Virus record (IMG/VR): IMGVR_UViG_3300042691_036107 | Reading direction: 5' to 3' (one strand) | Source of the DNA: an uncultured virus (IMG/VR IMGVR_UViG_3300042691_036107) | Taxonomy: Duplodnaviria; Heunggongvirae; Uroviricota; Caudoviricetes | Length of the DNA stretch: 64,000 nt | Shown here: piece after piece, positions 1-64,000 of the stretch | Numbering within the stretch: the first letter of the stretch is position 1 | How the letters are laid out: each line of letters begins with the position of its first letter | Made by a program: the position numbers and the translations under genes | The notes under the pieces: generated by a model | Seen by the model: the letters and a program-made list of their open reading frames with translations, nothing else | Told to the model about the DNA's origin: nothing | Databases searched by the model: none

Positions 1-225
1 GTGCTTCATGAGATCGCGCACACTGTCGTCGGGCGCGACGAGATGCTCTGTACGGTCTACGAACGCGCTCTTGCCAAGACTATTGGGCTGCCTCGGGGGC
101 TGTACCGGAATTTGCTCGAATACGCGCCAGGCGAGCCGAGCAAGTTCGAGCGGAAGATCCTGCTTCAAGAAGGCGTGATCGCGCGTGAGGGCCGGAAGGC
201 CCCGCACGCCGTGAGGCTCGCGTGA
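1..225 (+). CDS. 5'-truncated protein with HExxH zinc-metallopeptidase-like motif
   Basis: Open from window start; LHEIAH motif; stop overlaps next start (GTGA). Confidence 0.5.
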   Translation: MLHEIAHTVVGRDEMLCTVYERALAKTIGLPRGLYRNLLEYAPGEPSKFERKILLQEGVIAREGRKAPHAVRLA

Positions 226-455
226 ATTTCGAGTACCTGCTCCAGAACGGCGATCGGGTCGTCATCACGCACTCGTGGGCCGTGATTCATGGCCAACGTG
301 GTCGTGTGAGCGGAGAGCCCTATGTGAACCACACGGGGGGACTTGCTGTGAAGGTCATCCCGGACGGGCAGTCAGCGCTCTTCTTGTTTGTGAAAGACGT
401 GCGTCTTCTGACGCCAGCCGAGCTTCTTGCTGAGGTGGCACATGAACCCAGGTGA
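222..455 (+). CDS. small KOW/SH3-like protein with C-terminal PAELL tag
   Basis: NGDRVVI...RLLTPAELLAEV. Confidence 0.7.
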   Translation: MNFEYLLQNGDRVVITHSWAVIHGQRGRVSGEPYVNHTGGLAVKVIPDGQSALFLFVKDVRLLTPAELLAEVAHEPR

Positions 456-645
456 TCGCGTTGAAGTCCCGTTCAACGGTAAACTACTCCGAGGCACGCT
501 CGTACGTGTCTCAACGCAAGGCTGGTGCACGGTCGACATCCGGCCAGAAGGGACAGAGCCTCATACTGTCTTCGCGATGAACACCTCTGTCCGACTGCTC
601 ACCCTTGCTGAACTTCTCGCGGAACAGGCCGATGAAGCCCGGTGA
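442..645 (+). CDS. small KOW/SH3-like protein with C-terminal tag
   Basis: MNPGDRVEV...RLLTLAELLAE; GAGGT upstream of ATG 442. Confidence 0.7.
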   Translation: MNPGDRVEVPFNGKLLRGTLVRVSTQGWCTVDIRPEGTEPHTVFAMNTSVRLLTLAELLAEQADEAR

Positions 646-844
646 TCGCGTCGAGCTGACTTGGCCCCCGGGTGTGAACGGGCTTACGAAGCGCGGGGTC
701 GTTATTGACGAAGTAGTTCGGGAGAATCGCGTACTCGTGCAGTGGGACAGCAACACCACTGGGCTGCCTCACGTGACCAGGCTCCGAGTTCTTTCCCCCG
801 CGGAGGTGTTGGCCGAACTGAGCACGCACGTGGAACGCACGTGA
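632..844 (+). CDS. small KOW/SH3-like protein with C-terminal tag
   Basis: MKPGDRVEL...RVLSPAEVLAE. Confidence 0.7.
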   Translation: MKPGDRVELTWPPGVNGLTKRGVVIDEVVRENRVLVQWDSNTTGLPHVTRLRVLSPAEVLAELSTHVERT

Positions 845-945
845 TCAGGCACGTACGCGGGTGCGTGATCACGCGCGTACATGACACGCACGTACGCCGC
901 ACGTGCCGCACGTGCTTCCGCGCGGACGCGCGTGCACGCGCGGAA
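826..945. repeat. GCACGT-rich repeat/palindrome cluster
   Basis: Six GCACGT copies (826,837,849,888,899,908) and perfect palindrome CGCGCGTGCACGCGCG at 927-942. Confidence 0.7.
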
Positions 946-1094
946 AGTACCGGAGATATCCTGGATTAGCGCTTCTTAAGGGGGAACTGGAGGAGGGTGG
1001 AAGGTGGTCGTTTGCTGATACAGACTGACGGTTTGGTCGGATGGTCCGGCTTAATCGTCGGTTAACGGCGCCTTTCATGCTTAGGGTTCCTACC

Positions 1095-1949
1095 ATGTCG
1101 ACCGTTTCCGATGTCTCGGTTGTTTCGTCCGTCAACGTTGTCAAGCCCGAGGAGGTCCCCCCGATCGGGTCGCTCGTCGGCCTGCAGCAGAAGGCGAACG
1201 CGTTCGGTGTGCAGCTCCCGTTCGGCAATGCCGAGCCCGTGGCCGAACGCGGCATGGCGCTCGCGAAGGGCTACGGGGACATGCTCCCTGTGTCCGAGGA
1301 AGGCCTCGCCTTCGGCGAGGTCGAGTTCGGCAAGGCCGGCTTGCCGGAGGGCCGTCGTGAGGGTTTCGTGATGTCGTGCGCGATCGCGTACGAAGTCTCG
1401 GCCCGCTTCGGCATCACCCGGGCTAAGGTCCGTGATGCGCGCGAGGCGAAGTCCGCCAAGGGCTTCATCGCGGCCCTGGGCCTGGACGGCACCGTTCAGG
1501 CCCCGTCTCCTCGCGCGCCGCGGACGGCGACGGCCCCGGCGACGACCTCCACGCCCGCGGCGGCCCCCATGAGCCGTCAGCCGGAGCCGGTCAAGGCTCC
1601 GGCGGTCTTCGCGCCGCTCGTGGCGCTGAAGGCCCAGCTCGACGGGCTGAAGGCGGAGATCGCGACCGCTGAGGCCGCGATCGCTGGTGTCCTGGCGGCG
1701 TTCCCCGCGGCGGCCCCCGCGCTCCAGGCCCAGCTCGACCAGAAGAAGGCGGCGTCGTCCGTCGCTGCCCACAAGGCGGTCGCTGACTACCTGGCCGCTT
1801 GCGAGGCCGAAGCGGCGTCGCTGCTCGATGGGCTGGTCGTCATCGCGCCCGAGGCCGAAGCTCCGATCGTGACGGAGACGCCAGCGGAGACGCCCGCGGT
1901 GAGCGAGACCCCGGCCGAGGAGCCGGCCAAGGGGAAGGCCCGCCGCTAA
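1095..1949 (+). CDS. Ala/Pro-rich hypothetical protein, probably highly expressed
   Basis: Long ORF with strong GC3 codon bias, followed by hairpin. Confidence 0.8.
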   Translation: MSTVSDVSVVSSVNVVKPEEVPPIGSLVGLQQKANAFGVQLPFGNAEPVAERGMALAKGYGDMLPVSEEGLAFGEVEFGKAGLPEGRREGFVMSCAIAYEVSARFGITRAKVRDAREAKSAKGFIAALGLDGTVQAPSPRAPRTATAPATTSTPAAAPMSRQPEPVKAPAVFAPLVALKAQLDGLKAEIATAEAAIAGVLAAFPAAAPALQAQLDQKKAASSVAAHKAVADYLAACEAEAASLLDGLVVIAPEAEAPIVTETPAETPAVSETPAEEPAKGKARR

Positions 1950-1962
1950 GGCGTCCTCCCGC

Positions 1963-1990
1963 GGGGGGCGGGGCTTCGGTCTCGCCCCCC
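1963..1990 (+). terminator. GC-rich hairpin with UUCG loop (probable terminator/stabiliser)
   Basis: GGGGGGCGGGGC-TTCG-GTCTCGCCCCCC after stop 1949; weak U-tract. Confidence 0.6.
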
Positions 1991-2066
1991 TACGTTCATT
2001 CGTGTCCGCCCATGATGCTTGGGCGCTGAAGAAGACCGACAGCACGGTCGAAACACGGAGGCAATC

Positions 2067-2312
2067 ATGACGTTCGAGTTCTACCACGAGATGCTGCGGA
2101 AAGACGCGGCTTTCGTGTTGGAGTGCAGGCACTTCACGGAAGCCAACCTCCGGCGAAAGGACTACGCCGGGGCGGAAGGCTGGCGCGCCCTGGAGCGCCA
2201 GACGCTCCAGGCCATGGAGCTCGCCGCTCGGCTGGCGATAGCGGCACTCCTTCGAGAGTACCCGCCGGAGCCGGTCATCGTTCTGACTGGATCGGACATC
2301 GCGGAAGCTTAG
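2067..2312 (+). CDS. hypothetical protein
   Basis: GGAGG RBS before ATG 2067. Confidence 0.65.
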   Translation: MTFEFYHEMLRKDAAFVLECRHFTEANLRRKDYAGAEGWRALERQTLQAMELAARLAIAALLREYPPEPVIVLTGSDIAEA

Positions 2313-2379
2313 GTGATGGGCGCCGGCGTCGGCCGGCGTTAAACCGCAAGTCTGGTCCAAAGCCCAGACAGAGGCCAAC

Positions 2380-2748
2380 ATGCGTTTCAGCCTGCTGCTC
2401 CTGCTCACGGGTTGCCTCGGCTCCGAGCAGGGACTTCTGCCGATCGACGCTGACTGCATCACGAGCGACGCCGGCGAGCGAGAGATCGCCGTGTGCCGGG
2501 CGGAGCGCACGTGGGCCGAGGCCGAGGCTGAGTGCGCTGCCCTCGGGATGGTCCTCCTTCGGGAGGCCACGAGCCGGGACGAGGCGCTTACGCTGGCCGA
2601 CACGATCGGTGCTGAAACCGGCGCGGAGCGTTGGTGGGTCGGCTGGTCAACCTCGTGGGAGTGTCCGATGATGGGGACGCTCGGCGGGGCTGTACCGGGT
2701 GACTGCGAGGAGCCGCTGCCCTTCGCCTGCGAGCTTCTTGCCGAGTGA
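2380..2748 (+). CDS. predicted lipoprotein with C-type lectin-like domain
   Basis: Lipobox-like LLLLLTGC; TWAEAEAECAALGMVL, WWVG and CEEPLPFACE match C-type lectin motifs. Confidence 0.65.
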   Translation: MRFSLLLLLTGCLGSEQGLLPIDADCITSDAGEREIAVCRAERTWAEAEAECAALGMVLLREATSRDEALTLADTIGAETGAERWWVGWSTSWECPMMGTLGGAVPGDCEEPLPFACELLAE

Positions 2749-2858
2749 AGAGACGTGAGAGCCACTTGCTCTCTACCGAACGACACACGATCAGTGAATG
2801 CCGCGGGGATCCGGCGTGGGAGCTGATCGGGTGTCGTTCAGTCGAGAGGAGGTCCCCA

Positions 2859-3083
2859 ATGAAACTGGATGATCGCCGGAGGGCCAACAAGCTCTTCGGC
2901 GCCTGCGTCGGCTGGCTCGACCGCACGAGAACGTGCCCGAGCGAGCAGAACAAGAGCAAGCTCTCGTCGGTCGCAGCGCGGCTGGACGAGTTCGTAACTG
3001 CGTATCCGGAGGAGTTTCCTCCCGAGTACCCGAAGGTCGTGCGGCGAGCGAAAGCGCTCGTGCGCCAGAAGGAGATCGAGTGA
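2859..3083 (+). CDS. hypothetical protein
   Basis: AGGAGG RBS, ATG 2859. Confidence 0.6.
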   Translation: MKLDDRRRANKLFGACVGWLDRTRTCPSEQNKSKLSSVAARLDEFVTAYPEEFPPEYPKVVRRAKALVRQKEIE

Positions 3084-3385
3084 TGAACTGGACAACCGAG
3101 CCCGGGTCGGAGCGCCGCATGTGCTTCGACCCGAAGCGAGGGCTCGCGCTGCTCGTCTCGCACAGCCCGGTGAGCGGGTGGATCCTGACGGCCGTTCAGG
3201 ACCATCGACACCAGGGGCCGACACACGTGGAGGACCGGTTGGACCGGACCCTCGATGCGTTACTGAAGGCAAGACCGCGCCGCCGGACGGTCTCGGGCTT
3301 GACGGAGATGTCCGTCGAGCTGGCCGCGGAAGTCCTCTGGGAACAGACAGACGAGATGTTGAGCCGTTGGTTCGCGAAGAACTAG
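3083..3385 (+). CDS. hypothetical protein
   Basis: TGATG coupling with previous gene. Confidence 0.6.
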   Translation: MNWTTEPGSERRMCFDPKRGLALLVSHSPVSGWILTAVQDHRHQGPTHVEDRLDRTLDALLKARPRRRTVSGLTEMSVELAAEVLWEQTDEMLSRWFAKN

Positions 3386-3391
3386 CTGCTC

Positions 3392-3421
3392 TGACATCTG
3401 ACACGCCGGACGTGCTATGGT
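3392..3421 (+). promoter_or_regulatory. TGACA-N2-TGACA repeat plus extended -10-like TGCTATGGT
   Basis: Intergenic, upstream of the long AAA/vWA operon. Confidence 0.4.
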
Positions 3422-3552
3422 GTTCTGCTCACGCAGACACCGGGCGCGATCCGGCGGCATGGCCCTCATGCCGTCACCTGCGCGTGGCGAGGGCTGCACA
3501 CCGGCATGTTGCCGGTGACCGACGACGGCAACTGCACAGACAGGATCCTCTC

Positions 3553-4695
3553 ATGTTGTTTCTCGACGCCGCTCGCATGATGTTCGACGACTGGAAGGCG
3601 GGGGACAAGACCCCGTACATCCTGCTCGGCCCTCCGGGCATCGGCAAGTCCGCCATCCCGACCCTCGTGGCCGAGATGATGACCAAGTACGTCCAGTCGC
3701 GCCAGCCGGCGGCGGGTCCGGCGATCTGCCGCATCCTGGACACGACGACCAAGATGCCCGAGGACATCCCCGGGCTCCCGCACATCGACAAGGACGGGCC
3801 GAACCCGGTCACCCGGTTCGCATCCCAGTCGTGGATGGCGGAGCTGTGCGAGCCGGGCGCGTACGGTGTTCTGTGCTTCGATGATGGCACCCAGGCGCTC
3901 CAGAGCGTGCAACTCGCGATGCGGCAGGTGCTGCTCCAGCGCGAGGTTCACGACGCCAAGCTCTCCGACAACGTGCTGGTCATCGTGACCGGCAACCGGC
4001 GGGAAGACAAGAGCGGCGCGGCGGCGCTGCCGGCCCACTTCATCAACGCCTGCTCGCTGCACACTATCCAGCCCGACTTCGCGAGCTGGGCGCTCTGGTA
4101 CGGCGAGCAGTCGGGCTTGGACCCGGTGGTCCCCTCCTTCCTCCGCTGGAGGTTGGTCCACTTCCACAAGACGCCGGCCGACGCCGACAGCATGGGCCGC
4201 TTCGCCACGCCTCGCACGTGGGCGAAGCTGGGCGCGCGGCTCCCGAACCACCGCAACCACCCCGAGCGGCTCCTGGAATTGTCGGCGGGCCTCGTCGGCG
4301 AGGGCGTCGGGATCGAGTTCGTGGCGTTCGTCAACACCCGCTCGCAGCTCGTGGAGCCCGAGCGGGTGCTTCAGGACCCGGAGCGCGCGTTGCCCAACCC
4401 GAAGGCGACGCTCGACACGCCGGACAAGGCGTACGCGCTCATCACCGGGTTGGGCGAGGCGGCAGCCCAGTGGGCCAAGAGCGGCGACAAGAAGAAGACG
4501 GCGGAGCACGGGCTCGCCTTTCTCCGCGCGATCGGCTGGGCCAGCGACGGCAACCGTGAGTTCATCTCGGTGGCCCTCGACACCTTCGTCGCGAACGGGG
4601 GTTCGATGGCGCCGGTGCTCGCGGCAGCCCAGAAGGCGGGCAAGGATCCGCTGGTCAAGGGCGTCATCGATCACCTGGCGAAGGCGCTCAAGTGA
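3553..4695 (+). CDS. MoxR-like AAA+ ATPase
   Basis: Walker A GPPGIGKS, Walker B VLCFDD, TGNRRED, TPRTW motif. Confidence 0.85.
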   Translation: MLFLDAARMMFDDWKAGDKTPYILLGPPGIGKSAIPTLVAEMMTKYVQSRQPAAGPAICRILDTTTKMPEDIPGLPHIDKDGPNPVTRFASQSWMAELCEPGAYGVLCFDDGTQALQSVQLAMRQVLLQREVHDAKLSDNVLVIVTGNRREDKSGAAALPAHFINACSLHTIQPDFASWALWYGEQSGLDPVVPSFLRWRLVHFHKTPADADSMGRFATPRTWAKLGARLPNHRNHPERLLELSAGLVGEGVGIEFVAFVNTRSQLVEPERVLQDPERALPNPKATLDTPDKAYALITGLGEAAAQWAKSGDKKKTAEHGLAFLRAIGWASDGNREFISVALDTFVANGGSMAPVLAAAQKAGKDPLVKGVIDHLAKALK

Positions 4696-6017
4696 ACGCG
4701 AAGGCTGAAGTCCTGTCGCCAGAAGCGCTGGTGGCGATGGAAGGCCCTGCGCGAGACCTGGTGAAGGAGGCGCAGCTCGCGCTCTCCGTGTGGTGTCCGT
4801 TCTTCGCGCACCTCGTCTTGAAGATGAAGGTGATCATCACGGACCGCATCCCGCTGGCCGCGGTGACGCCCGATCGGGTGTTGCTGATCAACCCTCAGTG
4901 GGCCACGACGACGACGCCGGGGGAACTGGCGGCGACGCTCGTGCACGAGACGTTGCACATCGCGCTGCTCAACTTCGAGCGGCAGGGCGAGCGGAAGCTG
5001 ATCGTGCAAGACCAGCACGGGCAGAAGGCGCCGTTGTGGAACCTCGCGTGCGACTTCGTGATCAACGAGGTCATCGAGCACATGAGCGAGAGGTCGCCCT
5101 TGCTCACGGAGAAGCGGTTCCTCCCTCCGACAAAGTGGGAGCCGAAGGGGCTGTACGACGCGAAGTACGACGGCTGGTCGGCGGAGGAGGTCTATGATGA
5201 CCTGCTCACGAACGTGAAGCAGCCGCCCCCGGACCGCAAGGGCTGTTCACCGGGACAAGGCAACTTCATCATCGAGATGGAGTTCGGTCCTGGCACGGCG
5301 GACATGCAGGATGGCGACCGCAAGGCGGACGGCACGAAGATGTCGCCGACCGAGAAGGCGCTGGAGAAGCAGTATTGGACGATGGCCCTCGTGGAAGCCG
5401 CGATGGTGCACCAACAGACGCGTGAGCGCGGTACGCTCCCGGGTCGCATCGATAAGCTGGTGAAGGAGATCACCGAGCCCCAGGTGAGCTGGCGCGAGGC
5501 CCTGTCGCGATGGGTCGGCCAGAACGGGGCGCGGGGTGACTTCAGCTACCGTCGTCCTTCCCGGCGATCGGAATCGGCCGGAACCATCCTGCCGATCCTG
5601 GTCAAGTGGGGCATCGCGGACGTGGTGATCTTGTGGGACACCTCGGGCTCGATGAACAGCCGCGAGACGGAGATCATGAGCGAGGTCGTGGGCATGTGTC
5701 ACGAGATCGGCATGACCGTCTGGGTCATCACGTGCGATACCGAGGTCCACTCGGACCAGAAGGGCGTGAGCGAAGCCGACCAGATCTCCGTCATCGGAGG
5801 CGGCGGCTCGGACTTCTGCCCGGCGTTCGAGCTGGTCGAGGAGGCTCAGTTCGAGGGCGTGATCGTGGCGTTCACGGATGGGTACATCCGTGTTCCTCCG
5901 GTTGCTCCGGTGAACGTCAAGGGCGTTCTCTGGGTCCTGTGGGAGCACGATGTCGACCCGACCGGCGGAACGTGGGGTGAGATCCTCCGCGTCCAGGATG
6001 GCAAGGTCAAACGTTGA
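4692..6017 (+). CDS. HExxH metallopeptidase-like + vWA domain protein (DUF2201-like)
   Basis: VHETLH, WNLACDFVIN, DTSGSM, GGGGSDF, FTDGY; adjacent to AAA ATPase. Confidence 0.85.
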   Translation: MNAKAEVLSPEALVAMEGPARDLVKEAQLALSVWCPFFAHLVLKMKVIITDRIPLAAVTPDRVLLINPQWATTTTPGELAATLVHETLHIALLNFERQGERKLIVQDQHGQKAPLWNLACDFVINEVIEHMSERSPLLTEKRFLPPTKWEPKGLYDAKYDGWSAEEVYDDLLTNVKQPPPDRKGCSPGQGNFIIEMEFGPGTADMQDGDRKADGTKMSPTEKALEKQYWTMALVEAAMVHQQTRERGTLPGRIDKLVKEITEPQVSWREALSRWVGQNGARGDFSYRRPSRRSESAGTILPILVKWGIADVVILWDTSGSMNSRETEIMSEVVGMCHEIGMTVWVITCDTEVHSDQKGVSEADQISVIGGGGSDFCPAFELVEEAQFEGVIVAFTDGYIRVPPVAPVNVKGVLWVLWEHDVDPTGGTWGEILRVQDGKVKR

Positions 6018-6099
6018 GATGACCGGGAGGGGTTAGGCCCGGTGCGGCGAGCGTCTTGCGTAACGCAAGCAGCTCGCGTCCCCATGATGGAGGTCCAGC

Positions 6100-6444
6100 G
6101 TGCGTAGAGCGGTCAAGCGCGTAGAGCTGGAGGTCTGCTCTGACTGCTACGCTATCATTACAGGCTTCGACGTGACGCAATATTGTGACAATGACGTTAA
6201 TGCGCTCGATCGTTCTGCGCGTCAGCTCGAAGCAGACTGGCCGGAGCCCTGGGAGCTTCACGCGGGCGGCTGGGACGAGTGTGAAGCGTGCCAGGACAAC
6301 GACCGAGGTTGCGAGTCATACTTCTCCTGGCGCGCGTGTGAGAGCTGTCACGCGTCGTTGGGCGGCGATCGGTATCACGCGGTCGCGATCCGGTGGCTCA
6401 CGCCGGCCGAGGAGCTGCTTGACAGCGTAGGGGAGCTGCCTTGA
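6100..6444 (+). CDS. Cys-rich hypothetical protein with PAExL tag
   Basis: CxxC pairs; ends RWLTPAEELL. Confidence 0.7.
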   Translation: MRRAVKRVELEVCSDCYAIITGFDVTQYCDNDVNALDRSARQLEADWPEPWELHAGGWDECEACQDNDRGCESYFSWRACESCHASLGGDRYHAVAIRWLTPAEELLDSVGELP

Positions 6445-6602
6445 CTGAAGTACGCATCGCCGTGATCGCGTACAGTCAGGTCAAAGGGGGTCGTCTGCAG
6501 GCCCGAAGTCCTTTGTTCAGGAACAGGCAATACACCTGGCTAGGCTGCAGGCTCGTACGTGTCGTGCGGCCGGCTCAGCAACTCGCGGAGATGCAGCGAT
6601 GA
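6441..6602 (+). CDS. FGE C-terminal-like cassette A1
   Basis: Manual translation MTEVRIAVIAYSQVKGGRLQARSPLFRNRQYTWLGCRLVRVVRPAQQLAEMQR. Confidence 0.65.
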   Translation: MTEVRIAVIAYSQVKGGRLQARSPLFRNRQYTWLGCRLVRVVRPAQQLAEMQR

Positions 6603-6787
6603 GCGACAGAACTACGGCGCAAGGTCTTCCAATCCGCCTGTGTGCTTGCCGTGGCGCGAGCTGCTTATCCTCTACGCTGCAGCTTGACCTTCCGATTCGT
6701 TCTTGGCCTGACTCGAACATAACTTTCGGGTTTCGGCTCATCCGTGTCGTTCGACCGGCTTGTCTGCTCGCGGAGGCGGGAAGATGA
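6599..6787 (+). CDS. cassette A2
   Basis: ...CRGASC...FGFRLIRVVRPACLLAE. Confidence 0.7.
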   Translation: MSDRTTAQGLPIRLCACRGASCLSSTLQLDLPIRSWPDSNITFGFRLIRVVRPACLLAEAGR

Positions 6788-6969
6788 GCCCCAAGCATAC
6801 GATGCAAGCCCTCATCTACCGTACATGTAGTAGTTGCGGTGGAAGTATATGGTCATGGGCACAGGCGCTCAAGATAACTTCGCGTTCCGGGCCGGACAAA
6901 GGCATGACTACAGGCTTCCGACTTGTTCGGCGCCTTGGTCCGGCTCAGGCCCTCGTGGAGATGAAGTGA
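6784..6969 (+). CDS. cassette A3
   Basis: ...CGGSIW...TGFRLVRRLGPAQALVEMK. Confidence 0.75.
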   Translation: MSPKHTMQALIYRTCSSCGGSIWSWAQALKITSRSGPDKGMTTGFRLVRRLGPAQALVEMK

Positions 6970-7130
6970 TTTACCGGGTCACAAACGGAGGCTCTTGCAT
7001 TTTCACGGCATGGAGCGCGAGCATCATGAACCGCGGTTGGAGTTCGCCCGCCGGCACAGTCCGCACACAGGGCTTTCGTCTGCTCAGGCGACTCACGCCG
7101 GCCATGCAGCTCGTCGAGGTACAGCGATGA
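6966..7130 (+). CDS. cassette A4
   Basis: ...NGGSCIF...QGFRLLRRLTPAMQLVEVQR. Confidence 0.75.
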   Translation: MIYRVTNGGSCIFTAWSASIMNRGWSSPAGTVRTQGFRLLRRLTPAMQLVEVQR

Positions 7131-7309
7131 ACATGATCTACAGCTCGTTGCACGGCGGCGGCTGGTGGACCTCCATGGGCCACATACACATACGCCCGAT
7201 GGATCTTCGTCGCGTCCGGCAGCGGAAAGACATCCAGATGCGCGGTTTCGGCTTTCGACTCGTTCGTCAGCTTCTGCCTGCTCAGGTGATCGCCGAGGTG
7301 AAGCTGTGA
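7127..7309 (+). CDS. cassette A5
   Basis: ...HGGGWW...FGFRLVRQLLPAQVIAEVKL. Confidence 0.75.
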   Translation: MNMIYSSLHGGGWWTSMGHIHIRPMDLRRVRQRKDIQMRGFGFRLVRQLLPAQVIAEVKL

Positions 7310-7491
7310 GCGTCGCCGGTCGCTCGTTTCGTGGCGGAGGCTGGTGGAATTCTTCGGCGTCTATGCGCGTCACGGATCGTTTCAGGTTTCAGCCCGATTA
7401 CTGCTTCAACGTCCTTGGTCTTCGCCTGACCCGGCGGCTCGTTCCCGCTCAACAATTGCTCGAAGTAACAATCCACGAAGAGGAGGTCCCT
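7306..7491 (+). CDS. cassette A6 (no stop; reads in frame into the FGE scaffold)
   Basis: RSFRGGGWWNSSASMRVTDRFRFQPDYCFNVLGLRLTRRLVPAQQLLEV. Confidence 0.7.
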
Positions 7492-7947
7492 GTGAGCAAG
7501 CTCGATGAAGTGACGTACGTGGTCGACGGTGTGGAGTTCGTGTTCGTTCGGACGCAGATGCCGAACGGCGACATCATGGAGATCCAGAAGTACCCCATGA
7601 CCCAGGCGCAGTACCGGGCGCTGACGGGCAAGGATCCGTCGCACTTCAAGGGCGACCAGAACCCCGTGGAGTCCGTCAACTGGTACGAGTCGGTCGAGGC
7701 CGGCAAGCTCCTGTCGGAGAAGACGGGCCGCGAAGGCTTCCGTCTCCCGACCGAGGAAGAGTGGGTCTGGGCGGCGAAGGCCGGGGATGACTTCGAGTGG
7801 GCGGGCTCGAACAACCCCGATGAGGTCGCCTGGCACGACGGGAACTCGGGCGGCAGCACGCACCCGGTCGGCCAGCTCAAGCCGAACGGCTGGGGCATCT
7901 ACGACATGTCCGGGAACGTGTGGGAGTGGTGCCTGGATGAGTTCTAG
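7492..7947 (+). CDS. C-terminally truncated formylglycine-generating enzyme (FGE/SUMF1, CLec-fold) domain protein
   Basis: AGGAGGT RBS + GTG; YPMTQAQY, PVESVNWY, FRLPTEEEWVWAA, HPVGQLKPNGWGIYDMSGNVWEWCLD then stop. Confidence 0.9.
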   Translation: MSKLDEVTYVVDGVEFVFVRTQMPNGDIMEIQKYPMTQAQYRALTGKDPSHFKGDQNPVESVNWYESVEAGKLLSEKTGREGFRLPTEEEWVWAAKAGDDFEWAGSNNPDEVAWHDGNSGGSTHPVGQLKPNGWGIYDMSGNVWEWCLDEF

Positions 7948-8112
7948 AACCAGGATCACGCGCGGCGGAAGTTTCTTCGCAGTCTTACGCTGGCGTGCTC
8001 GATCGAGGACAGGGGCGGACACGAAGAAGTGTACCGTCGCTATCCCGCGGTCGGCTTCCGCCTCGTCCGTCGTCTTCGTCCTGCCATGCAACTCAGCGAG
8101 GTAACACCGTGA
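7937..8112 (+). pseudogene. cassette A7, frameshifted
   Basis: MSSRTRITRGGSFF in one frame; ...YPAVGFRLVRRLRPAMQLSEVTP* in the -1 frame. Confidence 0.65.
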
Positions 8113-8282
8113 GTCAGTTCAGACGGGTCGTCGGAGGATGCTACTTCCAGATGCGTCACGTGATGACCCGTCTTCTGCCGAAGCAAGGCGGACTTCAAAG
8201 CAGCAGGAAAGAACGATCGACAGGCCTTCGGCTCGTTCGCCGGCTCAGGCCTGCACAGGCTTTGGCCGAGGAGGTCCGATGA
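8109..8282 (+). CDS. cassette A8
   Basis: VVGGCYF...TGLRLVRRLRPAQALAEEVR. Confidence 0.75.
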   Translation: MSQFRRVVGGCYFQMRHVMTRLLPKQGGLQSSRKERSTGLRLVRRLRPAQALAEEVR

Positions 8283-8455
8283 AACGACAGGATCGGCCTC
8301 GGCCACAGCGCGGTGGCGATTGCTTCGCGCGCTCTTATTGGTCTGAGATCGTGAGTTCAGACTCATCTCATCCGCGGTGGACCGCGACAGACTCCGGCTT
8401 CCGGCTCGTCCGTCTTCTTCTACCGGCTCAAGCCTTGGCAGAGGTGAAGCTGTGA
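8279..8455 (+). CDS. cassette A9
   Basis: QRGGDCF...SGFRLVRLLLPAQALAEVKL. Confidence 0.75.
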   Translation: MKRQDRPRPQRGGDCFARSYWSEIVSSDSSHPRWTATDSGFRLVRLLLPAQALAEVKL

Positions 8456-8631
8456 AGATCAAGTTTACCTTCCACTCTGGCGGTTCTTTCGCGGATCCCA
8501 CTAGCTCTCGCTGCCAGCTCGGCGCGGCTGACTTCTCGCACCCTAAGACGCGAAATAGCGACATTGGATTTCGGCTCGTCCGTCAACTCACGCCCGCACA
8601 GGCACTAGCAGAGGTCACCTGTGAGCAGTGA
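8452..8631 (+). CDS. cassette A10
   Basis: HSGGSF...RNSDIGFRLVRQLTPAQALAEV. Confidence 0.8.
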   Translation: MKIKFTFHSGGSFADPTSSRCQLGAADFSHPKTRNSDIGFRLVRQLTPAQALAEVTCEQ

Positions 8632-8791
8632 AGAGCGGTGTATCAGAGGAGGCGGTTGTCACACGATGCGCCGCTTCGCTGCAACCGGAGACGATAGAGT
8701 CGCCGAAGAAGAAACCCGACGAACTCACGATCTCGGTCTTCGACTCGTCCGTCGTCTTCTGCCTGTTCAGGCTCTCGCGGAGGTGAAGTGA
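8621..8791 (+). CDS. cassette A11
   Basis: Manual: RCIRGGGCH...HDLGLRLVRRLLPVQALAEVK. Confidence 0.75.
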   Translation: MSSEERCIRGGGCHTMRRFAATGDDRVAEEETRRTHDLGLRLVRRLLPVQALAEVK

Positions 8792-8955
8792 CCTGGAACA
8801 GAAAGATCTACGGGGGTTGCATCTTTGTTCCGCCCTCCAATTGTACGGTGCGTTCGTGCATCCCGTACAACGAAGCTGCGGCTGCGCGCGGCGTCAGCTT
8901 CCGGCTAGTCAGGCGTCTACGGCCCGCTCAGGCGATTTCCGAGGTGACGTTGTGA
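8788..8955 (+). CDS. cassette A12
   Basis: Manual: KIYGGCIF...GVSFRLVRRLRPAQAISEVTL. Confidence 0.75.
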   Translation: MTWNRKIYGGCIFVPPSNCTVRSCIPYNEAAAARGVSFRLVRRLRPAQAISEVTL

Positions 8956-9104
8956 TCATCGGTGGCTCTTGGGGCTTTCCCCATAAGGTCTCTCGTCTGG
9001 CTCACGTGGACCACGTGATGCGAGATTGGAAAGACGATGACATAGGTTTCAGGTTGATCCGACGCCTACGCCTCGCTCAGGTGCTTGCGGAGATCGGGCG
9101 ATGA
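8952..9104 (+). CDS. cassette A13
   Basis: IIGGSW...DDIGFRLIRRLRLAQVLAEIGR. Confidence 0.8.
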   Translation: MIIGGSWGFPHKVSRLAHVDHVMRDWKDDDIGFRLIRRLRLAQVLAEIGR

Positions 9105-9262
9105 TGCTCGTCCTTCGGGGTGGCGGCTGGTACAGCACGATCCGTGCCATCCCGTTTACTCGACGGGATCGTGGCGAGGCAGACGATCGTTTCGAGTCTT
9201 TCGGATTTCGACTTGCCCGGCGACTTGTACCTGCTCAAGCGCTCAGTGAGGTGACGTTGTGA
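9101..9262 (+). CDS. cassette A14
   Basis: Manual: VLRGGGWY...SFGFRLARRLVPAQALSEVTL. Confidence 0.8.
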   Translation: MMLVLRGGGWYSTIRAIPFTRRDRGEADDRFESFGFRLARRLVPAQALSEVTL

Positions 9263-9435
9263 TCGACAAACGACGTTATCGGCCGCAATCTGGCGGTTGT
9301 TACTTCGACCCGCGGACATGGGCGCAACTGGACCGGGGAGATGCATCTCCTCCCGGTATCATCGATACCGAGCTAGGCTTTCGCTTGATTCGGCGACTCA
9401 CGCCGGCTCAGATGCTTGCAGAGATGGGGGCATGA
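9259..9435 (+). CDS. cassette A15
   Basis: Manual: QSGGCYF...ELGFRLIRRLTPAQMLAEMGA. Confidence 0.8.
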   Translation: MIDKRRYRPQSGGCYFDPRTWAQLDRGDASPPGIIDTELGFRLIRRLTPAQMLAEMGA

Positions 9436-9608
9436 GTCGCCGTTTGCTCGGTGGAGGTTGTTTCGCCCTGTTGCACCGGTGTGTCGTGCGTGGACCCGAC
9501 CACGCAAGCTACGGCTCGCGTTTCGCTTGTTCTATCGGCTTTCGGCTTGCTCGGAAGATCACGCCTGCAGAGCTGCTCGTGGAGGGGTGTTGTGCTGAAG
9601 GTCGGTGA
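9432..9608 (+). CDS. cassette A16
   Basis: LLGGGCF...SIGFRLARKITPAELLVE. Confidence 0.75.
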   Translation: MSRRLLGGGCFALLHRCVVRGPDHASYGSRFACSIGFRLARKITPAELLVEGCCAEGR

Positions 9609-9825
9609 TCGTGTTCGCTTCACGAAGCGGAGCATCAGTCTCTATTATGGCCGGAATGGAACGGTGCTGAGCTTGACGCCAATACCTCAGGCAGTGCTTG
9701 TGGCAGTCTGCATGGACGGTGATCCGGCCGCCTGCGAAGTAGCTTTCTTGTCCGAGAGCCTACGGCTGCTCACGCCCGCAGAGTTGCTCGTTGAAGCAGC
9801 GGAGAAGGAGGAGTCAGATGAGTAG
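9592..9825 (+). CDS. small KOW/SH3-like protein with PAELL tag
   Basis: LKVGDRVRF...LRLLTPAELLVE. Confidence 0.7.
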   Translation: MLKVGDRVRFTKRSISLYYGRNGTVLSLTPIPQAVLVAVCMDGDPAACEVAFLSESLRLLTPAELLVEAAEKEESDE

Positions 9826-10165
9826 CTGGCCATGGGCGCGCTTCGTCGTACGCCCAGACACGAACGGCGCGCTGATCGGTAAGGACTTCGGGGCGTTCAC
9901 TCCTGGATACGTTTACGAAGCTCGACTGATCATGGATGAAGTCGTGATCTATCGACGCGGGCGGTCTCCCCTCTTGATCGAAGGCGGTGTAGGCGAGCTT
10001 CGCCGTTTCGGTGTCGCGATCTGTAACGGCAATGAGACCCAGCACATCATGTCCGACGGCGATCACCTGCTGACGCTCGAAGAGCTGGCGCGCCGTGTCG
10101 AAGAGCAGACCGGCATCAACCCCCTCACCCCTGGCGAGCGCTTGGCGCTCTTGAACGGAGACTGA
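9818..10165 (+). CDS. hypothetical protein with tag-like C-terminus
   Basis: AGGAGG RBS; ends PLTPGERLALL. Confidence 0.65.
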   Translation: MSSWPWARFVVRPDTNGALIGKDFGAFTPGYVYEARLIMDEVVIYRRGRSPLLIEGGVGELRRFGVAICNGNETQHIMSDGDHLLTLEELARRVEEQTGINPLTPGERLALLNGD

Positions 10166-10168
10166 AAC

Positions 10169-10621
10169 ATGAGCGAAGTCGAGCGGAAATACACGGTCTT
10201 TCAGGAAGCGGGAAGAGGACGGAAGAAGTGCGGCGGCTGTGAGGTGTTCGTCGGTGTCCGTACGAACACCTGCCCGCAGTGCGGTCACGTCTTCCAGAAG
10301 AGCGAGAAGTCGGAGCCGGTAAAGCCGGAGCCGTTGGACGTGGAGCCCCAGCAAGAGCCGCGGGCGCAGACGGCCACGACGACGGAACGCCCAAAAAATG
10401 GGGCGCAACTGATCACCATCCCTGCGGGAAGGTGCCCGGTTCCGTTGCCGTCTTCGAGCGCCGACGATGTGCTCGCGTGGTCCGAGGCTGTCCGCGAGAA
10501 GTGCCGGCCGAAGGTGGAGCTGACGACCGAGGCGCTCCAGTATTGGGTTCGGGACTTCTTCGGCTACGGGACGCCAGACCATCGGGCAGCCGTGGCTCAT
10601 CTGGCCGAGCAAGAGCCTTAA
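10169..10621 (+). CDS. zinc-ribbon-containing protein
   Basis: CGGC...CPQCGHVF. Confidence 0.7.
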   Translation: MSEVERKYTVFQEAGRGRKKCGGCEVFVGVRTNTCPQCGHVFQKSEKSEPVKPEPLDVEPQQEPRAQTATTTERPKNGAQLITIPAGRCPVPLPSSSADDVLAWSEAVREKCRPKVELTTEALQYWVRDFFGYGTPDHRAAVAHLAEQEP

Positions 10622-10700
10622 TGGCATACAGGTCCGGGCCGGCGCCTCTGTCAGGGATCGACACCCTGACGGACCTTTCCTTACCAGGAGAGCTGAGAAC

Positions 10701-10943
10701 ATGGTGAAGAAAGTGAAGATTCCCGTGTTGATCGAAGTCGATCCCCTCGGTCGACCGGTCGACGAAGATGCGGTGTACCTCGACGGTGAGAACTCGATCC
10801 TGTGTGCGTTCTGTGCGGTCGAGAGCCTCGACGACATGGTGCCGCACTTCAAGCCGGTCGAGCGCATCACGTTGTCAGGTGACGAAGGGAGCTGCACGTG
10901 TGACCAGTGTTCGTACGAGCTATCGACGCTCGTCGAGGCCTGA
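10701..10943 (+). CDS. small CxxC protein
   Basis: AGGAG RBS; CAFC, CDQC. Confidence 0.6.
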   Translation: MVKKVKIPVLIEVDPLGRPVDEDAVYLDGENSILCAFCAVESLDDMVPHFKPVERITLSGDEGSCTCDQCSYELSTLVEA

Positions 10944-11163
10944 ACGTGAACGTCCTGACAGATCTCCCCACGCCGTTTCCGGCGCTCGCGCTCGTGCTCG
11001 GCGGCGAGCTGTTCCTCGTCGTCTACGACAACGGGGACGGCTTGACCGTGATGACGCCGCCGCCTTCCACGCGGCAGAAGGCGGCTCGCGCGCAGGCAGA
11101 GAAGCAGTTCGGCAAGGAACGCAACAAGTGGGCCGACGGTGTTCGGCCAAACGGGAGTGGAAG

Positions 11164-11613
11164 ATGAGTCCAGAGGAGCTGTGGGCGCTCTACGAGCAGA
11201 GCCCTGCCGTGCTGGGACCGTGGAGCGAGGCGTCATTCACGAACACCAGCGGTGGCGGCGTCTCCTACGGGAAAGAGGCGCGTTGGCGTCTTCTTCCCCT
11301 GGTACTTCAGAACTACTGGAGCCGGGGGTCTGACTACGGCGCGCTCGTGCGGAAGTCGCGTGATCTGGTCGAGCCCGAGCGGTGGGACTACGCCGAGATG
11401 GGCGGGTACGACGAGGATGCGTACGAAGAGGCCATGAAGGACTACGCGATCGAGCAGCGCAAATGGAAGCCCTGGCACTGGGAAGTTCGCGATCGCCTTG
11501 TCATTCCGCTCGGCTCTTGGGGCTACGCGGACACGCGAGAAGAGGCCATGCAGGCTGCGGACGCCAAGCTCCGGGAGCACGGTGTCCTGCTGTGCGGGCC
11601 GTCGTTGAAGTGA
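11164..11613 (+). CDS. hypothetical protein
   Basis: ATGA coupling; coding-like composition. Confidence 0.6.
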   Translation: MSPEELWALYEQSPAVLGPWSEASFTNTSGGGVSYGKEARWRLLPLVLQNYWSRGSDYGALVRKSRDLVEPERWDYAEMGGYDEDAYEEAMKDYAIEQRKWKPWHWEVRDRLVIPLGSWGYADTREEAMQAADAKLREHGVLLCGPSLK

Positions 11614-11667
11614 ACTACGGGCATTCAGCCCACGACGCAGCGCGTTTGCTGCATAGGAGAAAGACAG

Positions 11668-14199
11668 ATGACGAAGAAAGTCGAGCGGTTTGCCTTCACC
11701 CTGCGGGATTTTCGAGGCAAGGTGAAGCGCTGCTACAACGTGGTCAAGACGGTCCCGTCGGCGCCGAAGCTGACGAAGAAGTTGACGCATCACATCTACA
11801 TCGTGGACGAGTCCGGCTCGATGTATTACGCGATGCGAGACCTCAAGGTCATGATCGAGAAGACCATGACGGTCGAGGAGTTCAAGGACTCCAAGATGAT
11901 GGTCACGCTCCTCGGGTACAGCTCGAAGGGCGACCTCGCCGTGTACTTCAGCCGGGTGTCGATCGCGGACGTGATGGCGCCGGGAAGTGCTCACGTCGAG
12001 GCGATTCGCCGTTTGCACGCGCGTGGCATGACGTGTGGCTCGCAGGCCTTCGAGAAGGCGCTGGAGTTCGTGACTCCCGGCGAAACGACCGGCATCAGCC
12101 TTCACACTGACGGCTACTTCAACGACCGTTCCGCATCCGACGAGCAGCGTGAATTCGATCGGCTCATCGAGGTCTGCAAGAAGACCCACCCCAACGTGTT
12201 CGTGAACACGGTCGCGCACGGCTCCTGGGCCGACTTCAAGCTCCTGTCGAAGATCGCCAACGCGCTCTCCGGCAAGTGCGTGGTCGCGCAAGACGTGAAG
12301 CAGGTCTACAAGGCCCTGCACGACACGAGCGCGCTGCTGGCCGGGCAGGTCGAGCCGGCGATCGACGCCGAGCTGCCCGACAACGCCGACTACCAGCTCT
12401 TCGTGAGCCGGGCCGCCGGGCGGGTAAACGGCGCCGCGGGAGATCTGGTCATCCAGGGCATCAAGCCCACGGACGACCGGGCGATCTACCACTTCAAGGA
12501 GACGGTCGACGAGGCGGTCGGTCTGCCACTGCTCGACGATGTAGAGCCGCACGTGGTTGCGGCCTTCGCGCAGGCGCAGTTGGCCGAAGGCCAGCTCAAC
12601 ACCGCGAAGTATGCCCTGGTCACGCTGCGTGATCCGCAACTCCTCGGGCTCCACGGTCGTGCCCTGACCAACAAGGCCCTGTCGAACATGGGTAGCGACC
12701 TGATGGCGGTCGTCAACGGCAGCCTGCCGCTCCCGACGACGCGGCCGGCGAGCTACGGTATCGAGTCCATCAAGCTCAGCGTCCTCGACCTGTTCGACGA
12801 GCTGGAAGCACAGCGGAACGCCTTCGAGGTGCACATGCCCTCGCTCTGGGCGAACTACCAGCGCCGGGGCCTGAAGCGGCTGTCCGGCACCTGGGAGGAA
12901 GGCAAGTTCGTTCCGGCCGAGTACAAGCAGGTGCCGCGGAAGAACGGCGACTACGCGCAGGTGAGGTCGTTCGACATCAAGCGCAACGCGGCGACGATCA
13001 ACCTCCTGGTGAGCCAGCCGGTCAGGCTGGTTGACCTCGCCGGGAACGAGATCGACGAGGTGGCGCGTGTCGACCTGACCGACCTCCGCTCGTACAACAA
13101 CGTCACGCTCGTCGCGGACGGCGAGTTGAACGTCACGAAGTTGACGGTGAAGTTCAAGAAGAAGCATCTCTTCAACACCTTGAGCGACCTCGGCGTGCTG
13201 ACGGGGGTCGTGCGAGGTGACACTTTCGACCCGATGCGCGACTACGAGATCGACTTCGGCGGGTTGCCGTTGATCGCCTTCGACCAGAGCTTCACGAACC
13301 CGAGCATGGCGTTCCGCAAGGTCCTGTTCCTCAAGACCATCATCGGCGTGGTGAGTGCGTGCGTGCGCGGCTCGACCGAGAGCGCCACGTACACGAGCGA
13401 ACAGATCGTCGAGCTGAAGAAGTTCTACATGACGCCGAACTTGAACTTCTCGCCCCCGAGCACGGTGCCGTACCGGGACGTGAAGGAGGCTATCTCCACG
13501 GGGCTGGTCGACAGCTACCCGCGCTTCGCGATCGAGATCGGCGACACGAACATCCTAGACGCAGGCAAGCTGCACTCGGCGAACGAGTGCTTGCGCCGTT
13601 TCTTCGTGTCGCCGACGGACGCGAAGGCCAAGATCGACTTCTCGATGTGGGCCGACGGCGCGAACTTCGCCCGGAAGGAGCTGACCAGCCGGACCAAGAT
13701 CACGAAGGTCGACGAGTACATGCGTCCGATCTTCGAGGAACTCTGCGGATTCAGCACGGGCGCCATCGTGGCGGCGTGCGAGGCGACGGGTTGGAAGGCG
13801 GGTGATGACATTCACTTCGCGGCGGCCGCGCTGGTCGACACGATCGGGAAGAGGGACAAGCTCTCGAAGGAGACGATCGCCGTGGTCCTCGACTCGATTA
13901 AGCGCCCCTGCGAGATCGAGCTGGAGCGTGTCTACGCCGAGGAGATCACGCCGCTCGCGTTCTACATCGGCGCGACCGGGCTGCTGCCCGACAGCAAGGA
14001 CTTCGAGTTCGTGACGATGCTCACGGCCGAGCAGCTCGTCGAGAAGTACCCGAACCTCAACCCGGACAAGGACCAGCGCGAGGGCTTGTTCTTCGTCGTC
14101 GGCGACACGGTGCTGTCGGTCGCGGTGACGAACGAGCTGTTCTCGACGCCTGCCGGTGTCGAAGCGGCGAAGCAGATCCAGAACGAAGTCTCGGCCTAG
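11668..14199 (+). CDS. large vWA-domain protein
   Basis: 843 aa; MIDAS-like VDESGSM and HTDGY; AGGAG RBS. Confidence 0.8.
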   Translation: MTKKVERFAFTLRDFRGKVKRCYNVVKTVPSAPKLTKKLTHHIYIVDESGSMYYAMRDLKVMIEKTMTVEEFKDSKMMVTLLGYSSKGDLAVYFSRVSIADVMAPGSAHVEAIRRLHARGMTCGSQAFEKALEFVTPGETTGISLHTDGYFNDRSASDEQREFDRLIEVCKKTHPNVFVNTVAHGSWADFKLLSKIANALSGKCVVAQDVKQVYKALHDTSALLAGQVEPAIDAELPDNADYQLFVSRAAGRVNGAAGDLVIQGIKPTDDRAIYHFKETVDEAVGLPLLDDVEPHVVAAFAQAQLAEGQLNTAKYALVTLRDPQLLGLHGRALTNKALSNMGSDLMAVVNGSLPLPTTRPASYGIESIKLSVLDLFDELEAQRNAFEVHMPSLWANYQRRGLKRLSGTWEEGKFVPAEYKQVPRKNGDYAQVRSFDIKRNAATINLLVSQPVRLVDLAGNEIDEVARVDLTDLRSYNNVTLVADGELNVTKLTVKFKKKHLFNTLSDLGVLTGVVRGDTFDPMRDYEIDFGGLPLIAFDQSFTNPSMAFRKVLFLKTIIGVVSACVRGSTESATYTSEQIVELKKFYMTPNLNFSPPSTVPYRDVKEAISTGLVDSYPRFAIEIGDTNILDAGKLHSANECLRRFFVSPTDAKAKIDFSMWADGANFARKELTSRTKITKVDEYMRPIFEELCGFSTGAIVAACEATGWKAGDDIHFAAAALVDTIGKRDKLSKETIAVVLDSIKRPCEIELERVYAEEITPLAFYIGATGLLPDSKDFEFVTMLTAEQLVEKYPNLNPDKDQREGLFFVVGDTVLSVAVTNELFSTPAGVEAAKQIQNEVSA

Positions 14200-14216
14200 T
14201 CGAGCAGGTGTTCGTG

Positions 14217-14274
14217 TAGACGTGCAGGTGCCGGTCCGCGAGGGCTGGATGGGTTCGAGTCCCGTCAACGTCTG
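14217..14274 (+). ncRNA. minimal tRNA-like element (acceptor-like stem + GNRA hairpin + T-arm)
   Basis: TAGACGT/ACGTCTG stem; CCGGTCC-GCGA-GGGCTGG; ATGGG-TTCGAGT-CCCGT; no D or anticodon arm. Confidence 0.5.
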
Positions 14275-14295
14275 TTTCTCTTTGTGGAGAGATTG

Positions 14296-14511
14296 ATGCA
14301 CTTCCGAGCCAAGCCGCTCCCCGCATGGGAGAAGCGCATATTGTGGTTCCTGGCGGAGAAGGGACGCCGGGTCCCGTTCCAGTGGGAGACACGCTCCGGC
14401 CGCTGGCGGTGCGCCCGTTGCGGAGATGTCGTTGATGCGGTGACCAAGCCGGTTCCGTTCTGTCGAGAGTGCGAAGGACCGATCAAAGCTTTGATCGAGG
14501 TGAAGTCATGA
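14296..14511 (+). CDS. small zinc-finger protein
   Basis: CARC...CREC. Confidence 0.55.
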   Translation: MHFRAKPLPAWEKRILWFLAEKGRRVPFQWETRSGRWRCARCGDVVDAVTKPVPFCRECEGPIKALIEVKS

Positions 14512-14672
14512 AAGCCGTGTACCTTGTTCATGGTGGGTGTTGGTCGAACGTTATCTCGTTCCTTCGCCCTAGCTACGGGGGCCAGGTGTTTCCATCCGGT
14601 GCGCGGACGATCGGTTTTCGCCTGGTTCGCGCCCTACGACCAGCGCAGCAACTCGCCGAGGTGAAGCCATGA
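14508..14672 (+). CDS. cassette B1
   Basis: VHGGCW...TIGFRLVRALRPAQQLAEVKP. Confidence 0.8.
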   Translation: MKAVYLVHGGCWSNVISFLRPSYGGQVFPSGARTIGFRLVRALRPAQQLAEVKP

Positions 14673-14839
14673 AACTCGATCGATGCTGCAAAGGCGGGGC
14701 TTTAAGAGATTCTCCATCGTCCTGCCGAATCCGTACAAGAGGCGCAGAGACCGCGCATGACGGTTGGTGTGTGGACATCGGCCTTCGTTTGTACCGGCGG
14801 CTCACCCCTGCTCAGCAACTCGGCGAGGTGCGGCTGTGA
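14669..14839 (+). CDS. cassette B2
   Basis: Manual: RCCKGGAL...DIGLRLYRRLTPAQQLGEVRL. Confidence 0.75.
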   Translation: MKLDRCCKGGALRDSPSSCRIRTRGAETAHDGWCVDIGLRLYRRLTPAQQLGEVRL

Positions 14840-15003
14840 AGTGTGATCGGGTTTGTCTCGGTGGGGGGCACAGAGACCAAGAAGTTCGTTGTAAACCGAT
14901 CGCGTCCGCGGCTGATGTCGATGAGCAACGGTTTCTGGACATCGGCTTTCGCCTGTTCCGTCGGCTCATGCCTGCTCAGGCGCTCAGCGAGGCGACGACA
15001 TGA
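14836..15003 (+). CDS. cassette B3
   Basis: RVCLGGGH...DIGFRLFRRLMPAQALSE. Confidence 0.75.
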   Translation: MKCDRVCLGGGHRDQEVRCKPIASAADVDEQRFLDIGFRLFRRLMPAQALSEATT

Positions 15004-15170
15004 CCGGAGACAAGAACCGCAAGTGCGAAGGTGGTGCTTGGAACTCCAATCAGTGGGGCCGTCGTATGTTCGAGGGGGCGGCACCAGATAGCGTAATAGA
15101 TCCTGACTTGGGCTTTCGCCTTGTCCGTCGCCTTGCACCCGCGCAACAGCTTTCGGAGATCCGTGGATGA
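15000..15170 (+). CDS. cassette B4
   Basis: Manual: KCEGGAW...DLGFRLVRRLAPAQQLSEIRG. Confidence 0.75.
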   Translation: MTGDKNRKCEGGAWNSNQWGRRMFEGAAPDSVIDPDLGFRLVRRLAPAQQLSEIRG

Positions 15171-15349
15171 AACTGGATTCAGTCATCATCGGCTGTTCGT
15201 ACAGCAGCTCTTGCGAGGTTTGGCTGCTTCATCACGACATGAACAAGCGGCGTATTACCTGGCTTAAGTCGATCAGAGACGAAGACACGAGTCTTCGCCT
15301 GATCCGGCGTTTATCCCCTGCTCAAGCCCTCGGGGAGATTCAACGATGA
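15167..15349 (+). CDS. cassette B5
   Basis: IIGCSY...DTSLRLIRRLSPAQALGEIQR. Confidence 0.7.
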   Translation: MKLDSVIIGCSYSSSCEVWLLHHDMNKRRITWLKSIRDEDTSLRLIRRLSPAQALGEIQR

Positions 15350-15513
15350 GCCTGTACAGAGCCGTGATGGGATGCGCTGCTGATGTCGACATCTATTCGG
15401 TTCAGCTTGTGTATCCTTTCACAGGCGAGAGCACGGAACGTAGTGAAGACACGGGTTTCCGCCTGTACCGTCGACTTACACCCGCGCAGCAACTTGCGGA
15501 GATCAGACCATGA
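15346..15513 (+). CDS. cassette B6
   Basis: Manual: RAVMGCAA...DTGFRLYRRLTPAQQLAEIRP. Confidence 0.75.
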   Translation: MSLYRAVMGCAADVDIYSVQLVYPFTGESTERSEDTGFRLYRRLTPAQQLAEIRP

Positions 15514-15677
15514 TCGCGGCCGTCAAACTGCGAGGCACGTGTTTCGGCAGCCGCGTCGGTTGGGTCTCAAATAGAACGGCGGTGGTAGTGCAGAAAGGGC
15601 GTAGTAGTTCTACCTGGGGTTTTCGGCTGTGCCGATGCTTCAGTTTCGCGCAAGCGCTCGCTGAGGTGAAGCCTTGA
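15510..15677 (+). CDS. cassette B7
   Basis: Manual: KLRGTCF...TWGFRLCRCFSFAQALAEVKP. Confidence 0.7.
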   Translation: MIAAVKLRGTCFGSRVGWVSNRTAVVVQKGRSSSTWGFRLCRCFSFAQALAEVKP

Positions 15678-15835
15678 ATAAGGTAGTCTGCGGAGGGACT
15701 TACGCTTTGTTCCAAGCTTTCGCGAAGCTCACGTGGCTGCGGTTCACCTTCCGCCCAGCGGACAAAGCTAGGGTTGGCCTACGCCTCGTTCGCACGGTCC
15801 TGCCCGCGGAAGCGCTGTCTATGGTGAAGACATGA
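15674..15835 (+). CDS. cassette B8
   Basis: Manual: VVCGGTY...RVGLRLVRTVLPAEALSMVKT. Confidence 0.7.
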   Translation: MNKVVCGGTYALFQAFAKLTWLRFTFRPADKARVGLRLVRTVLPAEALSMVKT

Positions 15836-15990
15836 CTCCAATGTGCGCGCGTGGAGGCTCTTGGTTCGTTGAACGGGTGCTTCTACGCTACAGGCTCGAC
15901 TTGAGCGGTAAAGACCAATACCGCACGGTAGGGCTTCGGCTGGTTCGGCGATTGCGCCCGGCGCAGGCTCTGTCAGAGATGCAACCATGA
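15832..15990 (+). CDS. cassette B9
   Basis: Manual: CARGGSWF...TVGLRLVRRLRPAQALSEMQP. Confidence 0.8.
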   Translation: MTPMCARGGSWFVERVLLRYRLDLSGKDQYRTVGLRLVRRLRPAQALSEMQP

Positions 15991-16181
15991 GCCGGAAAGA
16001 TCAAGGCAGTCGAGGTGGCTCTTTCAGCTTCCACCGCCGCTGGTCTCGCTGGCGCCACCGTGCAATGGATCCTGTGACATCCAGAAACTTGGACGCCGGA
16101 TTTCGTCTGTTTCGCCGGCTCAAGCCGGCACAATCGCTCGGCGAGGTCGGGCATGAAGACTACAACAATGAGGAGGAATGA
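15987..16181 (+). CDS. cassette B10
   Basis: SRGGSF...DAGFRLFRRLKPAQSLGEV. Confidence 0.8.
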   Translation: MSRKDQGSRGGSFSFHRRWSRWRHRAMDPVTSRNLDAGFRLFRRLKPAQSLGEVGHEDYNNEEE

Positions 16182-16184
16182 CAG

Positions 16185-17543
16185 ATGGCGAAGATCGAGA
16201 CGACGCTGAGCGCGAGCTACCAGCGGGGGACTTGGGCGTTCAAGGACGCCATGAGGGAACTGATCAGCAACGCGCTGGACGGTGAGACGAGGCTGCGCCC
16301 GCTCGGTTATGGCCGGGCGTCGCTGAAGTACGACGAGCGGACCATGACAGCGACGATCGGCAACATCGGCGTCACGGTCCCGACCAAGGCCTTGCTCATG
16401 GGAACGAGCGAGAGCCGGGACGTGGATGCGGCGATCGGCCAGTTCGGCGAGGGACTGCCGATGGCGTTGCTCGTCCTCGCCCGTCTGGGACGGGACGTGG
16501 TGATCTACAACGGCGAGGAGAAGTGGACGCCGAGCATCGAGCGGTCGGACCGCTTCGACGGCGAGCACATCCTGGTCATCAACACGCGGAAGGTGCAGGA
16601 TCGGGGCCGGTTCGAGGTCAACGTCTCGCCGGTAACGCGGGAGCAGTGGGAGGAGGCACGCGCGCTGTTCCTGCACTTCGATCCAACGTTCGACAAGAGC
16701 CAGGCGGTACAGTTGGACGAAGAACAAGTCCTGTTGCAACCCGAGTTCCGGGGACGCCTTTACTGCAAGGGCGTGTTCGTGCAGGCCCGCAAGGACCTGG
16801 CTTTCGGTTACGACCTCAATCTCGTTCTCAACCGCGATCGCTCGTTCTTGAACGAGTGGGATTTGCAGGACAAGCTCGGTCGTCTGTTGAGCAACGTCGT
16901 CTCGCACGTCAACGAGAATGAGTCCTTCGCTCACAACCTCGCAGAGCGGGTACTCAACGAGGATCTGCTGGAAGGCAAAGACGCCTACAGTTCGTTGGTC
17001 TACAATTCGACGTTCCAGCGCATCATGCAGGAGCTGTTCCAGGCGCGCTACGGCGAGACTGCCGTGCCTGTCGAGACGGCTGATGATGAGAAGGAAGCGC
17101 ACAGCTTCGACTTGCGCCCTGTGCGGGTCGGCCGGACAGCGCTCAAGGTCCTGCAAGGCAGCATCGGCTCGCTGTCGCAGATCCGGGAGCGCCGCGCGAG
17201 TGAGGTTGTGTCCGTCCATGACTTCGACAGCCTCAGCTCGGCGGAGCGGCAGAACCTCATGACGCTGCAGGCGCTCGTGGAGGCGTGCGACAGGGGGACC
17301 TCGCTTGTTTGCGTATCGTACCGCGACCCGAGCACGCCCTACACGCGGAAGGGTCGTGAGATCTGCATCAACCGGACCGGGCTGCTGGAGCTGGGCGCGG
17401 CGATCCATCGGGTCGTCTCGGCCCTCGGCGGGATGAGCGATCAGCCCCCGACGCTCGATGTTGCCGTCAGTCTGCTCCAGCGTATGATCGAAGGCAACGA
17501 CACCGTGCTGATGCAGCGCCTGCTCGCGGCTCGGGGTGCGTGA
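16185..17543 (+). CDS. GHKL (HATPase_c)-like ATPase domain protein
   Basis: RELISNALD (N box), IGQFGEGL (G box). Confidence 0.75.
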   Translation: MAKIETTLSASYQRGTWAFKDAMRELISNALDGETRLRPLGYGRASLKYDERTMTATIGNIGVTVPTKALLMGTSESRDVDAAIGQFGEGLPMALLVLARLGRDVVIYNGEEKWTPSIERSDRFDGEHILVINTRKVQDRGRFEVNVSPVTREQWEEARALFLHFDPTFDKSQAVQLDEEQVLLQPEFRGRLYCKGVFVQARKDLAFGYDLNLVLNRDRSFLNEWDLQDKLGRLLSNVVSHVNENESFAHNLAERVLNEDLLEGKDAYSSLVYNSTFQRIMQELFQARYGETAVPVETADDEKEAHSFDLRPVRVGRTALKVLQGSIGSLSQIRERRASEVVSVHDFDSLSSAERQNLMTLQALVEACDRGTSLVCVSYRDPSTPYTRKGREICINRTGLLELGAAIHRVVSALGGMSDQPPTLDVAVSLLQRMIEGNDTVLMQRLLAARGA

Positions 17544-17992
17544 TGCAGCTCTTTCTCGATGAACTCGAAGTCGAGGCAGCGGCGCTCTACGCTCAATTGT
17601 GTACGATGAGAGGTGCTCCTCGTGCACGTCTGCTCTATGAGCCGTCGATCTTGACGGGGTTGCGCGATCATGTCGCCGTGCTGGAGAAGTACGGGCAAGA
17701 CACGAGCGTCGTACGGGTGGTTACTCGCGTCATAGGAGGGGCTGTTCCAGCAAGTTACGGCTCGCCGGCAACGACAGATGAAGTCAGGATCGACTCGTCT
17801 TTCAACCAGTCTCTCGCGTTCTTGCTCACGCGCAAGCAGCACTGGCGCGCGGGCGTGACGACGATGGCTTCGACAGGCCGGATCAAAGCGCAGAAGATCG
17901 CGTACGCCGGGAACGGACCCATCTGGAAACACCAGATCATGCGTGCCGGTCAGACGGTCGGCGTCTTCGTGATGCCCGGGAGCGATCCATGA
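17543..17992 (+). CDS. hypothetical protein
   Basis: Coupled ORF in + strand operon. Confidence 0.6.
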   Translation: MQLFLDELEVEAAALYAQLCTMRGAPRARLLYEPSILTGLRDHVAVLEKYGQDTSVVRVVTRVIGGAVPASYGSPATTDEVRIDSSFNQSLAFLLTRKQHWRAGVTTMASTGRIKAQKIAYAGNGPIWKHQIMRAGQTVGVFVMPGSDP

Positions 17993-18510
17993 CCGAAGAC
18001 GAGAAGCTCTTCTGCCCTTCGTGCTGGTCGCCGAATGTGGAGCGGTTCGAGGGCGGGATCCCCGGTCGAGCGCCACTCCTGCTGGCTTACTGCGACTACT
18101 GCTCGTGGGTCGGCGAGGTCTGGCGCTTGGCCTATTGGCCGAAGCACGTGCAAGGGCATGAACCGCCGCCCAATCTGGTTCGTCTCTCGATGCTGCCCCG
18201 TGCGTTGTGGAAGGGTCGGGCGGTCCTGCATCCATCAAGCTCGGACGAACACGGGCCGCGCTGGCTGGTCAAGGACGAACCAGACGCTGAAATTCAGACG
18301 CCCCCGAGCTGGGATTTCGACGTGGGTATCGTCATCGAGTTCGGCTTCGACAAGTTCATGCAGGACTGGCGTGTTCGCTTCCTGCTCGGGTACGGCGGCG
18401 GTCCTTCTTCGACGCTGACTTACGGCGCGATGTTCTTGTGGACGCCCGCCGAGCCAACGATGGCCGAGCAGCTAGCCGCGATGGCTGAAGGAGAAGAAGA
18501 TGGCGACTAA
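17989..18510 (+). CDS. zinc-ribbon protein with tag-like C-terminus
   Basis: CPSC, CDYC; ends TMAEQLAAMAE. Confidence 0.65.
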   Translation: MTEDEKLFCPSCWSPNVERFEGGIPGRAPLLLAYCDYCSWVGEVWRLAYWPKHVQGHEPPPNLVRLSMLPRALWKGRAVLHPSSSDEHGPRWLVKDEPDAEIQTPPSWDFDVGIVIEFGFDKFMQDWRVRFLLGYGGGPSSTLTYGAMFLWTPAEPTMAEQLAAMAEGEEDGD

Positions 18511-19012
18511 TCTCTGTACGAGCTTCTGCCCGAAGTGCGGGTACTGGGTGCGGTTGGGGGACCTGCGAGGGAAGCCGATCGAGTTCCGAAGGACCGGTGA
18601 ATACGCACCCGAGTTGGGTTGCCGCTTCGACTGCCCCTGCGGAGAGGTCTACTTCGCGATTTGGCGGCGTAGGGACACGTTCTGGGGGCCAGATTTGATG
18701 CGAGACGCGGACAGGGACGAACTCGGGTTCAAGACCGGCCAGCGAATCCAGAACGAGCACAAGGGCAAGTTCTACATCCAGCGCAAGGACTGGCGTGAAG
18801 AGACGGGCACGTTCACGATCGACCTGTCGTACTACTGCACCTATCGGGACGAAGACCTGACCGAAGAAGACGGCGAAGAACGCGAGCGCATCCTGAGCGG
18901 TCAACTTGATCCTCGGCGGTTGTGCAAGGACAACGCCCACCATACCGAGCTGGTCTGGGGGCATGGATCGCCCGCGGTTCTGCTCGCCGGCATGAAGGAA
19001 GAGGAGAAGTGA
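18500..19012 (+). CDS. Cys-rich hypothetical protein with tag-like C-terminus
   Basis: CPKC, CPC; ends SPAVLLAGMK. Confidence 0.65.
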   Translation: MATNLCTSFCPKCGYWVRLGDLRGKPIEFRRTGEYAPELGCRFDCPCGEVYFAIWRRRDTFWGPDLMRDADRDELGFKTGQRIQNEHKGKFYIQRKDWREETGTFTIDLSYYCTYRDEDLTEEDGEERERILSGQLDPRRLCKDNAHHTELVWGHGSPAVLLAGMKEEEK

Positions 19013-19494
19013 TGCCGAACTACCCGATGCCGGAATGGGCGGTCGTTCCGCCGGCGCTGCTTCTGATATTCGGCGTCACCGTTGAGGATCGCTCGCTCGA
19101 TGGACTAGAAAGAGCGTTCAGCTTGACGTGGACCGAGCCTGACTCGGGTATCCGGTGCGAGGTGTTCGTCGGATGGCAGGACAACACGCCAGGCAAGGTC
19201 AGGCCTCTGTCATTCGTGAACGGCTACGTGTGGCCTCCCGAGGGATGTCCGGTCTTCGATAGCGTCGATGTCGAAGTGCCCGGTGGCGTCACCTACCCGT
19301 CTGACGGCGTGTGGTGCGGGAACGGCAAGGCGGGCTTCGACACCCAGCACAGCTCGATGCCCCGAGAAGAGTTCACGGTCGTCCGTGTCATGCACGAAAC
19401 GCGATCGTTCGCGGAGCAGGTTGCGGCGCTGTGCTCGCCATCCGTGCTTCTGCTCTCAGCCATGAAGAACAACCAGGAAGGAGATGAAAGATGA
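19012..19494 (+). CDS. hypothetical protein
   Basis: TGATG coupling; NGYV..GGVTY..GFDTQH phage-like motifs. Confidence 0.6.
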   Translation: MPNYPMPEWAVVPPALLLIFGVTVEDRSLDGLERAFSLTWTEPDSGIRCEVFVGWQDNTPGKVRPLSFVNGYVWPPEGCPVFDSVDVEVPGGVTYPSDGVWCGNGKAGFDTQHSSMPREEFTVVRVMHETRSFAEQVAALCSPSVLLLSAMKNNQEGDER

Positions 19495-19733
19495 CGTTCG
19501 ACGGTAAGGAAGAAGTCGGGTTCTATCAGGCGGTCGTGCTCAAGAGTGGGCTCAAGCTTTACGCCAAGACCGGCATCAGGCCCAACCGGGCTTGGACTCC
19601 GACGGCGATGATGAAGCTCGCGAGATCGATCACGGGCAAGCCGCTGAAGGCGCGCGACTACGAAGGTGCTGTCGCGGCGCTCCAAGTCTGGATCGACGAG
19701 CAGGTCGCCGCGCGACAGGCGAAGGAGGAGTGA
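19491..19733 (+). CDS. hypothetical protein
   Basis: AGGAG RBS. Confidence 0.65.
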   Translation: MTFDGKEEVGFYQAVVLKSGLKLYAKTGIRPNRAWTPTAMMKLARSITGKPLKARDYEGAVAALQVWIDEQVAARQAKEE

Positions 19734-20104
19734 TGCGGAAGGTGAGTCGGAACGCCGTTCAGGACTTCTGGCAGTGCAAGCCGGCACGGCACAGCAACAC
19801 TTGGATCGTCCAGGAAGGCGACTGGACCGTGATGCTCCTGCACGGTAACGCAATCGCGAGACGCCGAGGCCTTCGGCTGGAAGTCAGCTCGGCCGGTTGG
19901 ACGACCTCGACCACGCGGGAGCGCCTGAACGGCGTGCTCAGCGAGGTCAACGCTCACGCCTGGATCAAGGACGGCGTGCTGTACGCGGCCGGTCCCGGCT
20001 TGGACTGCGAAGGCCCTGTCGAGCTGGACCGGACCTGGACGGCTGTGAAGTTCGGGACGCCGGCCGAGCAGCTCGTGTACGCGACGAGGAAGACCGAGCC
20101 GTGA
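19733..20104 (+). CDS. hypothetical protein with PAEQL tag
   Basis: LHGNAIA..AGWTTSTTRERLN; ends GTPAEQLV. Confidence 0.7.
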   Translation: MRKVSRNAVQDFWQCKPARHSNTWIVQEGDWTVMLLHGNAIARRRGLRLEVSSAGWTTSTTRERLNGVLSEVNAHAWIKDGVLYAAGPGLDCEGPVELDRTWTAVKFGTPAEQLVYATRKTEP

Positions 20105-20265
20105 CCGAGTTCAAGCTGAAAGGCGGAAGCTGGCGCTCTCTAGCAGCGTCCGCCAGACTTCCCCGACGCCTCGTGGAACTGCCTGACGACAAGGGCTTCT
20201 CCAGGGGCTTTCGTCTGATCAGGAGGCTCACGCCTGCCCAGCAGCTCGCAGAGGTGGCGCCTTGA
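20101..20265 (+). CDS. cassette C1
   Basis: KLKGGSW...SRGFRLIRRLTPAQQLAEVAP. Confidence 0.8.
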   Translation: MTEFKLKGGSWRSLAASARLPRRLVELPDDKGFSRGFRLIRRLTPAQQLAEVAP

Positions 20266-20426
20266 TCCCGTGTTACGGCGGCTCGTTCAACGGTCCTTCC
20301 GGCTGGACCCGGGTTGCCGGATTTCCAGGAAGTTCGTACCGCGCCTCAGACATTCATCTGAGCTTGGGCTTCCGGCTCGTTCGCCGGCTCAAGCCAGCGC
20401 AGGTGCTCAGCGAGGTGCAGCGATGA
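20262..20426 (+). CDS. cassette C2
   Basis: Manual: CYGGSF...SLGFRLVRRLKPAQVLSEVQR. Confidence 0.75.
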   Translation: MIPCYGGSFNGPSGWTRVAGFPGSSYRASDIHLSLGFRLVRRLKPAQVLSEVQR

Positions 20427-20590
20427 CGCGGTTCTACGGGTTCACGGGCGGCGGGTACAACGACGCGAAAGATTGGGCTCAGCCCGGCGTTGGTAGCTGT
20501 ATTAAACCGACCGAGCGCGTGAAGAGCTTCGGCTTCAGGCTGGTCCGTCGTATGAAGCTAGCGCAGGCCTTGGCGGAGGTGAAGCCGTGA
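20423..20590 (+). CDS. cassette C3
   Basis: FTGGGY...SFGFRLVRRMKLAQALAEVKP. Confidence 0.75.
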   Translation: MTRFYGFTGGGYNDAKDWAQPGVGSCIKPTERVKSFGFRLVRRMKLAQALAEVKP

Positions 20591-20757
20591 GGCAGCTACG
20601 AAGAGGTATCGCAGGAGGCTGCTTCGGATCCGACGTGTTCTCTACGAAGCCCGAGAAACTCGGAAGCGACGGGGTTCAGGTCAAGGACGATGACCTGGGC
20701 TTCCGGCTGGTCAGGCGTCTCGTTCCCGCTCAGATGCTCTCGGAGGTGAAGCCTTGA
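20587..20757 (+). CDS. cassette C4
   Basis: Manual: IAGGCF...DDLGFRLVRRLVPAQMLSEVKP. Confidence 0.75.
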   Translation: MRQLRRGIAGGCFGSDVFSTKPEKLGSDGVQVKDDDLGFRLVRRLVPAQMLSEVKP

Positions 20758-20924
20758 TCAAGCAAGCAGTGTCAATGCGTGGAGGCTGCTTCCTGTTCTT
20801 GGCTATGAGTGCACGTTTGAACTACCATATTCATGTAAACCGAGAGGGGTACATGTGGTCGCAATCTTTCCGCTTGGTCCGGCGTGTCGGACCGGCGCAA
20901 CAACTCGCCGAGATCAACCGATGA
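20754..20924 (+). CDS. cassette C5
   Basis: Manual: MRGGCF...QSFRLVRRVGPAQQLAEINR. Confidence 0.75.
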   Translation: MIKQAVSMRGGCFLFLAMSARLNYHIHVNREGYMWSQSFRLVRRVGPAQQLAEINR

Positions 20925-21172
20925 AACTCGGTGATCGGGTCTGCGTGCGAAACAAGCCGAAGGACGAAACGTCCGTGGTCTACGAGGTCTGGCGCAAGAA
21001 GCTGTGCGGGACCGCCAGCGAGAAGATCTACGGTTGGCCGAATTTCGTCCGTATCGAGTTCGACAACGGCTGGGACCTTTACTTGAACGTGCGCCTGTTG
21101 GATGTCCTGACTCCGGCGGAGGAGTTGGTGTTCAAGACTACGCGGCGAAAGCCGACGAGGAGAGCAAAGTGA
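20921..21172 (+). CDS. small KOW/SH3-like protein with PAEEL tag
   Basis: MKLGDRVCV...DVLTPAEELV. Confidence 0.7.
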   Translation: MKLGDRVCVRNKPKDETSVVYEVWRKKLCGTASEKIYGWPNFVRIEFDNGWDLYLNVRLLDVLTPAEELVFKTTRRKPTRRAK

Positions 21173-21867
21173 TCGAGAAGAACTACACGCGGTACAAGAC
21201 GGATGACCTACTTCGGTTGTTCGGAATGATCGAGCGCACGACGCGCAAGATGAATCGGACCAACGGGAACTTCATGCGTCTCTTGCGGTCTCGTACGGCT
21301 ACGGGCTGGACGCTCGAAGAAAGCGACCAGGCTGAGATCAAGAAGGTCAAGATCTTTGTGCCTTCGCCCGAGAGTATTTACCAGCTCTACCCAGCGGAGG
21401 CCTTGACGACGCCGGATCGCATCCCGCTCGATGCGTTGCTGCTGAACTTCGCCCTTCCGCTCACGGCGGAGGTTCTGCGTACGACGGTCTCTTGGTTGGA
21501 AAGGAATGGTCAAGCATCTCCGCTGCTGCGCGAGGCCATCCAGGCCGAGAACATCGAGCTGCATGTCTTGCCCGCGAAGGTTGAGAAGCCGCCGCCGTCG
21601 CGTAAGCTCAATGAAGCGGAGAAACGTCAGCGTTTGCGGGAGCTGTACGGCTCTGGCGGAGAATTGGCGCACCCTGGCTCGGGGCGTGGTGCTTCGTGGC
21701 AATACGAGTTTCAGTCAACGCGTCGCCGTTACGAGGCTGAACTAGCGCGTCGGATGAATCACCGGTCGAAGCTACTGGAAATTGGTGAATCTGTGCCGCT
21801 CTACGAGACGTGGCCCGAGTTCTTGCGCCGGCTCGCGGACGAGCACGAGCACGAGCACGAGTCGTGA
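21169..21867 (+). CDS. NxTxYxTxDL family protein 1
   Basis: KNYTRYKTDDL; internal YPAEAL; YETWPEFLRR. Confidence 0.7.
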   Translation: MIEKNYTRYKTDDLLRLFGMIERTTRKMNRTNGNFMRLLRSRTATGWTLEESDQAEIKKVKIFVPSPESIYQLYPAEALTTPDRIPLDALLLNFALPLTAEVLRTTVSWLERNGQASPLLREAIQAENIELHVLPAKVEKPPPSRKLNEAEKRQRLRELYGSGGELAHPGSGRGASWQYEFQSTRRRYEAELARRMNHRSKLLEIGESVPLYETWPEFLRRLADEHEHEHES

Positions 21868-22343
21868 AGACGTTCCGGCTCGTGAAGTGCGCGGAGGACG
21901 AGTCAGAACTGCTGTTCGAGGTCCGGCTGACGTTGGACCTGATCACGCGACTTCGTGGGATCGCCGACTTCGTGGCCAATGCTACCGTCGCTGATTGGGG
22001 GCTCGTCCAAGTCACGATCGACCTGGAAACCTGTGATTTGGAAGCGGCAGTAACGCTGAACAGCGCGCCGTACGAGGATGAGAACCTCAGGCACATCGAT
22101 GCGGCTGTCGACAACTGGGTGCGTTTCAGCATGGACACTGTTGTCGGAACGCCGGTCAAGAAGCACAGCTTGCTCACGGTGAATGTGTTTGGAGCGGGTG
22201 TGCATTTCGAGTATTACCTCGATCCGGACAAGACTCACGCAGAGCCGTACCACGTCTGGGTAGAGCTGTCGTTCACTGAACTGGATCAACTCATCATGCC
22301 GGCAGAGCTGCTGGCTGCGCTGAAAGAGGAGGACGAGCAATGA
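21864..22343 (+). CDS. hypothetical protein with PAELL tag
   Basis: Ends IMPAELLAALKEE. Confidence 0.7.
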   Translation: MKTFRLVKCAEDESELLFEVRLTLDLITRLRGIADFVANATVADWGLVQVTIDLETCDLEAAVTLNSAPYEDENLRHIDAAVDNWVRFSMDTVVGTPVKKHSLLTVNVFGAGVHFEYYLDPDKTHAEPYHVWVELSFTELDQLIMPAELLAALKEEDEQ

Positions 22344-22867
22344 GCCGATATGAAGGGCTGGAGCGCGCGAACTACTACGGGGACCGCCGGGTCGCCGAGT
22401 CCATGCGGGTGCGTGCGTACGAGGTCGTCGATGTGGACCGCAACATGCGGGCAAGACTGAAGCTTCACGAGAGCCTCGTCGAGTCGATCGAGGAAGAGGC
22501 AAGTGAACCCGTCGAGGATTACCTGCGGGCGTGCAGCATCCGGGTCGAGAACGATGACGAGCACGGGTTGCTGGTCGTCGTCCGTTCGGACTTCCAGGTC
22601 TGCCCGCTCTGCTCGGGGCGTGGAGCTGTTGTTGATCCGAACATCGACGCGGGAGGACTCACGCGTGAGGATTTCGATCACGACCCTCAGTTCGAGTCCG
22701 ACTACTTCGGGGGCGTGTTCGACATGACTTGTCCGACTTGCGATGGGCTTCGTGTCGTTCCCGAGCCTGACCTCCCGAACGCGTTGCTAGCGCAGGTGCG
22801 GGCGTTCGAGGACGACGCAGACAGCTTCCTGTCGGAACAGCTCGCCGAGCTGCGGTTCGGGTGCTGA
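22340..22867 (+). CDS. protein with CxxCxGxG zinc-finger motifs
   Basis: CPLCSGRG, CPTCDG. Confidence 0.7.
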   Translation: MSRYEGLERANYYGDRRVAESMRVRAYEVVDVDRNMRARLKLHESLVESIEEEASEPVEDYLRACSIRVENDDEHGLLVVVRSDFQVCPLCSGRGAVVDPNIDAGGLTREDFDHDPQFESDYFGGVFDMTCPTCDGLRVVPEPDLPNALLAQVRAFEDDADSFLSEQLAELRFGC

Positions 22868-22868
22868 C

Positions 22869-23696
22869 ATGGCCCATTTCGGCGACATGGACCTGACGCA
22901 TGAATACAGCTATCCGGAGGTGAATGAGCTGTTTCGCCCGTGGTCGTACGAGTCCGGGCAGCTTGCGTTCTTCGATGAGAATCAAGAAGCAATCTCGCCG
23001 TGGTTCAAGAAGATCAAGCTCAGGCTGGATGGCTCACTTCGTTACAGGGACAAGCGCAAGTGGAAGTCAGGGCGCTGGTGGTTCCTGACTGGCCGTGACC
23101 GTGAAGGTCGAATCAAACCGAATCATGTGTTTGATCTGCCGTACCTGTACTCGCTTCATGCGCGCGTGGGGAAGCACATTGATGATCACGTGAGGCCCCC
23201 GCGGTTCGCGCTGCTGGAGCAAGCGCGGACGCTGCTCGGGGATATTCAGCCATACTTTGTGAAGGTACTGTGGACTTCGCCGAAGGAAGACGGTGTACCA
23301 GAGAAGTACATGCGTATCTCGATTCATAACGGTGAAGTCGGGGTGAGCTGGTCGTGGAATTCAGCACGAAACAGTGACTGGACAAAGCTGCAGGACGCGG
23401 AGAAGCTCGCCGCGCTAGCCCACTGTGAACTGGCAGATCAACTGCTCGCGGCCTGTACTCGTTCAGACCGCTGGTGGATCAAGTGTGCGACGGTGCGAAA
23501 CCTGTTGCAAGCCGAGGTCGAGCGGCGGGCGCGGTTGGCAATAGACCGAGGTCTGATCAAGACGAAAGTCTACATCGTTCGGTTTCAAGACGATGTTTGG
23601 GTGTTTCACTCGGCAGACCATGGAACTCGTTTGGGGCACTACACGCAAATGAACGCGATGCCGGACGTGCTCGATCTCAACCTGGAGACAGACTGA
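22869..23696 (+). CDS. hypothetical protein
   Basis: 275 aa ORF in operon. Confidence 0.65.
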   Translation: MAHFGDMDLTHEYSYPEVNELFRPWSYESGQLAFFDENQEAISPWFKKIKLRLDGSLRYRDKRKWKSGRWWFLTGRDREGRIKPNHVFDLPYLYSLHARVGKHIDDHVRPPRFALLEQARTLLGDIQPYFVKVLWTSPKEDGVPEKYMRISIHNGEVGVSWSWNSARNSDWTKLQDAEKLAALAHCELADQLLAACTRSDRWWIKCATVRNLLQAEVERRARLAIDRGLIKTKVYIVRFQDDVWVFHSADHGTRLGHYTQMNAMPDVLDLNLETD

Positions 23697-24367
23697 TGCG
23701 GATCTACAAGAACCTGACTCGCTACAACACGGAGGACTTGCAAGTTCTTCTGGATGCAGCGTCTCAGTCAAACATCGCGATCATCGTGCGTTACGGCGAG
23801 CCGCTGAAGTCAAGGCGGAGACGATCGCGGCGCGAAGTCGAGTGTGATCACGCGCGGTTCGACGGGCATACGCTCAGGATTTCGGGGCTCAAGCGCATCG
23901 AAGATCACCTCAGCCCCGCTGAAGCGCTGGCATTCAAGGGCTGCAGGAACCTGCCCTCGAAGGTGGTTGACGACATCGCCTACGCCGTGAGCCATCACTT
24001 CAGGGGGAAAGAGCCGCAACGGAATTTCATCGTTCGTGTCGAGCGGCGCGTTCAGACGCCGCAAGCGCGGAGGGTGCGGTCAGCCGAAGAACGGCATGAG
24101 GCGTTGCGCGAGCGGCACGGGTTCAACTTCGTCCTCGAAGGCAGCTCCAGGACAAGCGAGTGGTACTGGAAGAGCAAGCTGGACTCTGCGCGTAGCTACT
24201 ACGAGCGAGAGTGGGACCGGCGGGATGCCTGGCGCCAGAAGTTGCTCAAGGAAGGAGTCGAAGTTCGGGCGCACGAGACGTGGGGCGAGTTCCTTCGCCG
24301 CAAGGCGGAGGAGTGGGACATCGAGCAGAAGCGCCGCGCCGAGTGGGCGGCGAGGAGATTCGGATGA
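23696..24367 (+). CDS. NxTxYxTxDL family protein 2
   Basis: KNLTRYNTEDL; LSPAEALA; HETWGEFLRR. Confidence 0.7.
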   Translation: MRIYKNLTRYNTEDLQVLLDAASQSNIAIIVRYGEPLKSRRRRSRREVECDHARFDGHTLRISGLKRIEDHLSPAEALAFKGCRNLPSKVVDDIAYAVSHHFRGKEPQRNFIVRVERRVQTPQARRVRSAEERHEALRERHGFNFVLEGSSRTSEWYWKSKLDSARSYYEREWDRRDAWRQKLLKEGVEVRAHETWGEFLRRKAEEWDIEQKRRAEWAARRFG

Positions 24368-25062
24368 GTAGGCGCGATGATGTGGAGCGGTTCGAGCACG
24401 CGGGATTTCTTGTCCGCATCAATCAGGATGATCAGACGGACAGCCCGGACGACTGGGGCGACGAAGCGTGCTTCCTCAGCGAGCTGAAGCACCAGAATTT
24501 CCGTGCTTTTGGGCGGAAGGGCTGGGACGCCTACGAGGCGAAGAACTCGATCCCGTGGGGTGATTTCCCCTGGAACTGGAAGGAGAACTCGGATTGGCTC
24601 ATGGACGAGTTCGGCGGGGAAGACGAGGCGAAAGAGCATTGGGAGAAGGCTTACGACCCGGCGTGGGAGGTGTATCCCGTTCAGCTTCACGACTACGGCA
24701 GCAACGGCTCCAGCCTGCACATGTGTGACTACGAGGAGGCTCACGCCTTCATTTTCGTCCGTGTTCCTGCGACGGCGGCAGAGAAGCTCGCGGCGCTGGA
24801 CGAGGACGGGCCGTTTCGTGGCTTCGTCGATCCCGACAAGGCGGCGCGGGCGTTGATCGAGGACTGGGACAACTACCTCAGCGGTAACGTGTGGTGGATT
24901 GTCGTTGAGCAGAAGGTGACTTGTCCGACCTGTGAGCACGACGAGTACAAGCACGTCGATAGTACGGGCGGCGTCTATGGCGATCTCACTGAGGCGATCA
25001 AGGTGGGCAAGGAAATGGCAGAAGCTTGCGCTCCGAGCGCTGTGAAGGAGAGTGCAGGATGA
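24364..25062 (+). CDS. hypothetical phage protein
   Basis: Acidic/aromatic composition; internal TAAEKLAAL. Confidence 0.7.
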   Translation: MSRRDDVERFEHAGFLVRINQDDQTDSPDDWGDEACFLSELKHQNFRAFGRKGWDAYEAKNSIPWGDFPWNWKENSDWLMDEFGGEDEAKEHWEKAYDPAWEVYPVQLHDYGSNGSSLHMCDYEEAHAFIFVRVPATAAEKLAALDEDGPFRGFVDPDKAARALIEDWDNYLSGNVWWIVVEQKVTCPTCEHDEYKHVDSTGGVYGDLTEAIKVGKEMAEACAPSAVKESAG

Positions 25063-25850
25063 GCCAGGAGAACAACATCGAAGTTCCGTACTCCAGCCTG
25101 GTGTACGGTCACAACTACGTCGACCAGACCTTCCGAGCGCACGTCGAGAAGTGGATGAAGCTCTGGATGCCGGGGATGCCCCTTGATCTGCTCGACACGG
25201 AGGACGTGGAGAAGTGGGAGATGTTCTACCCGGCGCGCTTCGAGAAGCGGGCGCTGGATATCACGACCTGGACCTGTTCCGAGTGCGGGGACGAGCACCG
25301 GAGTGTGAACGGTAAATGTCCGGTCGACTTGTGCTGTTCGATCGAAGGCGCGGATGACTTGGCGACGCCGGCGCCGCTCACCCCGGTCGATGAGGAGATG
25401 TACGCGATCTGGGACAAGGAAGAGCAAGAGTGGATCATGCCTGAACGGGGAGATGGCAGCGACTACGCCATCCCGTTTGCCCTCTGGATCTTGGAGTCCG
25501 ACGCTGATGAACGTGTCGAAGAGCTGACGCGAGAGACCGAGGATGAAGGGAGGTACGGCTTCCCTTGGGCGCACAACTGGTTCTTCTTGCCGGACCCCTA
25601 CATCCCAGATTCGTGCTTGCACGACGCGGGCTTCACGATCGGGACGTACAACGGCTACCGGCTTTGCGGCATCGATGGCGGGGGGTACAGCTTCAACACC
25701 GTTCATTACGCGAAGCTGGTCGCACTGCTCTCTGAAGCGCGAAACATGACGGTCGAGACAGATCAGGGCTGGGTGCGTGTCACGCTCGACGAGCGAACCC
25801 CGGCTGAGAAGCTAGCTTCCATCACTCCGGTCGAAGAGGAGCAAGAATGA
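25059..25850 (+). CDS. hypothetical protein with PAEKL tag
   Basis: GIDGGGYSF; ends RTPAEKLAS. Confidence 0.7.
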   Translation: MSQENNIEVPYSSLVYGHNYVDQTFRAHVEKWMKLWMPGMPLDLLDTEDVEKWEMFYPARFEKRALDITTWTCSECGDEHRSVNGKCPVDLCCSIEGADDLATPAPLTPVDEEMYAIWDKEEQEWIMPERGDGSDYAIPFALWILESDADERVEELTRETEDEGRYGFPWAHNWFFLPDPYIPDSCLHDAGFTIGTYNGYRLCGIDGGGYSFNTVHYAKLVALLSEARNMTVETDQGWVRVTLDERTPAEKLASITPVEEEQE

Positions 25851-26455
25851 GCGTCCGTGTCCTGAACACTACGCACTATGACACGGCCGACCTGAATCAT
25901 CTGGTTCAGAGGTCGTGTGCAGCAGCGGCTGGAGGGCGTGCTTCATCTTTGGTGGTGTTCGGCTACGAGCCGACGGCCAAAGATCAGGTGATCGCTCGAA
26001 CAATCGAGCGTCGGTTTTGGAAGTCACCAGATCCCGAAACGCTGTTGATCGTACTCGCCGAGCCGAGCAAGCTCGACAAGTGGTTTCCTGCAGCAGAGTT
26101 GCTCGGTTTCGTCGGGCAGAAGCAGACGCCTCCGCTGTTTTCCGGGCACGTCGTTCAGGCCTTGGCCTCCTGGCATCGCTGGGTCGACGAGAAAGAGACG
26201 GCCGCGAGCATGATGACGGGGCCGATCCGGTTCCACGAAAAGCGACAGGCGCCGGCGAAGGAGTGGCAGCGGGCGAAGGCGTACATCCGACTACGTGCGA
26301 AGCTGCATGATCTGGAGGCGGCTGAGAGGAAGCTGACGAAGCTTCAAGACGCGGTAGCGCGGGATAAGCGTTTGGCCTTTCAATACGCCAAGACTGTAGG
26401 CGTTAAACCCGAGGAAATCGTGACTAACCTGCTTCTTCTTCGAGGTGCGGGATGA
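25847..26455 (+). CDS. NxTxYxTxDL family protein 3
   Basis: LNTTHYDTADL; FPAAELLG. Confidence 0.65.
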   Translation: MSVRVLNTTHYDTADLNHLVQRSCAAAAGGRASSLVVFGYEPTAKDQVIARTIERRFWKSPDPETLLIVLAEPSKLDKWFPAAELLGFVGQKQTPPLFSGHVVQALASWHRWVDEKETAASMMTGPIRFHEKRQAPAKEWQRAKAYIRLRAKLHDLEAAERKLTKLQDAVARDKRLAFQYAKTVGVKPEEIVTNLLLLRGAG

Positions 26456-27693
26456 GAGACAAGCTGCAGTTGACTCTAGAGAGTGGCGAGCAAGTACGTG
26501 ACTTCCTGCAGAAGATGGCGCCGGAAAAGCTGGCCGGTTTCAACGAGCTGGTCCGTAAGTCTCCAGCTCTTGCCGCAGCTTACGCAATGCAGGCGGCAGA
26601 CGAAATCGAGAGCCGGCTTGATCTGCGCGTGCAGCCGTATCCCTGGAGCGGGCTGAAGCCGGTCCAGTTGCAACAGCTCGCGCAAGGCTCGGTCGAGGCA
26701 GCCGTAGCGAGCGTCGAGTCGCAACAGGACTGGGCACGTGGAAGGAGCGATGAGGAACGCGCGGTAGGTCGGCGGACCCTGTGGGCGATTGCGTGCTGGC
26801 TCAGGGGTGAGCGGAGAGTGATCCGCGTCTCGTACGAAGCGCAGAAGGCGTTGGCCCGCATGGCGGTGAAGCGATTCGACGAGGGCTACTCGCCTGCCCG
26901 CTGGTTCGAGTTGCCTCCCCCGGGCTCAGAGCTGTATGCGGAGCCGATCTTCTTCTTGTGGGAGGTTCCTGGTTTCGCTCTGGCAAAGCGTCCGTTCACG
27001 ACGTTCGTTCGTGCAAGAGGCATCGCGTTCGAGGAGCGCATGGAGTACGTCCATTGGCAGCTCATCGCAGCGAAGAACATGGCGCAGCCTGAGTGGAACG
27101 TCTGCTGGGGAACGGCGCCGAACATCCCGACCGAGATCACACGACCTTGGTTCGAAGAACAATGGCGTGTTGAGCTGGAGCTTCGCGCGGAAGACGAGAA
27201 CTATGAGCTGCCGGGTACTCTGTCGTTGATGATCATGGGAATCAACGTGATGGCGGCGTTGAATCAGGTCAATGAACTGCGGATCCTTCGCATTCCAGGA
27301 GGTTCATCCCGAAAGGGGCGTAAGCGATTGAGTGACGGTCTGCGCGTCAAGTCAGTCGATCTCGATGAGGATGCACTCGGCACTTGGGTCAAGACTTACG
27401 TAGATCCGACCAAGGAACGTCGGTCTGGTCCTTCGGAGTCGGGAGAGCGGAAGCCGGCGCAGGGAGGAACACATGCACCTCCGAGGATGCACATGCGTGA
27501 TGATCACACGGTCCGAGTGTGGGTGCGTGAAGAGCGCCCCGGCGAGGAAGTTCTGGCCGTCAACGAGAAGGGGCTCAAGCAGGTGCTTCGTCCAAGGCAG
27601 GGCGGAGTTGTTGGGCGAGAGAGTAGTGAGATCGCGACGTACGAAGCGCGTGTTCGTCTGGGACCAACCGATATTGACGTAAAGGGAGACTGA
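26452..27693 (+). CDS. hypothetical protein
   Basis: 413 aa ORF, ATGA-coupled. Confidence 0.7.
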   Translation: MRDKLQLTLESGEQVRDFLQKMAPEKLAGFNELVRKSPALAAAYAMQAADEIESRLDLRVQPYPWSGLKPVQLQQLAQGSVEAAVASVESQQDWARGRSDEERAVGRRTLWAIACWLRGERRVIRVSYEAQKALARMAVKRFDEGYSPARWFELPPPGSELYAEPIFFLWEVPGFALAKRPFTTFVRARGIAFEERMEYVHWQLIAAKNMAQPEWNVCWGTAPNIPTEITRPWFEEQWRVELELRAEDENYELPGTLSLMIMGINVMAALNQVNELRILRIPGGSSRKGRKRLSDGLRVKSVDLDEDALGTWVKTYVDPTKERRSGPSESGERKPAQGGTHAPPRMHMRDDHTVRVWVREERPGEEVLAVNEKGLKQVLRPRQGGVVGRESSEIATYEARVRLGPTDIDVKGD

Positions 27694-27694
27694 C

Positions 27695-28129
27695 ATGGGC
27701 AAGAAGCGGAAGAACGATGCTGGGTTTCTCTTTTCGGCGGATATCCCGCCTGGAACCTTCATCACAATGGAGATCGACCTTCAAGATCACATGAGCGAGC
27801 TTGAAATCGAGCTGTCGGAGGAAGACATCATCGAGCGCATTCCTTTGTGTGAACCGGAAGCTGTGCTCGCCGAGTTGGATCACGATGACATCTTCACGTA
27901 CCTGATGGAGCACGGCGAGCCCGAGGCGCTTCGGTTGGCGATCATCGGGAAGTTCGGACCGCAGGACGAGCTGCCGGAAACACCGAAACCGGAAAAGCCC
28001 CTGCTGGAGCAGGTGCGCTTTTGCGACAAGGATGTCGCGGTCAACATCATTAAGATGCTCGTCAAGAGCTACGCCGTCGAGATGTCCGAGGCGGTACACA
28101 ACCACATGCGTACGCTCTCGATCCGGTGA
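27695..28129 (+). CDS. hypothetical acidic protein
   Basis: GGGAG RBS. Confidence 0.65.
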   Translation: MGKKRKNDAGFLFSADIPPGTFITMEIDLQDHMSELEIELSEEDIIERIPLCEPEAVLAELDHDDIFTYLMEHGEPEALRLAIIGKFGPQDELPETPKPEKPLLEQVRFCDKDVAVNIIKMLVKSYAVEMSEAVHNHMRTLSIR

Positions 28130-28133
28130 CGCC

Positions 28134-28691
28134 GTGACCGACAAGACGTACTGGGCGATGCTGCTCGTGAAGGTGCAAACGGCGTCGCCTGTGCTGTTCG
28201 AGACCCCATCTGTGACGATCGATGTGCGTTTCATCCTGCCTTCTGGGTTGGAGTCGCGTGCAGGCAAGAAATACGAGAGCGTCGCGGCTATCCTTGCGGA
28301 CGGCTGGGAGCCGTTCAGTCGAGAGTCGACGGTGGACTGCACACGCTGGGTGTTTCGGCTGAAAGTGCCGGAACGAGAGATCAAGTGGGTCTGCACGCCA
28401 GACCAAGTGTACGCCTGGGTCTACGGCATCACGGACTTCTCCGTGCAGTTGCGTCTGGGGGACGTGGGCATTGGAAATATGGACGTTCCTCGCTGGATCA
28501 AGGACTCGCCGGCAGGTCAGCTCGCGCTCGCGCCCTGGATCGAGCAGGAGTTCCCGGTGTGGCGGGACGCGCGACTTGATGCGTTCACGTCGTCGAGAGA
28601 TCGATACGATAATCGATTGCGTAACGCAAAGGCGCCGAAAGTGGAGCATGTACGGTTCGTGAACATCCCAGATCAAGAGGAGACACCATGA
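28134..28691 (+). CDS. hypothetical protein
   Basis: Internal SPAGQLAL. Confidence 0.6.
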   Translation: MTDKTYWAMLLVKVQTASPVLFETPSVTIDVRFILPSGLESRAGKKYESVAAILADGWEPFSRESTVDCTRWVFRLKVPEREIKWVCTPDQVYAWVYGITDFSVQLRLGDVGIGNMDVPRWIKDSPAGQLALAPWIEQEFPVWRDARLDAFTSSRDRYDNRLRNAKAPKVEHVRFVNIPDQEETP

Positions 28692-29221
28692 AGTTCTGGT
28701 CGTTCCAGGGCAAGGCTGTTTACAAGCAGCCCGAGACGATTCAAGTGTTGGCCGAGACAGAAGAGGAAGCCGTTCAGGTCATGCGGGCACGCAAGCTGGC
28801 CGAGTGCTTGCAGGATGCGCCTTGTCATGATTTCGAGGTCGAAGACACCGAAGTTGAGACACCTCTTGTCTGGCTACTGCTGATGGGCGACACGCAGAGC
28901 TACTTCCCCTCGTTCACCGCGGTCAGCGAGTTCTTGACGGCGGCAATCGCTGCTTGGAGTTCTTCATCGCCTCCCGCGGTGCAGCTCCAGTGGAGCGAGA
29001 ACTTGATGGCCATGCTTCGTCAGTATCCGGGACAGGCGGTGCGCTGGGATGGGCGCGGCGAGGTCGGTATGGTCCTCATCCCGATCAGCGGGCGAACCAC
29101 GTTGAGCCTGACCGACGCGCGAAACACGCTCAACCCACCTCCTGCGACTTCGGGGTACGGAAAAACCGTGTACCCGGTCATGCCCGCGGGACTGACTCGG
29201 AAGTCCCCGGGCGGTGAGTGA
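28688..29221 (+). CDS. hypothetical protein
   Basis: GAGGAG RBS. Confidence 0.6.
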   Translation: MKFWSFQGKAVYKQPETIQVLAETEEEAVQVMRARKLAECLQDAPCHDFEVEDTEVETPLVWLLLMGDTQSYFPSFTAVSEFLTAAIAAWSSSSPPAVQLQWSENLMAMLRQYPGQAVRWDGRGEVGMVLIPISGRTTLSLTDARNTLNPPPATSGYGKTVYPVMPAGLTRKSPGGE

Positions 29222-29430
29222 TGTTCAAGATCGGTGATCGAGTCGAGATCTACACGATCAACGGCGTAGAGCATGGAGTCACCGAGGACGTTCTCGGGGA
29301 GAACGTGTTCGTACGGCTTCACGGGCAACTCTACGCTCGCTGGATGTCACAGTGCCGTCCGCTCACGCCGGCCGAGCTTCTCGTAGAACTGTCGGCCGAG
29401 CAAGCGTTGACAGATGACAAGACTTCATGA
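29221..29430 (+). CDS. small KOW/SH3-like protein with PAELL tag
   Basis: FKIGDRVEI...RPLTPAELLVE. Confidence 0.7.
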   Translation: MFKIGDRVEIYTINGVEHGVTEDVLGENVFVRLHGQLYARWMSQCRPLTPAELLVELSAEQALTDDKTS

Positions 29431-29509
29431 GACACTTCGGTCCCAGGGCGCGCCGGGCGCTCGGGCGATCGCTTATACATCCCGGTAAAGACGAGGCAGG
29501 AGCAAGACA

Positions 29510-30694
29510 ATGGAGACGAGAATGACGACGGCCCAGGCGAATGCGGCGCAGAGCAACCCGGTCCGTAGTGGGCTGCCCTTCACGGTGCCCGATCGGGTGC
29601 TGGCGAACCGCGGAGTGACCCGCGGGGTGCCGGCTACGACGATGCACCTCGAAGCGGTGCGCGATCACCTCAAGGCGCTCGCCGAGAAGCAGGAGGCCGA
29701 AGATCACGAGCGGACGCTGGATCAGCTTCACGTCTCGTTCATCGGAGGTCACATGCACGCGAAGTGGCTCGGGCCGAAGGGGCCGGAGGATGTGGAGTTC
29801 CTGGTGACGGACAACGCGGCGAGCCAGCTCGCGTCAGAGGTGTTGCCGTCCCGCTTCTTCGCGGGACTTCGTGAGCTGGCGCAGATGGACGAGGGCGGGT
29901 CGAAGCTCGCGACGATGAGCTGGGGCAAGTTCGCCAACAAGAACGGCGGAGATCCACGCCTGGTGCGTACGGTCCTCATGCGGATCGGCGGTCGTGTGCA
30001 TCGGGTCATCCGGTCCTGCCACAGTCAGAACTACGCCCCCTACGCGAACCTGGAGTTCGTCCAAGACATCCTGGACAACGCTGGGCAGTTCGCGAGCTTG
30101 CCGGTCCTCGGCTGGCGGGTCACGGACACGGGGATGCGTCTTCGGTTCGCCGGCGTGGATCAGGACGGTATCCGGGTTCACGAACCGATCCCGATGATCG
30201 AGGCGTGGAACAGCGAGGTCGGGCGTCGTCGCGTCGGGTTGCGTGGCGGCATGTTTAAGCTCGTCTGCACGAACGGGATGGGTCACTGGAACGAGAAGAC
30301 CGAGTACCAGTGGATCCATCGGGGCGACTCGGCGCGGATCAAGGCGGGCGTACAGGGTGCGTTCACGAACCTGATCACGGCCGCGAACGGCGTGGTCTCG
30401 GCCTACAACGAGGCGTTGAACGTAGCGATCGACGATGCCTACGCTTGGATGGAACAGGAGCTGCGTCGGGAAACGAGCGAGCGGGTCATCCGGGCGGCAA
30501 CCGACGGCATGAAGGACCCGACGACGACCCAGGGCGGTTCTCTCGCGTCCGTTATCGACGCCGTGACGCTCATCGCGCAGAACGAATCGGACATGTACGA
30601 CCAGTACGAGCTGGAGCGCATTGCCGCGTCGCTGCTTCAGCGCGGGCGGTCTGAGGCTCTCCGTCACGGCGGTCGGATCCCCGTCGAGCGGTAG
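29510..30694 (+). CDS. DUF932-like protein
   Basis: AWNSEVGRR...GMFKLVCTNGM...WIHRG motif pattern. Confidence 0.7.
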   Translation: METRMTTAQANAAQSNPVRSGLPFTVPDRVLANRGVTRGVPATTMHLEAVRDHLKALAEKQEAEDHERTLDQLHVSFIGGHMHAKWLGPKGPEDVEFLVTDNAASQLASEVLPSRFFAGLRELAQMDEGGSKLATMSWGKFANKNGGDPRLVRTVLMRIGGRVHRVIRSCHSQNYAPYANLEFVQDILDNAGQFASLPVLGWRVTDTGMRLRFAGVDQDGIRVHEPIPMIEAWNSEVGRRRVGLRGGMFKLVCTNGMGHWNEKTEYQWIHRGDSARIKAGVQGAFTNLITAANGVVSAYNEALNVAIDDAYAWMEQELRRETSERVIRAATDGMKDPTTTQGGSLASVIDAVTLIAQNESDMYDQYELERIAASLLQRGRSEALRHGGRIPVER

Positions 30695-30769
30695 ACAGCT
30701 CTTCGGTCGGGCCGGGGGCTCGTGCTCCCGGCCACTCCGAAGGCCTGTATGCCCGTGAAGGAGGTGTCT

Positions 30770-31867
30770 TTGTCTTCGCTGAATCACCCTGTGATTTCGT
30801 TCGTAGATCAACTACCCATCAGAGATAGTGCCGTATGGCGGCGCGCATCTATCACTTACAACGTCGGACGCCGTGTGGCGCAGGCGATCAGTACGCTTGG
30901 GATCCGGCGTGTTCGAGAGCTGTTGAACGTGACTGGTCCCGCACACGTGATCATCAACAGCTTGGTGGATCAACTTCTTCAAGATTCAGGTGATGGACCG
31001 ATTCAGATGTCGTCAGCGGCCAGTCAGATCACGTGTTTCCCGAAAAACGAACGTGTCTCGACGTTCTTGTCCGGAGATGCTCGCCGGGAGATCGTGTCCG
31101 TCCCGGACCGGCATCAACACGCAGTCGCACTGCACAACTTGCTGTCGAAGGGCGGTCGATGCTGGAAGTTGGCCCAACGTGCAGTCTGCATGAGCGATGA
31201 GGAACTCTCCCCCGCAGAGATGCTCTCGATCTTTACCCAGGAAGAGACGCTGCCGATCAGTGTCGGGACGATCACGCCGGCTAGTGCAGATCAGATCGAC
31301 TCCTTCTTGCACCGGACCTTCGGTGTTGAGAAGGCGCTCGTGCGGTACGCGGTCGTGACGCCGGAGTACGAAGGGCAGTTCCGGTTGAACCTGAACTCGT
31401 TCTTGGTGCTTGGTCCTCTTGCGGTGGACAACCTGCCGATCGAGCAGGCGCTTCCGTCGGCCGAGGATACGCCGCGTTGGGGTGCGGCAGCGTTCATCCC
31501 GAAGAAGTGGTCGAAGAAGAAGCGGGCGCGCTTCGAGATGCCGTTGCGGCCCGAAGTTGCGATTCTTCCCGGTGTGCCTGAGAGCTTCGACGAGGTAGAC
31601 TTCGTACGGTTGATGGACAACCCGGGCTCGTCTGTAGCGGCGATCATCGAACTTGTCGTTCAACATCACTTCAAGCCGCACAAGTACGACTCGAAGTGGA
31701 TCCACATGACGCGAGCGGCGCTCGGGCGGAGCGCGAAGTACGGAGATGTTCGGCGGAAGGATGGTCTGGTGAAGGTGTATCGGAAGCTCGCGATCCGTTA
31801 CCGCGCGCAGCTAGTTCCTGTCTTGCTCAAGCTGATGCAGGACAACAAGTTCCGGCTGGAGGCGTGA
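30770..31867 (+). CDS. hypothetical protein
   Basis: AAGGAGGT RBS before TTG (start uncertain); internal LSPAEMLS. Confidence 0.6.
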   Translation: MSSLNHPVISFVDQLPIRDSAVWRRASITYNVGRRVAQAISTLGIRRVRELLNVTGPAHVIINSLVDQLLQDSGDGPIQMSSAASQITCFPKNERVSTFLSGDARREIVSVPDRHQHAVALHNLLSKGGRCWKLAQRAVCMSDEELSPAEMLSIFTQEETLPISVGTITPASADQIDSFLHRTFGVEKALVRYAVVTPEYEGQFRLNLNSFLVLGPLAVDNLPIEQALPSAEDTPRWGAAAFIPKKWSKKKRARFEMPLRPEVAILPGVPESFDEVDFVRLMDNPGSSVAAIIELVVQHHFKPHKYDSKWIHMTRAALGRSAKYGDVRRKDGLVKVYRKLAIRYRAQLVPVLLKLMQDNKFRLEA

Positions 31868-32305
31868 ATGCGACGCCTCATGTTTCAGAACATCGGTACG
31901 TTCACCCGTGAAGAGTGCGAGCAGCGAGCGCAAGAGGTCTGTGTAGCGATCGGGGAAGAAGGGCCGATCGGGTTCGGTCATGTTGGGCTACAGCCGGCCG
32001 AAGTTGCCGTCTGGCTCCAGCGAATCTCTCGTCTGTGCGTGCATTTGACCGACCCGGAGCAGACGCTCTGTTCTTCGCTGGCAAGCAAGTCCTGTGTCGA
32101 GAACGAGAACTCGGATACGCTTAAAGCCAACACCCGGCTTCTGCAGACACCGGCGGAAGCTCTGGCGAGTTTGAGCGGTAGCGGCGTGATCGGCACGGAG
32201 ACGGCGCTGTTCGTGTATCGCGACATCCGAGGCGCTACGCTGGCGTATGAGACGCACGCGTTGACACAGCCGCGACATCCTTCTCGCTTCTTTGACTGTG
32301 AGTAA
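31868..32305 (+). CDS. hypothetical protein
   Basis: Internal LLQTPAEALAS. Confidence 0.6.
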   Translation: MRRLMFQNIGTFTREECEQRAQEVCVAIGEEGPIGFGHVGLQPAEVAVWLQRISRLCVHLTDPEQTLCSSLASKSCVENENSDTLKANTRLLQTPAEALASLSGSGVIGTETALFVYRDIRGATLAYETHALTQPRHPSRFFDCE

Positions 32306-32308
32306 CGC

Positions 32309-32848
32309 ATGACTTCCGAAGAGTTCGTCTCGTTGCGCGGTGCAAGTCCTCCTGTTCAAGCGCTCATCCGAGAGTTCCCGCCGCTCTGCCGTGTGCGGGC
32401 GCTACGCTCGCTCTACGCCCCTGCCCCCGAGCGGTTCGGTCGTGTTGTTTCGTACCGCTTCGTCGAGGAGTCGCAGAAGGCGACGCTGTGCGTGGTAGAT
32501 GAAGACGCGCTGTTCGGCGAGCCGAAGGCCCAGGATGACTTTCCAGGAACCTACGAGTGCGAGCCCGAGTGGCTTGAAGTCGTGCTCTATGACGGGAACA
32601 AGACGCCAGATTGGGTTGATCTTGTGCTCGCAGGTGAAGAGCCGGAGACGCAAACGCCTGCCGCGGACAACATCGTGTCCGGCGTACTTCCAGACCGGAA
32701 AGAGGTGATCGTCTGGGTTGTGAACATCCAACAGCCGGTTCTTGTGACGAGTGCCCAGATCAAGATGACCAAGATGGGGCACAGCTTCTGCTTCGGGCAG
32801 CCGGTCGTCGTCATCGACGCGATCACGGAGCTGCTCGCCTTCGCGTGA
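32309..32848 (+). CDS. hypothetical protein
   Basis: ORF in operon. Confidence 0.6.
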   Translation: MTSEEFVSLRGASPPVQALIREFPPLCRVRALRSLYAPAPERFGRVVSYRFVEESQKATLCVVDEDALFGEPKAQDDFPGTYECEPEWLEVVLYDGNKTPDWVDLVLAGEEPETQTPAADNIVSGVLPDRKEVIVWVVNIQQPVLVTSAQIKMTKMGHSFCFGQPVVVIDAITELLAFA

Positions 32849-32963
32849 AGAACTTCGACGTGAGTTCTTGTCTTCCGTACTTGGCGCAGCTATGTCAAGT
32901 GACAACACTGTCAAGTGTCAAACCCCCGTGGGTGGGTCACCCGCAACAACAATCGAGGAAGAA

Positions 32964-33893
32964 ATGGCAAAGGAACTGGATTACATGGATCCTGACGCGC
33001 TCGTCATCATCGGTCTCGACACCGAAGACGACGAGACGCACCCGCTCTGGGATGCACGCATCAACCTCCCGATCGACGAGAGCTTGGTTCGGAACATCCT
33101 CGTGTACGGCATCCAGATGCCTGTGCTCATCCGGCAGGAAGCCGGCAAGGCCTACGTGATCGATGGGCGTCAGCGCGTCCGGGCGGCGCGTGAAGCCGCT
33201 TCGCGGCAGTCGGCAGCAGGGGAAGCGCCTGTTCGTGTTCCTGTGCGGAAGGTGCAGGGCGAGGACGGGCGTGTCGTCGGCATCATGGTGTCGGCGAACG
33301 AGCTGCGGCAGGGCGATGACATCCTGGTACGCGCGCAGAAGGCAGCGCGGCTGATGGACCTGCGCGGAGACATCGATGAGGTCGCGATCGCGTTCGGCCG
33401 GACGGTCACGGCGATCCGCAACTGGTTCTCGTTGCTCGAAGCAGATCCCGTGGTGCACACGGCCGTGCGGGAAGGTCGGGTGTCGGCGTCGGCGGCGATC
33501 GAGCTGTCGAGGATGCCCCGTGAGATGCAGGGCGAAGGGCTGGAGAAGCTCTTGCGTCAGCATACGGATGGAGGCAAGGTGTCGGCGTCGGAGGTCCAAG
33601 AACTGCGTATCTCGGTCGGTGACACGCAGATCTCGACGACGCGAGCTGCCCCCGCGCATCACTCCGTTCGCAAGCAGACGGGCATCAAGCGGTCTTGGCT
33701 CCGCAAGGCGTTGAGCACGGAGGCGGCGGCGAAGCTTGCCCCCAAGCAGCGGGCAGTCCTGGAGTGGTTCGCGTCCGGCGAAGCCTCGAAGGGCGACTGG
33801 TTCGATGACTTTCGCTGGGAAGCGGAGACCGAACTGGAGAGCAAGCCCAAGGGGCGCGCCAAGAAGCCGGTTGAACCGGCTGAGGAGGTCTGA
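32964..33893 (+). CDS. ParB/Srx-like N-terminal domain protein with HTH
   Basis: GIQMPVLIR..YVIDGRQRVRAA; ANELRQ; EVAIAFGRTVTAIRNW. Confidence 0.8.
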   Translation: MAKELDYMDPDALVIIGLDTEDDETHPLWDARINLPIDESLVRNILVYGIQMPVLIRQEAGKAYVIDGRQRVRAAREAASRQSAAGEAPVRVPVRKVQGEDGRVVGIMVSANELRQGDDILVRAQKAARLMDLRGDIDEVAIAFGRTVTAIRNWFSLLEADPVVHTAVREGRVSASAAIELSRMPREMQGEGLEKLLRQHTDGGKVSASEVQELRISVGDTQISTTRAAPAHHSVRKQTGIKRSWLRKALSTEAAAKLAPKQRAVLEWFASGEASKGDWFDDFRWEAETELESKPKGRAKKPVEPAEEV

Positions 33894-34840
33894 TGCGTTC
33901 ACTCAAGATCGCCATCATGAGCAAGCCCGAGCACGCGAAGAGTCACGTCAAGGCTCTGATTCGTGCCGGGCACGAGGCAGTAGTCATCGGGCCGACCCCG
34001 ATCACGATCCCGCCGTCGTTCGACTTGATCGTGTATCGGCCGTCATCTGTGTCTCACAAGGCAGCCGATCGGCTGAAACTCGAACGAAATGGGCGCCCGG
34101 TCATCTTCAGTGACTCGCTGGACGAGATCGTCGAGAAAAGCGAGCGTTTCGCACTCACAGGCAGCATCGACCCCATCGTCGAGCCAACGATGGAATCAGA
34201 GGAGGAAGAGGACATGGCGGCAGTGGCAGACGGCGGTGTTCCGATCAAGGGTGAGTATCACATCGCGTATTGGATCAAGCGTGATCACGTCTGGTCCGTG
34301 CGCCGGGGAAAGAAGCAGTTGCTTCAGACCAAGAGCCTCGACACGGCAAGGCGCAAGGTCATGGAACTCGATGCGGCCTACTCAGCAGAGTTGGCGCTCA
34401 AGCAGCCTGGACTTCCCGTTGAACCGCCGAGCAGCGAGGCAGATCCTGTCTCGGCTCCTACGCCGGTCGTCCTGCATCCAGCACCTGTCATCGAGCCTGG
34501 AGATGATCTGGAAGCTGATGATCGTCTGCGCCCCTATGTGCCGATGCCGACGCCTCCGATTCGCGTTCAGCCGACGCCTGAAGAGGAACTTCGCGAGTTG
34601 CTGGTCATGGTGACTGAGCAGCTCGGCAAGATGAAGCTCAACGCGTTCACGGACACGTCAGATCTGGGAATCACGATCACGCTTCACAAGCGTCATCTGT
34701 TTGGACCGGAAGGCATCGCGTGTGGCAACGGTGTCGGGCCGACGACGGCTTCGCTCGGACTCGTCACCTGTGAGACTTGCAAGAACACGCAGCTCTACAA
34801 GCTCGCGTCTTGGGTCTTGGCGAACAAGATCGCAGCATGA
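33893..34840 (+). CDS. hypothetical protein
   Basis: TGATG coupling; C-terminal H/C zinc-binding-like residues. Confidence 0.65.
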   Translation: MRSLKIAIMSKPEHAKSHVKALIRAGHEAVVIGPTPITIPPSFDLIVYRPSSVSHKAADRLKLERNGRPVIFSDSLDEIVEKSERFALTGSIDPIVEPTMESEEEEDMAAVADGGVPIKGEYHIAYWIKRDHVWSVRRGKKQLLQTKSLDTARRKVMELDAAYSAELALKQPGLPVEPPSSEADPVSAPTPVVLHPAPVIEPGDDLEADDRLRPYVPMPTPPIRVQPTPEEELRELLVMVTEQLGKMKLNAFTDTSDLGITITLHKRHLFGPEGIACGNGVGPTTASLGLVTCETCKNTQLYKLASWVLANKIAA

Positions 34841-34856
34841 TCGTAGCCTGAATGCG

Positions 34857-34890
34857 AAAACCCCCCGGGAGGCATACTCCCGGGGGGTCG
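34857..34890. terminator. hairpin terminator between convergent genes
   Basis: AAAA-CCCCCCGGGAG-GCATA-CTCCCGGGGGG; U-tract on minus strand. Confidence 0.7.
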
Positions 34891-34972
34891 CACAGGACAG
34901 GCAGAGCAGCAGGACCAAGCGAGGCAGGCGCTTCAGTCCCTCAACTTCTAGCACGCTAGTGCTGGATGTCAA

Positions 34973-35410
34973 CTAGGGCTTCTTCTTCTTTGTTCCCTTG
35001 TCTGAACGCGCCTTTGCTCGTCCACGTTCAGGACCGAGAAGTTCGGCTCGAATCCAGGCAGACAAGCACAAGCCGTTCCTTCGGGCCATTGCGTTGAGTG
35101 CGCTCGCCTCCTCGTTCGTGACGGAGATCGACAGGCGTACGTTCCGCAACTCGGCGTTCTTCTTGCGTAGTGTCGGGACGCGAAGACCAGTCGTCCCGAG
35201 GACCTGTTCGGCGAAGGCGACCTCTTCGTTCGTGAGTTTGCGCTTCTCGGGAAGTCGTCCCCAGGAATCAAGCACGGTTGCGTCGGGGGACGTGTGGATC
35301 GGAGCTTGAGGCGTCTCCGGTACTTCAGGCTCTGTTTCGGTCTTTTCGATCGCACGCCTGGGCCGACTGAGCGCGCCTCCTGCAATCAGATGCTTCGTGT
35401 ATTCACGCAT
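34973..35410 (-). CDS. putative ribbon-helix-helix DNA-binding protein
   Basis: RNVRLSISVTNEEASALNAMARRNGLCLSAWIRAELL. Confidence 0.65.
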   Translation of the reverse strand: MREYTKHLIAGGALSRPRRAIEKTETEPEVPETPQAPIHTSPDATVLDSWGRLPEKRKLTNEEVAFAEQVLGTTGLRVPTLRKKNAELRNVRLSISVTNEEASALNAMARRNGLCLSAWIRAELLGPERGRAKARSDKGTKKKKP

Positions 35411-35441
35411 GATTTCACCCGGCTTGCGCCTTAGACATGTG

Positions 35442-35535
35442 GGAGGATTATTATCCTCCGCTAAATCTGCGGCATTTTTGTCGCGCTTTAGGTTGATTCA
35501 GAGCTTCGTGTGCTCGCGGAGGATTATTATCCTCC
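35442..35535. promoter_or_regulatory. two identical palindromic operator-like sites
   Basis: GGAGGATTATTATCCTCC at 35442-35459 and 35518-35535 in a divergent intergenic region. Confidence 0.75.
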
Positions 35536-35594
35536 CTGATCGACGTTTGCACAATGCCAGAATAACTCACGTCGTCACCTGTCAGGAGGATCAG

Positions 35595-38057
35595 ATGGGA
35601 CGACGAGGCCGCAATCAGCCCCCCGAGCCGCTCATGTCGGTGGAGGAGGAAGACGAGCTGAACTTCCACGATGACGACGCCGACGTGTCGGACCTCAACA
35701 ACCCGGACATCGAAACGATGCCGGAACCACCATTGTTGACGGGGCGCGTGGCCCCATCGGACATCTACGGCGAGTCGGCAGATAGCTTTGGCCGGGCCAG
35801 TAGCCCCAAGCTCTACGCGCAGCAGGCCAACTTCCCGAACGCGATGCAGCTTCGGGTTTGGCGCTGGGAGAACGGCGTACCCGTCGCGATTGGTCCGATC
35901 GACGCGGAGGCGACGGAAGAGGATTTCGTTCGGCAGTTCTTCTCGGCCATGCCCAAGCCGGGCGAGGGGCGCTTCCAGTTCCGGCTCCGGCCCATCGACG
36001 TGCGCGGGCGCGAACTCGGGAAGGAGATCACGCTCAACATCAGCGAACACCATCAGATCTTGCGGCAGATCCGCGAAAGCAAGAAGCGGGAAGAGGAGGA
36101 GCGTATGAGCGGTGGCGGCTGGGGTGGGCGTGATCCCTTGATCATCAACCAAGGTGGTCATGACCCGGCGGCGTCGTCGGCGGTCGACGAGATGGGCCGC
36201 ATGTTCGAGATGGCCGTCGAGAAGGCAGATCAGCGTACCGAGCTGCTCCAGCGCGAACTCGAAGAGCAGCGTGAACGTCTGCGTCAGGAAGAGACGTACC
36301 GCGTGCAGGAGCGCATTGCGACGGCAGAGAAGGCGACCAACGTCGTCGAGAAGCTCACCGATCGGCTCATGACGACGGACCGTCAGCGCGCAGAAGAAGT
36401 GCTGAGCGCGCAGCGCGAGCAGAGTCAGATGATGGTCAGCACGCTGACGACCGTGTTCTCGCAGCAACAGCAAGCAGCTCGGGAGGCAGCGGAGCGCCAG
36501 CGTGATCTCGACGCGCGCAAGGCCGAACAGGACCGGGAGTTCTACGAGCGCCAGCGCCGGGCGTCGGAGGACGAGCGCAAGCGGGAGCGCGACGAGTTCG
36601 AGCGCAAGCAGGCGATGGAGCGGGAGGAGCAGCGCGCGAAGATGGAGCGCGAGAGGATGGAGTCCGATCGGCAGCGCGAGCTGATGCGGGAGGAACGCGA
36701 GAAGTGGCGGCAGGAGCTGGAGGAGAAGCGCCGCCTCGAACGGGAGGAGTGGGAGCGCAAGATGTTGCTGGAACGCGAAGATCGGGAGCGCCGCGAGCGG
36801 AACGATCGGGAGCGTTTCGAGCGGGAGAAGCTGGAGATCCAGACGCGGCTCGAACGGGAGAAGATCGAGGCCGAGGCGCGGCGTGAGGCTGCCCGCCGGG
36901 AAGACGAGGCGCGCGATCGTGCACGCCGGGAAGAAGCCGAGCGGCGCGAACAGCAGCGGCGGGACGAGCTGTTGCTCCAGCAGAAGCAGCTCGACGTGGC
37001 GGCTCAGCGCGATCGTGAGCACGCAGAACGCATGATGGAGATGGCACGTCTGGAGCGTGAAGCCCAGCGGGAAGCCCAGCTCCAGCGGGAGAAGTCCGAG
37101 CGCGAAGCGCGCGAGGCCGCCGACAAGGAACGGCAGCGTCAGCACGAGCTGGCTCTCCGGGACATGGAGATGAGCCGCGAACGGGACCGTGAGCATCAGG
37201 AGCGTATGCTCCAGTTGTCCCGGATCCAGAACACCGGTGGCTTCGGCGCGATGACGGACATGCTCGGGATGGAGACGCCCGAGCTGTTGGCGCGTATCTT
37301 CGGGGGCGGTGGCGGTGAAGGGGGCGGCGGCTGGGCCGACGCGATCCCGAAGGTGCTCAGCTCCATCGCCGACATCGGCAAGGTGGCGCTGACCCAGCAA
37401 GGCGCGAGCGCAGGCCAGCAGCACGGACGCCGTGCGATCTCGGATCGCGGAGGCGAGAAGGTCGTGACGATCCAGACGCCGCAAGGCCCGAAGACGGTTC
37501 CGGTGTCGGCGCTCGCGGGCATCCAGCAGGTTCAGACGAGCGGCATTCCGCCGGTTCGGCCTGCCGCACGTCCGCAGGCGCCGCAGATGGATCTGCCCGA
37601 GCAGGGCTTCGTCCCGCCGGGTAGCGCCGACGAGGACGACGAGGAGACGCAGGTGATCGAGACGGCGCTCGCGGAGAGCGAAGAGTCGGTCGCGCCCAGC
37701 CCCTTCCAGGAAGCCCTGGAGGTCAACACGCTGAAGCGGGCGAAGGACGCTGGGATGCCTCTGCTGAAGCAGAAGAAGGCGCGGAAGGCCGTTCGGGCGC
37801 TCGTCGATCGTCTCGCGAAGGAGCCCGAGGAGTCCTGGGATGGCATCGTGACCGAAGCGATCACGACGGAAGCCAGCATCTTCGACTACATCCGGGCGGT
37901 CACCGTGTACGTCGCGCTCGCGGAAGGTGGCGCGGACGAGAACCTCGCCACGCGCGTCGTGACGGCGCTCAAGGCGTCTGGGCTGATCCCGGAAGGTGTC
38001 ATCCCGTATGACGAAGCTGACCTGGCGCGTCTCGGCTCTGCCGGCCGGGAGGAATGA
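35595..38057 (+). CDS. long E/R-rich coiled-coil protein
   Basis: AGGAGG RBS; >300 aa charged helical stretch. Confidence 0.8.
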   Translation: MGRRGRNQPPEPLMSVEEEDELNFHDDDADVSDLNNPDIETMPEPPLLTGRVAPSDIYGESADSFGRASSPKLYAQQANFPNAMQLRVWRWENGVPVAIGPIDAEATEEDFVRQFFSAMPKPGEGRFQFRLRPIDVRGRELGKEITLNISEHHQILRQIRESKKREEEERMSGGGWGGRDPLIINQGGHDPAASSAVDEMGRMFEMAVEKADQRTELLQRELEEQRERLRQEETYRVQERIATAEKATNVVEKLTDRLMTTDRQRAEEVLSAQREQSQMMVSTLTTVFSQQQQAAREAAERQRDLDARKAEQDREFYERQRRASEDERKRERDEFERKQAMEREEQRAKMERERMESDRQRELMREEREKWRQELEEKRRLEREEWERKMLLEREDRERRERNDRERFEREKLEIQTRLEREKIEAEARREAARREDEARDRARREEAERREQQRRDELLLQQKQLDVAAQRDREHAERMMEMARLEREAQREAQLQREKSEREAREAADKERQRQHELALRDMEMSRERDREHQERMLQLSRIQNTGGFGAMTDMLGMETPELLARIFGGGGGEGGGGWADAIPKVLSSIADIGKVALTQQGASAGQQHGRRAISDRGGEKVVTIQTPQGPKTVPVSALAGIQQVQTSGIPPVRPAARPQAPQMDLPEQGFVPPGSADEDDEETQVIETALAESEESVAPSPFQEALEVNTLKRAKDAGMPLLKQKKARKAVRALVDRLAKEPEESWDGIVTEAITTEASIFDYIRAVTVYVALAEGGADENLATRVVTALKASGLIPEGVIPYDEADLARLGSAGREE

Positions 38058-38716
38058 TGAAGATCAAGTTCGAGGGTTCTCTCGCGGAGTTCCAAGCCCT
38101 GTTCCTCGGAGGGAAGGCCCCGACCAGTCAGTCGGTTCCCGCGCAGACGGCTCAATCGGTTCCTACGACGTTGACCGAATCGTGGGATTACCCCAAGGAC
38201 ACGCACTTCCCGGACACGATGCCGTCGCATCACGGGGCGCGTTCTGGCCTCTATTCGTTCAACGAGACGGAGCCGGTGCTGCCGCCCGAGAGCGCACTGA
38301 TGGCGTCGCTCTCGACGGGACCGGCGCCGTCCGTGCCGACTTCGCTTCCGCCGATCGACCCGGATACGCGCAAGAAGGCCTGGATGATGTTCGTCGATAC
38401 GATCCGTCAGTGGGTCGTGGGCTTCGAGGAAGAGGGAGCCAGTCAGTCTGATCGGCAGCAGCTCATGCAGGATCTCGGGTCAGGGCCATGGCCGATCCCC
38501 ATCCTGATCATGGCCTACGAGATCGGGTCGCTTCAGCGGCTCGTGCAGTGCGCGCTTCGTGTGATCGATGATGTTCGGGCTGACGATCTCGACTTCTGTG
38601 ATCGACTCGCCGCGCACATGATTCCCGTCAGCAACTCGGGCTTCCCCGACTTGGCCGGGACCTATGACTTCTCGACCCGTTGGCGGCGCGTCGCGCCGGA
38701 TTGGAGGACTCCGTGA
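38054..38716 (+). CDS. hypothetical protein
   Basis: ATGA coupling. Confidence 0.65.
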   Translation: MMKIKFEGSLAEFQALFLGGKAPTSQSVPAQTAQSVPTTLTESWDYPKDTHFPDTMPSHHGARSGLYSFNETEPVLPPESALMASLSTGPAPSVPTSLPPIDPDTRKKAWMMFVDTIRQWVVGFEEEGASQSDRQQLMQDLGSGPWPIPILIMAYEIGSLQRLVQCALRVIDDVRADDLDFCDRLAAHMIPVSNSGFPDLAGTYDFSTRWRRVAPDWRTP

Positions 38717-39186
38717 GCAACCAGAGCTTCGAGTACGAATGCGCCCTGACGGGCTTGACCGCATCGTCGGCGCAGCCCGATCCGGCGGAGCAGGTGAACG
38801 ATGGCCTTGGCGACCTGCCGATCGGCTGGACGCGTATCCAGATCTCGCGCCGGCGGTTGAACCCGCGCTGGACCATGATGCAGCAGGTCAAGGCTGGCAT
38901 GGTCGAAGGCATCTGCCAGCAGTTCCCGCCCGAGGTAGCGGAGATGCAGCGGTTTGCCGTCACCGTTCAGGTCGACGCGCAGTTCCACTCGCTGGAGAGC
39001 GCTACGCCCATGTACGTCGCGGACGTGGATGACGTAGTGTTCATCTCTGATTCCGGCGAGGTCATCGAGTCGATCAACGAGCTGCGCGCTCTGATCGGCC
39101 TCGAACCGGTGCGGGCGATCGAGATGAGCGACGATGACGAAGAGGATGCGGAGGACGAAGAGGACGAAGAGGAGGACGACGACTAG
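38713..39186 (+). CDS. hypothetical protein with acidic tail
   Basis: GGAGG RBS; D/E tail. Confidence 0.7.
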   Translation: MSNQSFEYECALTGLTASSAQPDPAEQVNDGLGDLPIGWTRIQISRRRLNPRWTMMQQVKAGMVEGICQQFPPEVAEMQRFAVTVQVDAQFHSLESATPMYVADVDDVVFISDSGEVIESINELRALIGLEPVRAIEMSDDDEEDAEDEEDEEEDDD

Positions 39187-39695
39187 GCCCTGCGGTCTAC
39201 CCCGAGCTGCGCCGCGACCCACTCGTGACCGCGGTGCAGCCGGGTTCGTACTGTGATCTCGTTCAGTCCGAGTTGATGTCGGATCTCGTGCGGCGTCATG
39301 CGTTGAACGTAGGTCATACGGAACACGTCTCGATACGCCAGGGGCATCTGAGGAAGTAGCTTCTCGACGGCATGAGCGGCTTGCTTTGCCTGCACAATCC
39401 GTTCCGGCGTCTGAGCTTCGATCGGCTTCACGAGGTCACCATGATGATCGAGAAGACGAAGACGGCTGTTGTTGTCTCTGATCACCTTGAACGCCGTGTT
39501 GCGCGTCGTGACGATCAGCCAGGCGCGGGCATTGAAGTCAGCTCGACAGAACCGAGGTTCCTGCAGTGCCTTGATGGCGACGTTCTGGCACACGTCCTCG
39601 GCCTGTTCTCGGTTCCTGAGAATCTGGACTGCGACCCGGAACATGCGCGGGAGATTTGAGTAGAGAACTGCTTCCAGGGTTTCCGCACGGCTCAT
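39183..39695 (-). CDS. ECF-type sigma-70 factor
   Basis: AEDVCQNVAIKA, FNARAWLIVTTRN, region-4 TPHEIRHQLGLNEITVRTRLHRG. Confidence 0.8.
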   Translation of the reverse strand: MSRAETLEAVLYSNLPRMFRVAVQILRNREQAEDVCQNVAIKALQEPRFCRADFNARAWLIVTTRNTAFKVIRDNNSRLRLLDHHGDLVKPIEAQTPERIVQAKQAAHAVEKLLPQMPLAYRDVFRMTYVQRMTPHEIRHQLGLNEITVRTRLHRGHEWVAAQLGVDRRA

Positions 39696-39782
39696 CGTGT
39701 AGCACCGCGATCGAAGAGGGGAGTCGGGCGGGACCGCCGAGACAGAGTACAGTGTAGGGCAGTCAAGGCGGGAGCGCCAGCA

Positions 39783-40802
39783 ATGTCGAAGCTCAACCGG
39801 CCGTCTGAGGCGCTCGTTAATGTTCCGCGGGCGAAGTCCATTGTACGCCATCTTCGGACCCATGCCGTGCCTCTCGGTACACAACCGGCCAAGGTCTATC
39901 ACCTGCCGAACTGGGCGAACCTGACGCACCCGCAGCGTCTTGCTGTGATCCGGCGTATTGCGCTCAGCCGAGGGCGAGACCCGCACATCGCGAAGCTCGC
40001 GGTGTCGATCCTTCGCAAGTCAGGGGCTCAACCGCGCGAGTATGAGAAGCAGGCAGCGGCGCTGCTCCGTTGGATCCAGGACCCAGCGAACTTCTACTAC
40101 GTCAACGAACCCGGAGAACGCCTGCAGGACCCGCTCGTCACGATCAAGTTCAAGACGGGCGACTGCGACGATGCAGCGCTCCTGCTCTGTGCGCTCTTCG
40201 AGTCGCTCGGTCTGCCATGGCGTCTTGTCCTGTCCGGGCGAAACACGGTGACCAAGGAGAAGATCCGGTTCATCGAAGGGGACACGATTCCGTCTGATTG
40301 CGTCTGGACGCACATCTACTGCATGGTTGGGACGCCGCCGTTTCAGCCGACCAAGTGGTTCTTCTGCGAACCTACCGTGCGCGGCGTTCCGCTCGGCTGG
40401 GACGTGGTGAGCGGGGACCATAGCTATCTCCCTGAGATGCTGAAGTCCGGGAAGAAGGGACCTCCGGTCCTGATGCTTCCTCGGAAGGCCCCGGTTGGCT
40501 TCCGGGCGCAACGGCCTGTGGGCGACCCGAGCCCGGCGTACGAGATGGCGCTCGCAGGACCTGATCTGCCTCTTCGGCCGAACAACGGCCAGATCGGGGC
40601 TTCCGTCGGGGCTTCTGTCGCGGAGGCAGCGAGCCGTCCGGGCGCGCTGGACTGGGCGCGGATCGGGCAAGCTGTCGTCACCGGCGTTGCTGTCTCGGTT
40701 ACCACGCAGCTTCTGCTCGACTGGGTGAACGGGCGCGGCATGTGGGAAGGGTCCGGGCACCTCCTGCAACGGATGCACTACGCGATCGTGGGAGACAACT
40801 GA
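39783..40802 (+). CDS. transglutaminase-like (papain-fold) cysteine protease candidate
   Basis: GDCDDAALLLCAL, THIYC; C-terminal hydrophobic segment. Confidence 0.75.
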   Translation: MSKLNRPSEALVNVPRAKSIVRHLRTHAVPLGTQPAKVYHLPNWANLTHPQRLAVIRRIALSRGRDPHIAKLAVSILRKSGAQPREYEKQAAALLRWIQDPANFYYVNEPGERLQDPLVTIKFKTGDCDDAALLLCALFESLGLPWRLVLSGRNTVTKEKIRFIEGDTIPSDCVWTHIYCMVGTPPFQPTKWFFCEPTVRGVPLGWDVVSGDHSYLPEMLKSGKKGPPVLMLPRKAPVGFRAQRPVGDPSPAYEMALAGPDLPLRPNNGQIGASVGASVAEAASRPGALDWARIGQAVVTGVAVSVTTQLLLDWVNGRGMWEGSGHLLQRMHYAIVGDN

Positions 40803-43800
40803 TGCGCGCCCCTCGTCCGCCTCGCCCACCGCGGAAGGCTCGTCACCGTCAGGCCCGACGCAACCCGCCGATCCAGTCGGCGAACTTCCCGCAGACGCCT
40901 GCAGAGAAGCTCGTGGCTTCGTCTGCTCGTTCCGTGGCGCTTTTCCCGTTCAACCCGAAGGCGATTGCCTGGGCGGCTCGCGCATACGAGCTGGAGTTCG
41001 AGCACGCGAAGTACATGGAGAACGTGCGGAATTTTCTACGTGGTGTTCGTCAGGAAGACCTGCTTCAGCACGCGGATTGGGAACAGCAGCTCCTCAACTT
41101 CCCCGCGCTGACGCCCGCACTTGCAGGTTCCATCGGCCTCGACGCTGAAATGAAGGCTGTGTCGCCGCTGCCGAGCTACGGCTTGCTCGCCGGTGAAGGT
41201 CTGCCTGACGACTTCGAGCCGCTCGGTCCTTCGTCTGTGTCGAAGAGCGTGCGGTTCCGTCAGCGCATCATCGAGTTGGACGAGATGCTGAGCCACCCCG
41301 GCGGGCCTCGCATGAAGGTCATCGGGCACGTCGCCGACGGGGCCGTGCCTGTGGTCTTCGCCGCGTCTGGTCTCTCGGACGATCCAGGCGGGACGGCGCT
41401 CTACCCCTTCGAGTGGCGGGAGACGACGCGTTACGCAGCGTCCGAGGCTGACCGCAACCTGACCGGAGGTTTCTGGCACGACTTCGTGTTGATGCTCCTC
41501 CGTACAGGCGCTTGGAACGGCGTTGGCCCCGAACCGCACTGGTCTCGTACGGCGAGCGATCCCGTGCTCTGGATCGCGTTGCCAGAAGACCCGATCGACG
41601 AAGAGACGGGCGAGCAGATGGCTGCGACGGACAAGTTCATCAAGACCTTGTGCGTCGAGAAGGATGGCGTGCTCGACGCGCCGTCGCCGATGTTGTTGCG
41701 TCTGATTCGTGATGCCGCAGAAGACCTCGCGCGTCGTGCAGATCCGTTGCGCCTGCTGCTTCCTGCCGTCATGCAGGGGTTGCAGCGGCTGAATGCCAAG
41801 GAAGAAGCGGCTGAAGTGCTGGACGCGGAGAAGCGTCTGCGCGTGGCGAGTCAGTTGGCCGAAGCACGACTGGTCTTGAACTCGATCTTCGCGACGCGTC
41901 CTGAGCTGGCGAACATGACGGAGCGTGTGCAGGTCGAGAACCCGTTCGAGGGTCCGCCGATCTTCTTCGAGGGCTTCTCGAAACACACGGAGCTGCGGGA
42001 GACGCGCTCGCCGTTTTCGCGTGGAGAGCTGATTTCGCCAGATCGGGCATGGCGCACGGAAGTACGTTCCCGCAAGGATTACGGCGAGAAGCTCTACATC
42101 TACGTAGAGGGTGCGGGTCTCGTACGTGTCGACCGGAAGCAGATCGACGAGAACGGCGTGACCTATCAGATCACGCCAGCCTCGGCCGAGGCGCAGGGTC
42201 GCGCGCTGCTCGTGTTCTGGGAGCGCGCGCGTCAGGCGCAGGAGACGACGGTCACGGCATCCCGGGATCTTGTGAAGTTCGTACGGGCGTACGTCGGTTC
42301 GCTCATCAACGAGCTGAGCACGGCGACCGACTTGCCGATGGCGTTCATCGCGAACCCCGGCTGGCGGAAGTCCGAATCGGCGAAGGACAAGAAGGACGTT
42401 GTTCCTCGCTTCCTTCCGCTCGGGTCCAACGATGGGCAGACGCCGAGCTGGTACGGTGGGTCGCCGCTGTTGCGGCAGGTCCCGGCCAACCGATACGGCG
42501 CGTGTCGTGAGATCGGGGCCATTCTCCAGAAGCGTCTCGGGCTCCGGGGGCTTGTCGTGCGCCCGATGCTGCAGCTCGTGCGTATCGCGGAGGAGAGTAA
42601 GGACCTCCGCGAAACCCAGCCAGAGCTGATCTCCAGTATCCAGAAGGCGGACAAGAACTACCGGATGTCGCTCATCCAGGTCAGTCCGGGCCTGGCCACG
42701 AAGGCACTGATGATCAAGACGGTGGCGAAGCGCGGTCTCTCTGCGCGACCTGCCGTGACTTCGATCCCGCCGCAGAACGTGATCAAGGCCGGGTTCATCC
42801 TCTACGGGTGGGACGAAGAGCGGCAGGAGTACGGCCCGATCGGCGAGCCGTTGGTCCTGACGCGCGACAAGATGCGAGAAGTCGTACATCGCGCGAGCGC
42901 TCGTGCCCGGCAGCAGCACGCCGACTGGGAAGATCTGGTTGAGGAAGATCTGCCACAGACGAACTTCCCGTTGACGAGCAAGGCAGCCAAGGCGTTCGCT
43001 GCTGGGGAGCTGTCGCTGCTCGTGCTTCCAGAAGAGCGGGCGAAGGTGCTCGTCGGTCTGCCCCCGGGCGCGATGTTCCGGTCGGTGGTCGATGGCAAGC
43101 CGCTGTTCGTTCAGGTGCGCGGGCCGGTCACTTTCGACGAGATCGTGGCCCAGGAAGGCGGAATCCCTGCCTTGGCTGCCAGGTTCGGCATGAAGGGTGT
43201 CGTGTCGCAAGATCCAGACGAGGCGCTCCGGCAGTTCCTCGCTGCAGGGCCGCAGAACTGGGTGGCGATGTGGGCACTCGGGACCGAGTACGAGCCGGTC
43301 TGGGCCTTCGACGTGGCGCTTTCCGAAACGGAGCTGGGCGCGAGCGTCACAGGTGAGCCGGTCTACAACCCCATGCTGGCCCTGCGCGCGTATGCCGCGC
43401 ACAAGCTCGGGCTCCTGGATCTCGCAGCGTCTTGGCTTCCGAAGGATCAGCTCGCGCGGGCAAGCAAGGGCCAGGAGGGCGTGTCGTTGCCCCTCCCGTT
43501 CAAGCTGTTCGTGGCACTTCAGGTCGATCGGACCGATCTCAAGTTCCGTGAGCCGGCGTTCCGCAACTTGAAGCCTTGGGAGCCGGTAGTCGGGGGCCGA
43601 CAGGGTGTCGTGCTCGCGGAGATGCCGCTGCCGAAGTCGGCAGGCTCGAACATCCCGCTCATCATGGCGCTTGAAGAGCTGTTGTCCGACCGGAACGAGC
43701 CGCAAGGGTTTGTACCCGAGCCTCTTCCGAAGTCGACGATCCGCACCTTGATGCCCTCGCTGTTCCAGCTCTCCGGCGATTTCGCAGTTATTCGGCGTCG

Positions 43801-45487
43801 GATCAACATCTTCGCGCCGTCGATGGTCGTCAAGACGGAGATGTTCGATCGCGTTCTGGCCAAGTTGATCAAGAAGGCACGCGGAGAGGACGAAGAGGAG
43901 GCGAACAAGGTCGAGCTGACAGCAGAGGAAATGACGCAGCTTCGCACGGAGGCCTACTTCGGCTTGCTGCTGAACGGGTTGTCCGGCGCGGCTGCGGGCG
44001 GGCGTCCGCCGTCCATCGTCGGAGGCGGGCAAGAAGCCCTGCTCGCGCACGGAGGCGTTGGCGGTCGCGCGAAGACGGTCGGCGCTCAGCACTACAGCCC
44101 GTCGGCGTCGCAGAAGATCTGGGCCATCCGCGGCGCAGGTTCATTCGGGAGCACCTACGGTTTCGTGCGGCGTCTGGTCGAGCAGATCGGCGTTGTCACG
44201 GCCGAAATGCGGACGGACAAGGTTCCTGTGTTGGACCGCCAGGAGATGGAAGTCCTGTTCGCACGCCTGGGTATCGAGATCGAGAACTGGCAGGACACCG
44301 ATGAGGTGCTGTCTGCACTCGAACAGGTGAAGAAGGCCCTCTCGTCGGGCGAGCAGGCGCGCTACCAGCACAAGGTTGAGATGGGCCGCCTTCTCGAAGA
44401 TGCAGAGATGCCGGAAGACGTGCGGGGCTATCTCGACGAGATGGCCAAGCTCAACCCGCGAAAGGCTCGGCGGAACCCGGTCTCTGACATCGAAGCCGTG
44501 GTCGAGTACGTTCAAGACACGAAGAGTGGGGAGAAGCGGCAGCGCGCGGAAGGCGCGCTCGCTTCGGTCTCGGGGGTCGCTCAACGTCCGTTGACCTTCG
44601 ACGAGATCAACGCGTTGTTCCCGCGCAAGGGATCGCTCACGCCCGACACGTGGAACGCCACGGACCGGGTTCGTCAGGCTCTCACAGTCTACGACCCGAT
44701 TCGCCGTGTCGGGCGTCCTCCTGAAACAATCCGTGAGGCCGGTCGAGCCGCGCAGGACGTGATCGAGCCTGCCGCGATGGATTGGGCACGCGCGGAAGCC
44801 GAGCTGTCTCTCGATGAGGCGCTCGACATCATCGGCAAGCAGCGTGCTTCACGCCAGATGGCCCGCGCGATTCCGGCGTCTGCCGCGATCGCGCAGTTGC
44901 ACCGGAAGAAGCGTCTTCGAGATTATCGGCCTCCCATCAACCTCTTCGCTCACGGCCGAGATCAGGACGTGATCTTGTGGATGTCTCCAGATCAGTCTAC
45001 TGACGCCCGAGTCATCACGTACCGGCGGGGCGATCACATCGACGCAGACTTGCAGTCGCGCAACCCGCAAGATCTGCCCGAACTGCTCGGGCGTGCGATT
45101 CAGGCGTCCATGATCTGGCTGGCTGAGAAGGACACGCGGACCAAGCGGCGTCAGCTCTGGGTCGGTCGCATCGGCTTCCCGCACCTCGCGTTGGTCTGGA
45201 AGCCCGGGGATCCGCTGACGATCGATAACATCACGCGAAAGATCGAGACGCTCCTGAAGCGGGATGCGAAGGGCGATACCGCGCGCGTCTACAACAGGGA
45301 AGAGGACATGCAGAAGGACGTGCTGAACTTCCGAGCTGCATCCTACTCTCCGCTGCGCCAGAACGAAGAGCCTCCGCTGGCCCCAACGTCTTCTGCTCCT
45401 CCTCTTGCGTTGGAGGCCGGCGCTTCGTCTTCGGCGGGACCGACTTCGTTGTCCGCGGCCTGGGGAGATGACGACGACTTCAAGTAG
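40802..45487 (+). CDS. large hypothetical protein (~1560 aa) with RRNP motifs
   Basis: Long ORF; ARRNP at N-terminus and internally. Confidence 0.8.
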   Translation: MRAPRPPRPPRKARHRQARRNPPIQSANFPQTPAEKLVASSARSVALFPFNPKAIAWAARAYELEFEHAKYMENVRNFLRGVRQEDLLQHADWEQQLLNFPALTPALAGSIGLDAEMKAVSPLPSYGLLAGEGLPDDFEPLGPSSVSKSVRFRQRIIELDEMLSHPGGPRMKVIGHVADGAVPVVFAASGLSDDPGGTALYPFEWRETTRYAASEADRNLTGGFWHDFVLMLLRTGAWNGVGPEPHWSRTASDPVLWIALPEDPIDEETGEQMAATDKFIKTLCVEKDGVLDAPSPMLLRLIRDAAEDLARRADPLRLLLPAVMQGLQRLNAKEEAAEVLDAEKRLRVASQLAEARLVLNSIFATRPELANMTERVQVENPFEGPPIFFEGFSKHTELRETRSPFSRGELISPDRAWRTEVRSRKDYGEKLYIYVEGAGLVRVDRKQIDENGVTYQITPASAEAQGRALLVFWERARQAQETTVTASRDLVKFVRAYVGSLINELSTATDLPMAFIANPGWRKSESAKDKKDVVPRFLPLGSNDGQTPSWYGGSPLLRQVPANRYGACREIGAILQKRLGLRGLVVRPMLQLVRIAEESKDLRETQPELISSIQKADKNYRMSLIQVSPGLATKALMIKTVAKRGLSARPAVTSIPPQNVIKAGFILYGWDEERQEYGPIGEPLVLTRDKMREVVHRASARARQQHADWEDLVEEDLPQTNFPLTSKAAKAFAAGELSLLVLPEERAKVLVGLPPGAMFRSVVDGKPLFVQVRGPVTFDEIVAQEGGIPALAARFGMKGVVSQDPDEALRQFLAAGPQNWVAMWALGTEYEPVWAFDVALSETELGASVTGEPVYNPMLALRAYAAHKLGLLDLAASWLPKDQLARASKGQEGVSLPLPFKLFVALQVDRTDLKFREPAFRNLKPWEPVVGGRQGVVLAEMPLPKSAGSNIPLIMALEELLSDRNEPQGFVPEPLPKSTIRTLMPSLFQLSGDFAVIRRRINIFAPSMVVKTEMFDRVLAKLIKKARGEDEEEANKVELTAEEMTQLRTEAYFGLLLNGLSGAAAGGRPPSIVGGGQEALLAHGGVGGRAKTVGAQHYSPSASQKIWAIRGAGSFGSTYGFVRRLVEQIGVVTAEMRTDKVPVLDRQEMEVLFARLGIEIENWQDTDEVLSALEQVKKALSSGEQARYQHKVEMGRLLEDAEMPEDVRGYLDEMAKLNPRKARRNPVSDIEAVVEYVQDTKSGEKRQRAEGALASVSGVAQRPLTFDEINALFPRKGSLTPDTWNATDRVRQALTVYDPIRRVGRPPETIREAGRAAQDVIEPAAMDWARAEAELSLDEALDIIGKQRASRQMARAIPASAAIAQLHRKKRLRDYRPPINLFAHGRDQDVILWMSPDQSTDARVITYRRGDHIDADLQSRNPQDLPELLGRAIQASMIWLAEKDTRTKRRQLWVGRIGFPHLALVWKPGDPLTIDNITRKIETLLKRDAKGDTARVYNREEDMQKDVLNFRAASYSPLRQNEEPPLAPTSSAPPLALEAGASSSAGPTSLSAAWGDDDDFK

Positions 45488-45547
45488 TCGCCCGTGACGC
45501 GCTCGAATCAGAGCGTTACGTCATCTGGCGAAAGACGGAGTTGTCGG

Positions 45548-45913
45548 ATGTCTGATCTGCTGTTCGAGCACTCGCTGACGGACCGTGCGATCGAGGTCGC
45601 CTACGGTCGCGCGATCAAGGCCCAGGAAGACGGCTGGATCGGCTTCGCGCAAGCCGGTATGCGGGCTGCGCGAGCGCGTGATCCGAAGCTGCTCAAGGCC
45701 CTCGAACGCATGGCCGAGAGTACGTACAACCTCCAGGAAGAGCAGATCGGCCGGTTCATGCGTGATCCCAGCTCGACCTACGCTGAGTCGCGCGGCACGA
45801 CCGAGCATCAGCTCTGTCGCGAAGCGTTCCGGCTCTGCGATGAGGGGAACCCGATCGAGAACTTGTGCTGGATCTACGGCGCTGCCGCGTGGCTTTGTGG
45901 TTTTATCTACTAG
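45548..45913 (+). CDS. hypothetical protein
   Basis: GGAG RBS. Confidence 0.6.
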   Translation: MSDLLFEHSLTDRAIEVAYGRAIKAQEDGWIGFAQAGMRAARARDPKLLKALERMAESTYNLQEEQIGRFMRDPSSTYAESRGTTEHQLCREAFRLCDEGNPIENLCWIYGAAAWLCGFIY

Positions 45914-45915
45914 CC

Positions 45916-46185
45916 ATGCCTATTGGACCTTCGTCATTCTGGGATCTTGACGAGGACGGGTTGGGCGTTCTCGAACTCGTGCTGCGCCGGACGGCCAACG
46001 AGTTGATGTCCAGCCTCAATCAGAGGCAACAGAACCTGACGCACCCGTCTGTCGAAGCCGTGTTGACGGAGATCAGACAGCAAGCGGCGGAAGCCTCGGT
46101 CATCGGCGACTTCGAGCGTATGGGGCGCCTCAGCGAGTTGGGCGTCGAACTGATCGAGACGTACGAAGCACGGCGCGGGTTCTGA
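45916..46185 (+). CDS. hypothetical protein
   Basis: Follows previous ORF. Confidence 0.55.
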   Translation: MPIGPSSFWDLDEDGLGVLELVLRRTANELMSSLNQRQQNLTHPSVEAVLTEIRQQAAEASVIGDFERMGRLSELGVELIETYEARRGF

Positions 46186-46276
46186 GCAGATAGCACTCCA
46201 TCTGAAGTATGGATCTTTCCCTGCACGCTGGGATCAAGGTAGACAGATCGAGGGGATCTCTGTCCCCGGAGGTCCG

Positions 46277-47338
46277 ATGCCTTCCGATCTGGTCACTCGG
46301 CGAGCGGCGGCACGCTTGCTGCCGCGCTCCAAGCGCATGATGGCAGAGCGCTTGGCAGATCAGCGCGATGTCGTCCTTGGGCTTCGTCTCCGTTGGGCTG
46401 CAGCGGCAACACCGGTCGAGAAGGCGGCGCTCAGCCGGAAGCTCGGCGCCGAGCTGATCAAGCTCCGGCGGCTTACAGATGCAACCAAGCTCTCGGCGCT
46501 CGACACGCCCGGCGTCATGCGAATCACGCCCTTCGCCGCGCAGGCCTTGATCACGGCGATCATCGGCGAGATTCGGCAGGTCGAGGCTGCTCTCGCCGGC
46601 AATGGCATCAAGGCCTTTCCGCTGCGGCGTACCCGTCTTCAGGTTCGGCGTCGTTTCCTGAGGAAGCGGCTGCGCCTGCTCCGGACGGGCTTCGACATCG
46701 AGCGCCCGGTGCGCCTGGCGCCCCATCTCATCAAGATCCCGCGCGTCGCGTTGGTTCTGCCCGAGGACTACGAACTGCCGACGGCTGCCGAGACGGCGAC
46801 GTTGACGCGACTCGTGGGCCTCGCACTGGTCCGTCGGCCAGGTGAGCCGCAGAAGCAGTTCCGCGATCGGCTTCGTGCCTACGTGCAGCGTGCGCTCGTG
46901 CGCTTCGTCCTGTTCCGGCGTCGTCTGAAGGCCGAGCAGGCGATTCCGGCGGCCATCGAAGAGACGGTGCGCGTCGACGCGCCAGCCCTCGAAGCTGAAG
47001 TCACGGCGGGAGGCATTGCAGCCGACCCGGTGGCGGAGCAGATGGAACCCGTGACGATGGAGACGGCGGACACGATCGCGACGGTCGCGATCGACTTGCA
47101 GCCCCCAGTGCCAGCCGAGACGATCAAGGAACCGACGGCGGCCGAAGTCGATCAGGCGGTCGTGCAAGCGAGCGTCGTGGCGGACGATCTGGCGAACGCG
47201 CCTGTTGAGCCCGCAGATCAGGCAGCGGCACTGCTGCTCGATGACAGTCCTCCCGAGCCCGAGCAGCCGTTCTACCTGAAGCGCCCCTTCCTGGTGGGGG
47301 CGGCTGTCGGTGTCGGCCTCTGGTTCATGTTCGGGTGA
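46277..47338 (+). CDS. basic/acidic protein with C-terminal membrane anchor
   Basis: GGAGGT RBS; ends PFLVGAAVGVGLWFMFG. Confidence 0.75.
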   Translation: MPSDLVTRRAAARLLPRSKRMMAERLADQRDVVLGLRLRWAAAATPVEKAALSRKLGAELIKLRRLTDATKLSALDTPGVMRITPFAAQALITAIIGEIRQVEAALAGNGIKAFPLRRTRLQVRRRFLRKRLRLLRTGFDIERPVRLAPHLIKIPRVALVLPEDYELPTAAETATLTRLVGLALVRRPGEPQKQFRDRLRAYVQRALVRFVLFRRRLKAEQAIPAAIEETVRVDAPALEAEVTAGGIAADPVAEQMEPVTMETADTIATVAIDLQPPVPAETIKEPTAAEVDQAVVQASVVADDLANAPVEPADQAAALLLDDSPPEPEQPFYLKRPFLVGAAVGVGLWFMFG

Positions 47339-47595
47339 ACCTGATGAACATGGCCAAGATCCTCCCGCTGGTCACGCAGCTCGGGAACTACCTCAAGGAA
47401 GGCGTCGAGCACTACACGATGTTGAAAGCATCGGGCGTGTCCATCGACGCAGACCTGCTCGCCGCATGGCTCGGCGGGCGCATGAGCGCTTGGGACCCGA
47501 AGCTGTCGGGCCGATCGCTCCTCGACGACCCCACGCGCGAAGCGGCAGCTCGATTCCTGGCTGGCATCGCCATCAACTTCGTAGGTGCGAAATGA
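47335..47595 (+). CDS. hypothetical protein
   Basis: GTGA coupling. Confidence 0.6.
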   Translation: MNLMNMAKILPLVTQLGNYLKEGVEHYTMLKASGVSIDADLLAAWLGGRMSAWDPKLSGRSLLDDPTREAAARFLAGIAINFVGAK

Positions 47596-48239
47596 CTGAA
47601 TCCGAGCGCATGATCGCAGCGGCCCACGCCGAACGCTCCCGTTTCCTGGCTGGAATCGGGCCGGATCTGGCGCAGGACCTGGGATCCTTCAACCTGTCTT
47701 CGCTCACGAGCGTCTTCACCGGCGGCTCTTCGGGCGGCGTGGACTTCTCGGGCGAGCCTACTCTGACGGCGGGCTCGAAGGAGAAGGATTCCGTCATCAA
47801 GCTCCAGGACACCCTGGAACAGCTCGGCTTCTCTCCCGGGACGGTGGACGGTATCTTCGGCTCCAAGACGACCGCCGCGGTCAAGGCCTTCCAGGGCTCC
47901 GTGGGCCTGTCGGCTTCTGGGACGGTCGATGCCGCGACCTGGAAGGCGCTCGGCGACGCGCTCGGGGGGTCCGTGTCGGGCAAGAGCGGAGCGTCGAGTG
48001 GAAGCGGCAAGGGCGTCGAAGCTGTGACTGCCGGCCTCCTACTCGGCTCGTCGGCGTTGAACGCCTACTCGGCGGCGGCAGGGTCGAAGAAGAAGGGCAA
48101 GAAGGGCAAGAAGGCTTTCGTGCCGTCCGAGCCGTTGCCCTCTTCGGAGGGTTCGATCCTGCCCGTCGTCATCGGTGGGCTCGTCGTGGTCGGTCTGCTC
48201 GGCGGTGTCGCGTACTTCATGTCTCGGAAGTCGGAGTAG
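47592..48239 (+). CDS. peptidoglycan-binding domain protein with C-terminal TM helix
   Basis: VIKLQDTLEQLGF..DGIFGSKTTAAVKAFQ..GL.ASGTVDAATW. Confidence 0.85.
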   Translation: MTESERMIAAAHAERSRFLAGIGPDLAQDLGSFNLSSLTSVFTGGSSGGVDFSGEPTLTAGSKEKDSVIKLQDTLEQLGFSPGTVDGIFGSKTTAAVKAFQGSVGLSASGTVDAATWKALGDALGGSVSGKSGASSGSGKGVEAVTAGLLLGSSALNAYSAAAGSKKKGKKGKKAFVPSEPLPSSEGSILPVVIGGLVVVGLLGGVAYFMSRKSE

Positions 48240-48242
48240 ACC

Positions 48243-48671
48243 ATGAGCACCCGTCGTGCACGCCGCGCTCGTACAATGCTGACGACCTTCCGGGCGGGGG
48301 CGGGTTACGGGGCGGTTTTCGCCCCGTCAAGCAAGTTCCAGCCTTACGGGTTTTCGGAGGCGTTGATCCCGCTCATCGGTGCGGGGAGCGCGCTTGCATC
48401 GACCTCCGTCACGACCATCGCGTCGGCTGTCCAGGCCGGGAAGAGTCGGAAGCATGACCTGGCGATGCAAGAGGGTTCTGGCAAGTTGGCGCTGAAGGAG
48501 TCCAAGCTCGCCGCGCAGCAGGCCAAGGTCGAAGCGGCGAAGGCTGCAGCAGAAGAAGCGAAGGCCTCGTCCACTCGCGCGGTGATCGGCTGGACGGCCG
48601 GTGCTGTCATCCTGTTGGGGCTCGCCGGCATCTTCGCCTGGACGTACGTGAAGAAGAACGAGGAGAAGTAG
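48243..48671 (+). CDS. small membrane-anchored putative virion protein
   Basis: C-terminal TM + basic tail. Confidence 0.7.
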   Translation: MSTRRARRARTMLTTFRAGAGYGAVFAPSSKFQPYGFSEALIPLIGAGSALASTSVTTIASAVQAGKSRKHDLAMQEGSGKLALKESKLAAQQAKVEAAKAAAEEAKASSTRAVIGWTAGAVILLGLAGIFAWTYVKKNEEK

Positions 48672-48672
48672 G

Positions 48673-49143
48673 ATGTACCTGCACTTTACTCCATCTGAAT
48701 ACTCCTTGCCTTCGTCCGCGTACGGGGAAGCACCTGCGTCGGCTCCCGTGATGGCGCCCGAAGCGCCCCCGGCCACGTCGAGCGGCGGAGGGTTCGCTCA
48801 ATACGTCCCGCTGGTCGGTCAGATCGTCGGCGGCGTGTTCGGCAGCACGGACCCGCGCGAGGAAGCCGCGATCATCCGGGCTAAGATCGAGAACAAGAAG
48901 CAGCTTCGGCGACAGTTCCCGTTCATGGCCCTCATCTACGATTCCGAGATCCGCAAGCTCCAGGAGCGGCTGGTCGTGGTGGAGAAGCAGGCCGAAGAGG
49001 CCCAGAGTTCGGTCAACAGCACGCAGACGGCGAAGACGCTCCTGTTGGCAGGCGGCGGTGTCATGCTGATCAGTGGTCTCGTGATCACCGTCGGGCTCGC
49101 TGGCGTGGCCTACCGGATCTGGAAGCCGGCTGTCCGAGCCTAG
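48673..49143 (+). CDS. small membrane-anchored putative virion protein
   Basis: Coiled coil + C-terminal TM. Confidence 0.7.
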   Translation: MYLHFTPSEYSLPSSAYGEAPASAPVMAPEAPPATSSGGGFAQYVPLVGQIVGGVFGSTDPREEAAIIRAKIENKKQLRRQFPFMALIYDSEIRKLQERLVVVEKQAEEAQSSVNSTQTAKTLLLAGGGVMLISGLVITVGLAGVAYRIWKPAVRA

Positions 49144-49145
49144 AA

Positions 49146-50072
49146 GTGGGCAAGTCCAAGGCCAAGCCGAAGAAGGACACGGGGCCAGGAGATCTGACCC
49201 CGGCCGCGCTGTGGCGAATCAAGGAGCCTTGGGACGGGCGGCCCGCAGACACGCTGGGTAACGCATCGCGCATCTTCGGGGTCAAGACGAGCGCGGACGG
49301 CGCGCGTTCGATGGCGACAGGATGGCGCCCTCCGGCGCTAGAGAAGTTCCGAAGCCTGGAACGGCGTGCTGTCATCTACGGTGGCTTGGTCGCTCTTCAG
49401 GCGGGCGGCATCGAGCCTTGGGTTCGGCTTCCGCTTGATCGTGTCCCCCCGATCAAGCTCGTCGGTGACGACTCAGCCCGCGTGTTGCTCAAGTTCGCGG
49501 CTACCGACCGCAACAAGCCGTTCAAGGACTTGACCGAGGCAGCCGAGCACATCCGGAAGCAGGTCAAGAACGCGGGGCTCGAAGCTGCGGCTTGGTACGC
49601 GCGCGGGCTGACGCTCATCAACACGGCGTTGGTTGGGCAGAAGAAGCAAGGAGCTGTCGAAGCGGCTGTCGCGACCGGGTTGGGCGCGACTTCGACAGCG
49701 CTCACGGGTACGGTTGTTGGCATCATCGCAGTTCCGTTTGTCGAAGCTGCCGCGCTGGTCACGGTGGGACTCACGACACGTACGGCTGCAGAGCAGATGC
49801 GCTCCAACTTGATGGTGCAGAGCTTCTCCCGGAAGTTTGCGGAGGAGCTTGACTTGTGGGCCCTGCGCCAGAAGCGGCAGGTGATCCGAGATCAGCAACT
49901 TCTGATTGCGTCTCAGCTCGAAGCGGCGCAAGCAGAGCAGGAAGAAGCAGAGCAAGCCGCGCAAGAGCAGGCGGACAAGATCGTCTCTGCTGTTCAGGTC
50001 ACCAGCGTCCTCCTGGGCCTGGTGATCACCGGAATCGTGATCGAGCGCGTTGCGCGGCGGAGGAAGGAATGA
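49146..50072 (+). CDS. membrane protein, putative virion component
   Basis: Two hydrophobic regions, C-terminal TM + RRRKE. Confidence 0.7.
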   Translation: MGKSKAKPKKDTGPGDLTPAALWRIKEPWDGRPADTLGNASRIFGVKTSADGARSMATGWRPPALEKFRSLERRAVIYGGLVALQAGGIEPWVRLPLDRVPPIKLVGDDSARVLLKFAATDRNKPFKDLTEAAEHIRKQVKNAGLEAAAWYARGLTLINTALVGQKKQGAVEAAVATGLGATSTALTGTVVGIIAVPFVEAAALVTVGLTTRTAAEQMRSNLMVQSFSRKFAEELDLWALRQKRQVIRDQQLLIASQLEAAQAEQEEAEQAAQEQADKIVSAVQVTSVLLGLVITGIVIERVARRRKE

Positions 50073-50716
50073 AGGCGAAGCGGAACTCGGGTGTCTCTGT
50101 CGCGCCTACGCTCAAGCTGACTCAGGAGCAGCTCCAGCAAGGCACGAGCGCGTTCACGGACTGGCACTGGGGTGTAGGCCCGGAGAAGGTCATCGACTGG
50201 AACGACGAGGACATGCCGAAGACGCTGGTCTCGTGCGGGCAGCTCATCCGGCTGCACGTTCGGCTTCCGCGCTCGGGCAACCGGCACCCGCGGCAGGAGC
50301 GGGACACGATGATCCAGCTCAGCCGAGCGGTGAGTGACAACAGCTTCGTCGCCTACGACCTCGATCACCCCGCACAACGCCTCTACCTGTGCGTCGACCC
50401 CCGCGCTCGCGCGATGCTCAAGTCGAAGCTCTGGGACAGCAACGACGCGCCGACCCTCGACCTGAACCATCTCGCGCAGATCGCCGGTGGTCGGCATGGC
50501 AAGCGGCCCGACTACCCGTCCGTGCAGGTCAAGCCTGTCGGCATTCTAACGGCACTTGTCTACTTCGCGCATAAGCAGGGTGATGGTCCCAGTTACTACA
50601 TCCACCAGATGGCCGAGATGTCGGGCGTGCATCCGATCCTGGCCGTCGATAGTGCCGGTCGTCTCTGGCTTGCCGGCGGGGGGTACACCGCACCCACTCC
50701 TGGCATCACTGACTGA
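50069..50716 (+). CDS. hypothetical putative virion protein
   Basis: MKAKRNSG start; ends GGGYTAPTPGITD. Confidence 0.7.
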   Translation: MKAKRNSGVSVAPTLKLTQEQLQQGTSAFTDWHWGVGPEKVIDWNDEDMPKTLVSCGQLIRLHVRLPRSGNRHPRQERDTMIQLSRAVSDNSFVAYDLDHPAQRLYLCVDPRARAMLKSKLWDSNDAPTLDLNHLAQIAGGRHGKRPDYPSVQVKPVGILTALVYFAHKQGDGPSYYIHQMAEMSGVHPILAVDSAGRLWLAGGGYTAPTPGITD

Positions 50717-50784
50717 TTAAGTCCCTCGATGGGGCTTGCAGTCGACCCCTCAGCTCGATACGCTTCTCCTGAACAGGAGGTCGT

Positions 50785-51660
50785 ATGAGCAAGGACAAGA
50801 AGTGTCGAGGCCCAAACTGCACTCGCGATGTGAAAGCGCGGGGTCTGTGCAACGGGCACTATCAACAGGAGAAGCAAGGCCGTCCGCTAGCGGCCTTGCA
50901 AGAGAAGAGCCGCCGCGGTTCGATGACGGGCATGAAGTGCAGCTTCGAAGGCTGCGGGCGTGATGCCATCTGCCGCAACTTCTGTGACGGGCACTATCAG
51001 CAGTTTCGCGCGGGTCGAGAGCTGGAGCCGCTCCAAGTGCAGCACACGCGATGCACTATCGAAGGGTGTTCGGCTGTGCACGAGGCCCGAGGTTTCTGCG
51101 CGCACCACTATGAGAAGTGGCGCCGACACGGGTCTGCCACAGCGCGTACGCGGAGGGACGGCAGTTCCGTTGAGCTGGATGAGAGCGGTGCGCTTCACGT
51201 CGTCTTGGAGGGCAAGTTCGGCGGTGTCATGCAGTTCGACGAGGCGGATCGAAGCACCGTCGAGGGTCATCGATTTTGGGGGACGAAGGCAGGATACGCG
51301 GCTCTCAAGCTCAACGGGCGTCGAACTCTTGCTCATCGTTGGCTTCTCGGGCTCGATGTTGACGACCCGCACCAGGTGGACCATATCAACGGGAATCGCC
51401 TCGACAATCGGCGGTCGAACTTGCGCGTGGTCACCTTCGAGCAGCAGATGCAGAACAAGAAGCCCTGGGGCGAGACGGGTCACCGGAACGTGACGTACGA
51501 CGCGAACAAGGACCTGTATCGCGTGGTCGTGACCCTGGACGGGCGGCGCCACTCGGGTGGGCGGCACAAGCGGCTCGAAGATGCGATCGAGGCAGCGAAG
51601 CAGCTTCGCGCTCGGCTGTTCACGCACCACGTCGAGGAGCGGTGCGTGAAGGAGGACTAG
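50785..51660 (+). CDS. HNH endonuclease with AP2-like domain and N-terminal Cys/His repeats
   Basis: Three C-x4-C...CxxHY repeats; VDHINGNRLDNRRSNLR; AP2-like C-terminus. Confidence 0.9.
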   Translation: MSKDKKCRGPNCTRDVKARGLCNGHYQQEKQGRPLAALQEKSRRGSMTGMKCSFEGCGRDAICRNFCDGHYQQFRAGRELEPLQVQHTRCTIEGCSAVHEARGFCAHHYEKWRRHGSATARTRRDGSSVELDESGALHVVLEGKFGGVMQFDEADRSTVEGHRFWGTKAGYAALKLNGRRTLAHRWLLGLDVDDPHQVDHINGNRLDNRRSNLRVVTFEQQMQNKKPWGETGHRNVTYDANKDLYRVVVTLDGRRHSGGRHKRLEDAIEAAKQLRARLFTHHVEERCVKED

Positions 51661-51676
51661 GGCTGGGTCGGGTCCA

Positions 51677-52084
51677 CTACCAGAAGCGGTCGTACTGCTC
51701 TCCGGGGAACCTGTCGTAATGGTCGTCGTACGCTGACTTATCAGATGAAGAGGTCAATCCCGCGCAGACACCAAGTCCGAAGGCCAGCGCAAGCACGACG
51801 AGCAGCGTCTGTGCAACAGCCGTCACCAGGTTGCGTGTCCAGAACAAGCGACTCACGAACAGGAGCAAGGTGGCGATGTGCGGGTAGGTACTTACGAACA
51901 CTACGCCGTAGATGAGCCCGAACATCAAGAGACAGAAGCCCACGAGCTGAAGTGGTACGCCGACCAGCAAGAGTCCCGCGCCGCGGAGCAGGAAGCTCAT
52001 CGTGTCGTCCGGCATGAGCCTCGCTGCGACTAGGCAGGCCGTACCGAAAAGAACAAGTAGAACCAGCGTTCCTCCGAGCGTCAC
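51677..52084 (-). CDS. small integral membrane protein
   Basis: Multiple hydrophobic segments; AGGAG RBS on minus strand. Confidence 0.65.
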   Translation of the reverse strand: MTLGGTLVLLVLFGTACLVAARLMPDDTMSFLLRGAGLLLVGVPLQLVGFCLLMFGLIYGVVFVSTYPHIATLLLFVSRLFWTRNLVTAVAQTLLVVLALAFGLGVCAGLTSSSDKSAYDDHYDRFPGEQYDRFW

Positions 52085-52209
52085 TGGATCTCCTACATCG
52101 AGTTGTCATTTGTCACAGGCACGAGTGGTGTAGCACGAGATCCGAGCCGGGACAAGGGCGGCCTGTCTCACAGGCCTGTTACGCCGTACACGAGGAGAAC
52201 CGACTAGCC

Positions 52210-52716
52210 ATGCGCCGCAATCCCGTGGAGTGTCTGAAGTGCAGCGGAACGGGGTACATCCCTCGTTTCGGTCACTACGCGCAGGGCGTCTGCTTCGACT
52301 GCGGTGGAACGGGGTTCGAGCGGCCTAGACGGGGCAGTCAGGCGCTTCCGTCTCCTCCGCCGAAGAAGGCGCCAGAGTGGGTACGAGACGAGAGCGGGAT
52401 GAAGCTGCTCAACCGCCGTTGGGACCTGTGGCGCTCGACAGAGGACCCTTCGCGGTACGTGCTGTCGGTCCCAGGACCGAACATGATCGGCGTCCTCCAC
52501 CTGACGCTCCGAGGTCGGAAGTTCAGCGACAACTTCCCCGACAGCGGGTCGCGCGAGGCGATTGAGCACGTCCTCGTGAAGACCTATCCGGTGTTCACCC
52601 AGGACGAGATCGATGAACTCGACTATGGGTCGAGCGACGCGGTGGTTGACCGCATCTGGAGTCGGTTCTTCGACTTCAAGAAGGCCATGATCGCGGCGTT
52701 GAACGACCCGGGTTAA
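52210..52716 (+). CDS. zinc-finger protein starting MRRNP
   Basis: CLKCSGTG, CFDCGGTG. Confidence 0.7.
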   Translation: MRRNPVECLKCSGTGYIPRFGHYAQGVCFDCGGTGFERPRRGSQALPSPPPKKAPEWVRDESGMKLLNRRWDLWRSTEDPSRYVLSVPGPNMIGVLHLTLRGRKFSDNFPDSGSREAIEHVLVKTYPVFTQDEIDELDYGSSDAVVDRIWSRFFDFKKAMIAALNDPG

Positions 52717-52739
52717 CCCTCGGTACGGATGGCACAGGC

Positions 52740-53270
52740 ATGAGCACGTTCCAGAACGACATCAAGAAGACGGCCCAGTTCTGGCAAGACGCGCAGGCCG
52801 AAGTGCGGCGTGTGCTGAACACGTCCTGGTCGACCCTGTGGTGGACGTGCCAGTCGCCGTTCCTGTTCGGGGCGCATTACGACCGGCAGGACATCAAGAC
52901 GGACCGCATCGAGTTGTTCAAGGGCAATCACGCCTACACGGTGCGCTTCGATCGGTTCGTCGGTCCCGAAGAGTGGTTGGACGTGTTCTTGACGCTCGAC
53001 ATGGTGCTGCGTCTGTGCACGCACCTTCGGGGACGTTCGATGTTCGATGTCGATTTTGATGCCGAGCTGCAGCTCTACGTCATGGAAGACGGTGTGCTGG
53101 TCTACTACACCGAGCACACGCGCCATGCCGTGGACATGACGGCCGACATCAGTCGGCTGTGGCCGGTTCGGCACGAGATGTACGCCCATGATTGGGCGAA
53201 GATGCAGCAGGGTGCGGGATCGCGGGCGCTGATGGACTGGGACGAGCCGTCCTACTTGTCCGAGTCCTAG
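52740..53270 (+). CDS. hypothetical protein
   Basis: Coding-like ORF. Confidence 0.6.
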   Translation: MSTFQNDIKKTAQFWQDAQAEVRRVLNTSWSTLWWTCQSPFLFGAHYDRQDIKTDRIELFKGNHAYTVRFDRFVGPEEWLDVFLTLDMVLRLCTHLRGRSMFDVDFDAELQLYVMEDGVLVYYTEHTRHAVDMTADISRLWPVRHEMYAHDWAKMQQGAGSRALMDWDEPSYLSES

Positions 53271-53599
53271 TCATCGCTTCGTGACCGGGACCGCAGGAAG
53301 CTCCGGGATGAGGGCTCGGAGCTTGCGCGCGGCTTCGCGGTACAACGCCGCGTTGGTGTCGTCTCCACGAGCATAAGCCGTCCCGCTCGCGTTCGTGTAC
53401 GCGATAGCGAGAGCTTCCAGGGTCTGCTTGGCATCGGTCATGTCGTTCTCCTCCGTTCGGTTTCGTTTCGGGTTGCCATCTGTGCAGAGCCTGACGTTCT
53501 TGCACGCCTCACACGGGCCTTCGCTGGTCCCCATGCCTTTCTGGATCTTCTTCAACGCCCAGGCGTCGTACGGATCCAGGCAGTCGACGCAGAGCCACA

Positions 53600-53857
53600 T
53601 CAGTGATCTCCAGACGGGAGCGTCGTGGCGTACAGGCAGTCCGCGTAGGTGCGGTAGTACATGCCCGTCTTCTTGTCGACCCACTCTGACGGGCCGCCAG
53701 TGTGGTTGATGACACGCCCGCTGCTGTCGCCTTCGTAGATGATTTGACCGCCAGAGTAGCAGGTGATGTGACGGCCCTCGTCTCGGGCCGCCGACCGCGC
53801 GGCATCCACGTCCGCGCAACCGAGAGTCAAGAAGCCGAGCATCAACCAGCGCATCAT
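53600..53857 (-). CDS. small predicted lipoprotein
   Basis: MRWLMLGFLTLGC lipobox-like; part of a minus-strand small-gene operon (53271-54269). Confidence 0.55.
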   Translation of the reverse strand: MMRWLMLGFLTLGCADVDAARSAARDEGRHITCYSGGQIIYEGDSSGRVINHTGGPSEWVDKKTGMYYRTYADCLYATTLPSGDH

Positions 53858-54044
53858 GTCTCCTTGTTCAGTGAAGCGGGGACCAGGCGGGTGCCCAGGC
53901 AGTCCGGGCAGTTCGCGAGCATGTGCTGCCGGACCATCGGTCCCTTTCGCCAGAGCGGACCTGGATTGTCCCGGTTCTCGGTGTAGCAGAGCGGGAAGCC
54001 GGCGTCGTAGATGTGGACGACGTTCGTTTCGTTGATCGCGTCGC

Positions 54045-54269
54045 TCATGCGCCGTCGTCCTCACTCGCGTCTTCGTACTCGTTCTCGTCCGCGAGGTAGC
54101 ATTCGACGAGATCCCACTCGGCGCTGGGCTCACACTCTTCGAACTCTGCCCAGGCGAGCTTGATCGCCTCGGCCTCGCTCTCCGCTTCAACTTCCGTGTC
54201 GAAGCCACCTTGGGGCTCGAATCGGATCACGTACACACGCTTCTTCTTCAGGTCCTTGTCCTTGCTCAT
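54045..54269 (-). CDS. small acidic hypothetical protein
   Basis: GAGGAG RBS; EVEAESEAEAIKLA. Confidence 0.65.
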   Translation of the reverse strand: MSKDKDLKKKRVYVIRFEPQGGFDTEVEAESEAEAIKLAWAEFEECEPSAEWDLVECYLADENEYEDASEDDGA

Positions 54270-54399
54270 GGGCGCTCCTCGGTGTCGTGTCCTCTCTAGC
54301 CCGTGCGTTGTCAGATGTCAATGCGCCTGTAGCACGAGACTTGGATTCGCACTGATCCGGCTTGCGCTAGACTTCTTCTGACTGTCTCGGGAGAAGCAC

Positions 54400-54624
54400 A
54401 TGGCGATCAACCCTGACGTTGCCGCTTTGGTCCTCGACCTCGTGGTGCGCCTGATCGACGAGAGCATCGACGCCGAGGACTTCCAGGCCCTGCGAGACAA
54501 GATCAGTACCGCCATCGACAGGCTCGACGAGCCCAAGCCGGAGCGCCTGGTCAACCGTGCCGAGCGTCTCGAAGCCCGTGCCATCGAGCTTCGCATCCGC
54601 GCTGCGAAGCTGTCGGCCAACTGA
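54400..54624 (+). CDS. hypothetical protein
   Basis: GGAG RBS; biased codons. Confidence 0.65.
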   Translation: MAINPDVAALVLDLVVRLIDESIDAEDFQALRDKISTAIDRLDEPKPERLVNRAERLEARAIELRIRAAKLSAN

Positions 54625-54646
54625 GCCAGAACCGAGGAATCACGCC

Positions 54647-55204
54647 ATGTCGCGCCATTTCCAGCCCAGCGCCGTCTCTGCCAAGAACAACCCGTTCTAC
54701 GACTACATCCCGATCGTGGCGGCGGTTCAGTACGCGACAGGCTCAGGCCCGTACGCGCCGGCGGCCCCTACCGTGCCTTCGACAACGTCGCCGGGAACCG
54801 TGGACCCGAAGTCCTACGTTGAAGTGCTCGACGATCAAGGCACGAAGTTCTCCGTGCGGAGCAATGGGCACATCGAGGCGCTCTCGGGTCCGGTCAAGGG
54901 CACGGTCTTCAAGCCGAGCGATTCGGCGTACAGTAAGGTGCTGTCGAACCTGGCCACGCGCGTTCCGGCCAACCGCGTGCAGCTCGAAGCCGTACTCGGC
55001 ACCGCGAAGGTGGCGGCTGCGATTTCCGGATCTTCGAGCATGATGCCTGTGTTCAGCTCGGCCGGAGCTGTGCCTGTGGCTACGCTCGAAGAAGCAGGCG
55101 TGAAGGTGCCCATTTGGAAGAAGCCGTGGTTCGCCCCCGCTATGATCGTGGGCGTCTCGGCGATCGTCGCTGGAGCGATCGTGTTCTGGCCGAAGAAGAA
55201 CTAG
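54647..55204 (+). CDS. membrane-anchored putative virion protein
   Basis: KNNP near N-terminus; PIWKKPWF + TM + PKKN. Confidence 0.7.
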   Translation: MSRHFQPSAVSAKNNPFYDYIPIVAAVQYATGSGPYAPAAPTVPSTTSPGTVDPKSYVEVLDDQGTKFSVRSNGHIEALSGPVKGTVFKPSDSAYSKVLSNLATRVPANRVQLEAVLGTAKVAAAISGSSSMMPVFSSAGAVPVATLEEAGVKVPIWKKPWFAPAMIVGVSAIVAGAIVFWPKKN

Positions 55205-55452
55205 CTCGCGAGCATCGGCGTGCTGATGATCAGCACTTCTTCTTCGAGAATCGGCGGCGGAGCGTTCTCCAGCCGCCTGACCCCTTCGTGAGCCAGCAGG
55301 AAGTTGTAGCAGGCGTGTCGAACTAGATCTGACACGGTGACATGCTGTTGCGTCCGCTCGGACTCTTCCTCGGCGACTTCTTGAAGCCGGTCGAAGATTG
55401 TCTTCCGCATCCGGACGCGCATGAGGTGGTGCTTGTCATTCTGATTGGCCAC
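55201..55452 (-). CDS. ribbon-helix-helix transcription regulator
   Basis: LMRVRMRKTIFDRLQEVAEE...TVSDLVRHAC. Confidence 0.7.
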   Translation of the reverse strand: MANQNDKHHLMRVRMRKTIFDRLQEVAEEESERTQQHVTVSDLVRHACYNFLLAHEGVRRLENAPPPILEEEVLIISTPMLAS

Positions 55453-55656
55453 TTTGAACCTCCCTCGATCGGAGTCAAGGGGTTGGCGAATATTTAGAAG
55501 GCACTGAATCGTAGCACTCGCGCACCATGATCACCAGTTGTCCAAACAAGATTCTCGTATGAGACTGATTCTGCAATCACGCGTGAGGTCCACGTGGACT
55601 CGGCGCTGCCGCCCCTCTCCGGGGCAATCCTGATCAGCAACCCAAGGAGGGAGTCC

Positions 55657-57294
55657 ATGCCGGTCTCCGCATTGCAGAACCCGAACGATCGTCGGCGCAT
55701 CAACAAGATCGCGCGTCTCGCTGTCAAGGCCAAGGCCACGAACCCCGCGGAGATCCGCGCGGCCGTCAAGACCTGGCTGGAAGAGAGCAAGAAGCCCAAG
55801 AAGCAGCGGTCCGCCGCGTTCCAGCGCGGTGACGGCAAGGCGGCGATGAAGCACATCGCGTCCGGCCAGGCCAAGAAGCAGACGGCGAGCCAGAAGGCCC
55901 AGTACGCCCGCGTCCGTCGCGAGGTCGCGAAGTCGTTTGCGGCGCTCGGCGAGGGCTACGGTCCGTCGCGCGGTCGTCGTGGCCGCAAGGTCTCCTACGC
56001 CGGCCGTGCGGTTGCCGCGAAGGCCTCCCGCTACAAGCTCCAGAAGGCGACCAAGAGCGGCCCGGCGAAGGTCGAGAAGGACAAGCGCGGTCGTCGGATC
56101 GTGTCGAAGTCCGGCACGCAGCACTGGACGAAGAACCGGGCTGGCCGTCGTGGTCAGGACCGCTGGGGCAAGGTCGTTCCGTGGGTTCCGCTCGCCGAGG
56201 AAGGCAAGCGTCGTCCCGCGAAGTCCAAGCGCGGTGGTCCGGGCACGGCCTTCTCGGCGGCGTACCCCGAGGCCTTCGCTCGCGCTTCCGGCGGCTCCGC
56301 GCCCCGCGGCAAGAAGAGCAAGAAGAACCCGTTCGGCGCCCTCGCGCTGAGCAACTCGGGTGCGGGCGTCCTCGGCGGCACCGTCGGTGTCGTCCAGCAC
56401 CAGGCCCTGCCGCTGGCCCTCGGCCTCGCGACCGGTGCCGGTGTCCACGCCGCCGCCGTCGTCTTCGACGTGCCGGGTCGTGTCTCCGAGCGCGTGCCCT
56501 TCCTCGCGAACGTCCTCGAAGGTCCCGCCGCGTACACCGCGCAGGGTCTTCTCGTCGGCATCCCCGCGATCGCGGCGGGTCTCGCGGTTCGTGGCACGGC
56601 GGGTTCGTACCTGCTCAGCACCAGCGTCTCCGCGATCGCGTTCGGCGTCGCGACGGACTTCTTCAACTTCGTGGTCGACCGCTTCGGTGGTGGCAGCGAC
56701 AGCAGCGTGGACGCTGAGCTGGACGAGCTGGGCGACCTCGCGCTGACCAACGGCTTCGGCGACCTCGCCCTCACCAACACCAGCGCCCTCGGCGGCGTCG
56801 GCTTCGGTGACGGCATGGCCTACCAGACCGCTTCGCTGTCGGCCTCGGGCGTCGGCGACTACGCGCAGTCGAACCTCGCGGACGCGATGTACTCGGGCGC
56901 GGACTTCTCCTCGGATGAGGGCGCGGCGCTCGTCAACGGCCGTGAGTCCTGGATGAGGCGCTTCGGTGGGGCTCCCCACCGCGTCTCCGTGACCGGTCGC
57001 GGCAGCGGGCCCTCGCACCTCGCGGGTCGCGAGGGACACCGTTGGGGCTGGCTGATCAAGACCGTCGGTTGGGAGAAGGCGCAGGAGATCTGCGCTCTCG
57101 CCCCTGCCAAGCGGGTCGCGATCCTGAAGAAGATGCGTGAGACGGCTCTCGCGACCTTCAATCAGGAGATGGCGGCGGCCTCGGCCGCGGCTTCCACGAC
57201 GGCAGCCCTCCCGGCGGCCGGCACCGTGGCCACCGGCGCGTTCGGCGCCGAGAGCAACTTCCTCGGCGAGCCGGCCCTCTTCGCGGGCGCCTAG
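55657..57294 (+). CDS. K/R-rich core-like protein with central hydrophobic domain
   Basis: AAGGAGG RBS; basic N-half, hydrophobic middle, GDLALTN repeats; strong codon bias. Confidence 0.8.
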   Translation: MPVSALQNPNDRRRINKIARLAVKAKATNPAEIRAAVKTWLEESKKPKKQRSAAFQRGDGKAAMKHIASGQAKKQTASQKAQYARVRREVAKSFAALGEGYGPSRGRRGRKVSYAGRAVAAKASRYKLQKATKSGPAKVEKDKRGRRIVSKSGTQHWTKNRAGRRGQDRWGKVVPWVPLAEEGKRRPAKSKRGGPGTAFSAAYPEAFARASGGSAPRGKKSKKNPFGALALSNSGAGVLGGTVGVVQHQALPLALGLATGAGVHAAAVVFDVPGRVSERVPFLANVLEGPAAYTAQGLLVGIPAIAAGLAVRGTAGSYLLSTSVSAIAFGVATDFFNFVVDRFGGGSDSSVDAELDELGDLALTNGFGDLALTNTSALGGVGFGDGMAYQTASLSASGVGDYAQSNLADAMYSGADFSSDEGAALVNGRESWMRRFGGAPHRVSVTGRGSGPSHLAGREGHRWGWLIKTVGWEKAQEICALAPAKRVAILKKMRETALATFNQEMAAASAAASTTAALPAAGTVATGAFGAESNFLGEPALFAGA

Positions 57295-57380
57295 TTCGCT
57301 CCCTGTGATGCCGGCGCCGAGCTGATCGGCGCCGGCTCACGCAACCAGTTCTTCGCTTCACCTTCTCTCTGGAGTTCACC

Positions 57381-58058
57381 ATGAACCCGCTCGTTTCCCC
57401 CGGCGCCGGCCCCATCCCGGGCGTTCCGGCCCAGCAGCCGACCAACCTGTTCCGCTACGGCGAGATCACGCTGTACTCCTCGCACGCCTTCCCGGCGGCG
57501 ACCGCGCTGGCGAACACCGCCAACCGGATCTTCGTGACCGCGCTCGGCTCGCAGGGCCAGGGCTTCACCGGCGCGCTCACCAAGAGCGAGACCAACCTGA
57601 AGGAATCGGGCCGTATCCCGTCGGGCCAGGCCTACGACGTGTACGGCGTCGCGACCCAGGTCCTCGCGGGTACGTCTGAGGCGAGCCTCGCGCTGCCGTT
57701 CAACGACGCGACCGCCACGGTCGCGGCGCTCCAGAACATCGTCAACAACGGCGTTCTGGCCTGGGACTTCACCCAGACGAACATCGACATCTGCCCGGTC
57801 ATGCTGGCCGGCGCCGGTGGCGGTGTCTACGGGTCGATCTCCCAGAACGCGGCCGGCGCCAACGCCGGTGCGATGAACAACGGCAACGGCGGCATCTGGA
57901 TGTACCGCAAGCACCCCGTCGCGCTCCCGGGCTCGACGACCTTCGCGGTCATCATCCAGTTCGGCAGCCGTGCGGCGGCGATCCCCGGTGGCTTCGCGGT
58001 GTCCATCCGCGTCGTCCTCCTCGGCTACTACCGCAGCGTGATCGAGATCGGCAACTAG
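57381..58058 (+). CDS. candidate single jelly-roll major capsid protein
   Basis: 225 aa, beta-rich, strong codon bias, double terminator; TKSETNLKESGRIP motif recalls vertical single-jelly-roll capsids (unverified). Confidence 0.5.
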   Translation: MNPLVSPGAGPIPGVPAQQPTNLFRYGEITLYSSHAFPAATALANTANRIFVTALGSQGQGFTGALTKSETNLKESGRIPSGQAYDVYGVATQVLAGTSEASLALPFNDATATVAALQNIVNNGVLAWDFTQTNIDICPVMLAGAGGGVYGSISQNAAGANAGAMNNGNGGIWMYRKHPVALPGSTTFAVIIQFGSRAAAIPGGFAVSIRVVLLGYYRSVIEIGN

Positions 58059-58064
58059 TCGCAT

Positions 58065-58143
58065 TCAACCTGGGTTTCGGCTCAGGTTGACTGCTACGAC
58101 GACCAACCCTCGGGTGCTTCGGCACTCGGGGGTTGTGTCGTTT
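58065..58143 (+). terminator. two tandem UUCG hairpins
   Basis: TCAACCTGGGT-TTCG-GCTCAGGTTGA and AACCCTCGGGTGC-TTCG-GCACTCGGGGGTT...TTT. Confidence 0.75.
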
Positions 58144-58568
58144 CAGAGACCGAGGTGAGGCGGGCGCGGCCGAACTCCGGCTTCCAGCGACTGAACATCG
58201 TGAACATCGTAGTAAATGGGGTCGCCCCAAACGAACTCGGCGATCGCATCGGCACGCCGCTCGATCGTGAGCGGGAAGTGAGGCGGAAGCGCGACAACAC
58301 CAGAAAGATCGACGATGTGACCGATCTCGTGACGGATGATCGCGTCTGTGCGGGCTTGTGATTGCTGCTCGATCTTCCGGGCGAACGTGAGCCAGAACTG
58401 AGTGCCGTCCGTCTTGGTTGTGGCAAAGCCTCTTGCGGACGAGAAGTGGGCTGACTCCCCGAAGTCCCAGCTCACCTGTACGCCGCCCAGCTCAGGGCAC
58501 TTCTGGCACGCTTCGGTCCACCGCTGCTGCAACAGTCGTCCTACTGAGGTGTTATGCGTCATGGACAT
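58143..58568 (-). CDS. HExxH metallopeptidase-like protein
   Basis: IIRHEIGH...ERRAD. Confidence 0.6.
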   Translation of the reverse strand: MSMTHNTSVGRLLQQRWTEACQKCPELGGVQVSWDFGESAHFSSARGFATTKTDGTQFWLTFARKIEQQSQARTDAIIRHEIGHIVDLSGVVALPPHFPLTIERRADAIAEFVWGDPIYYDVHDVQSLEAGVRPRPPHLGL

Positions 58569-58580
58569 TTGGAGTACCTC

Positions 58581-59333
58581 ATGCGAATGTGGAGTCCCGA
58601 AGAAGATGCACGGACGCTGGCTGAACAAGGTGTCGAAGTCTGGGCGCATGTTGTCAACGCACCTGGCCGCTACTACGTGTCAAATCTCGGGCAAATCGGA
58701 AGTACAGTCGTCGGGCGTGTTCGTCCACTCAACCCTACTCGAATGAACAGCGGTTATCTGTCCGTTGGAATCTACGAAGATCGAGGGGAGCCCGCAACTA
58801 CCTGTCTGATCCATCGACTCGTTGTCGAAGCGTTCGACGGCCCCGCGCCTGAAGGCAAGACCGACGTTCGTCATCTCGACGGGAACCCACAGAACAACCA
58901 CCTGACCAACCTCTGCTGGGGCACGCGGTCGGAGAACATGCTCGACGTGCTTCGGCATCGACAGATAGGACGGCCCGCACTTCCATCCGAGATCGAAGGC
59001 GAGAACTGGTATCAGGGGTACACGGCGGACAGCTATCTCGTGCAGACTGGGTTGGAGTTCTTCGCCGAACGGAAGCTCGATCTTGTCGATCTGACTCGAT
59101 TCTGGCGTTGCTCACGTGATGTGGCGGCGAACATCGTGCGCGGCGTGACTCGGAAGGACGTGAACCGGCCCGAGGGGGTTGATGCGGCCCGGCGACAGCG
59201 CCGTCCCCCCGCAGAACGCGAACTCATCCTACGCCTCATCCGCGAGGGGAAGTCGCGTGAGGAGGTCAACACGACGATTCAGGGTAAGCCGCTGACGCAT
59301 CAGGACTTCTACAACTACAAGCAGCGAGTCTAG
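58581..59333 (+). CDS. NUMOD4-HNH endonuclease
   Basis: YYVSNLGQI, IHRLVVEAFDG, VRHLDGNPQNNHLTNLCWGTRSEN. Confidence 0.85.
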   Translation: MRMWSPEEDARTLAEQGVEVWAHVVNAPGRYYVSNLGQIGSTVVGRVRPLNPTRMNSGYLSVGIYEDRGEPATTCLIHRLVVEAFDGPAPEGKTDVRHLDGNPQNNHLTNLCWGTRSENMLDVLRHRQIGRPALPSEIEGENWYQGYTADSYLVQTGLEFFAERKLDLVDLTRFWRCSRDVAANIVRGVTRKDVNRPEGVDAARRQRRPPAERELILRLIREGKSREEVNTTIQGKPLTHQDFYNYKQRV

Positions 59334-59399
59334 AGCACCCGATCTTGTCGCCTGACCGCGCGATCCGTCGTACGATGATTGCGCCAACAGGGACGAATC

Positions 59400-61400
59400 A
59401 TGTCGAGTCTCTACTCGTTCGAGGGCTCCAGTACCACACCCGCGGCGCCTGATTCGGGTGTCGTCTCATCGGCCAACAGCTCCAGTACGCCGTTGGCCGG
59501 CGGTGCGACCTTCACGGGAACGTTCGAAGACCTGCTGCCGTACGCGAACCTGTCCGTCGCGTGTGCAGTCACGCCGACGAACGCGACGGGAACGGTTTAC
59601 GCGGACTTCTCGACCAACGGGGTCGATGTTGACTCGACGGTTTCGTGGCCGATCGCGAACGGTACGATCGGCGTGCCTCACTTCCTGACGACCAGCAGGC
59701 GGTATTACCGCATTCGAGTGGTCAACGATGCGACGCCCCAAGTGACGATGCGCTTGCAGGTGTTGCTCTACTACACGGCCCGCATTGCGATCCCGACGAC
59801 ACGCATCACGCAGACGATCGATCCGTACTCGGACGCGCTCAACGCTCGCGCCGTGATCAACGGGGCCAACCAGAACGGAACGACCTTCGCTAACGTCGGT
59901 ATCTCTGAACGTGATGCTCTGCGCGTCGAGATGGCCGGGCCGTTGGGGGCGTTCGGCGAACTGATGACGATGGAACTGAACCCGCGGGTTCAGATTGACG
60001 CTGTGTATGGGCTGCCCACGACGGACACAGAGACGTTCACAGGTTCGACAGGTAGCGCGACCGGAGTGAACAGCCTCTTCACATGTCAAACTGGCGTTGG
60101 TATCGGCGGTTACGGCGTCATCCGTTCCAGGCGCACCGTGCGCTACATGCCAGGTCAAGGGCTTCGGCTTCGCTTCACCGCAGCTTTCACATCACCTGGC
60201 GCTGCGTTGAGCCTGCAACTGGCTGGAGGCTTCACAAGCACAGACGGACTGTTCTTCGGGTTCAACGGCACGAGCTTCGGCCTCTTGCGCCGCATCGCGG
60301 GCGCAGCCGCGATCATGCGCCTGACGGTCACCGTGGGCACGGGAGGCGCGGAGACAGCAACCGTCACGCTCAACGGCGTTGGCTTCGCTGTGGCTCTCGG
60401 GGCAGGACTCACGACGGCGCGCGTGGCTGAGGAGATCGCCGAGCGCGTGGGCGGGTACACGGGCTGGACGAGTGCAGTGTCTCCGCAGAGCAACGGCTCG
60501 ACTGTCACGTTCATCCAGGGCACGCCAGCTACTACGGCAGGCGCGTTCACGCTCACTTCCACCGGAACCGCGGCAGGAACATTCGCGACTGTTCAGGCCG
60601 GCGCGGCGAACGACGACACGACAGGTTTCGTCCCCCAAGCGAGTTGGAACGTCGACACACTCGATGGCTCGGATACGGCGAGCAACCCGTCGGGCATGAT
60701 GATCGACCCGACCAAGCTCAACGTGTTCGAGATCGTCTACCCTTACCTCGGGGCAGGCTCGATTCGGTTTCGCGTGCAGACTACGAACGGGAACATGGTG
60801 ACAGTCCACCGCATCGAGTACCCGAACACGGCAACGATCCCGAGTCAGAAGAACCCCGTCTTCCGTTTGGGTTGGATCGCCGCGTCACTGGGTTCCACGA
60901 CGAACCTCACGGTTATTGGTGCTTCTGCGGCCGGTTTTGTCGAGGGCCCGCAGTTTACCACGCGAGATCCATTTACGTTCAGCACGAGCTTCACAGCGGA
61001 CACGAACAACTACGTGGCATTCGCGCTCAGGTCGCGGGGTGACTTCGGGGGGACTGTCAGCCAACGCCTTGTCCTGCCGCACACGTTGATCACAGCACTT
61101 GAGACGACGAACCGTGTTGTTCGTCTTCAAGTCTACATCAACCCGACGCTCACAGGCATCGTGAACTGGCAGTACGTGAATCAGTCGTTGTCTTGCATGG
61201 AGTACGCGACGATGACCGCGATCACGCCGTCCGGCGGAACGATCGTGTCGTCTGGGGCTGTGCCGAGCGGTTCGCCTTACGACATGGAGATTCACGAGTT
61301 GGACCTGCGCCTCGAAGCAGGGGACATCATCGTGGTGACCGCCCAGGCCGTTTCAGGTTCGGCCGTGCTCTACACGTCGATGAACTGGCAGGAGATCTGA
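59400..61400 (+). CDS. beta-rich putative virion spike/receptor-binding protein
   Basis: T/G/A-rich 666 aa; RYMPGQG, DGLFFG, YLGAGSIRF; ends WQEI. Confidence 0.65.
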   Translation: MSSLYSFEGSSTTPAAPDSGVVSSANSSSTPLAGGATFTGTFEDLLPYANLSVACAVTPTNATGTVYADFSTNGVDVDSTVSWPIANGTIGVPHFLTTSRRYYRIRVVNDATPQVTMRLQVLLYYTARIAIPTTRITQTIDPYSDALNARAVINGANQNGTTFANVGISERDALRVEMAGPLGAFGELMTMELNPRVQIDAVYGLPTTDTETFTGSTGSATGVNSLFTCQTGVGIGGYGVIRSRRTVRYMPGQGLRLRFTAAFTSPGAALSLQLAGGFTSTDGLFFGFNGTSFGLLRRIAGAAAIMRLTVTVGTGGAETATVTLNGVGFAVALGAGLTTARVAEEIAERVGGYTGWTSAVSPQSNGSTVTFIQGTPATTAGAFTLTSTGTAAGTFATVQAGAANDDTTGFVPQASWNVDTLDGSDTASNPSGMMIDPTKLNVFEIVYPYLGAGSIRFRVQTTNGNMVTVHRIEYPNTATIPSQKNPVFRLGWIAASLGSTTNLTVIGASAAGFVEGPQFTTRDPFTFSTSFTADTNNYVAFALRSRGDFGGTVSQRLVLPHTLITALETTNRVVRLQVYINPTLTGIVNWQYVNQSLSCMEYATMTAITPSGGTIVSSGAVPSGSPYDMEIHELDLRLEAGDIIVVTAQAVSGSAVLYTSMNWQEI

Positions 61401-61475
61401 TCGTACGCGTAGCACTCGGATCTCCTTCCGGTTCTTCCACCTCGCGCTAGAATCAGACAACGCGAGGTTCTCAAC

Positions 61476-62039
61476 ATGTCTCACGACCAGTACCGCTCCG
61501 CCAACGTCGCGATGCCGTCGTCCGCTCAGCTTGGCGGCAACCCCGACGCGGGCGTGCCGTCGTTCATCCGGTTCCCGTTCTACCCGACCTCGCCCTGGTA
61601 CTCGACGAATCCCAACGTCGGCTATCAGGTCCGGTACTACTCGACGGGCGTGCTCAGCTCTGATCTCGACTTCGCCGTTGGGTCCGAACTGATGCGGACG
61701 ATCCAGTTCGACCTGCCATGCCGCGTGATCGGCTTCAACGGTGCGTCGGTCGACTTGACCACGCCGTCGACCGGCCCAATCAACGAGTCGAACATGAACC
61801 TGATGTACCTCATGCGTGTCGAGTACACGATGGGGGACAAGCTGCACACGTCTGCGCGGCTGGGTTCTACGGTCGTCGGCACCGCCCAGCGCCCCGGCGA
61901 GATCGGCGGTCACGGCTACAACATCGATCAGGGTGCGTCGCTTCAGGTGTTCATCACGCCTCTCGTGGCAGACATCCGGATCGACATCACCGCGATCTGC
62001 CTGGAGATGCGCGCGCCGCGCAACTACACCATTCGGTAG
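61476..62039 (+). CDS. putative minor capsid/vertex jelly-roll-like protein
   Basis: 187 aa beta-strand pattern in the structural cluster. Confidence 0.5.
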   Translation: MSHDQYRSANVAMPSSAQLGGNPDAGVPSFIRFPFYPTSPWYSTNPNVGYQVRYYSTGVLSSDLDFAVGSELMRTIQFDLPCRVIGFNGASVDLTTPSTGPINESNMNLMYLMRVEYTMGDKLHTSARLGSTVVGTAQRPGEIGGHGYNIDQGASLQVFITPLVADIRIDITAICLEMRAPRNYTIR

Positions 62040-62047
62040 GAGGCTCC

Positions 62048-62758
62048 GTGCCCCAGGATTACCCGACGCAGTTCGGGCGGAGCGACCTCTACCCGAACTC
62101 GAACGGGACGATCCCCGCTCCGCCGCCCAATCCCGCGAACGTCCCCGTTCCGCTGTATTTCAGCGCGACGGCGACGTTTACCTGGACGTTGTTCCAGACC
62201 ATCACCGAAGTCGACGTGAACGCGGCTTTCCCTCCCGGGTATGTCTTCCGCTCGACTTGGACTTCGCCGGCCTTCGACCTTCGCCCGGACATGCGTTCCG
62301 GGCAGGGCGCTGCGAAGGAAGGCGCTGCGATCTGGAGTCGGTCAGCCCGGCTCTACTACACGCTCATGGCGCCCTCTACAGGCACGGGATCTCGTGCCGG
62401 GTTGTCGACGCTCAACCTGAACGTGGCCGCACAGAACTTCACGGCTCCCGTGGTGAACATCACGAACATGGGCGCGCCTGCGGAAGGCATCAGCGCAGGC
62501 GCTGGACTTCAGGCTACCCCACCGACCGACGTGTCTGGTCTGTTCGCGGTGCCCCCCGGTCTCGGAACAGCCGTGACCTCGGTGTTGGTCGGCTTCGCGC
62601 CTCCGGGCACGACACTCGGCATGGGCGAAGGCTACCCGATCCGCTACTGGCGTCTTCAGCTCACCTTCGATCAGTTCGTTGCCACCACGACGCGTCCTGT
62701 GCCTGTCACGCCTGATGTGTCTCCTACCTCCTACGCCTTCGTGGCCGCGGTGTACTAA
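62048..62758 (+). CDS. putative structural protein
   Basis: AGGAGG RBS + GTG. Confidence 0.6.
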   Translation: MPQDYPTQFGRSDLYPNSNGTIPAPPPNPANVPVPLYFSATATFTWTLFQTITEVDVNAAFPPGYVFRSTWTSPAFDLRPDMRSGQGAAKEGAAIWSRSARLYYTLMAPSTGTGSRAGLSTLNLNVAAQNFTAPVVNITNMGAPAEGISAGAGLQATPPTDVSGLFAVPPGLGTAVTSVLVGFAPPGTTLGMGEGYPIRYWRLQLTFDQFVATTTRPVPVTPDVSPTSYAFVAAVY

Positions 62759-63264
62759 TGCCGAGCATCGACGCGAACCCGGCATCCGGCGCCTCCGTCG
62801 TCGCGACCGCACAGGTTCTGTACCGGCGACTCGTGATTTTCAAGGGCGTGAGCAACTTCGGTCCGAACCCCGGCGTTGTCACGAATTCGGCGACGACGAT
62901 CCGGACTGAGACGACCGTGGCGGTCAACAGCCTGCGGACGGTGATGTTCCACCTGTTCCTGTTTCCGCAATACTTCCGCACGGATGTCACCTTCCTCGCG
63001 CGGAACACGCTGGCTTGGCGGCCTGTGTTCCAGATGCCGCCCGACTCGTACGCGAACGGCGGAACGGGAAGCTACGTCGATGTCGCGACGAACGACTGGC
63101 TGCCGTTCTGTGCGCCACTCTTGCTTCCTGTCGGCGTGCCTTCCATGTTCGAGGTTCCATGCGGAGGCGCCGAGCGCGTCGCGATCGAAGTCTTCGCACC
63201 CGACGACGTGCTTCCAGCAGATCAGGGCCAGGACCAGATTCTCGTTTCCATCTCTGCGTCGTGA
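62758..63264 (+). CDS. putative structural protein
   Basis: TAATG coupling; beta-rich. Confidence 0.6.
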   Translation: MPSIDANPASGASVVATAQVLYRRLVIFKGVSNFGPNPGVVTNSATTIRTETTVAVNSLRTVMFHLFLFPQYFRTDVTFLARNTLAWRPVFQMPPDSYANGGTGSYVDVATNDWLPFCAPLLLPVGVPSMFEVPCGGAERVAIEVFAPDDVLPADQGQDQILVSISAS

Positions 63265-63271
63265 GGCTCGC

Positions 63272-64000
63272 GTGCGTCCAGGCGATCGGATCGTTCTCCA
63301 GGGTCAGCCCGGTACGCTCCAGCGGCTGATGCCGCAGGGGATGGCTGACGTGCGCCTGGACGGGCGGACGTTCGACCAGCGATGTGCGCTCGATCGATTG
63401 CAGCCGCTCGCGAAGAGCAACCCGGCCCGCCGGAACCCTCGACCCGATCGTCTTGCCCGGCGCCCGCGCCGGGCTCGCCGTAACAGCGGCGAAGAGGTGG
63501 ACAGCGAGGGAGTGGCGGAAGCTGCAGCCGCCGCAGCCGCTGCTGAGGCCGAAAGCGACATGCGTGCGCGGCAGCAAGCCCGTGCCGCCCGTACCGCCCG
63601 TGCAGAAGCGGAAGCCGAGCGCGTCGCTGGGCAGCAGTTGGAGAAGAAGGCTGCCCACCGGATGGCGTCGTTCGACCTCGACACCGTGCGGCGGGAAGGC
63701 GCTCGCGTTCATGTTCGTCAGGATCGGCCTCGTGTCGCTGTCGACTCGACAGGACAGCTCGCCTACACCGGCAACCCAATCGACGGCGCGGCCTACTACT
63801 TGATCGTTGATGAGAGCACGAAGGACGACTGGAGCTGGGTCAAGACGCAAGACGTGTTCAACGCAGCGCAAGAAACCCGAACGCTGCCCGAGAACGCGGT
63901 GCTGTACGGGGGCGGCCGGAGTGTGGCTGTTCAGTCTAGCAAGTCGCTGCCGTCCATCCTTGGCGAGTTGGGCTTCTACGAACTCGACCGCCGACTCCAG
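63272..64000 (+). CDS. 3'-truncated protein with N-terminal PGDR (SH3-like) domain and RRNP motifs
   Basis: Manual: MRPGDRIVLQGQPGTL...KSNPARRNP...RARRNSG; open to window end. Confidence 0.7.
   Translation, partial: MRPGDRIVLQGQPGTLQRLMPQGMADVRLDGRTFDQRCALDRLQPLAKSNPARRNPRPDRLARRPRRARRNSGEEVDSEGVAEAAAAAAAAEAESDMRARQQARAARTARAEAEAERVAGQQLEKKAAHRMASFDLDTVRREGARVHVRQDRPRVAVDSTGQLAYTGNPIDGAAYYLIVDESTKDDWSWVKTQDVFNAAQETRTLPENAVLYGGGRSVAVQSSKSLPSILGELGFYELDRRLQ

Follow-up and report, generated by a model that had tools for sequence, protein, structure and literature searches.

Why would a phage keep 31 micro-genes that each resemble the C-terminal end of an FGE-type protein, together with a single FGE-like gene that lacks exactly this segment? 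To answer this question, we analyzed a 64-kb window (the whole stretch of DNA under study, taken from a 117-kb contig whose remaining ~53 kb lie outside the analysis), in which the original prediction had described 31 micro-ORFs organized in three tandem arrays. Our analysis confirmed both the count and the layout.

Layout of the micro-gene arrays

The micro-genes (hereafter cassettes) encode 50-64 amino acid peptides, are all located on the + strand, and form three polycistronic arrays: array 1 (6441..9608), with cassettes 1-16 and, between the sixth and the seventh of them, an FGE core; array 2 (14508..16181), with the 10 cassettes 17-26; and array 3 (20101..20924), with the five cassettes 27-31. 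The arrays are situated among non-structural genes.

Array 1 opens with the atypical cassette 1 (6441..6602, 53 aa), which has a TTG start and a GG to GCRL spacing of 19, followed by cassette 2 (6599..6787, 62 aa), where RGAS replaces GG, cassette 3 (6784..6969, 61 aa), cassette 4 (6966..7130, 54 aa; PF03781 E 0.14), and cassette 5 (7127..7309, 60 aa). Cassette 6 (7306..7470) continues in frame and without a stop into the core, while a 1-nt frame change disrupts cassette 7 (7937..8112). Beyond it lie cassettes 8 (8109..8282, 57 aa), 9 (8279..8455, 58 aa), and 10 (8452..8631, 59 aa; PF03781 E 0.0025), the last of which was used for the complex model and is overlapped by 11 nt by cassette 11 (8621..8791, 56 aa). 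The array ends with cassettes 12 (8788..8955, 55 aa), 13 (8952..9104, 50 aa), 14 (9101..9262, 53 aa; assigned in part through the PF03781 search), 15 (9259..9435, 58 aa), and 16 (9432..9608, 58 aa), which has a PAE-type tail (ITPAELLVE).

Array 2 includes cassettes 17 (14508..14672, 54 aa; also assigned in part through the PF03781 search), 18 (14669..14839, 56 aa), 19 (14836..15003, 55 aa), and 20 (15000..15170, 56 aa), followed by three units with a substituted GG: cassettes 21 (15167..15349, 60 aa) and 22 (15346..15513, 55 aa), which carry GC, and cassette 23 (15510..15677, 55 aa), which carries GT and the tail CFSFAQALAEV. Cassette 24 (15674..15835, 53 aa) has a TTG start, cassette 25 (15832..15990) encodes 52 aa, and cassette 26 (15987..16181, 64 aa) bears an acidic extension beyond the tail. 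Array 3 consists of cassettes 27 (20101..20265, 54 aa), 28 (20262..20426, 54 aa), 29 (20423..20590, 55 aa), 30 (20587..20757, 56 aa), and 31 (20754..20924, 56 aa).

Each unit has a start codon and a stop. At 29 of the 31 unit starts the upstream TGA is overlapped by 4 nt (NTGA), and a Shine-Dalgarno-like GAGG/GGAG motif (28/31) is located within the codons for the conserved "AEV" (Glu-Val) of the preceding unit. The open frame is intact in 30 of the 31 units, although their middles are only ~10% identical; given ~3% stop codons per random codon (an estimate from base composition), this would be unexpected without selection. An HMM made from the units, and thus a self-hit, returned exactly these 31 matches and no extra copies in the 64-kb window. 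Since the same HMM gave only 0-4 matches at each of 157 other FGE-domain loci, nearly all of them within long ORFs, the 31-unit arrangement is far beyond chance.

The short-ORF matches in two of the control loci corresponded to DGR template repeats adjoining reverse transcriptases. As FGE-type C-termini are classic DGR variable regions, and three full-length FGE genes stand in tandem in Microcystis phages, we considered whether the cassettes are DGR products or the remnants of decayed tandem FGE genes. We regard this as highly improbable: three DGR reverse transcriptase queries found none in the 64-kb window (best E 0.26), in line with the original prediction, and differences between the cassettes are spread over their whole length and include indels, rather than being confined to template adenines. 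Moreover, with 30 of 31 units intact and under protein-level selection, the cassettes are not pseudogenes.

Cassette sequence and homology to the FGE C-terminus

The cassettes follow a common plan: (R)GG(S/C/G)(W/F/Y) is followed by ~26 unconstrained residues, then by GFRLVR, and finally by an additional tail of 12 residues, RRLxPAQxLAEV. The shared frame that had been predicted proved real in an alignment of 30 units (the broken cassette 7 was excluded), with 65% identity across GFRL and the tail versus ~10% in the middle. In this alignment, no unit deviates from the first G of GG or from the R, L, and R of GFRL.R, while the tail residues P, A, Q, L, and E are each present in 26-29 of the 30 units. 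An in-frame GG lies 20-45 aa upstream of GFRL in 25 of the 31 units, with a spacing of exactly 28 aa in 14 of these 25 scorable units; cassettes 1, 2, and 21-23 are without a clean GG.

In the conserved codons of GFRLVRRLxPAQxLxE, positions 1 and 2 hold 1.1-2.0 bits and position 3 holds 0.03-0.9 bits, and the conserved Arg is encoded by both CGN and AGG, and Leu by both CTN and TTG. This codon pattern indicates saturation at synonymous sites, whereas the conserved residues themselves are maintained at the protein level. Together with the start and Shine-Dalgarno anatomy, conserved first and second but near-random third positions argue that the cassettes are old, translated genes and not silent copies.

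These data bear directly on the proposal, included in the original prediction, that the cassettes act as recombination donors. Rhs/CdiA orphan toxin modules, pilS, and vls all keep alternative end pieces beside one expressed scaffold and act through DNA recombination, which requires shared nucleotide sequence. Many alternative end pieces also adjoin one scaffold in the phage, so that recombination or gene conversion might put silent cassettes in place of the end of the expressed gene. However, the longest identical stretch that two cassettes have in common is 19 nt (median 8), third codon positions are randomized, the units have translation signals of their own, and the core has no in-frame resident cassette to be swapped out. 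In addition, the listed contig pieces of four runs matched the window with 0-1 differences and yielded no well-supported junction variant, a comparison in which rare variants are invisible. The proposal is therefore not supported, and we consider its probability close to negligible.

The identification of the cassettes as the C-terminal segment of the FGE/CLec fold was upheld by profile comparisons. MAFFT aligned them onto the C-terminal RGGSW...GFR segment of full-length FGE homologs, and of the 19 matches of the cassette profile to PDB at E<=10, 16 fell on FGE-type chains and in every case covered the final ~40 residues of the chain. The best was the DGR variable protein TvpA (residues 255-291 of 294, E 7.3e-4). 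Searches of single cassettes against PF03781 bore out the expected match to the profile C-terminus in part: five of the 31 matched positions 214-255, weakly, and the other 26 gave no match.

The tail is not FGE-specific, since xPA(Q/E)xL also ends 9 of 83 other ORFs of the phage (8 convincing; 0.22 expected), that is, at least eight unrelated non-cassette proteins, five small "GDRV" proteins among them. The occurrence of the tail on at least eight such proteins was an observation beyond the original prediction. Relatives that bear the same tail (P0335, P0378, and P0296) occur elsewhere. As it is not specific to cassettes, the tail could address a different common partner. It is thus possible, though doubtful, that the cassettes are autonomous micro-proteins, descendants of an FGE C-terminus that act without the core (e.g., as small basic peptides), their shared tail docking on another common partner and their variable middles binding different targets.

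The truncated core and its modeled fit with a cassette

The core (7492..7947, +) encodes 151 aa from a GTG start located 5 nt downstream of GAGGAGG, and matches PF03781 over positions 66-193 of 255 (E 1.8e-25). It ends in ...DMSGNVWEWCLDEF followed by TAG, so that the stop falls directly after WEW and the last two strands and the intervening loop are missing. As predicted, it is the only FGE-like gene in the window (1 of 47 large ORFs matching PF03781, and the only ORF with the DMSGNVWEW core motif), and the segment it lacks is exactly that of the cassettes. AF2 modeled the core with pLDDT >90, and its best Foldseek match was TvpA (2y3c; E 2e-9, TM 0.58). No hydrophobic N-terminus was seen by eye in the core or in the cassettes.

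Both flanks of the core yielded features beyond the original prediction, namely the fusion of cassette 6 to the core and the frameshift in cassette 7. The latter begins at its own ATG at 7937 as MSSRTRITRGGSFF... and reaches a TAA at 8104; its second part, GFRLVRRLRPAMQLSEVTP, lies in another frame and ends with a TGA at 8112 that overlaps the start of cassette 8. RGGSFF and GFRLVRRL are therefore read in different frames. Contigs from two runs were identical to the window across the core TAG and cassette 7. On the upstream side, cassette 6, a linker (EVTIHEEEVPVSKLDEV), and the core form a single 213-aa ORF, protein 6 (7306..7947, +; P0122 is part of the evidence), inside which the core has its internal start, so that fused and free forms are both possible. 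AF2 left the cassette part of protein 6 unplaced (residues 1-55, pLDDT 45-49), with almost no alignment depth there.

Truncated cores and core-less cassette proteins in other metagenomes likewise add to the original prediction. P0124 (68% identity) has the same cassette-linker-core fusion as protein 6, whereas P0125-P0134 (153-182 aa, 50-64% identity, on contigs of up to 36.8 kb) have no fused cassette, and all of them end 4-6 residues past WEW. Relatives sharing 50-68% identity with the core thus break off where it does, and on the core side the split is conserved. The fusion in P0124 and the internal core start might suggest that only the cassette 6-core fusion is a working lectin-fold protein, with the free cassettes competing or exchanging at its site as regulators. 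This seems improbable, as P0125-P0134 are without the fused cassette and regulation alone hardly explains why 30 diverged competitors would be kept under purifying selection.

Completion of the core in trans, as originally predicted, was modeled with cassette 10, one of the 30 intact cassettes. The complex reached an ipSAE of 0.94 in three runs versus 0.00 for the best control, with at least 99% contact agreement between runs and a partner pLDDT of at least 79. Among solved complexes, the ipSAE mark was attained in 116 of 157 cases, and among mismatched pairs in 2 of 215; these counts are a rough guide here, as our own alignments were used. In the model, GFRLV (residues 39-43) is packed onto residues 30-36, 83-86, and 145-146 of the core; residues 44-55 of the tail touch the core as well. 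A cassette alone is predicted to be unfolded (pLDDT 40 for cassette 10 modeled beside an unrelated protein). The high score may reflect recall of solved single-chain FGE structures, and what the model shows is that cassette 10 would still fit the FGE fold, not that it binds. The part of the prediction that stands is that a modeled complex completes the fold; production of the peptides and their binding to the core in the cell are proposals.

Several of these observations can be set against autonomous cassettes. The residues kept in all of them (GG, the aromatic, and GFRL.R) pack against the core in the model and are conserved in every FGE domain, the 28-aa spacing is maintained, the core, whose truncated form is itself conserved, sits within array 1, and isolated units are predicted to be disordered (AF2 pLDDT 43.6 for a related core-less two-unit protein). 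On the other hand, the odd stoichiometry of one core gene to 30 cassette genes counts against completion in trans and in favor of autonomy, as do the failure of AF2 to place cassette 6 on the core and the occurrence in public metagenomes of core-less proteins with 2-10 C-terminal units, which could mean that the unit works without a core.

A proposed split lectin-fold module compared with known systems

On balance, we favor, at a probability of roughly one in two, a split C-type-lectin/FGE-fold module in which ~30 alternative variable segments complete a constant core in trans. The units would be translated by termination-reinitiation, and each peptide would dock in trans onto the core, where its two conserved ends would rebuild the fold and its tail would add contacts, while its variable middle would form the surface targeted by DGR mutagenesis in proteins of the TvpA type. 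Cassette 6 would additionally be made as a fusion ahead of the core. If this is true, a single core could yield ~30 distinct binders with no need for a reverse transcriptase. Since hydrophobic N-termini are absent and the arrays lie among non-structural genes, we speculate that the targets are within the infected cell, e.g., host defense proteins.

The genes upstream of array 1 suggest further comparisons. These encode an ATPase (3121-4695; phrog_1297), with a MoxR-type AAA_5 match below the cut-off, and, just upstream of the array, a DUF2201 VWA-like protein with a HExxH domain (4692-6017; DUF2201_N E 1e-27), whose weak mod_HExxH match (E 2e-4) is below its cut-off. The latter domain, and the tandem small genes with conserved and hypervariable parts, could suit a RiPP-like precursor library, in which peptides with a hypervariable core between conserved ends for recognition would be processed by neighboring enzymes. 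We find this very improbable, given that no RiPP enzyme was recognized among the 47 ORFs scanned, that the peptides are clearly homologous to a fold segment with fold-specific spacing, and that the matching core is inside the array.

By their domain matches, the ATPase and VWA-like pair can be likened to the MoxR-vWA ternary conflict systems, which have hypervariable FGE-type (FGS) binders near an AAA+ ATPase and a vWA protein; those systems are cellular, and a DGR diversifies their FGS domain, which forms a fusion with the vWA protein (Kaur et al., 2020, PMC7159879; Dore et al., 2024, PMC10907252). Another comparison is with the side-by-side repeated, enzymatically unassigned FGE domains of Microcystis phages (Fukuivirus, e.g., MaMV-DL02 and Ma-LMM01), which share 45-50% identity with the core and include one copy with a tail-like GFRVAETIRPTLLAEEMWEA extension; however, the three copies examined are each complete (185-245 aa), with no split and no micro-gene array. 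In public metagenomes, both halves occur as separate proteins (P0007-P0030, P0248, and P0256; P0125-P0134), but the core-less "RGGSW...GFRL" proteins join their units in one polypeptide without the tail, and some vary in the second unit only, in a DGR-like manner.

The phage cassettes also differ from Rhs/CdiA, pilS, and vls end pieces in having their own translation signals and no shared nucleotide sequence. A close parallel is TvpA of Treponema denticola (PDB 2y3c), which has the same fold as the core, a variable region matched by the cassette profile, and the same pairing of a scaffold that stays constant and a C-terminal ligand surface that varies. Unlike TvpA and other DGR systems, the phage window has no reverse transcriptase or template repeat; its cassettes add a conserved tail after GFRLVR, and the variable segment stands apart as a gene of its own, in 31 fixed germ-line versions. 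The arrangement resembles a hard-wired repertoire of binding proteins.

Three arrays of short coding units under selection

Our analysis, based on six-frame motif scans and translation of the window, identified 31 units, all on the + strand, in three arrays of 16 (array 1, 6441-9608, +), 10 (array 2, 14508-16181, +) and 5 (array 3, 20101-20924, +). An HMM built from the units matched exactly these 31 places in the 64 kb and no other, which bears out the layout of the original prediction, namely 31 micro-ORFs in three arrays with a common frame. Each unit (hereafter cassette) encodes a protein of 50-64 aa, which begins with a short, often basic stretch followed by GG(S/C/G)(W/F/Y). The middle differs in length and has ~10% identity between units (0.103 within an array vs 0.107 between arrays), and the end, GFRLVRRLxPAQxLAEV, has 65% identity between units and is followed by two or three more residues and the stop. 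In 14 of 25 scorable units, GG and GFRL are spaced by exactly 28 residues. The contig is phage-like, with PHROG matches that include an ATPase, a ParB-like protein and a virion structural protein; GC of the window is ~0.60 and its + strand carries nearly all genes. The window's own proteins are assigned to a 116,965-bp contig in the protein database, and about 14 of the 31 cassette proteins are present in the matches from two protein-database searches. As the cassettes show, genes as small as these (50-64 aa), real and numbering in the tens, can escape notice.

The start of 29 of the 31 units shares a 4-base overlap (ATGA, GTGA or TTGA) with the upstream TGA, and GAGG or GGAG lies 5-12 nt before the start in 28, where the tail of the preceding unit has its Glu-Val codons. 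This combination of a stop/start overlap and a Shine-Dalgarno element inside the upstream gene is that of a predicted translationally coupled operon. Within the conserved block, codon positions 1 and 2 hold 1.1-2.0 bits and position 3 holds 0.03-0.9 bits, with Arg written as both CGN and AGG and Leu as both CTN and TTG. The GAG of the tail is the sole codon of this block that varies at none of its positions, which fits a second role as ribosome-binding site. The longest identical base run between any two units is 19 (median 8), and the open frame is kept in 30 of 31 units despite saturation, which marks the units as old genes. Taken together, the position bias, short shared runs, open frames and 28-residue spacing argue for selection on the proteins, acting on both ends and on length and not on the sequence of the middle. 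A scan for promoters and terminators gave none above shuffles. Read-through of TAG gained no backing, as it is an ordinary stop here (it ends 22 of 101 crude ORFs) and no tRNA was found in the window. Of seven sequencing runs found to contain the phage sequence, none is listed as RNA.

Selection on the proteins rules out several other accounts of the arrays. Decayed pseudogenes are rejected by it, as is an RNA or DNA repeat. The original prediction had offered recombination donors as an alternative; silent donors fail on protein-level selection, saturation and the maximum shared run of 19 bases. A recombination cassette system also finds no counterpart here: the units share no DNA identity, all have the same orientation, and there is no recombinase among the ORFs scanned. 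The predicted lack of a reverse transcriptase held, as tblastn of the window with three DGR reverse transcriptases of control loci had no match better than E 0.26, and there was no RVT match among 47 ORFs scanned in the 64-kb window of the 116,965-bp contig. No template/variable repeat pair differing at adenines only was found; the units differ throughout and by indels. The contig pieces listed for four sequencing runs, in which rare variants are not visible and which possibly stem from one campaign, had 0-1 differences from the window across all three arrays. At the sequence level, the arrays carry neither a DGR nor a recombination signature.

Cassettes and truncated core match different parts of the FGE-type domain

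Compared singly with the Pfam FGE-sulfatase family (PF03781), 5 of the 31 cassettes matched, below the cut-off (E 0.0025-0.31) and always at profile positions 214-255 of 255; the other 26 had no PF03781 match. A profile of the cassettes matched 19 PDB sequences at E<=10, and 16 of these are FGE-type chains, each matched over the last ~40 residues. The best match was TvpA, the DGR variable protein of Treponema denticola (residues 255-291 of 294, E 7.3e-4), and the remaining three (two acetyltransferases and one Fab) had E>=0.75. In a joint MAFFT alignment, the free cassettes fall on the RGGSW...GFR segment of full-length homologues, which end 1-8 residues past GFR, so that the cassette tail is extra. 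The profile matches and the alignment support the proposed identity of the cassettes with the FGE C-terminus.

The core gene (7492-7947, +) matched PF03781 with E 1.8e-25 over profile positions 66-193 of 255 only. It was the only match among 47 large ORFs scanned, and DMSGNVWEW occurs in no other ORF of the window, which confirms that the sole FGE-like gene lacks its C-terminal segment; by profile coverage, the PF03781 domain is complete only when core and cassette are added together. The core starts with GTG at 7492, five bases after GAGGAGG, and ends in WEWCLDEF followed by TAG. Its AF2 model has pLDDT >90, and Foldseek returned TvpA first (E 2e-9), with PvdO, CarF and formylglycine-generating enzymes next; all of the top 25 matches (E<=0.001) are FGE-type chains. 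The conserved catalytic cysteine pair of FGE sits in the C-terminal segment. There is no conserved Cys column in the cassette middles, and Cys is frequent only directly after GG (12 of 29 cassettes), which argues for binding and against catalysis as the role of the domain, as with TvpA (PMC5758913). These comparisons show 31 micro-genes that form a conserved, translated-looking family derived from the variable C-terminal CLec/FGE segment, with one conserved truncated core among them.

Two features around the core were absent from the layout first described. Cassette 6 (GTG 7306) has no stop; a linker of 17 residues joins it to the core, and the whole forms protein 6 (7306-7947, +; 213 aa). Cassette 7 has its own ATG at 7937, overlapping the last codons of the core, and reads MSSRTRITRGGSFF...; a one-base frame change shifts GFRLVRRLRPAMQLSEVTP to another frame, which ends in a TGA overlapping the start of cassette 8, and cassette 7 is thus the sole broken unit. 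Contigs of two runs, one possibly the source sample, cover 7557-8084 and 7904-8965 without difference, so the frame change is not a slip of one assembly. These contigs have a depth of ~2-6, with joints near 7944 (sides under 30 nt) left out, as was the high depth at 7551-8067, which comes from the FGE motif of other organisms. Separately, the N-terminal hairpin of the core, VEFVFVRTQMPNGDIMEI (7535-7590), was twice matched by MAFFT to the cassette end GFRLVRRLxPAQxLAEV, a likeness that may be either chance or real.

Relatives of core and cassettes

Public metagenome proteins (P0125-P0134) with 50-64% identity to the core, 153-182 aa long and on contigs of up to 36.8 kb, all end 4-6 residues past WEW (...WEWTSTKA). 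These stand-alone cores suggest that FGE domains are also split outside this phage. One further protein (P0124, 68% identity) is a cassette-linker-core fusion as in protein 6; together, the shared ends and this fusion indicate that truncation and fusion are conserved features. Another database protein, P0123 (224 aa, from a 1,110-bp contig), is identical to the core up to DMSGN and continues into a GntR-type FCD domain; it is probably a chimeric assembly.

A full HMMER search with the cassette profile against 1.84 billion representatives gave 1,899 matches at E<=0.001. Of the 150 best, three from outside the contig have the same tail (P0335, P0378 and P0296, the last with two tailed units in one chain), and many proteins consist only of 2-10 units with no core, such as P0248 (4 units in 188 aa) and several two-unit proteins of 86-92 aa. 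Core-less public metagenome proteins made of RGGSW...GFRL units include P0007-P0030, P0248, P0252, P0256, P0264 and P0276; in several of 86-88 aa the first unit is the same and all differences fall in the second, a pattern known from DGR targets. P0017 had no match in viral contigs and P0248 none in the phage collection. No description of a split FGE or cassette array was found among the literature titles and abstract openings listed or in the passages cited. Roux et al. (2021) omitted targets <300 nt from de novo clustering (PMC8144416), which may be why the small core-less units were missed.

The cassette HMM had 0-4 matches in each of 157 other FGE-domain loci, mostly in long ORFs. Three of the four short-ORF matches (L089, L094 and L119, but not L138) were inspected: in L089 and L094 the match is to a DGR template repeat next to a reverse transcriptase, and L119 has no reverse transcriptase in view. 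L089 (4993-6185) and L094 (2809-4056) are ordinary DGR loci in which the reverse transcriptase precedes the template repeat; this repeat is Asn-rich and is matched by the HMM as a short ORF. Among 238 ORFs with the core motif, only that of the window is truly truncated; of the others, two are cut by contig ends and two have an in-frame stop inside a complete gene. A search of viral contigs with a neighbouring phage protein gave no relative, and searches with the core alignment gave ordinary FGE loci only (<=55% identity), both in viral contigs and, among the matches listed, in metagenome contigs. A degenerate DNA pattern of the truncated-core family was absent from viral contigs, and its one match in a Streptomyces genome was rejected as chance. 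In phage FGE genes at L072 3200-4700 (equal to L077) and L159 9953-10690, the GFRV strand is followed by a helix-like, cassette-tail-like TIRPTLLAEEMWEA...; the L072 copy has an in-frame stop directly after RGGS.

Proposed completion of the core in trans and comparison with known systems

When the core was modelled in complex with cassette 10, ipSAE was 0.94 in each of three runs, against 0.00 for the best of three controls; in calibration, 116 of 157 solved complexes passed the ipSAE mark, as did 2 of 215 mismatched pairs, counts only roughly valid with our own alignments. The runs agreed in at least 99% of contacts, with partner pLDDT of at least 79, and in the model GFRLV of cassette 10 lies against core residues 30-36, 83-86 and 145-146, with tail residues 44-55 also in contact. 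Such a score can arise because the predictor has learned solved single-chain FGE structures; the model shows that cassette 10 still fits the fold and is no proof of binding. Beside an unrelated protein, cassette 10 had pLDDT 40, and the two-unit core-less relative P0264 had a mean AF2 pLDDT of 43.6, low values from which the units are predicted not to fold alone. In the AF2 model of the natural fusion, protein 6, cassette 6 was unplaced (pLDDT 45-49), which speaks against completion, though that stretch of the alignment had one homologue only.

The tail bears on a different reading. The motif xPA(Q/E)xL occurs within the last 26 residues of 9 of 83 non-cassette ORFs, vs 0.22 expected from shuffles (at most 2 in 500), and only 9 times in the 16,919 other positions; its occurrence in ORF 33893 looks like chance. 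As (L/V)xPA(E/Q)xL, it stands 8-15 residues ahead of the stop in ORFs that are otherwise unrelated and end at 455, 844, 6444, 9825, 20104, 22343, 25850 and 29430 (and 21172). Five small proteins of 69-83 aa (222-455, 632-844, 9592-9825, 20921-21172 and 29221-29430) form a family with xxGDRV..., a beta-rich middle and the ending ...RLLTPAELLxE; two directly follow arrays 1 and 3. No Pfam or PHROG family matched them, and a word-indexed search gave no relatives outside this phage. The presence of the tail in several non-cassette proteins of the phage marks it as a module of the phage lineage and not part of the FGE domain, and a docking or sorting function is one possibility. The tail makes further contacts with the core in the model, but its partner could just as well be a different one. 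Mainly for this reason we give some weight to the cassettes being autonomous peptides that act without the core, a reading we hold less likely than completion in trans.

We favour completion of the core in trans by cassette peptides, which would give about 30 different binders, and assign it a probability of roughly one half; the layout described in the original prediction is confirmed, and its interpretation is partly supported. A broader proposal, which we hold more tentatively, is a germ-line antibody-like phage repertoire in which a constant core is completed non-covalently by any of ~30 separately translated segments, a stored library replacing DGR hypermutation. The phage would then be the first case recognised of a broader, overlooked split CLec/FGE class of truncated cores and core-less segment strings, some still DGR-diversified, which would have been missed since gene callers and DGR surveys drop genes <300 nt. 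The CLec/FGE fold is the scaffold of the largest known natural protein diversification, that of DGRs; if our reading is true, the same scaffold has a second route to diversity, in which the variable segment is detached and kept in many versions as micro-genes, a natural use of protein-fragment complementation for a repertoire. It would also offer a compact design for binder libraries, with one core and 55-aa peptides, and indicate ~30 targets in phage-host conflict.

Several neighbouring genes were annotated. The protein directly after array 2 (16185-17543, 452 aa) matches phrog_6077 (E 7e-52), and its N-terminus (...MRELISNALDG...) appears to resemble the N-box of GHKL/Hsp90-type ATPases. Two HNH_3 endonuclease genes (50785-51660 and 58554-59333), one with a NUMOD4 motif, probably encode homing endonucleases. 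Just upstream of array 1 (3121-6017) lie an AAA+ ATPase (phrog_1297; its AAA_5 match, E 0.006, falls below the cut-off) and a DUF2201 HExxH protein with a VWA-like domain (E 8e-14); between arrays 1 and 2, an 843-aa protein (11668-14199) has an N-terminus weakly like integrin I/vWA (E 0.07).

Tandem FGE genes are found in Microcystis phages, but there the three genes are complete. The ATPase, the DUF2201 protein and the 843-aa protein recall MoxR-vWA systems, which bring together a MoxR-type ATPase, a vWA protein and a VMAP component; such systems are reported to use FGE-type effectors (PMC7159879).

What the first reader, a model, noticed from the sequence alone, without database searches (positions are those of the whole stretch)
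7492..7947. FGE scaffold ends precisely at GNVWEWCLD, just before the variable segment
Seen: strong AGGAGGT RBS, intact FGE motifs and high GC3 codon bias right up to the TAG, unlike the flanking cassettes. No signal peptide and no RGGS/GFR tail. Inference: a clean cut at this domain position with preserved codon bias suggests a maintained constant half rather than a decaying pseudogene.
Basis: partly seen in the sequence, partly recalled or inferred. Interest (0 to 1): 0.8.

Follow-up and report, generated by a model that had tools for sequence, protein, structure and literature searches.

The report
Split viral lectin with 31 tips
A bacterial virus encodes one lectin-like binding protein that lacks its ligand-contacting last piece, plus about 30 tiny genes that each encode a different version of that piece, so it probably assembles many binders from one body and a hard-wired library of tips; binding has not been measured.

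Summary
7492-7947 encodes the first three-quarters of an FGE-type C-type-lectin (CLec) domain and stops five residues after GNVWEW. The stop is real (two runs' contigs, no differences) and conserved: 11 of the 11 closest homologs stop at the same place; 0 of 283 ordinary FGE motifs do. The missing piece (RGG..26 aa..GFRL, the DGR 'variable region') is encoded 31 times in three chained mini-gene arrays. Their ends are conserved as protein, not as DNA. One tip is fused in frame upstream, giving a circular permutant, as in one homolog. A model docks a free tip into the body (0.95; best control 0.16; may be memory of TvpA). Three jumbo-phage records show the same split; the two read in full have one body and about 16 and 24-25 tips on both strands, with a DGR A-mutation footprint but no RT or template found. 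Best reading: a body completed in trans by interchangeable tips, giving a fixed, antibody-like binder library, probably intracellular. DNA cassette swapping is the main rival. I found no description in print; this scan's unchecked notes report similar cases in other phages.

The parts
7481..7487 (+). Shine-Dalgarno-like AGGAGGT for the body's own start; it lies inside the linker codons of the upstream fused tip
7492..7947 (+). Body ('scaffold'): FGE-type CLec domain lacking its last segment (the variable region and final core strand); 151 aa; the only body in the window
   Evidence: conserved stop
7306..7491 (+). Tip cassette in frame with the body (no stop): a 213-aa circularly permuted domain; its residues 3-43 match TvpA 252-292
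   Evidence: same fusion in homolog P0005; junction bridged by X1 contig 7293-7900
6441..9608 (+). Tip array 1: 16 cassettes (5 upstream of the fused tip, the fused tip, 10 downstream of the body), 50-62 aa each, start/stop-overlapped
7937..8112 (+). Tip directly after the body; its start overlaps the body's last codons; the RGGSF start and the GFRL tail are in different frames (frameshifted)
   Evidence: same letters in X1 and X2 contigs
9101..9262 (+). Free tip used in the complex model; its GFRL (residues 35-38) packs on body residues 31-36, 83-86 and 143-146
14508..16181 (+). Tip array 2: 10 cassettes
20101..20924 (+). Tip array 3: 5 cassettes

Best explanation
A split C-type-lectin-fold binding protein completed in trans. 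The body gene is translated strongly from its own start and makes a domain lacking the ligand-binding loop region and final core strand. About 30 chained mini-genes each make that missing piece with a different variable middle. A tip's constant GG and GFRL ends insert into the body and finish the fold, and its variable middle forms the binding surface. One body thus yields about 30 binders at once, with no DNA rearrangement or reverse transcriptase needed at the time of use; the fused tip gives a default one-chain version. SHOWN: conserved truncation, intact translatable tips, protein-level conservation of tip ends, one body to many tips. MODELLED: tip-body fit. INFERRED: expression, binding, ligands, and role. 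The likeliest role is an intracellular early-gene repertoire against host or rival-virus proteins; the shared PA[EQ]xL tail may dock on a common viral partner.
For: Truncation conserved in 11 of 11 closest homologs and absent from 0 of 283 control motifs; the truncated bodies form one clade (SH-aLRT 100 for 12 rows in the quick tree; 89/81 for 6 rows in the careful tree). The cut falls just before the segment that the TaqVP paper calls the ligand-binding site between beta3 and beta5 plus the invariant beta5 strand (PMC6328139 passages; TvpA alignment). Tips look like genes: 30 of 31 have open frames of 50-64 aa; 29 of those 30 start on a 4-nt overlap with the upstream stop (starts partly chosen for this); 26 of 31 tails hold GAGG/GGAG before the next start. 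Tails are conserved as protein (uncorrected pS 0.69, pN 0.26). GG-to-GFR spacing centres on 26 residues, as in intact domains. Complex model: score 0.95, best of 3 controls 0.16; the mark was reached by 116 of 157 solved complexes and 2 of 215 mismatched pairs; runs agree in at least 98% of contacts, partner pLDDT at least 83. Three jumbo-phage records have a body with the same cut followed by coupled tips; G001 and G003 have one body each and about 16 and 24-25 tips on both strands. Stand-alone single-tip (about 51 aa) and double-tip (85-99 aa) ORFs with their own start and stop are among the 114 hits to the tip profile. Body GC3s 0.92 against tips 0.61 fits one highly made body serving many tips (inference).
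Against: No expression or binding data. The complex pass may be memory of solved one-chain FGE domains (TvpA 2Y3C is the top match), only the most FGE-like tip was tried, and my own alignments were used. The body has an in-frame tip and could work as one chain, leaving the free tips as spare or decaying copies; one tip is frameshifted and several are degenerate. The genomic context of the 11 close homologs was not retrieved (searches returned only ordinary FGE genes), so their tips are not shown except the fused one in P0005. One X4 contig joins 7944 to 8046 with a 21-nt side, and several contigs continue past 7932 into DWY-type sequence; I read these as other organisms' full-length FGE genes, but did not prove it. 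Ligand and role are unknown.
Confidence: 0.66

Rival explanations
1. DNA-level cassette switching: the in-frame slot upstream of the body is the expression site, and the other tips are donors moved in by deletion or gene conversion through the shared tail (as in vlsE/pilS-type variation; recalled).
For: One tip is fused in frame here and in P0005. All window tips share a 51-61 nt repeat and orientation. G001 holds one tip twice, in two clusters (19 rows, 18 unique).
Against: The fused tail is only 57% (median) and at most 69% identical to the other 30 tails, longest exact match 14 nt among its four best pairs and 19 nt among all 465 pairs. 25 of the 30 other tips lie downstream of the slot, so simple deletion cannot use them. 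Tips keep their own starts and RBS. The jumbo-phage bodies have no fused tip, and their tips sit on both strands. No tip-to-body joint inside the virus was listed in four runs (contigs only, depth about 5, so weak).
Confidence: 0.14
2. The permuted one-chain protein (tip 7306 plus body) is the working unit; the free tips are independent peptides (decoys or poisons of host FGE/CLec sensors) or drifting duplicates.
For: The fused tip is among the most canonical. Multicellular bacteria use FGS/CLec domains as putative invader sensors (PMC8195603 and PMC10907252 passages). Free tips are very diverged (at most 50% nucleotide identity over the 60 nt before GFR).
Against: The body has its own strong RBS and much higher GC3s than its fused tip (0.92 against 0.62). 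Ten of 11 close homologs are recorded without an N-terminal tip (gene callers may have picked internal starts). Jumbo-phage bodies have no fused tip yet keep many free tips.
Confidence: 0.12
3. Recoding joins body and next tip into one chain (frameshift or readthrough at the stop), or RNA-level joining.
For: A tip starts within or at the body's last codons in all four viruses read.
Against: The frame offset differs (+1 here, -1 in the jumbo phages; overlaps of 11, 1 and 4 nt), which fits stop-restart coupling rather than a conserved recoding signal. The window's next tip is itself frameshifted. This route cannot use distant tips.
Confidence: 0.05
4. Pseudogene or assembly error.
For: One near-identical record (P0004, 1110-bp contig) runs on into unrelated sequence after GN, which shows assemblies can break here.
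Against: Same stop in JGI and ENA protein records and in contigs of two runs; same cut in 11 diverged homologs and 3 jumbo-phage records; motifs and codon bias intact to the stop.
Confidence: 0.03

Closest known systems
DGR variable proteins of the FGE-type CLec fold (Treponema denticola TvpA, PDB 2Y3C; TaqVP; Bordetella phage Mtd)
   Same: Same fold: TvpA is the top sequence match (E 1e-25) and top structure match (E 4.7e-10, TMq 0.76). The tips correspond to the C-terminal variable region and beta5 strand (PMC6328139 passages). Jumbo-phage tips carry the A-only mutation footprint.
   Different: The variable region is a separate gene in about 30 copies, or is placed at the N-terminus. No RT or template repeat was found in the window or in G001-G003, and the window's tips show no A-footprint. 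In Wu et al. (PMC5758913, passages and one supplement row) the largest adjacent array is 8 DUF1566 target genes of 339-426 bp, flagged there as a likely assembly error; I saw no split body.
FGS/CLec sensors of bacterial conflict systems (MoxR-vWA ternary systems; Kaur et al. PMC7159879, PMC8195603; Dore et al. PMC10907252)
   Same: FGE-type domain used as a diversified, probably intracellular binder. An AAA ATPase-like gene and a DUF2201 metallopeptidase-vWA gene lie just upstream of array 1.
   Different: Those are cellular, with whole domains fused to effectors or as short CLec-only targets. MoxR with peptidase-vWA is also a common phage chaperone pair (PMC7824862 passage), so the neighbourhood is weak evidence.
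Silent-cassette antigenic variation (vlsE, pilE/pilS) and donor-strand complementation in chaperone-usher pili (both recalled, from no call)
   Same: A stored repertoire of variable segments; a fold completed by a strand from another chain.
   Different: The tips here look translated and are conserved as protein rather than DNA; the donated piece carries the whole binding surface.
Formylglycine-generating enzyme (SUMF1/FGE)
   Same: Pfam PF03781 match and fold.
   Different: The catalytic segment is absent from the body, and no tip has the enzyme's Cys pattern (0 of 30).

Membership tests
Diversity-generating retroelement | Reverse transcriptase gene | tested here: inconclusive
   None by motif scan in the 64-kb window or by PF00078/TIGR04416 in G001-G003. 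About 53 kb of the 116,965-bp source contig is not held, and G001-G003 are 13-59% complete.
Diversity-generating retroelement | Template repeat matching a variable region except at adenines | tested here: not met
   Window tips are at most 50% identical to each other over the 60 nt before GFR; no AAC-rich copy in the window, G001 or G003; an inferred template motif had 0 exact hits in viral contigs. Holds only for the DNA in hand.
Diversity-generating retroelement | A-specific variation among variable regions | tested here: inconclusive
   Not seen in the window's 31 tips. Met in 18 unique same-length tips of G001/G003: 0 of 64 conserved columns are A, 27 of 35 variable columns include A.
Diversity-generating retroelement | Variable region is part of the target protein's coding sequence, usually C-terminal | tested here: not met
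   30 of 31 tips are separate from the body; one is N-terminal.
FGE-type CLec fold | beta1/alpha1/alpha2/beta2 core with the PV..V.W, RLPTE.EWE and DM.GNVWEW motifs | tested here: met
   (pLDDT 93.6).
FGE-type CLec fold | C-terminal RGG..GFR segment giving beta3-beta5 in the same chain | tested here: not met
   Absent after the stop; present only upstream in frame or in separate ORFs.
Formylglycine-generating enzyme | Catalytic Ser/Cys pattern after RGG (hFGE Ser333, Cys336 per PMC6328139; second Cys recalled) | tested here: not met
   0 of 30 tips match GG[SG]..C or GG.{1,4}C.{4}C.
Silent-cassette gene-conversion systems (recalled) | Donor cassettes are untranslated and share near-identical DNA with the expression site | tested here: not met
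   Tips have starts, RBS and open frames; fused tail 57% median identity to the others.
Silent-cassette gene-conversion systems (recalled) | Rearranged alleles in the population | tested here: inconclusive
   Four runs, contigs only, depth about 5.

The most novel reading that the evidence does not exclude
Bacterial viruses have turned the DGR lectin fold into a two-chain, antibody-like system. One constant body is completed by any of dozens of separately translated variable peptides, so a single infected cell displays the whole repertoire at once. Double-tip peptides would cross-link two bodies, and the shared PA[EQ]xL tail, also found at the end of about ten unrelated small early proteins, would deliver all of them to one viral hub. 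The library is seeded by DGR mutagenesis (own or host-supplied) and then kept by duplication.
Probability: 0.5. Interest if true: 0.9.

Novelty: categorically new. Interest (0 to 1): 0.78.

Why it matters
Known CLec-fold diversifiers (DGRs) give each genome one variant per target and spread diversity across the population. A split body with a hard-wired tip library would give one virus about 30 specificities in the same cell, assembled at the protein level. That is a diversification route I did not find in print (8 searches; passages of 8 papers; supplements of only one were searched, and subscription journals are not covered). The parts (fold, variable region) are well known; the arrangement is the new thing, and the label rests on a mechanism that is modelled, not measured. 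It is cheap to test (a 151-aa protein plus 55-aa peptides), points to unknown host or rival-virus targets, and suggests a natural split scaffold for display. It also explains a class of 'orphan' 50-90 aa FGE fragments in databases that gene-size filters discard (Roux et al., PMC8144416 passage, first set aside targets under 300 nt). Iyer et al. (PMC7824862 passage) found no FGS domains in 224 jumbo phages; G003 has one, split. This scan's own unchecked notes list several similar phages, so the case is recurrent rather than unique.

Tried and rejected
INPHARED phages: 14 records, all under 60% identity, not examined for truncation. The profile search of representatives was swamped by multi-FGE proteins and is uninformative. 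The single-sequence fold of the permutant failed (pLDDT 32.6), and the mixed alignments A6 and A7 were misaligned and not used. CAI is invalid. A tip-tail pattern scan of viral contigs gave one hit that is unrelated by inspection; the putative capsid found no relative there. No RNA holder was listed. Promoter and terminator scans were at chance level. One versus two origins of the split: the AU test does not reject one clade (p 0.29), so I make no claim of independent origin. Rows dropped before counts: of 35 and 19 regex hits in G003 and G001, 11 and 3 were dropped by eye as non-tips; one further G003 tip appeared; the HMM count at domain E below 0.05 was 23 and 13, and 25 for the window (22 window tips were in the profile). 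The A-footprint test used only the 18 unique same-length tips. Only 54 of 173 long G003 ORFs were scanned for annotation.

Full report
OBSERVATION. The ORF 7492-7947 (+) is 151 aa and ends GNVWEWCLDEF-TAG. AGGAGGT lies at 7481-7487, four bases before the GTG. Pfam FGE-sulfatase matches profile positions 68-193 of 255 and nothing after. GC at synonymous third positions is 0.92, and 0.96 in the last 30 codons, against 0.61-0.66 in the cassettes. There is no signal-peptide-like stretch. Contigs of two runs bridge the stop with no differences; all runs were contigs at depth about 5, and one may be the source. Three runs hold half or more of the stretch's words and are labelled 'fungus metagenome'.

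THE CUT IS CONSERVED. Among the 120 best of 507 hits, three are near-identical records. The next 11 (P0005-P0015, 50-68% identity over 94-98% of the query) all end 5-6 residues after GNVWEW; the other 105 motif-bearing proteins run on for more than 25. In 238 fetched loci, 0 of 283 motif hits stop within 10 residues; two stop at 11, inside RGGS, and the rest at 42 or more (the set has near-duplicates). Among 120 listed longer proteins, none has both at least 90% cover and more than 44% identity. The truncated bodies form one branch. One near-identical record, P0004, runs into unrelated sequence after GN and looks chimeric.

WHAT IS MISSING AND WHERE IT IS. TvpA (2Y3C) is the best solved relative by sequence and by structure. 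The body ends at TvpA 231; TvpA's last 40 residues (252-292) are the RGG..GFR segment. The TaqVP paper states that the CLec N- and C-termini pair as beta1 and beta5, that the sequence between beta3 and beta5 forms the ligand site, and that the last residues of the variable region are invariant along beta5 (PMC6328139, passages). That segment is encoded 31 times in the window, in three arrays (16, 10, 5). Each reads: short leader, GG, about 26 variable residues, GFRL, tail RRLxPAQxLxEV. Thirty are open frames of 50-64 aa; the one just after the body is frameshifted, also in the run contigs. Twenty-nine of the 30 start on a 4-nt overlap with the upstream stop, and 26 of 31 tails hold the next gene's GAGG/GGAG. 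Tails are conserved as protein (pS 0.69, pN 0.26), while the variable parts are saturated (0.77, 0.70, unaligned) and at most 50% identical. The tip at 7306 has no stop before the body, giving a 213-aa circular permutant; homolog P0005 has the same fusion.

SAME DESIGN ELSEWHERE. Two exact-pattern scans for a stop 5 or 6 codons after DMxGNVWEW found three IMG/VR records. All three have a body ending GNVWEWTSTVH(K), followed by coupled tips, the first of which is shared by all three. G003 (265,895 bp) carries baseplate J, PolA, GroEL and RNR genes, so it reads as a jumbo tailed phage. G001 and G003 each have one body and about 16 and 24-25 tips in 4 and 7-8 clusters on both strands. In 18 unique same-length tips, none of 64 conserved columns is A and 27 of 35 variable columns include A, the DGR footprint. 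No RT or template was found, but the records are 13-59% complete. The window's own tips no longer show this footprint. A tip profile also retrieves stand-alone single-tip and tandem double-tip proteins with their own starts, mixed with ordinary gene fragments and template translations. Whether the split arose once or twice is open (AU p 0.29).

MECHANISM. The body alone is modelled confidently (pLDDT 93.6). With tip 9101 the complex scores 0.95 against a best control of 0.16; the mark was reached by 116 of 157 solved complexes and 2 of 215 mismatched pairs; runs agree in at least 98% of contacts; partner pLDDT is at least 83. The tip's GFRL sits on body residues 31-36, 83-86 and 143-146. This shows that the pieces are structurally complementary. 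It may be recall of one-chain FGE structures and does not show binding. With the genetics, the most economical reading (0.66) is completion in trans: one abundant body and many tips. DNA switching (0.14) is disfavoured because tails are poor recombination partners (57% median identity to the fused tail), 25 of the 30 other tips lie downstream of the slot, and the jumbo-phage bodies have no slot; it is not excluded by the shallow contig data. A one-chain permutant with independent or drifting tips (0.12), recoding (0.05) and pseudogene or error (0.03) follow.

ROLE (inference). The window looks like a bacterial virus: SD-coupled genes, a peptidoglycan-binding protein, a transglutaminase-like protein, a PHROG virion protein, and a capsid candidate whose nearest named Atlas clusters are jelly-roll capsid families at scores under 0.8, a lead only. 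The body and tips lie among small early-type genes, some 35-50 kb from those virion genes, and have no export signal. An intracellular role against host defence or competing elements is therefore more likely than receptor binding on the virion, perhaps 60:40. The related motif [STMY][PL]AExL occurs 16 times on the plus strand and 0 on the minus, 11 times within 25 residues of a stop, against 0.7 and 0.1 expected from a Markov model; ten of these eleven end unrelated small proteins. A common docking partner is possible and untested.

COMPARISON AND NOVELTY. It works with a DGR-type binding fold but is not filed as a DGR: no template in the DNA held, and the variable region is not in the target chain. 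It is not an FGE enzyme. Papers seen: passages of PMC5758913 (plus one supplement row), PMC10907252, PMC7159879, PMC12386605, PMC8144416, PMC6328139, PMC7824862, PMC8195603; all others as search listings only. Wu et al. record targets as short as 44 aa and three N-terminal variable regions, which may include unrecognised pieces of such systems; I did not check those rows. None of the passages describes a conserved body completed by separate tip genes. Earlier AI notes of this scan report the same idea for other phages; they are unchecked, I read them after forming my reading, and they are not support.

VERDICT. Real, conserved and not an artefact. Probably a two-chain lectin-fold binder library. 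Interest 0.78.

Noticed in passing
window 411, 601, 794, 6400, 9772, 20057, 21110, 22296, 25797, 29365 (+): Ten unrelated small ORFs end in the same [STM][PL]AExL motif as the tip tails; 16 plus-strand hits, 0 minus, about 0.7 expected. Possible shared docking or targeting tag.
   Followed up: partly
window 222-455, 452-645, 632-844, 9592-9825, 20921-21172, about 29218-29430 (+): Six small paralogous ORFs starting GDRV and ending in the PAExL tail; look like small beta-barrels (by eye); a second candidate mini-protein family.
   Followed up: no
window 2312-2367 (+): Twister-P5 ribozyme, Rfam RF02684, 58 bits, E 1.8e-9.
   Followed up: no
window about 3550-6017 (+): AAA ATPase-like gene (weak AAA_5 match) followed by a DUF2201 metallopeptidase-vWA gene just upstream of tip array 1; G003 also has an AAA_5 and vWA pair.
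   Followed up: partly
window 11668-14199 and 16185-17543 (+): Large genes flanking array 2: an 843-aa protein (PHROG 2426; vWA-like start by eye) and a 452-aa protein (PHROG 6077; GHKL-ATPase-like motif, recalled).
   Followed up: no
window 57381-58058 and 61476-62039 (+): Candidate single jelly-roll capsid proteins of a tailless virus; Atlas lead only, nearest named clusters P2_N/P2_C/P3 at 0.76-0.77 (first protein only). A 117-kb contig would be large for such a virus (recalled).
   Followed up: partly
proteins P0132-P0137, P0139-P0144, P0146-P0148, P0150, P0152-P0158 and others: Families of 85-99 aa proteins made of two tandem tips and nothing else; in several the first tip is shared and the second varies.
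   Followed up: partly
G001 about 9.2 kb and 65.8 kb: The same tip core occurs in two distant clusters on opposite strands: recent duplication or conversion.
   Followed up: no
L151 and L156: FGE genes that stop inside RGGS, 11 residues after GNVWEW: a different break, not examined.
   Followed up: no

Follow-up and report, generated by a model that had tools for sequence, protein, structure and literature searches.

The region of the window that starts at position 35634 is probably the virion module of a large tailless icosahedral dsDNA phage with a portoglobovirus-like shell, a condensed genome, and proteolytic maturation. The window is the whole stretch of DNA analyzed, 64,000 nt of the 116,965-bp contig IMGVR_UViG_3300042691_036107, from an uncultured virus in IMG/VR. 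The group represented by this contig is widespread and apparently undescribed. Tailless single jelly-roll dsDNA viruses of prokaryotes have been described from a few extremophile isolates, with genomes of 16–44 kb. Because the present group matched no Pfam or PHROG capsid family and its genomes are several times larger, marker-based surveys miss or mislabel it.

Gene content of the module and its capsid proteins

We compared 70 ORFs of the window (34 in 35397–64000 and 36 in the left arm) with Pfam and PHROGs, and none matched a terminase, portal, HK97 capsid, or tail family, in agreement with a sequence-only reading of this DNA, which had seen no terminase, portal, or tail motifs. The only 'head and packaging' rows in 35397–64000 belonged to ORF 59379 and to the peptidoglycan-binding part of ORF 47310. 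That reading had begun the module at 39783; we place its start earlier, at the coiled-coil gene (Table 1), homologues of which lie 5' of the transglutaminase gene in five relatives (G002, G003, G005, L036, and L073). Gene order and strand were kept in 57 of the 58 loci with at least three module genes. The ECF sigma factor and the 666-aa protein had no homologue in the 85 loci, and the 1561-aa protein, the C-terminal part of which is conserved in five loci, matched no family in searches that included Pfam and PHROGs. The conserved 215-aa protein has the invariant residues Y165, K169, D172, Y177, H179, and E183 (32 sequences), and its profile matched no PDB sequence. The antisense gene probably encodes a DNA-binding regulator. 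Neither tRNAs nor informative DNA repeats were found, and there were no sigma-70 promoters in 54500–64000. The left arm has a ParB-like gene and, outside the module, an AAA ATPase gene at 3553 (phrog_1297) whose partner is a DUF2201 gene.

Table 1. Features of the virion module (conservation counted in 85 relative loci)
Position	Strand	Feature	Details
35634..38057	+	Long coiled-coil protein, opens the module	Start codon uncertain; ORF open from 35397
39186..39644	-	ECF-type sigma factor, inserted in module	PF04542, PF08281; TIGR02937 above cut-off
39783..40802	+	Membrane-anchored transglutaminase-like cysteine enzyme, candidate maturation protease	PF01841, E 7.3e-9
40802..45487	+	1561-aa protein, candidate internal polyprotein	RRNP at Asn21 and Asn1225; KLNP at Asn1218
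45548..45913	+	Conserved 121-aa protein	12/85 loci, also G003–G005
47344..47595	+	Conserved 83-aa protein	15/85 loci
47592..48239	+	Peptidoglycan-binding protein, C-terminal membrane anchor	PF01471, E 2.7e-18; C-terminal segment KD 2.51; ATG at 47592
48276-48671, 48673-49143, 49146-50072	+	Three proteins with C-terminal hydrophobic anchors	Start and stop codons seen
50069..50716	+	Conserved 215-aa protein, candidate second enzyme	37/85 loci
54647..55204	+	C-terminally anchored protein	KNNP motif near N-terminus
55201..55452	-	Small conserved antisense gene 5' of core gene	43/85 loci
55594..57294	+	Basic core protein	Conserved N-terminus LPPLSGAILISNP; six N-P/N-G sites; 67/85 loci
57381..58058	+	Major capsid protein candidate, single jelly roll, 225 aa	Model pLDDT 78; 630 homologues
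58058..58145	+	Two stable hairpins after capsid gene stop	Second, 58104-58135, terminator-like
59400..61400 (ORF 59379)	+	Low-charge 666-aa protein, candidate spike/receptor-binding, variable insert	phrog_1645 'virion structural protein', E 1.6e-22; also phrog_5838
61476..62039	+	Second single jelly roll, 187 aa, disordered N-terminal arm; penton candidate	47/85 loci; pLDDT 68
62048-62758, 62758-63264	+	Two conserved low-charge proteins, candidate vertex proteins	28/85 and 6/85 loci
63272..64000	+	ORF start, runs off window	KSNP and RRNP motifs; long relatives have 800–1760-aa genes here

C-terminal hydrophobic anchors occurred in 6 of the 31 called genes beyond 39700 versus 1 of the 46 that precede 34900. 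Those of 47610, 48276, 48673, 49146, and 54647 are clear; the sixth segment (61476, KD 1.73) is probably a beta strand. The run of small anchored proteins, the peptidoglycan-binding membrane protein, and the basic core-like protein (62 K/R against 15 D/E in residues 1–245) of the earlier reading were thus recovered. Judging from the anchored proteins and a link to the cultured phage SSIP-1, an internal membrane is likely, and the peptidoglycan-binding, M23, and M15 genes, together with the ECF sigma factor, speak for a bacterial host.

The 225-aa protein is very probably the major capsid protein (MCP), presumably of the vertical jelly-roll type. It had the lowest effective codon number (30.4) among the 48 genes of at least 150 aa, with a GC3 of 0.95 (median, 0.79), and the hairpin pair behind it reached -57.3 kcal/mol (z -7.8), a stability equaled by none of 200 shuffles. 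The codon bias and hairpins noticed from the letters alone were therefore confirmed; because only the second hairpin has a T-rich tail, the proposed double terminator became one clear terminator and a hairpin. The model is a predicted eight-stranded jelly roll, the closest structural matches of which were SPMV (Z 7.4), SPV1 (Z 7.1; second best, with an rmsd of 3.6 over 136 residues), and the cement proteins of the tailed phages Pam1 and KHP40 (Z 7.0), all Z-scores being below 8. HCIV-1 (6h9c_D, Z 5.2) and HHIV-2 (6h82_b, Z 6.0) stood amid unrelated jelly rolls, and P23-77 VP16/VP17 were absent among the structural matches listed but may be related nonetheless. The jelly roll anticipated by the earlier reading was predicted, but its suggested models, P23-77, SH1, and HCIV-1, appear not to be the nearest: there is one MCP gene per genome (one profile match each in the window, G003, G004, G005, and G006), and SPV1 and SSIP-1 fit better. 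Foldseek found nothing in the PDB at E 0.001, the profile matched no PDB sequence, tblastn against 50,697 phage records gave no match, and an IMG/VR exact-peptide scan with the single protein yielded 0 of 13 candidates. Language-model neighbors were the PM2 P2 and PRD1 P3 families at low scores (0.76–0.77), with the Atlas taxon label 'Uroviricota', and the best-TM BFVD match was I1ZBH9 (TM 0.47), whose 211 aa equal the length of SSIP-1 gp46.

The 187-aa protein, which the earlier reading had also named for a structural comparison, was likewise predicted to be a jelly roll. It did not match the MCP profile; its best structural match was HHIV-2 chain 6h82_b (Z 8.3, rmsd 3.1, 102 residues), probably the penton protein VP9, with unrelated beta sandwiches at most 1 Z unit away.

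Relatives and genome packaging

One complete relative was examined, G003, a circular genome of 72,988 bp with a 127-bp terminal repeat, 44 kb shorter than the contig of the window. It carries the module; G004 runs across its junction for 5.9 kb at 78%, and CheckV gave a completeness of 53%. Among its 96 ORF pieces, there was no credible terminase, portal, capsid, or tail family: the portal rows corresponded to a NUDIX domain and a coiled coil (E 0.004), and the tail row was a 50-aa match (E 6e-4). MCP-bearing contigs reach 136–175 kb, and contigs of 310 and 377 kb also carry homologues. The predicted folds, the gene content of G003, and these contig sizes agree with the earlier proposal of a tailless, single jelly-roll, unusually large virus.

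The 225-aa jelly roll could instead be the cement or decoration protein of a tailed phage whose head and tail genes would lie in another part of the contig. The Pam1 and KHP40 matches and the Atlas label fit this reading, as do the PolA, SNF2, rIIA/B, and ParB genes of relatives, which are typical of tailed phages, and a weak Terminase_6N match in G002 (12.6 bits, below the cut-off). However, that match sits inside an AAA gene (phrog_2376), G002 having several AAA ATPases, and the circular relative has the module without head-tail genes, which largely refutes a tailed phage. Furthermore, the best 120 of the 630 MCP homologues keep 65–82% identity in loci of 32–69% GC, where decoration proteins usually keep less. 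Given also the SSIP-1 link, a tailed phage is very unlikely.

The group is abundant in metagenomes (630 MCP clusters and 166 loci), whereas an MCP search of 185,579 species genomes returned only two contigs of 2–3 kb. We rejected host assignments from these two matches, which are short contigs in bins. The ParB-like gene, the integrase of G003, and the homologues on the 310- and 377-kb contigs would fit a nonviral origin, in which a plasmid-like or cellular locus produces membrane vesicles or a compartment of protein. However, the near absence from species genomes, the IMG/VR relatives with lysis enzymes (M23 and M15 genes also occur) and DNA polymerase, and the homology to a virion protein of SSIP-1 make such a locus extremely improbable.

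The earlier reading had expected a packaging ATPase outside the window, but none of the FtsK/HerA/A32 type was found in the complete relative. G003 had no match to Terminase_6N, Pox_A32, or DUF87, and its six frames contain two classical Walker A motifs, both in replication genes of the Rad50-like and Sak4-like kinds. Across the 85 loci (661 kb), the module contained no gene with a credible Walker A. Assembly of the tailless virus is therefore probably motor-free. A motor appears rather unlikely, whether an unrecognized ATPase that lacks a classical Walker A, one confined to the larger genomes, or an enzyme of the host: SSIP-1 has a structural RadA/KaiC-type ATPase (gp40), the window and G002 contain AAA ATPases, and for several of the conserved module genes no function has been assigned, but no gp40 homologue was found in the loci, G002–G006, or the window, and the phrog_1297 ATPase, with its partner outside the module, is missing from G003.

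The Asn-Pro/Gly tag and the cysteine enzyme

A short tag, (hydrophobic/basic)-x-Asn-(Pro/Gly), is repeated in the soluble module proteins and in the basic core protein, which consists of a polycationic arm followed by a hydrophobic stretch and an acidic linker. The tag occurred 5 times in the module of the window versus 0.4 expected (left arm, 1 versus 0.4) and 31 times in the structural genes of G003 versus 2.2 expected (other genes, 1 versus 0.7), and Asp/Gln control motifs were not enriched. In 52 long core protein homologues, N[PG] was counted 378 times versus 178 after shuffling (maximum, 207), and the SSIP-1 structural proteins contained [RH]EN[PG] 5 times versus 0.12 expected. Only 14 of 31 loci had a tag count higher than that of every shuffle. 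The tag was nearly absent from the ectodomains of the anchored proteins (1 versus 0.8 expected), which carry another tag, [GAS]YG (37 versus 17.8); a strict G-hydrophobic-G tag was weak in these viruses (38 versus 24.7; shuffle maximum, 36). Such a repeated tag on particle proteins may be a cutting or loading signal.

The transglutaminase-like enzyme has a Cys-His-acid triad (C128-H177-E196) in 120 of 120 homologues and a hydrophobic C-terminal segment in 118 of 120. It is homologous to the SSIP-1 structural protein gp34 (HHalign 97.2%, E 3e-11, 238 columns; HMM E 3.4e-11). Its enzyme domain lies on the same side as the tag-poor ectodomains, and in two transglutaminase-NUDIX fusions YG(A) flanks the NUDIX domain. 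The Asn-Pro/Gly tag could well be a maturation cleavage site; that this enzyme cuts it is a possibility of a more doubtful kind, with both activity and substrate predicted.

In the same tailless virus, the tag might remain uncut as a docking signal (a strand and an Asn turn) by which cargo and core protein are loaded on the capsid or on a hub protein, while the cysteine enzyme trims Tyr-Gly-type membrane-protein tags. Pro and Gly after Asn favor turns, the tag is found on soluble proteins and basic C-tails rather than on ectodomains, where [GAS]YG is enriched, and the YG(A) of the NUDIX fusions is in line with this role. In G003, 15 of 32 tags lie within 25 residues of protein ends (about 5 expected), where a cut removes little; however, when loci were pooled, this clustering was weak (11 and 3 versus 7.8 each), and the tandem GLALxN repeats of core proteins and the internal tags of 1200–2500-aa proteins look like polyprotein sites. 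We consider docking rather unlikely.

Proposed assembly and comparison with known systems

In the assembly that we propose, the capsomers would be built from the 225-aa jelly roll, probably as hexamers like those of SPV1, and the vertices from the 187-aa jelly roll. The C-anchored proteins, including the peptidoglycan-binding one, would lie in the internal membrane, with roles in assembly and in penetrating the cell wall. No dedicated packaging motor would be involved: the polycationic core protein, together with other basic proteins, would condense the genome, around which membrane and shell would form. The tag on internal proteins would most likely mark maturation cuts, with the membrane-anchored Cys-His-Glu enzyme as the leading protease candidate. 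If a genome of >100 kb is packaged in this way, it departs from the general expectation that in large dsDNA viruses the shell is made first and the DNA is then pumped into it. Direct biochemical tests are possible for the tag and the conserved enzyme, and SSIP-1 offers a cultured phage for them. Tentatively, we see an order-level phage group of 73 to >170 kb, by far the largest of the single jelly-roll prokaryotic viruses, with a motor-free chromatin-like core in membrane and shell, tag-loaded cargo enzymes, and adenovirus-like proteolysis, SSIP-1 being its only cultured, aberrant relative.

Adenoviruses and asfarviruses combine basic core precursors bearing a short repeated motif with a virion cysteine protease, but they are eukaryotic double jelly-roll viruses with an Ulp1/adenain-family enzyme and Gly-Gly sites, whereas the present group has a transglutaminase-fold enzyme and Asn-Pro/Gly motifs, at which cleavage is predicted. 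The marks of Caudoviricetes (terminase, portal, HK97 capsid, and tail) were found neither among the 70 window ORFs nor in the circular relative.

The nearest cultured virus is SSIP-1, described in an excerpt of PMC6260650 as a membrane-containing T=49 phage; its virion transglutaminase is homologous, and its capsid fold is linked indirectly. Both have a bacterial host, a C-anchored virion transglutaminase-like protein after a coiled-coil gene (ORF33 of SSIP-1 is in the same place, with no significant sequence match), capsid candidates of about 210 aa with similar predicted folds, a sigma factor, many C-anchored proteins, and, in the SSIP-1 structural proteins, an R/H-E-N-P/G motif. The Atlas model of gp46 matched a cluster (218 aa, 82 members) at TM 0.62 over 172 residues, with the same descriptors as the top feature match of the 225-aa protein. 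In profile searches, sequence links to gp45, gp46, and ORF35 were not significant, and 14 other module profiles gave nothing against SSIP-1 at E <0.04. SSIP-1 has 43.8 kb, the paralogues gp45/gp46 (26% identical), and gp40, whereas the present group has one MCP gene, no gp40 homologue, 73 to >160 kb, and a PolA replication module.

Helvetiavirae/Singelaviria (Sphaerolipoviridae, Simuloviridae, and Matsushitaviridae, with SH1, HCIV-1, HHIV-2, and P23-77) cover an internal membrane with single jelly rolls of the vertical type; they have a pair of MCP genes along with an FtsK-HerA ATPase (in an excerpt of PMC8812541) and genomes of 16–30 kb (in an ICTV excerpt). The predicted single jelly-roll MCP and the HHIV-2 match of the 187-aa protein recall them, but neither two MCP genes nor an FtsK-HerA/A32 ATPase was found in G003. 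SPV1 (Portogloboviridae) has one single jelly-roll capsomer protein, a jelly-roll penton, an inner layer of lipid, and a core of nucleoprotein (PMC8459092); SPV1 and FLiP lack packaging ATPases, as an excerpt of PMC8812541 states. The two jelly-roll genes of the window fit this capsomer and penton pattern, although Z 7.1 ties with other folds, and the complete relative likewise showed no packaging ATPase. Portogloboviridae have an archaeal Sulfolobales host, about 20 kb, and no polymerase, and their ICTV profile mentions no protease or tag, whereas the present group is larger, with PolA and bacterial-type genes; no sequence homology was found between the two. Published motor-less jelly-roll viruses have 7–20 kb, and the single-MCP, motor-less state has been proposed as ancestral (an excerpt of PMC8812541). 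If our reading is true, this state exists in bacteria at large size.

The virion module and its capsid candidates

From position 35634 on, the window holds a genuine and conserved virion module, which belongs to a group of large, tailless phages with single jelly-roll capsid proteins. No published description of this group was found in the main texts of the open full-text literature, and the group is apparently undescribed, although such contigs might stand in supplements. Gene calling in the window with our own codon-based script gave 81 genes. Compared with Pfam and PHROG, the 34 ORFs at 35397–64000 and 36 left-arm ORFs matched no family of terminases, portals, HK97 capsid proteins, or tail proteins, in line with the sequence-only reading of the virion region; the matches obtained included an ECF sigma factor and two HNH nucleases. 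The features that reading had named are present in the sequence: C-terminal hydrophobic anchors occur in 6 of 31 called genes past 39700 versus 1 of 46 before 34900, the gene preceding 57381 encodes a basic core-like protein (62 basic versus 15 acidic among the first 245 residues), and the gene at 57381–58058 has the lowest effective codon number among 48 long window genes. The "double terminator" described behind this gene holds as two hairpins (z −7.8), but a T tail follows only one of them.

The 225-aa MCP candidate encoded by this gene has 630 relatives at E ≤ 0.001, the best 120 of which share 65–82% identity with it (self excluded), and 283 relatives among 50%-identity representatives; 106 diverse members of the family had no match to PHROG capsid families. 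The proposed single jelly roll was predicted in its AlphaFold model (pLDDT 78), for which the best structural matches were satellite panicum mosaic virus (Z 7.4), SPV1 (Z 7.1), and two tailed-phage cement proteins (Z 7.0). All of these Z scores were below 8, and Foldseek against the PDB returned nothing at E 0.001. The model thus supports the jelly-roll fold but does not place the protein in a lineage. The protein encoded at 61476–62039 was also predicted to be a jelly roll, with its N-terminus disordered (pLDDT 68); HHIV-2 chain 6h82_b ranked first among its structural matches (Z 8.3), closely followed by unrelated sandwiches. We take this chain to be the penton, since residue 39 is the first in its model and residues 1–40 of the penton are described as disordered (PMC6414509).

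Five proteins of 286–400 aa (P0205, P0210, P0212, P0264, and P0273) carry a degenerate MCP-like domain fused to unrelated N-terminal parts, possibly exapted capsid domains. Four compact MCP homologues of 195–200 aa (P0203, P0211, P0223, and P0230), whose longest contigs are of 4–21 kb, hint at a small-genome branch.

Features of the window and of related genomes (L, DNA pieces; G002 and G003, IMG/VR relatives)
Feature	Position	Observation
AAA ATPase, then DUF2201 metallopeptidase/vWA gene	window 3553–6017	phrog_1297 (ATPase); three such pairs in G002
843-aa protein	window 11668–14199	phrog_2426; homologue in G002; vWA-like in our own reading of its DESGS motif
452-aa protein	window 16185–17543	phrog_6077; presumably resembles a GHKL/rIIA-type ATPase (N-terminal motifs)
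394-aa protein	window 29510–30694	43% identity to a gene of G002; weak match to phrog_1362; weak DUF932 match of a G003 gene near this same block
NikA-like (ribbon-helix-helix) gene	window 34973–35410 (−)	divergent from first module gene; NikA-like gene at same place in G003
Membrane-anchored enzyme	window 39783–40802	transglutaminase-like domain (Pfam/PHROG)
ORF 47310	window 47592–48239 (gene)	peptidoglycan-binding domain (Pfam/PHROG)
HNH endonuclease genes	window 50785–51660; 58554–59333	both within the module
ORF 59379	window 59400–61400 (gene)	PHROG match "virion structural protein"
M23 peptidase, GNAT acetyltransferase, and NUDIX hydrolases, G003	L097:17984–20000; L098:1643–2326; L095:12248–12670	tag at protein ends
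Tandem paralogous repeat proteins (~14), G002	L101:6478–20000 + L102:1–1128	phrog_7713/923/15350
gp40, structural ATPase, SSIP-1	L086:24775–25737	matches AAA_25, RadA, and KaiC models, not FtsK/A32

Relatives, genome sizes, and the packaging motor

Of the 85 MCP loci collected, IMG/VR supplied three, species genomes two, and metagenomes 80, these being the best of 166. The loci range from 32 to 69% GC, and gene order and strand were those of the window in 57 of the 58 loci holding at least three module genes. Homologues of the HNH gene 3′ of the MCP terminator occurred in 13 of the 85 loci, which suggests that this position is an insertion hot spot.

Five IMG/VR records were examined, four entire and G006 minus its last 1,099 bases. 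Since G003 (72,988 bp) has a 127-bp terminal repeat and its junction is crossed by G004 (5.9 kb at 78% identity), we treated it as a complete genome; its CheckV estimate was 53%. The 95 genes called in G003 were scanned in 96 pieces. They comprise the full module and, among others, genes for PolA, a uracil glycosylase, two ATPases (Sak4-like and Rad50-like), an integrase, a pair of SNF2 helicases, NUDIX hydrolases, and M23 and M15 peptidases; none is a credible head-tail gene. G002, of which 126 of 150 called genes were scanned, has six left-arm genes in common with the window; because this linear record of 136,910 bp stops at the transglutaminase gene, the whole genome considerably exceeds 137 kb. 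Other MCP-bearing contigs measure 135,764, 149,746, 167,369, 175,072, and 309,903 bp, the last possibly being host DNA.

A packaging ATPase had been expected outside the window. This expectation is unsupported, since the Pox_A32 and DUF87 profiles had no match in G003, and the six reading frames of this genome hold two classical Walker A motifs, both in replication-block genes (Rad50-like and Sak4-like). This absence applies to one complete relative, which is shorter than the window's parent contig (116,965 bp, of which the analysis covered the 64,000 nt of the window), and the tailless virus may have a hidden packaging motor. Across the MCP loci (661 kb), the Walker A pattern had 13 matches, mostly incidental in core proteins or off-frame; one match in locus L057 falls close to where a 1335-aa protein ends.

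Repeated tags and a putative assembly pathway

A short tag, (hydrophobic/basic)-x-Asn-(Pro/Gly), recurs in the virion proteins. The form [RK][RK]NP was found 11 times in G003 and 13 times in G004 versus 0.4 in shuffles of each, and the DP, QP, and reversed-motif controls were flat in the same comparison. For [RK][RK]N[PG], the window module holds five (0.4 expected; 0 of 300 shuffles) and the left arm one; in G003, 31 lie in structural blocks, which were delimited after the gene content was seen (2.2 expected), and one elsewhere (0.7 expected). The tag exceeded every shuffle in 14 of 31 loci of at least 8 kb and is restricted to soluble proteins and to basic tails (79 versus 8.7 expected; ectodomains, 1 versus 0.8). 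In core proteins, the tag takes a hydrophobic form, frequently as tandem copies (N[PG] 378 versus 178 in the 52 of 65 homologues of sufficient length), and the N-terminus has a conserved AILISNP. In SSIP-1, the nearest cultured virus, the annotated structural proteins hold five copies of [RH]EN[PG], a pattern picked post hoc (0.12 expected), with one copy outside them; its sites lie in gp40, gp41, gp43, and gp44. The wider pattern [RKH]xN[PG] gives nine versus 2.7. The tags at the ends of an M23 peptidase, a GNAT acetyltransferase, and NUDIX hydrolases of G003 suggest that these are packaged cargo enzymes.

Residues C128, H177, and E196 of the transglutaminase-like enzyme are kept in 120 of 120 homologues. 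A weaker second tag, [GAS]YG, lies on the ectodomains of anchored proteins (37 versus 17.8). The enzyme may cut this Tyr-Gly tag, which sits on its own side of the anchor; the Asn sites could be served by the 215-aa protein at 50069–50716, with its invariant His, Glu, Asp, Lys, and Tyr, or by spontaneous cyclisation, of which Asn is capable. Alternatively, the Asn-Pro/Gly tag may be a docking signal and not a cut site. In two transglutaminase-NUDIX fusions (P0369 and P0371), which have a C-terminal anchor, the NUDIX domain is flanked on either side by Tyr-Gly tags.

In the likeliest scheme, the core protein, along with other basic proteins bearing the tag, would condense DNA and recruit the cargo enzymes, the anchored proteins would organise a membrane, and the jelly-roll proteins would close a shell around it. 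Proteolysis would then free the internal proteins so that they can be released, and the peptidoglycan-binding and lytic proteins would act at entry.

Relation to known viruses

SSIP-1 is a 44-kb membrane-containing T=49 phage (PMC6260650, PMC6356626). Its structural protein gp34 is transglutaminase-like and homologous to the window enzyme, including the anchor (HHalign 97.2%), and in both genomes the gene comes after a coiled-coil gene. Neither gp45 nor gp46, which are paralogues, showed a significant sequence match to the window capsid protein, and 14 other module profiles had none in SSIP-1. The Atlas model of gp46 had a TM of 0.62 to a cluster with 82 members and a length of 218 aa, and a cluster with identical descriptors ranked first among the feature hits of the 225-aa protein (0.99). 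The best-TM BFVD hit of the 225-aa protein, I1ZBH9, has the length of gp46 and may be that protein. In contrast to this group, in which no homologue was found, SSIP-1 has the RadA/KaiC-type ATPase gp40. The kinship is thus real but distant.

Genomes of 7–11 kb are described for the Odin group, whose double jelly-roll viruses lack a motor (PMC5894146). Helvetiaviruses have two MCPs and an FtsK ATPase, neither of which was found here. Portogloboviruses combine a single capsomer protein and a single penton with inner lipid and a nucleoprotein core (PMC8459092), and they lack a packaging ATPase (PMC8812541). The host and genome features of the Portogloboviridae are absent here; in the proposed design, the window virus would work like a portoglobovirus.
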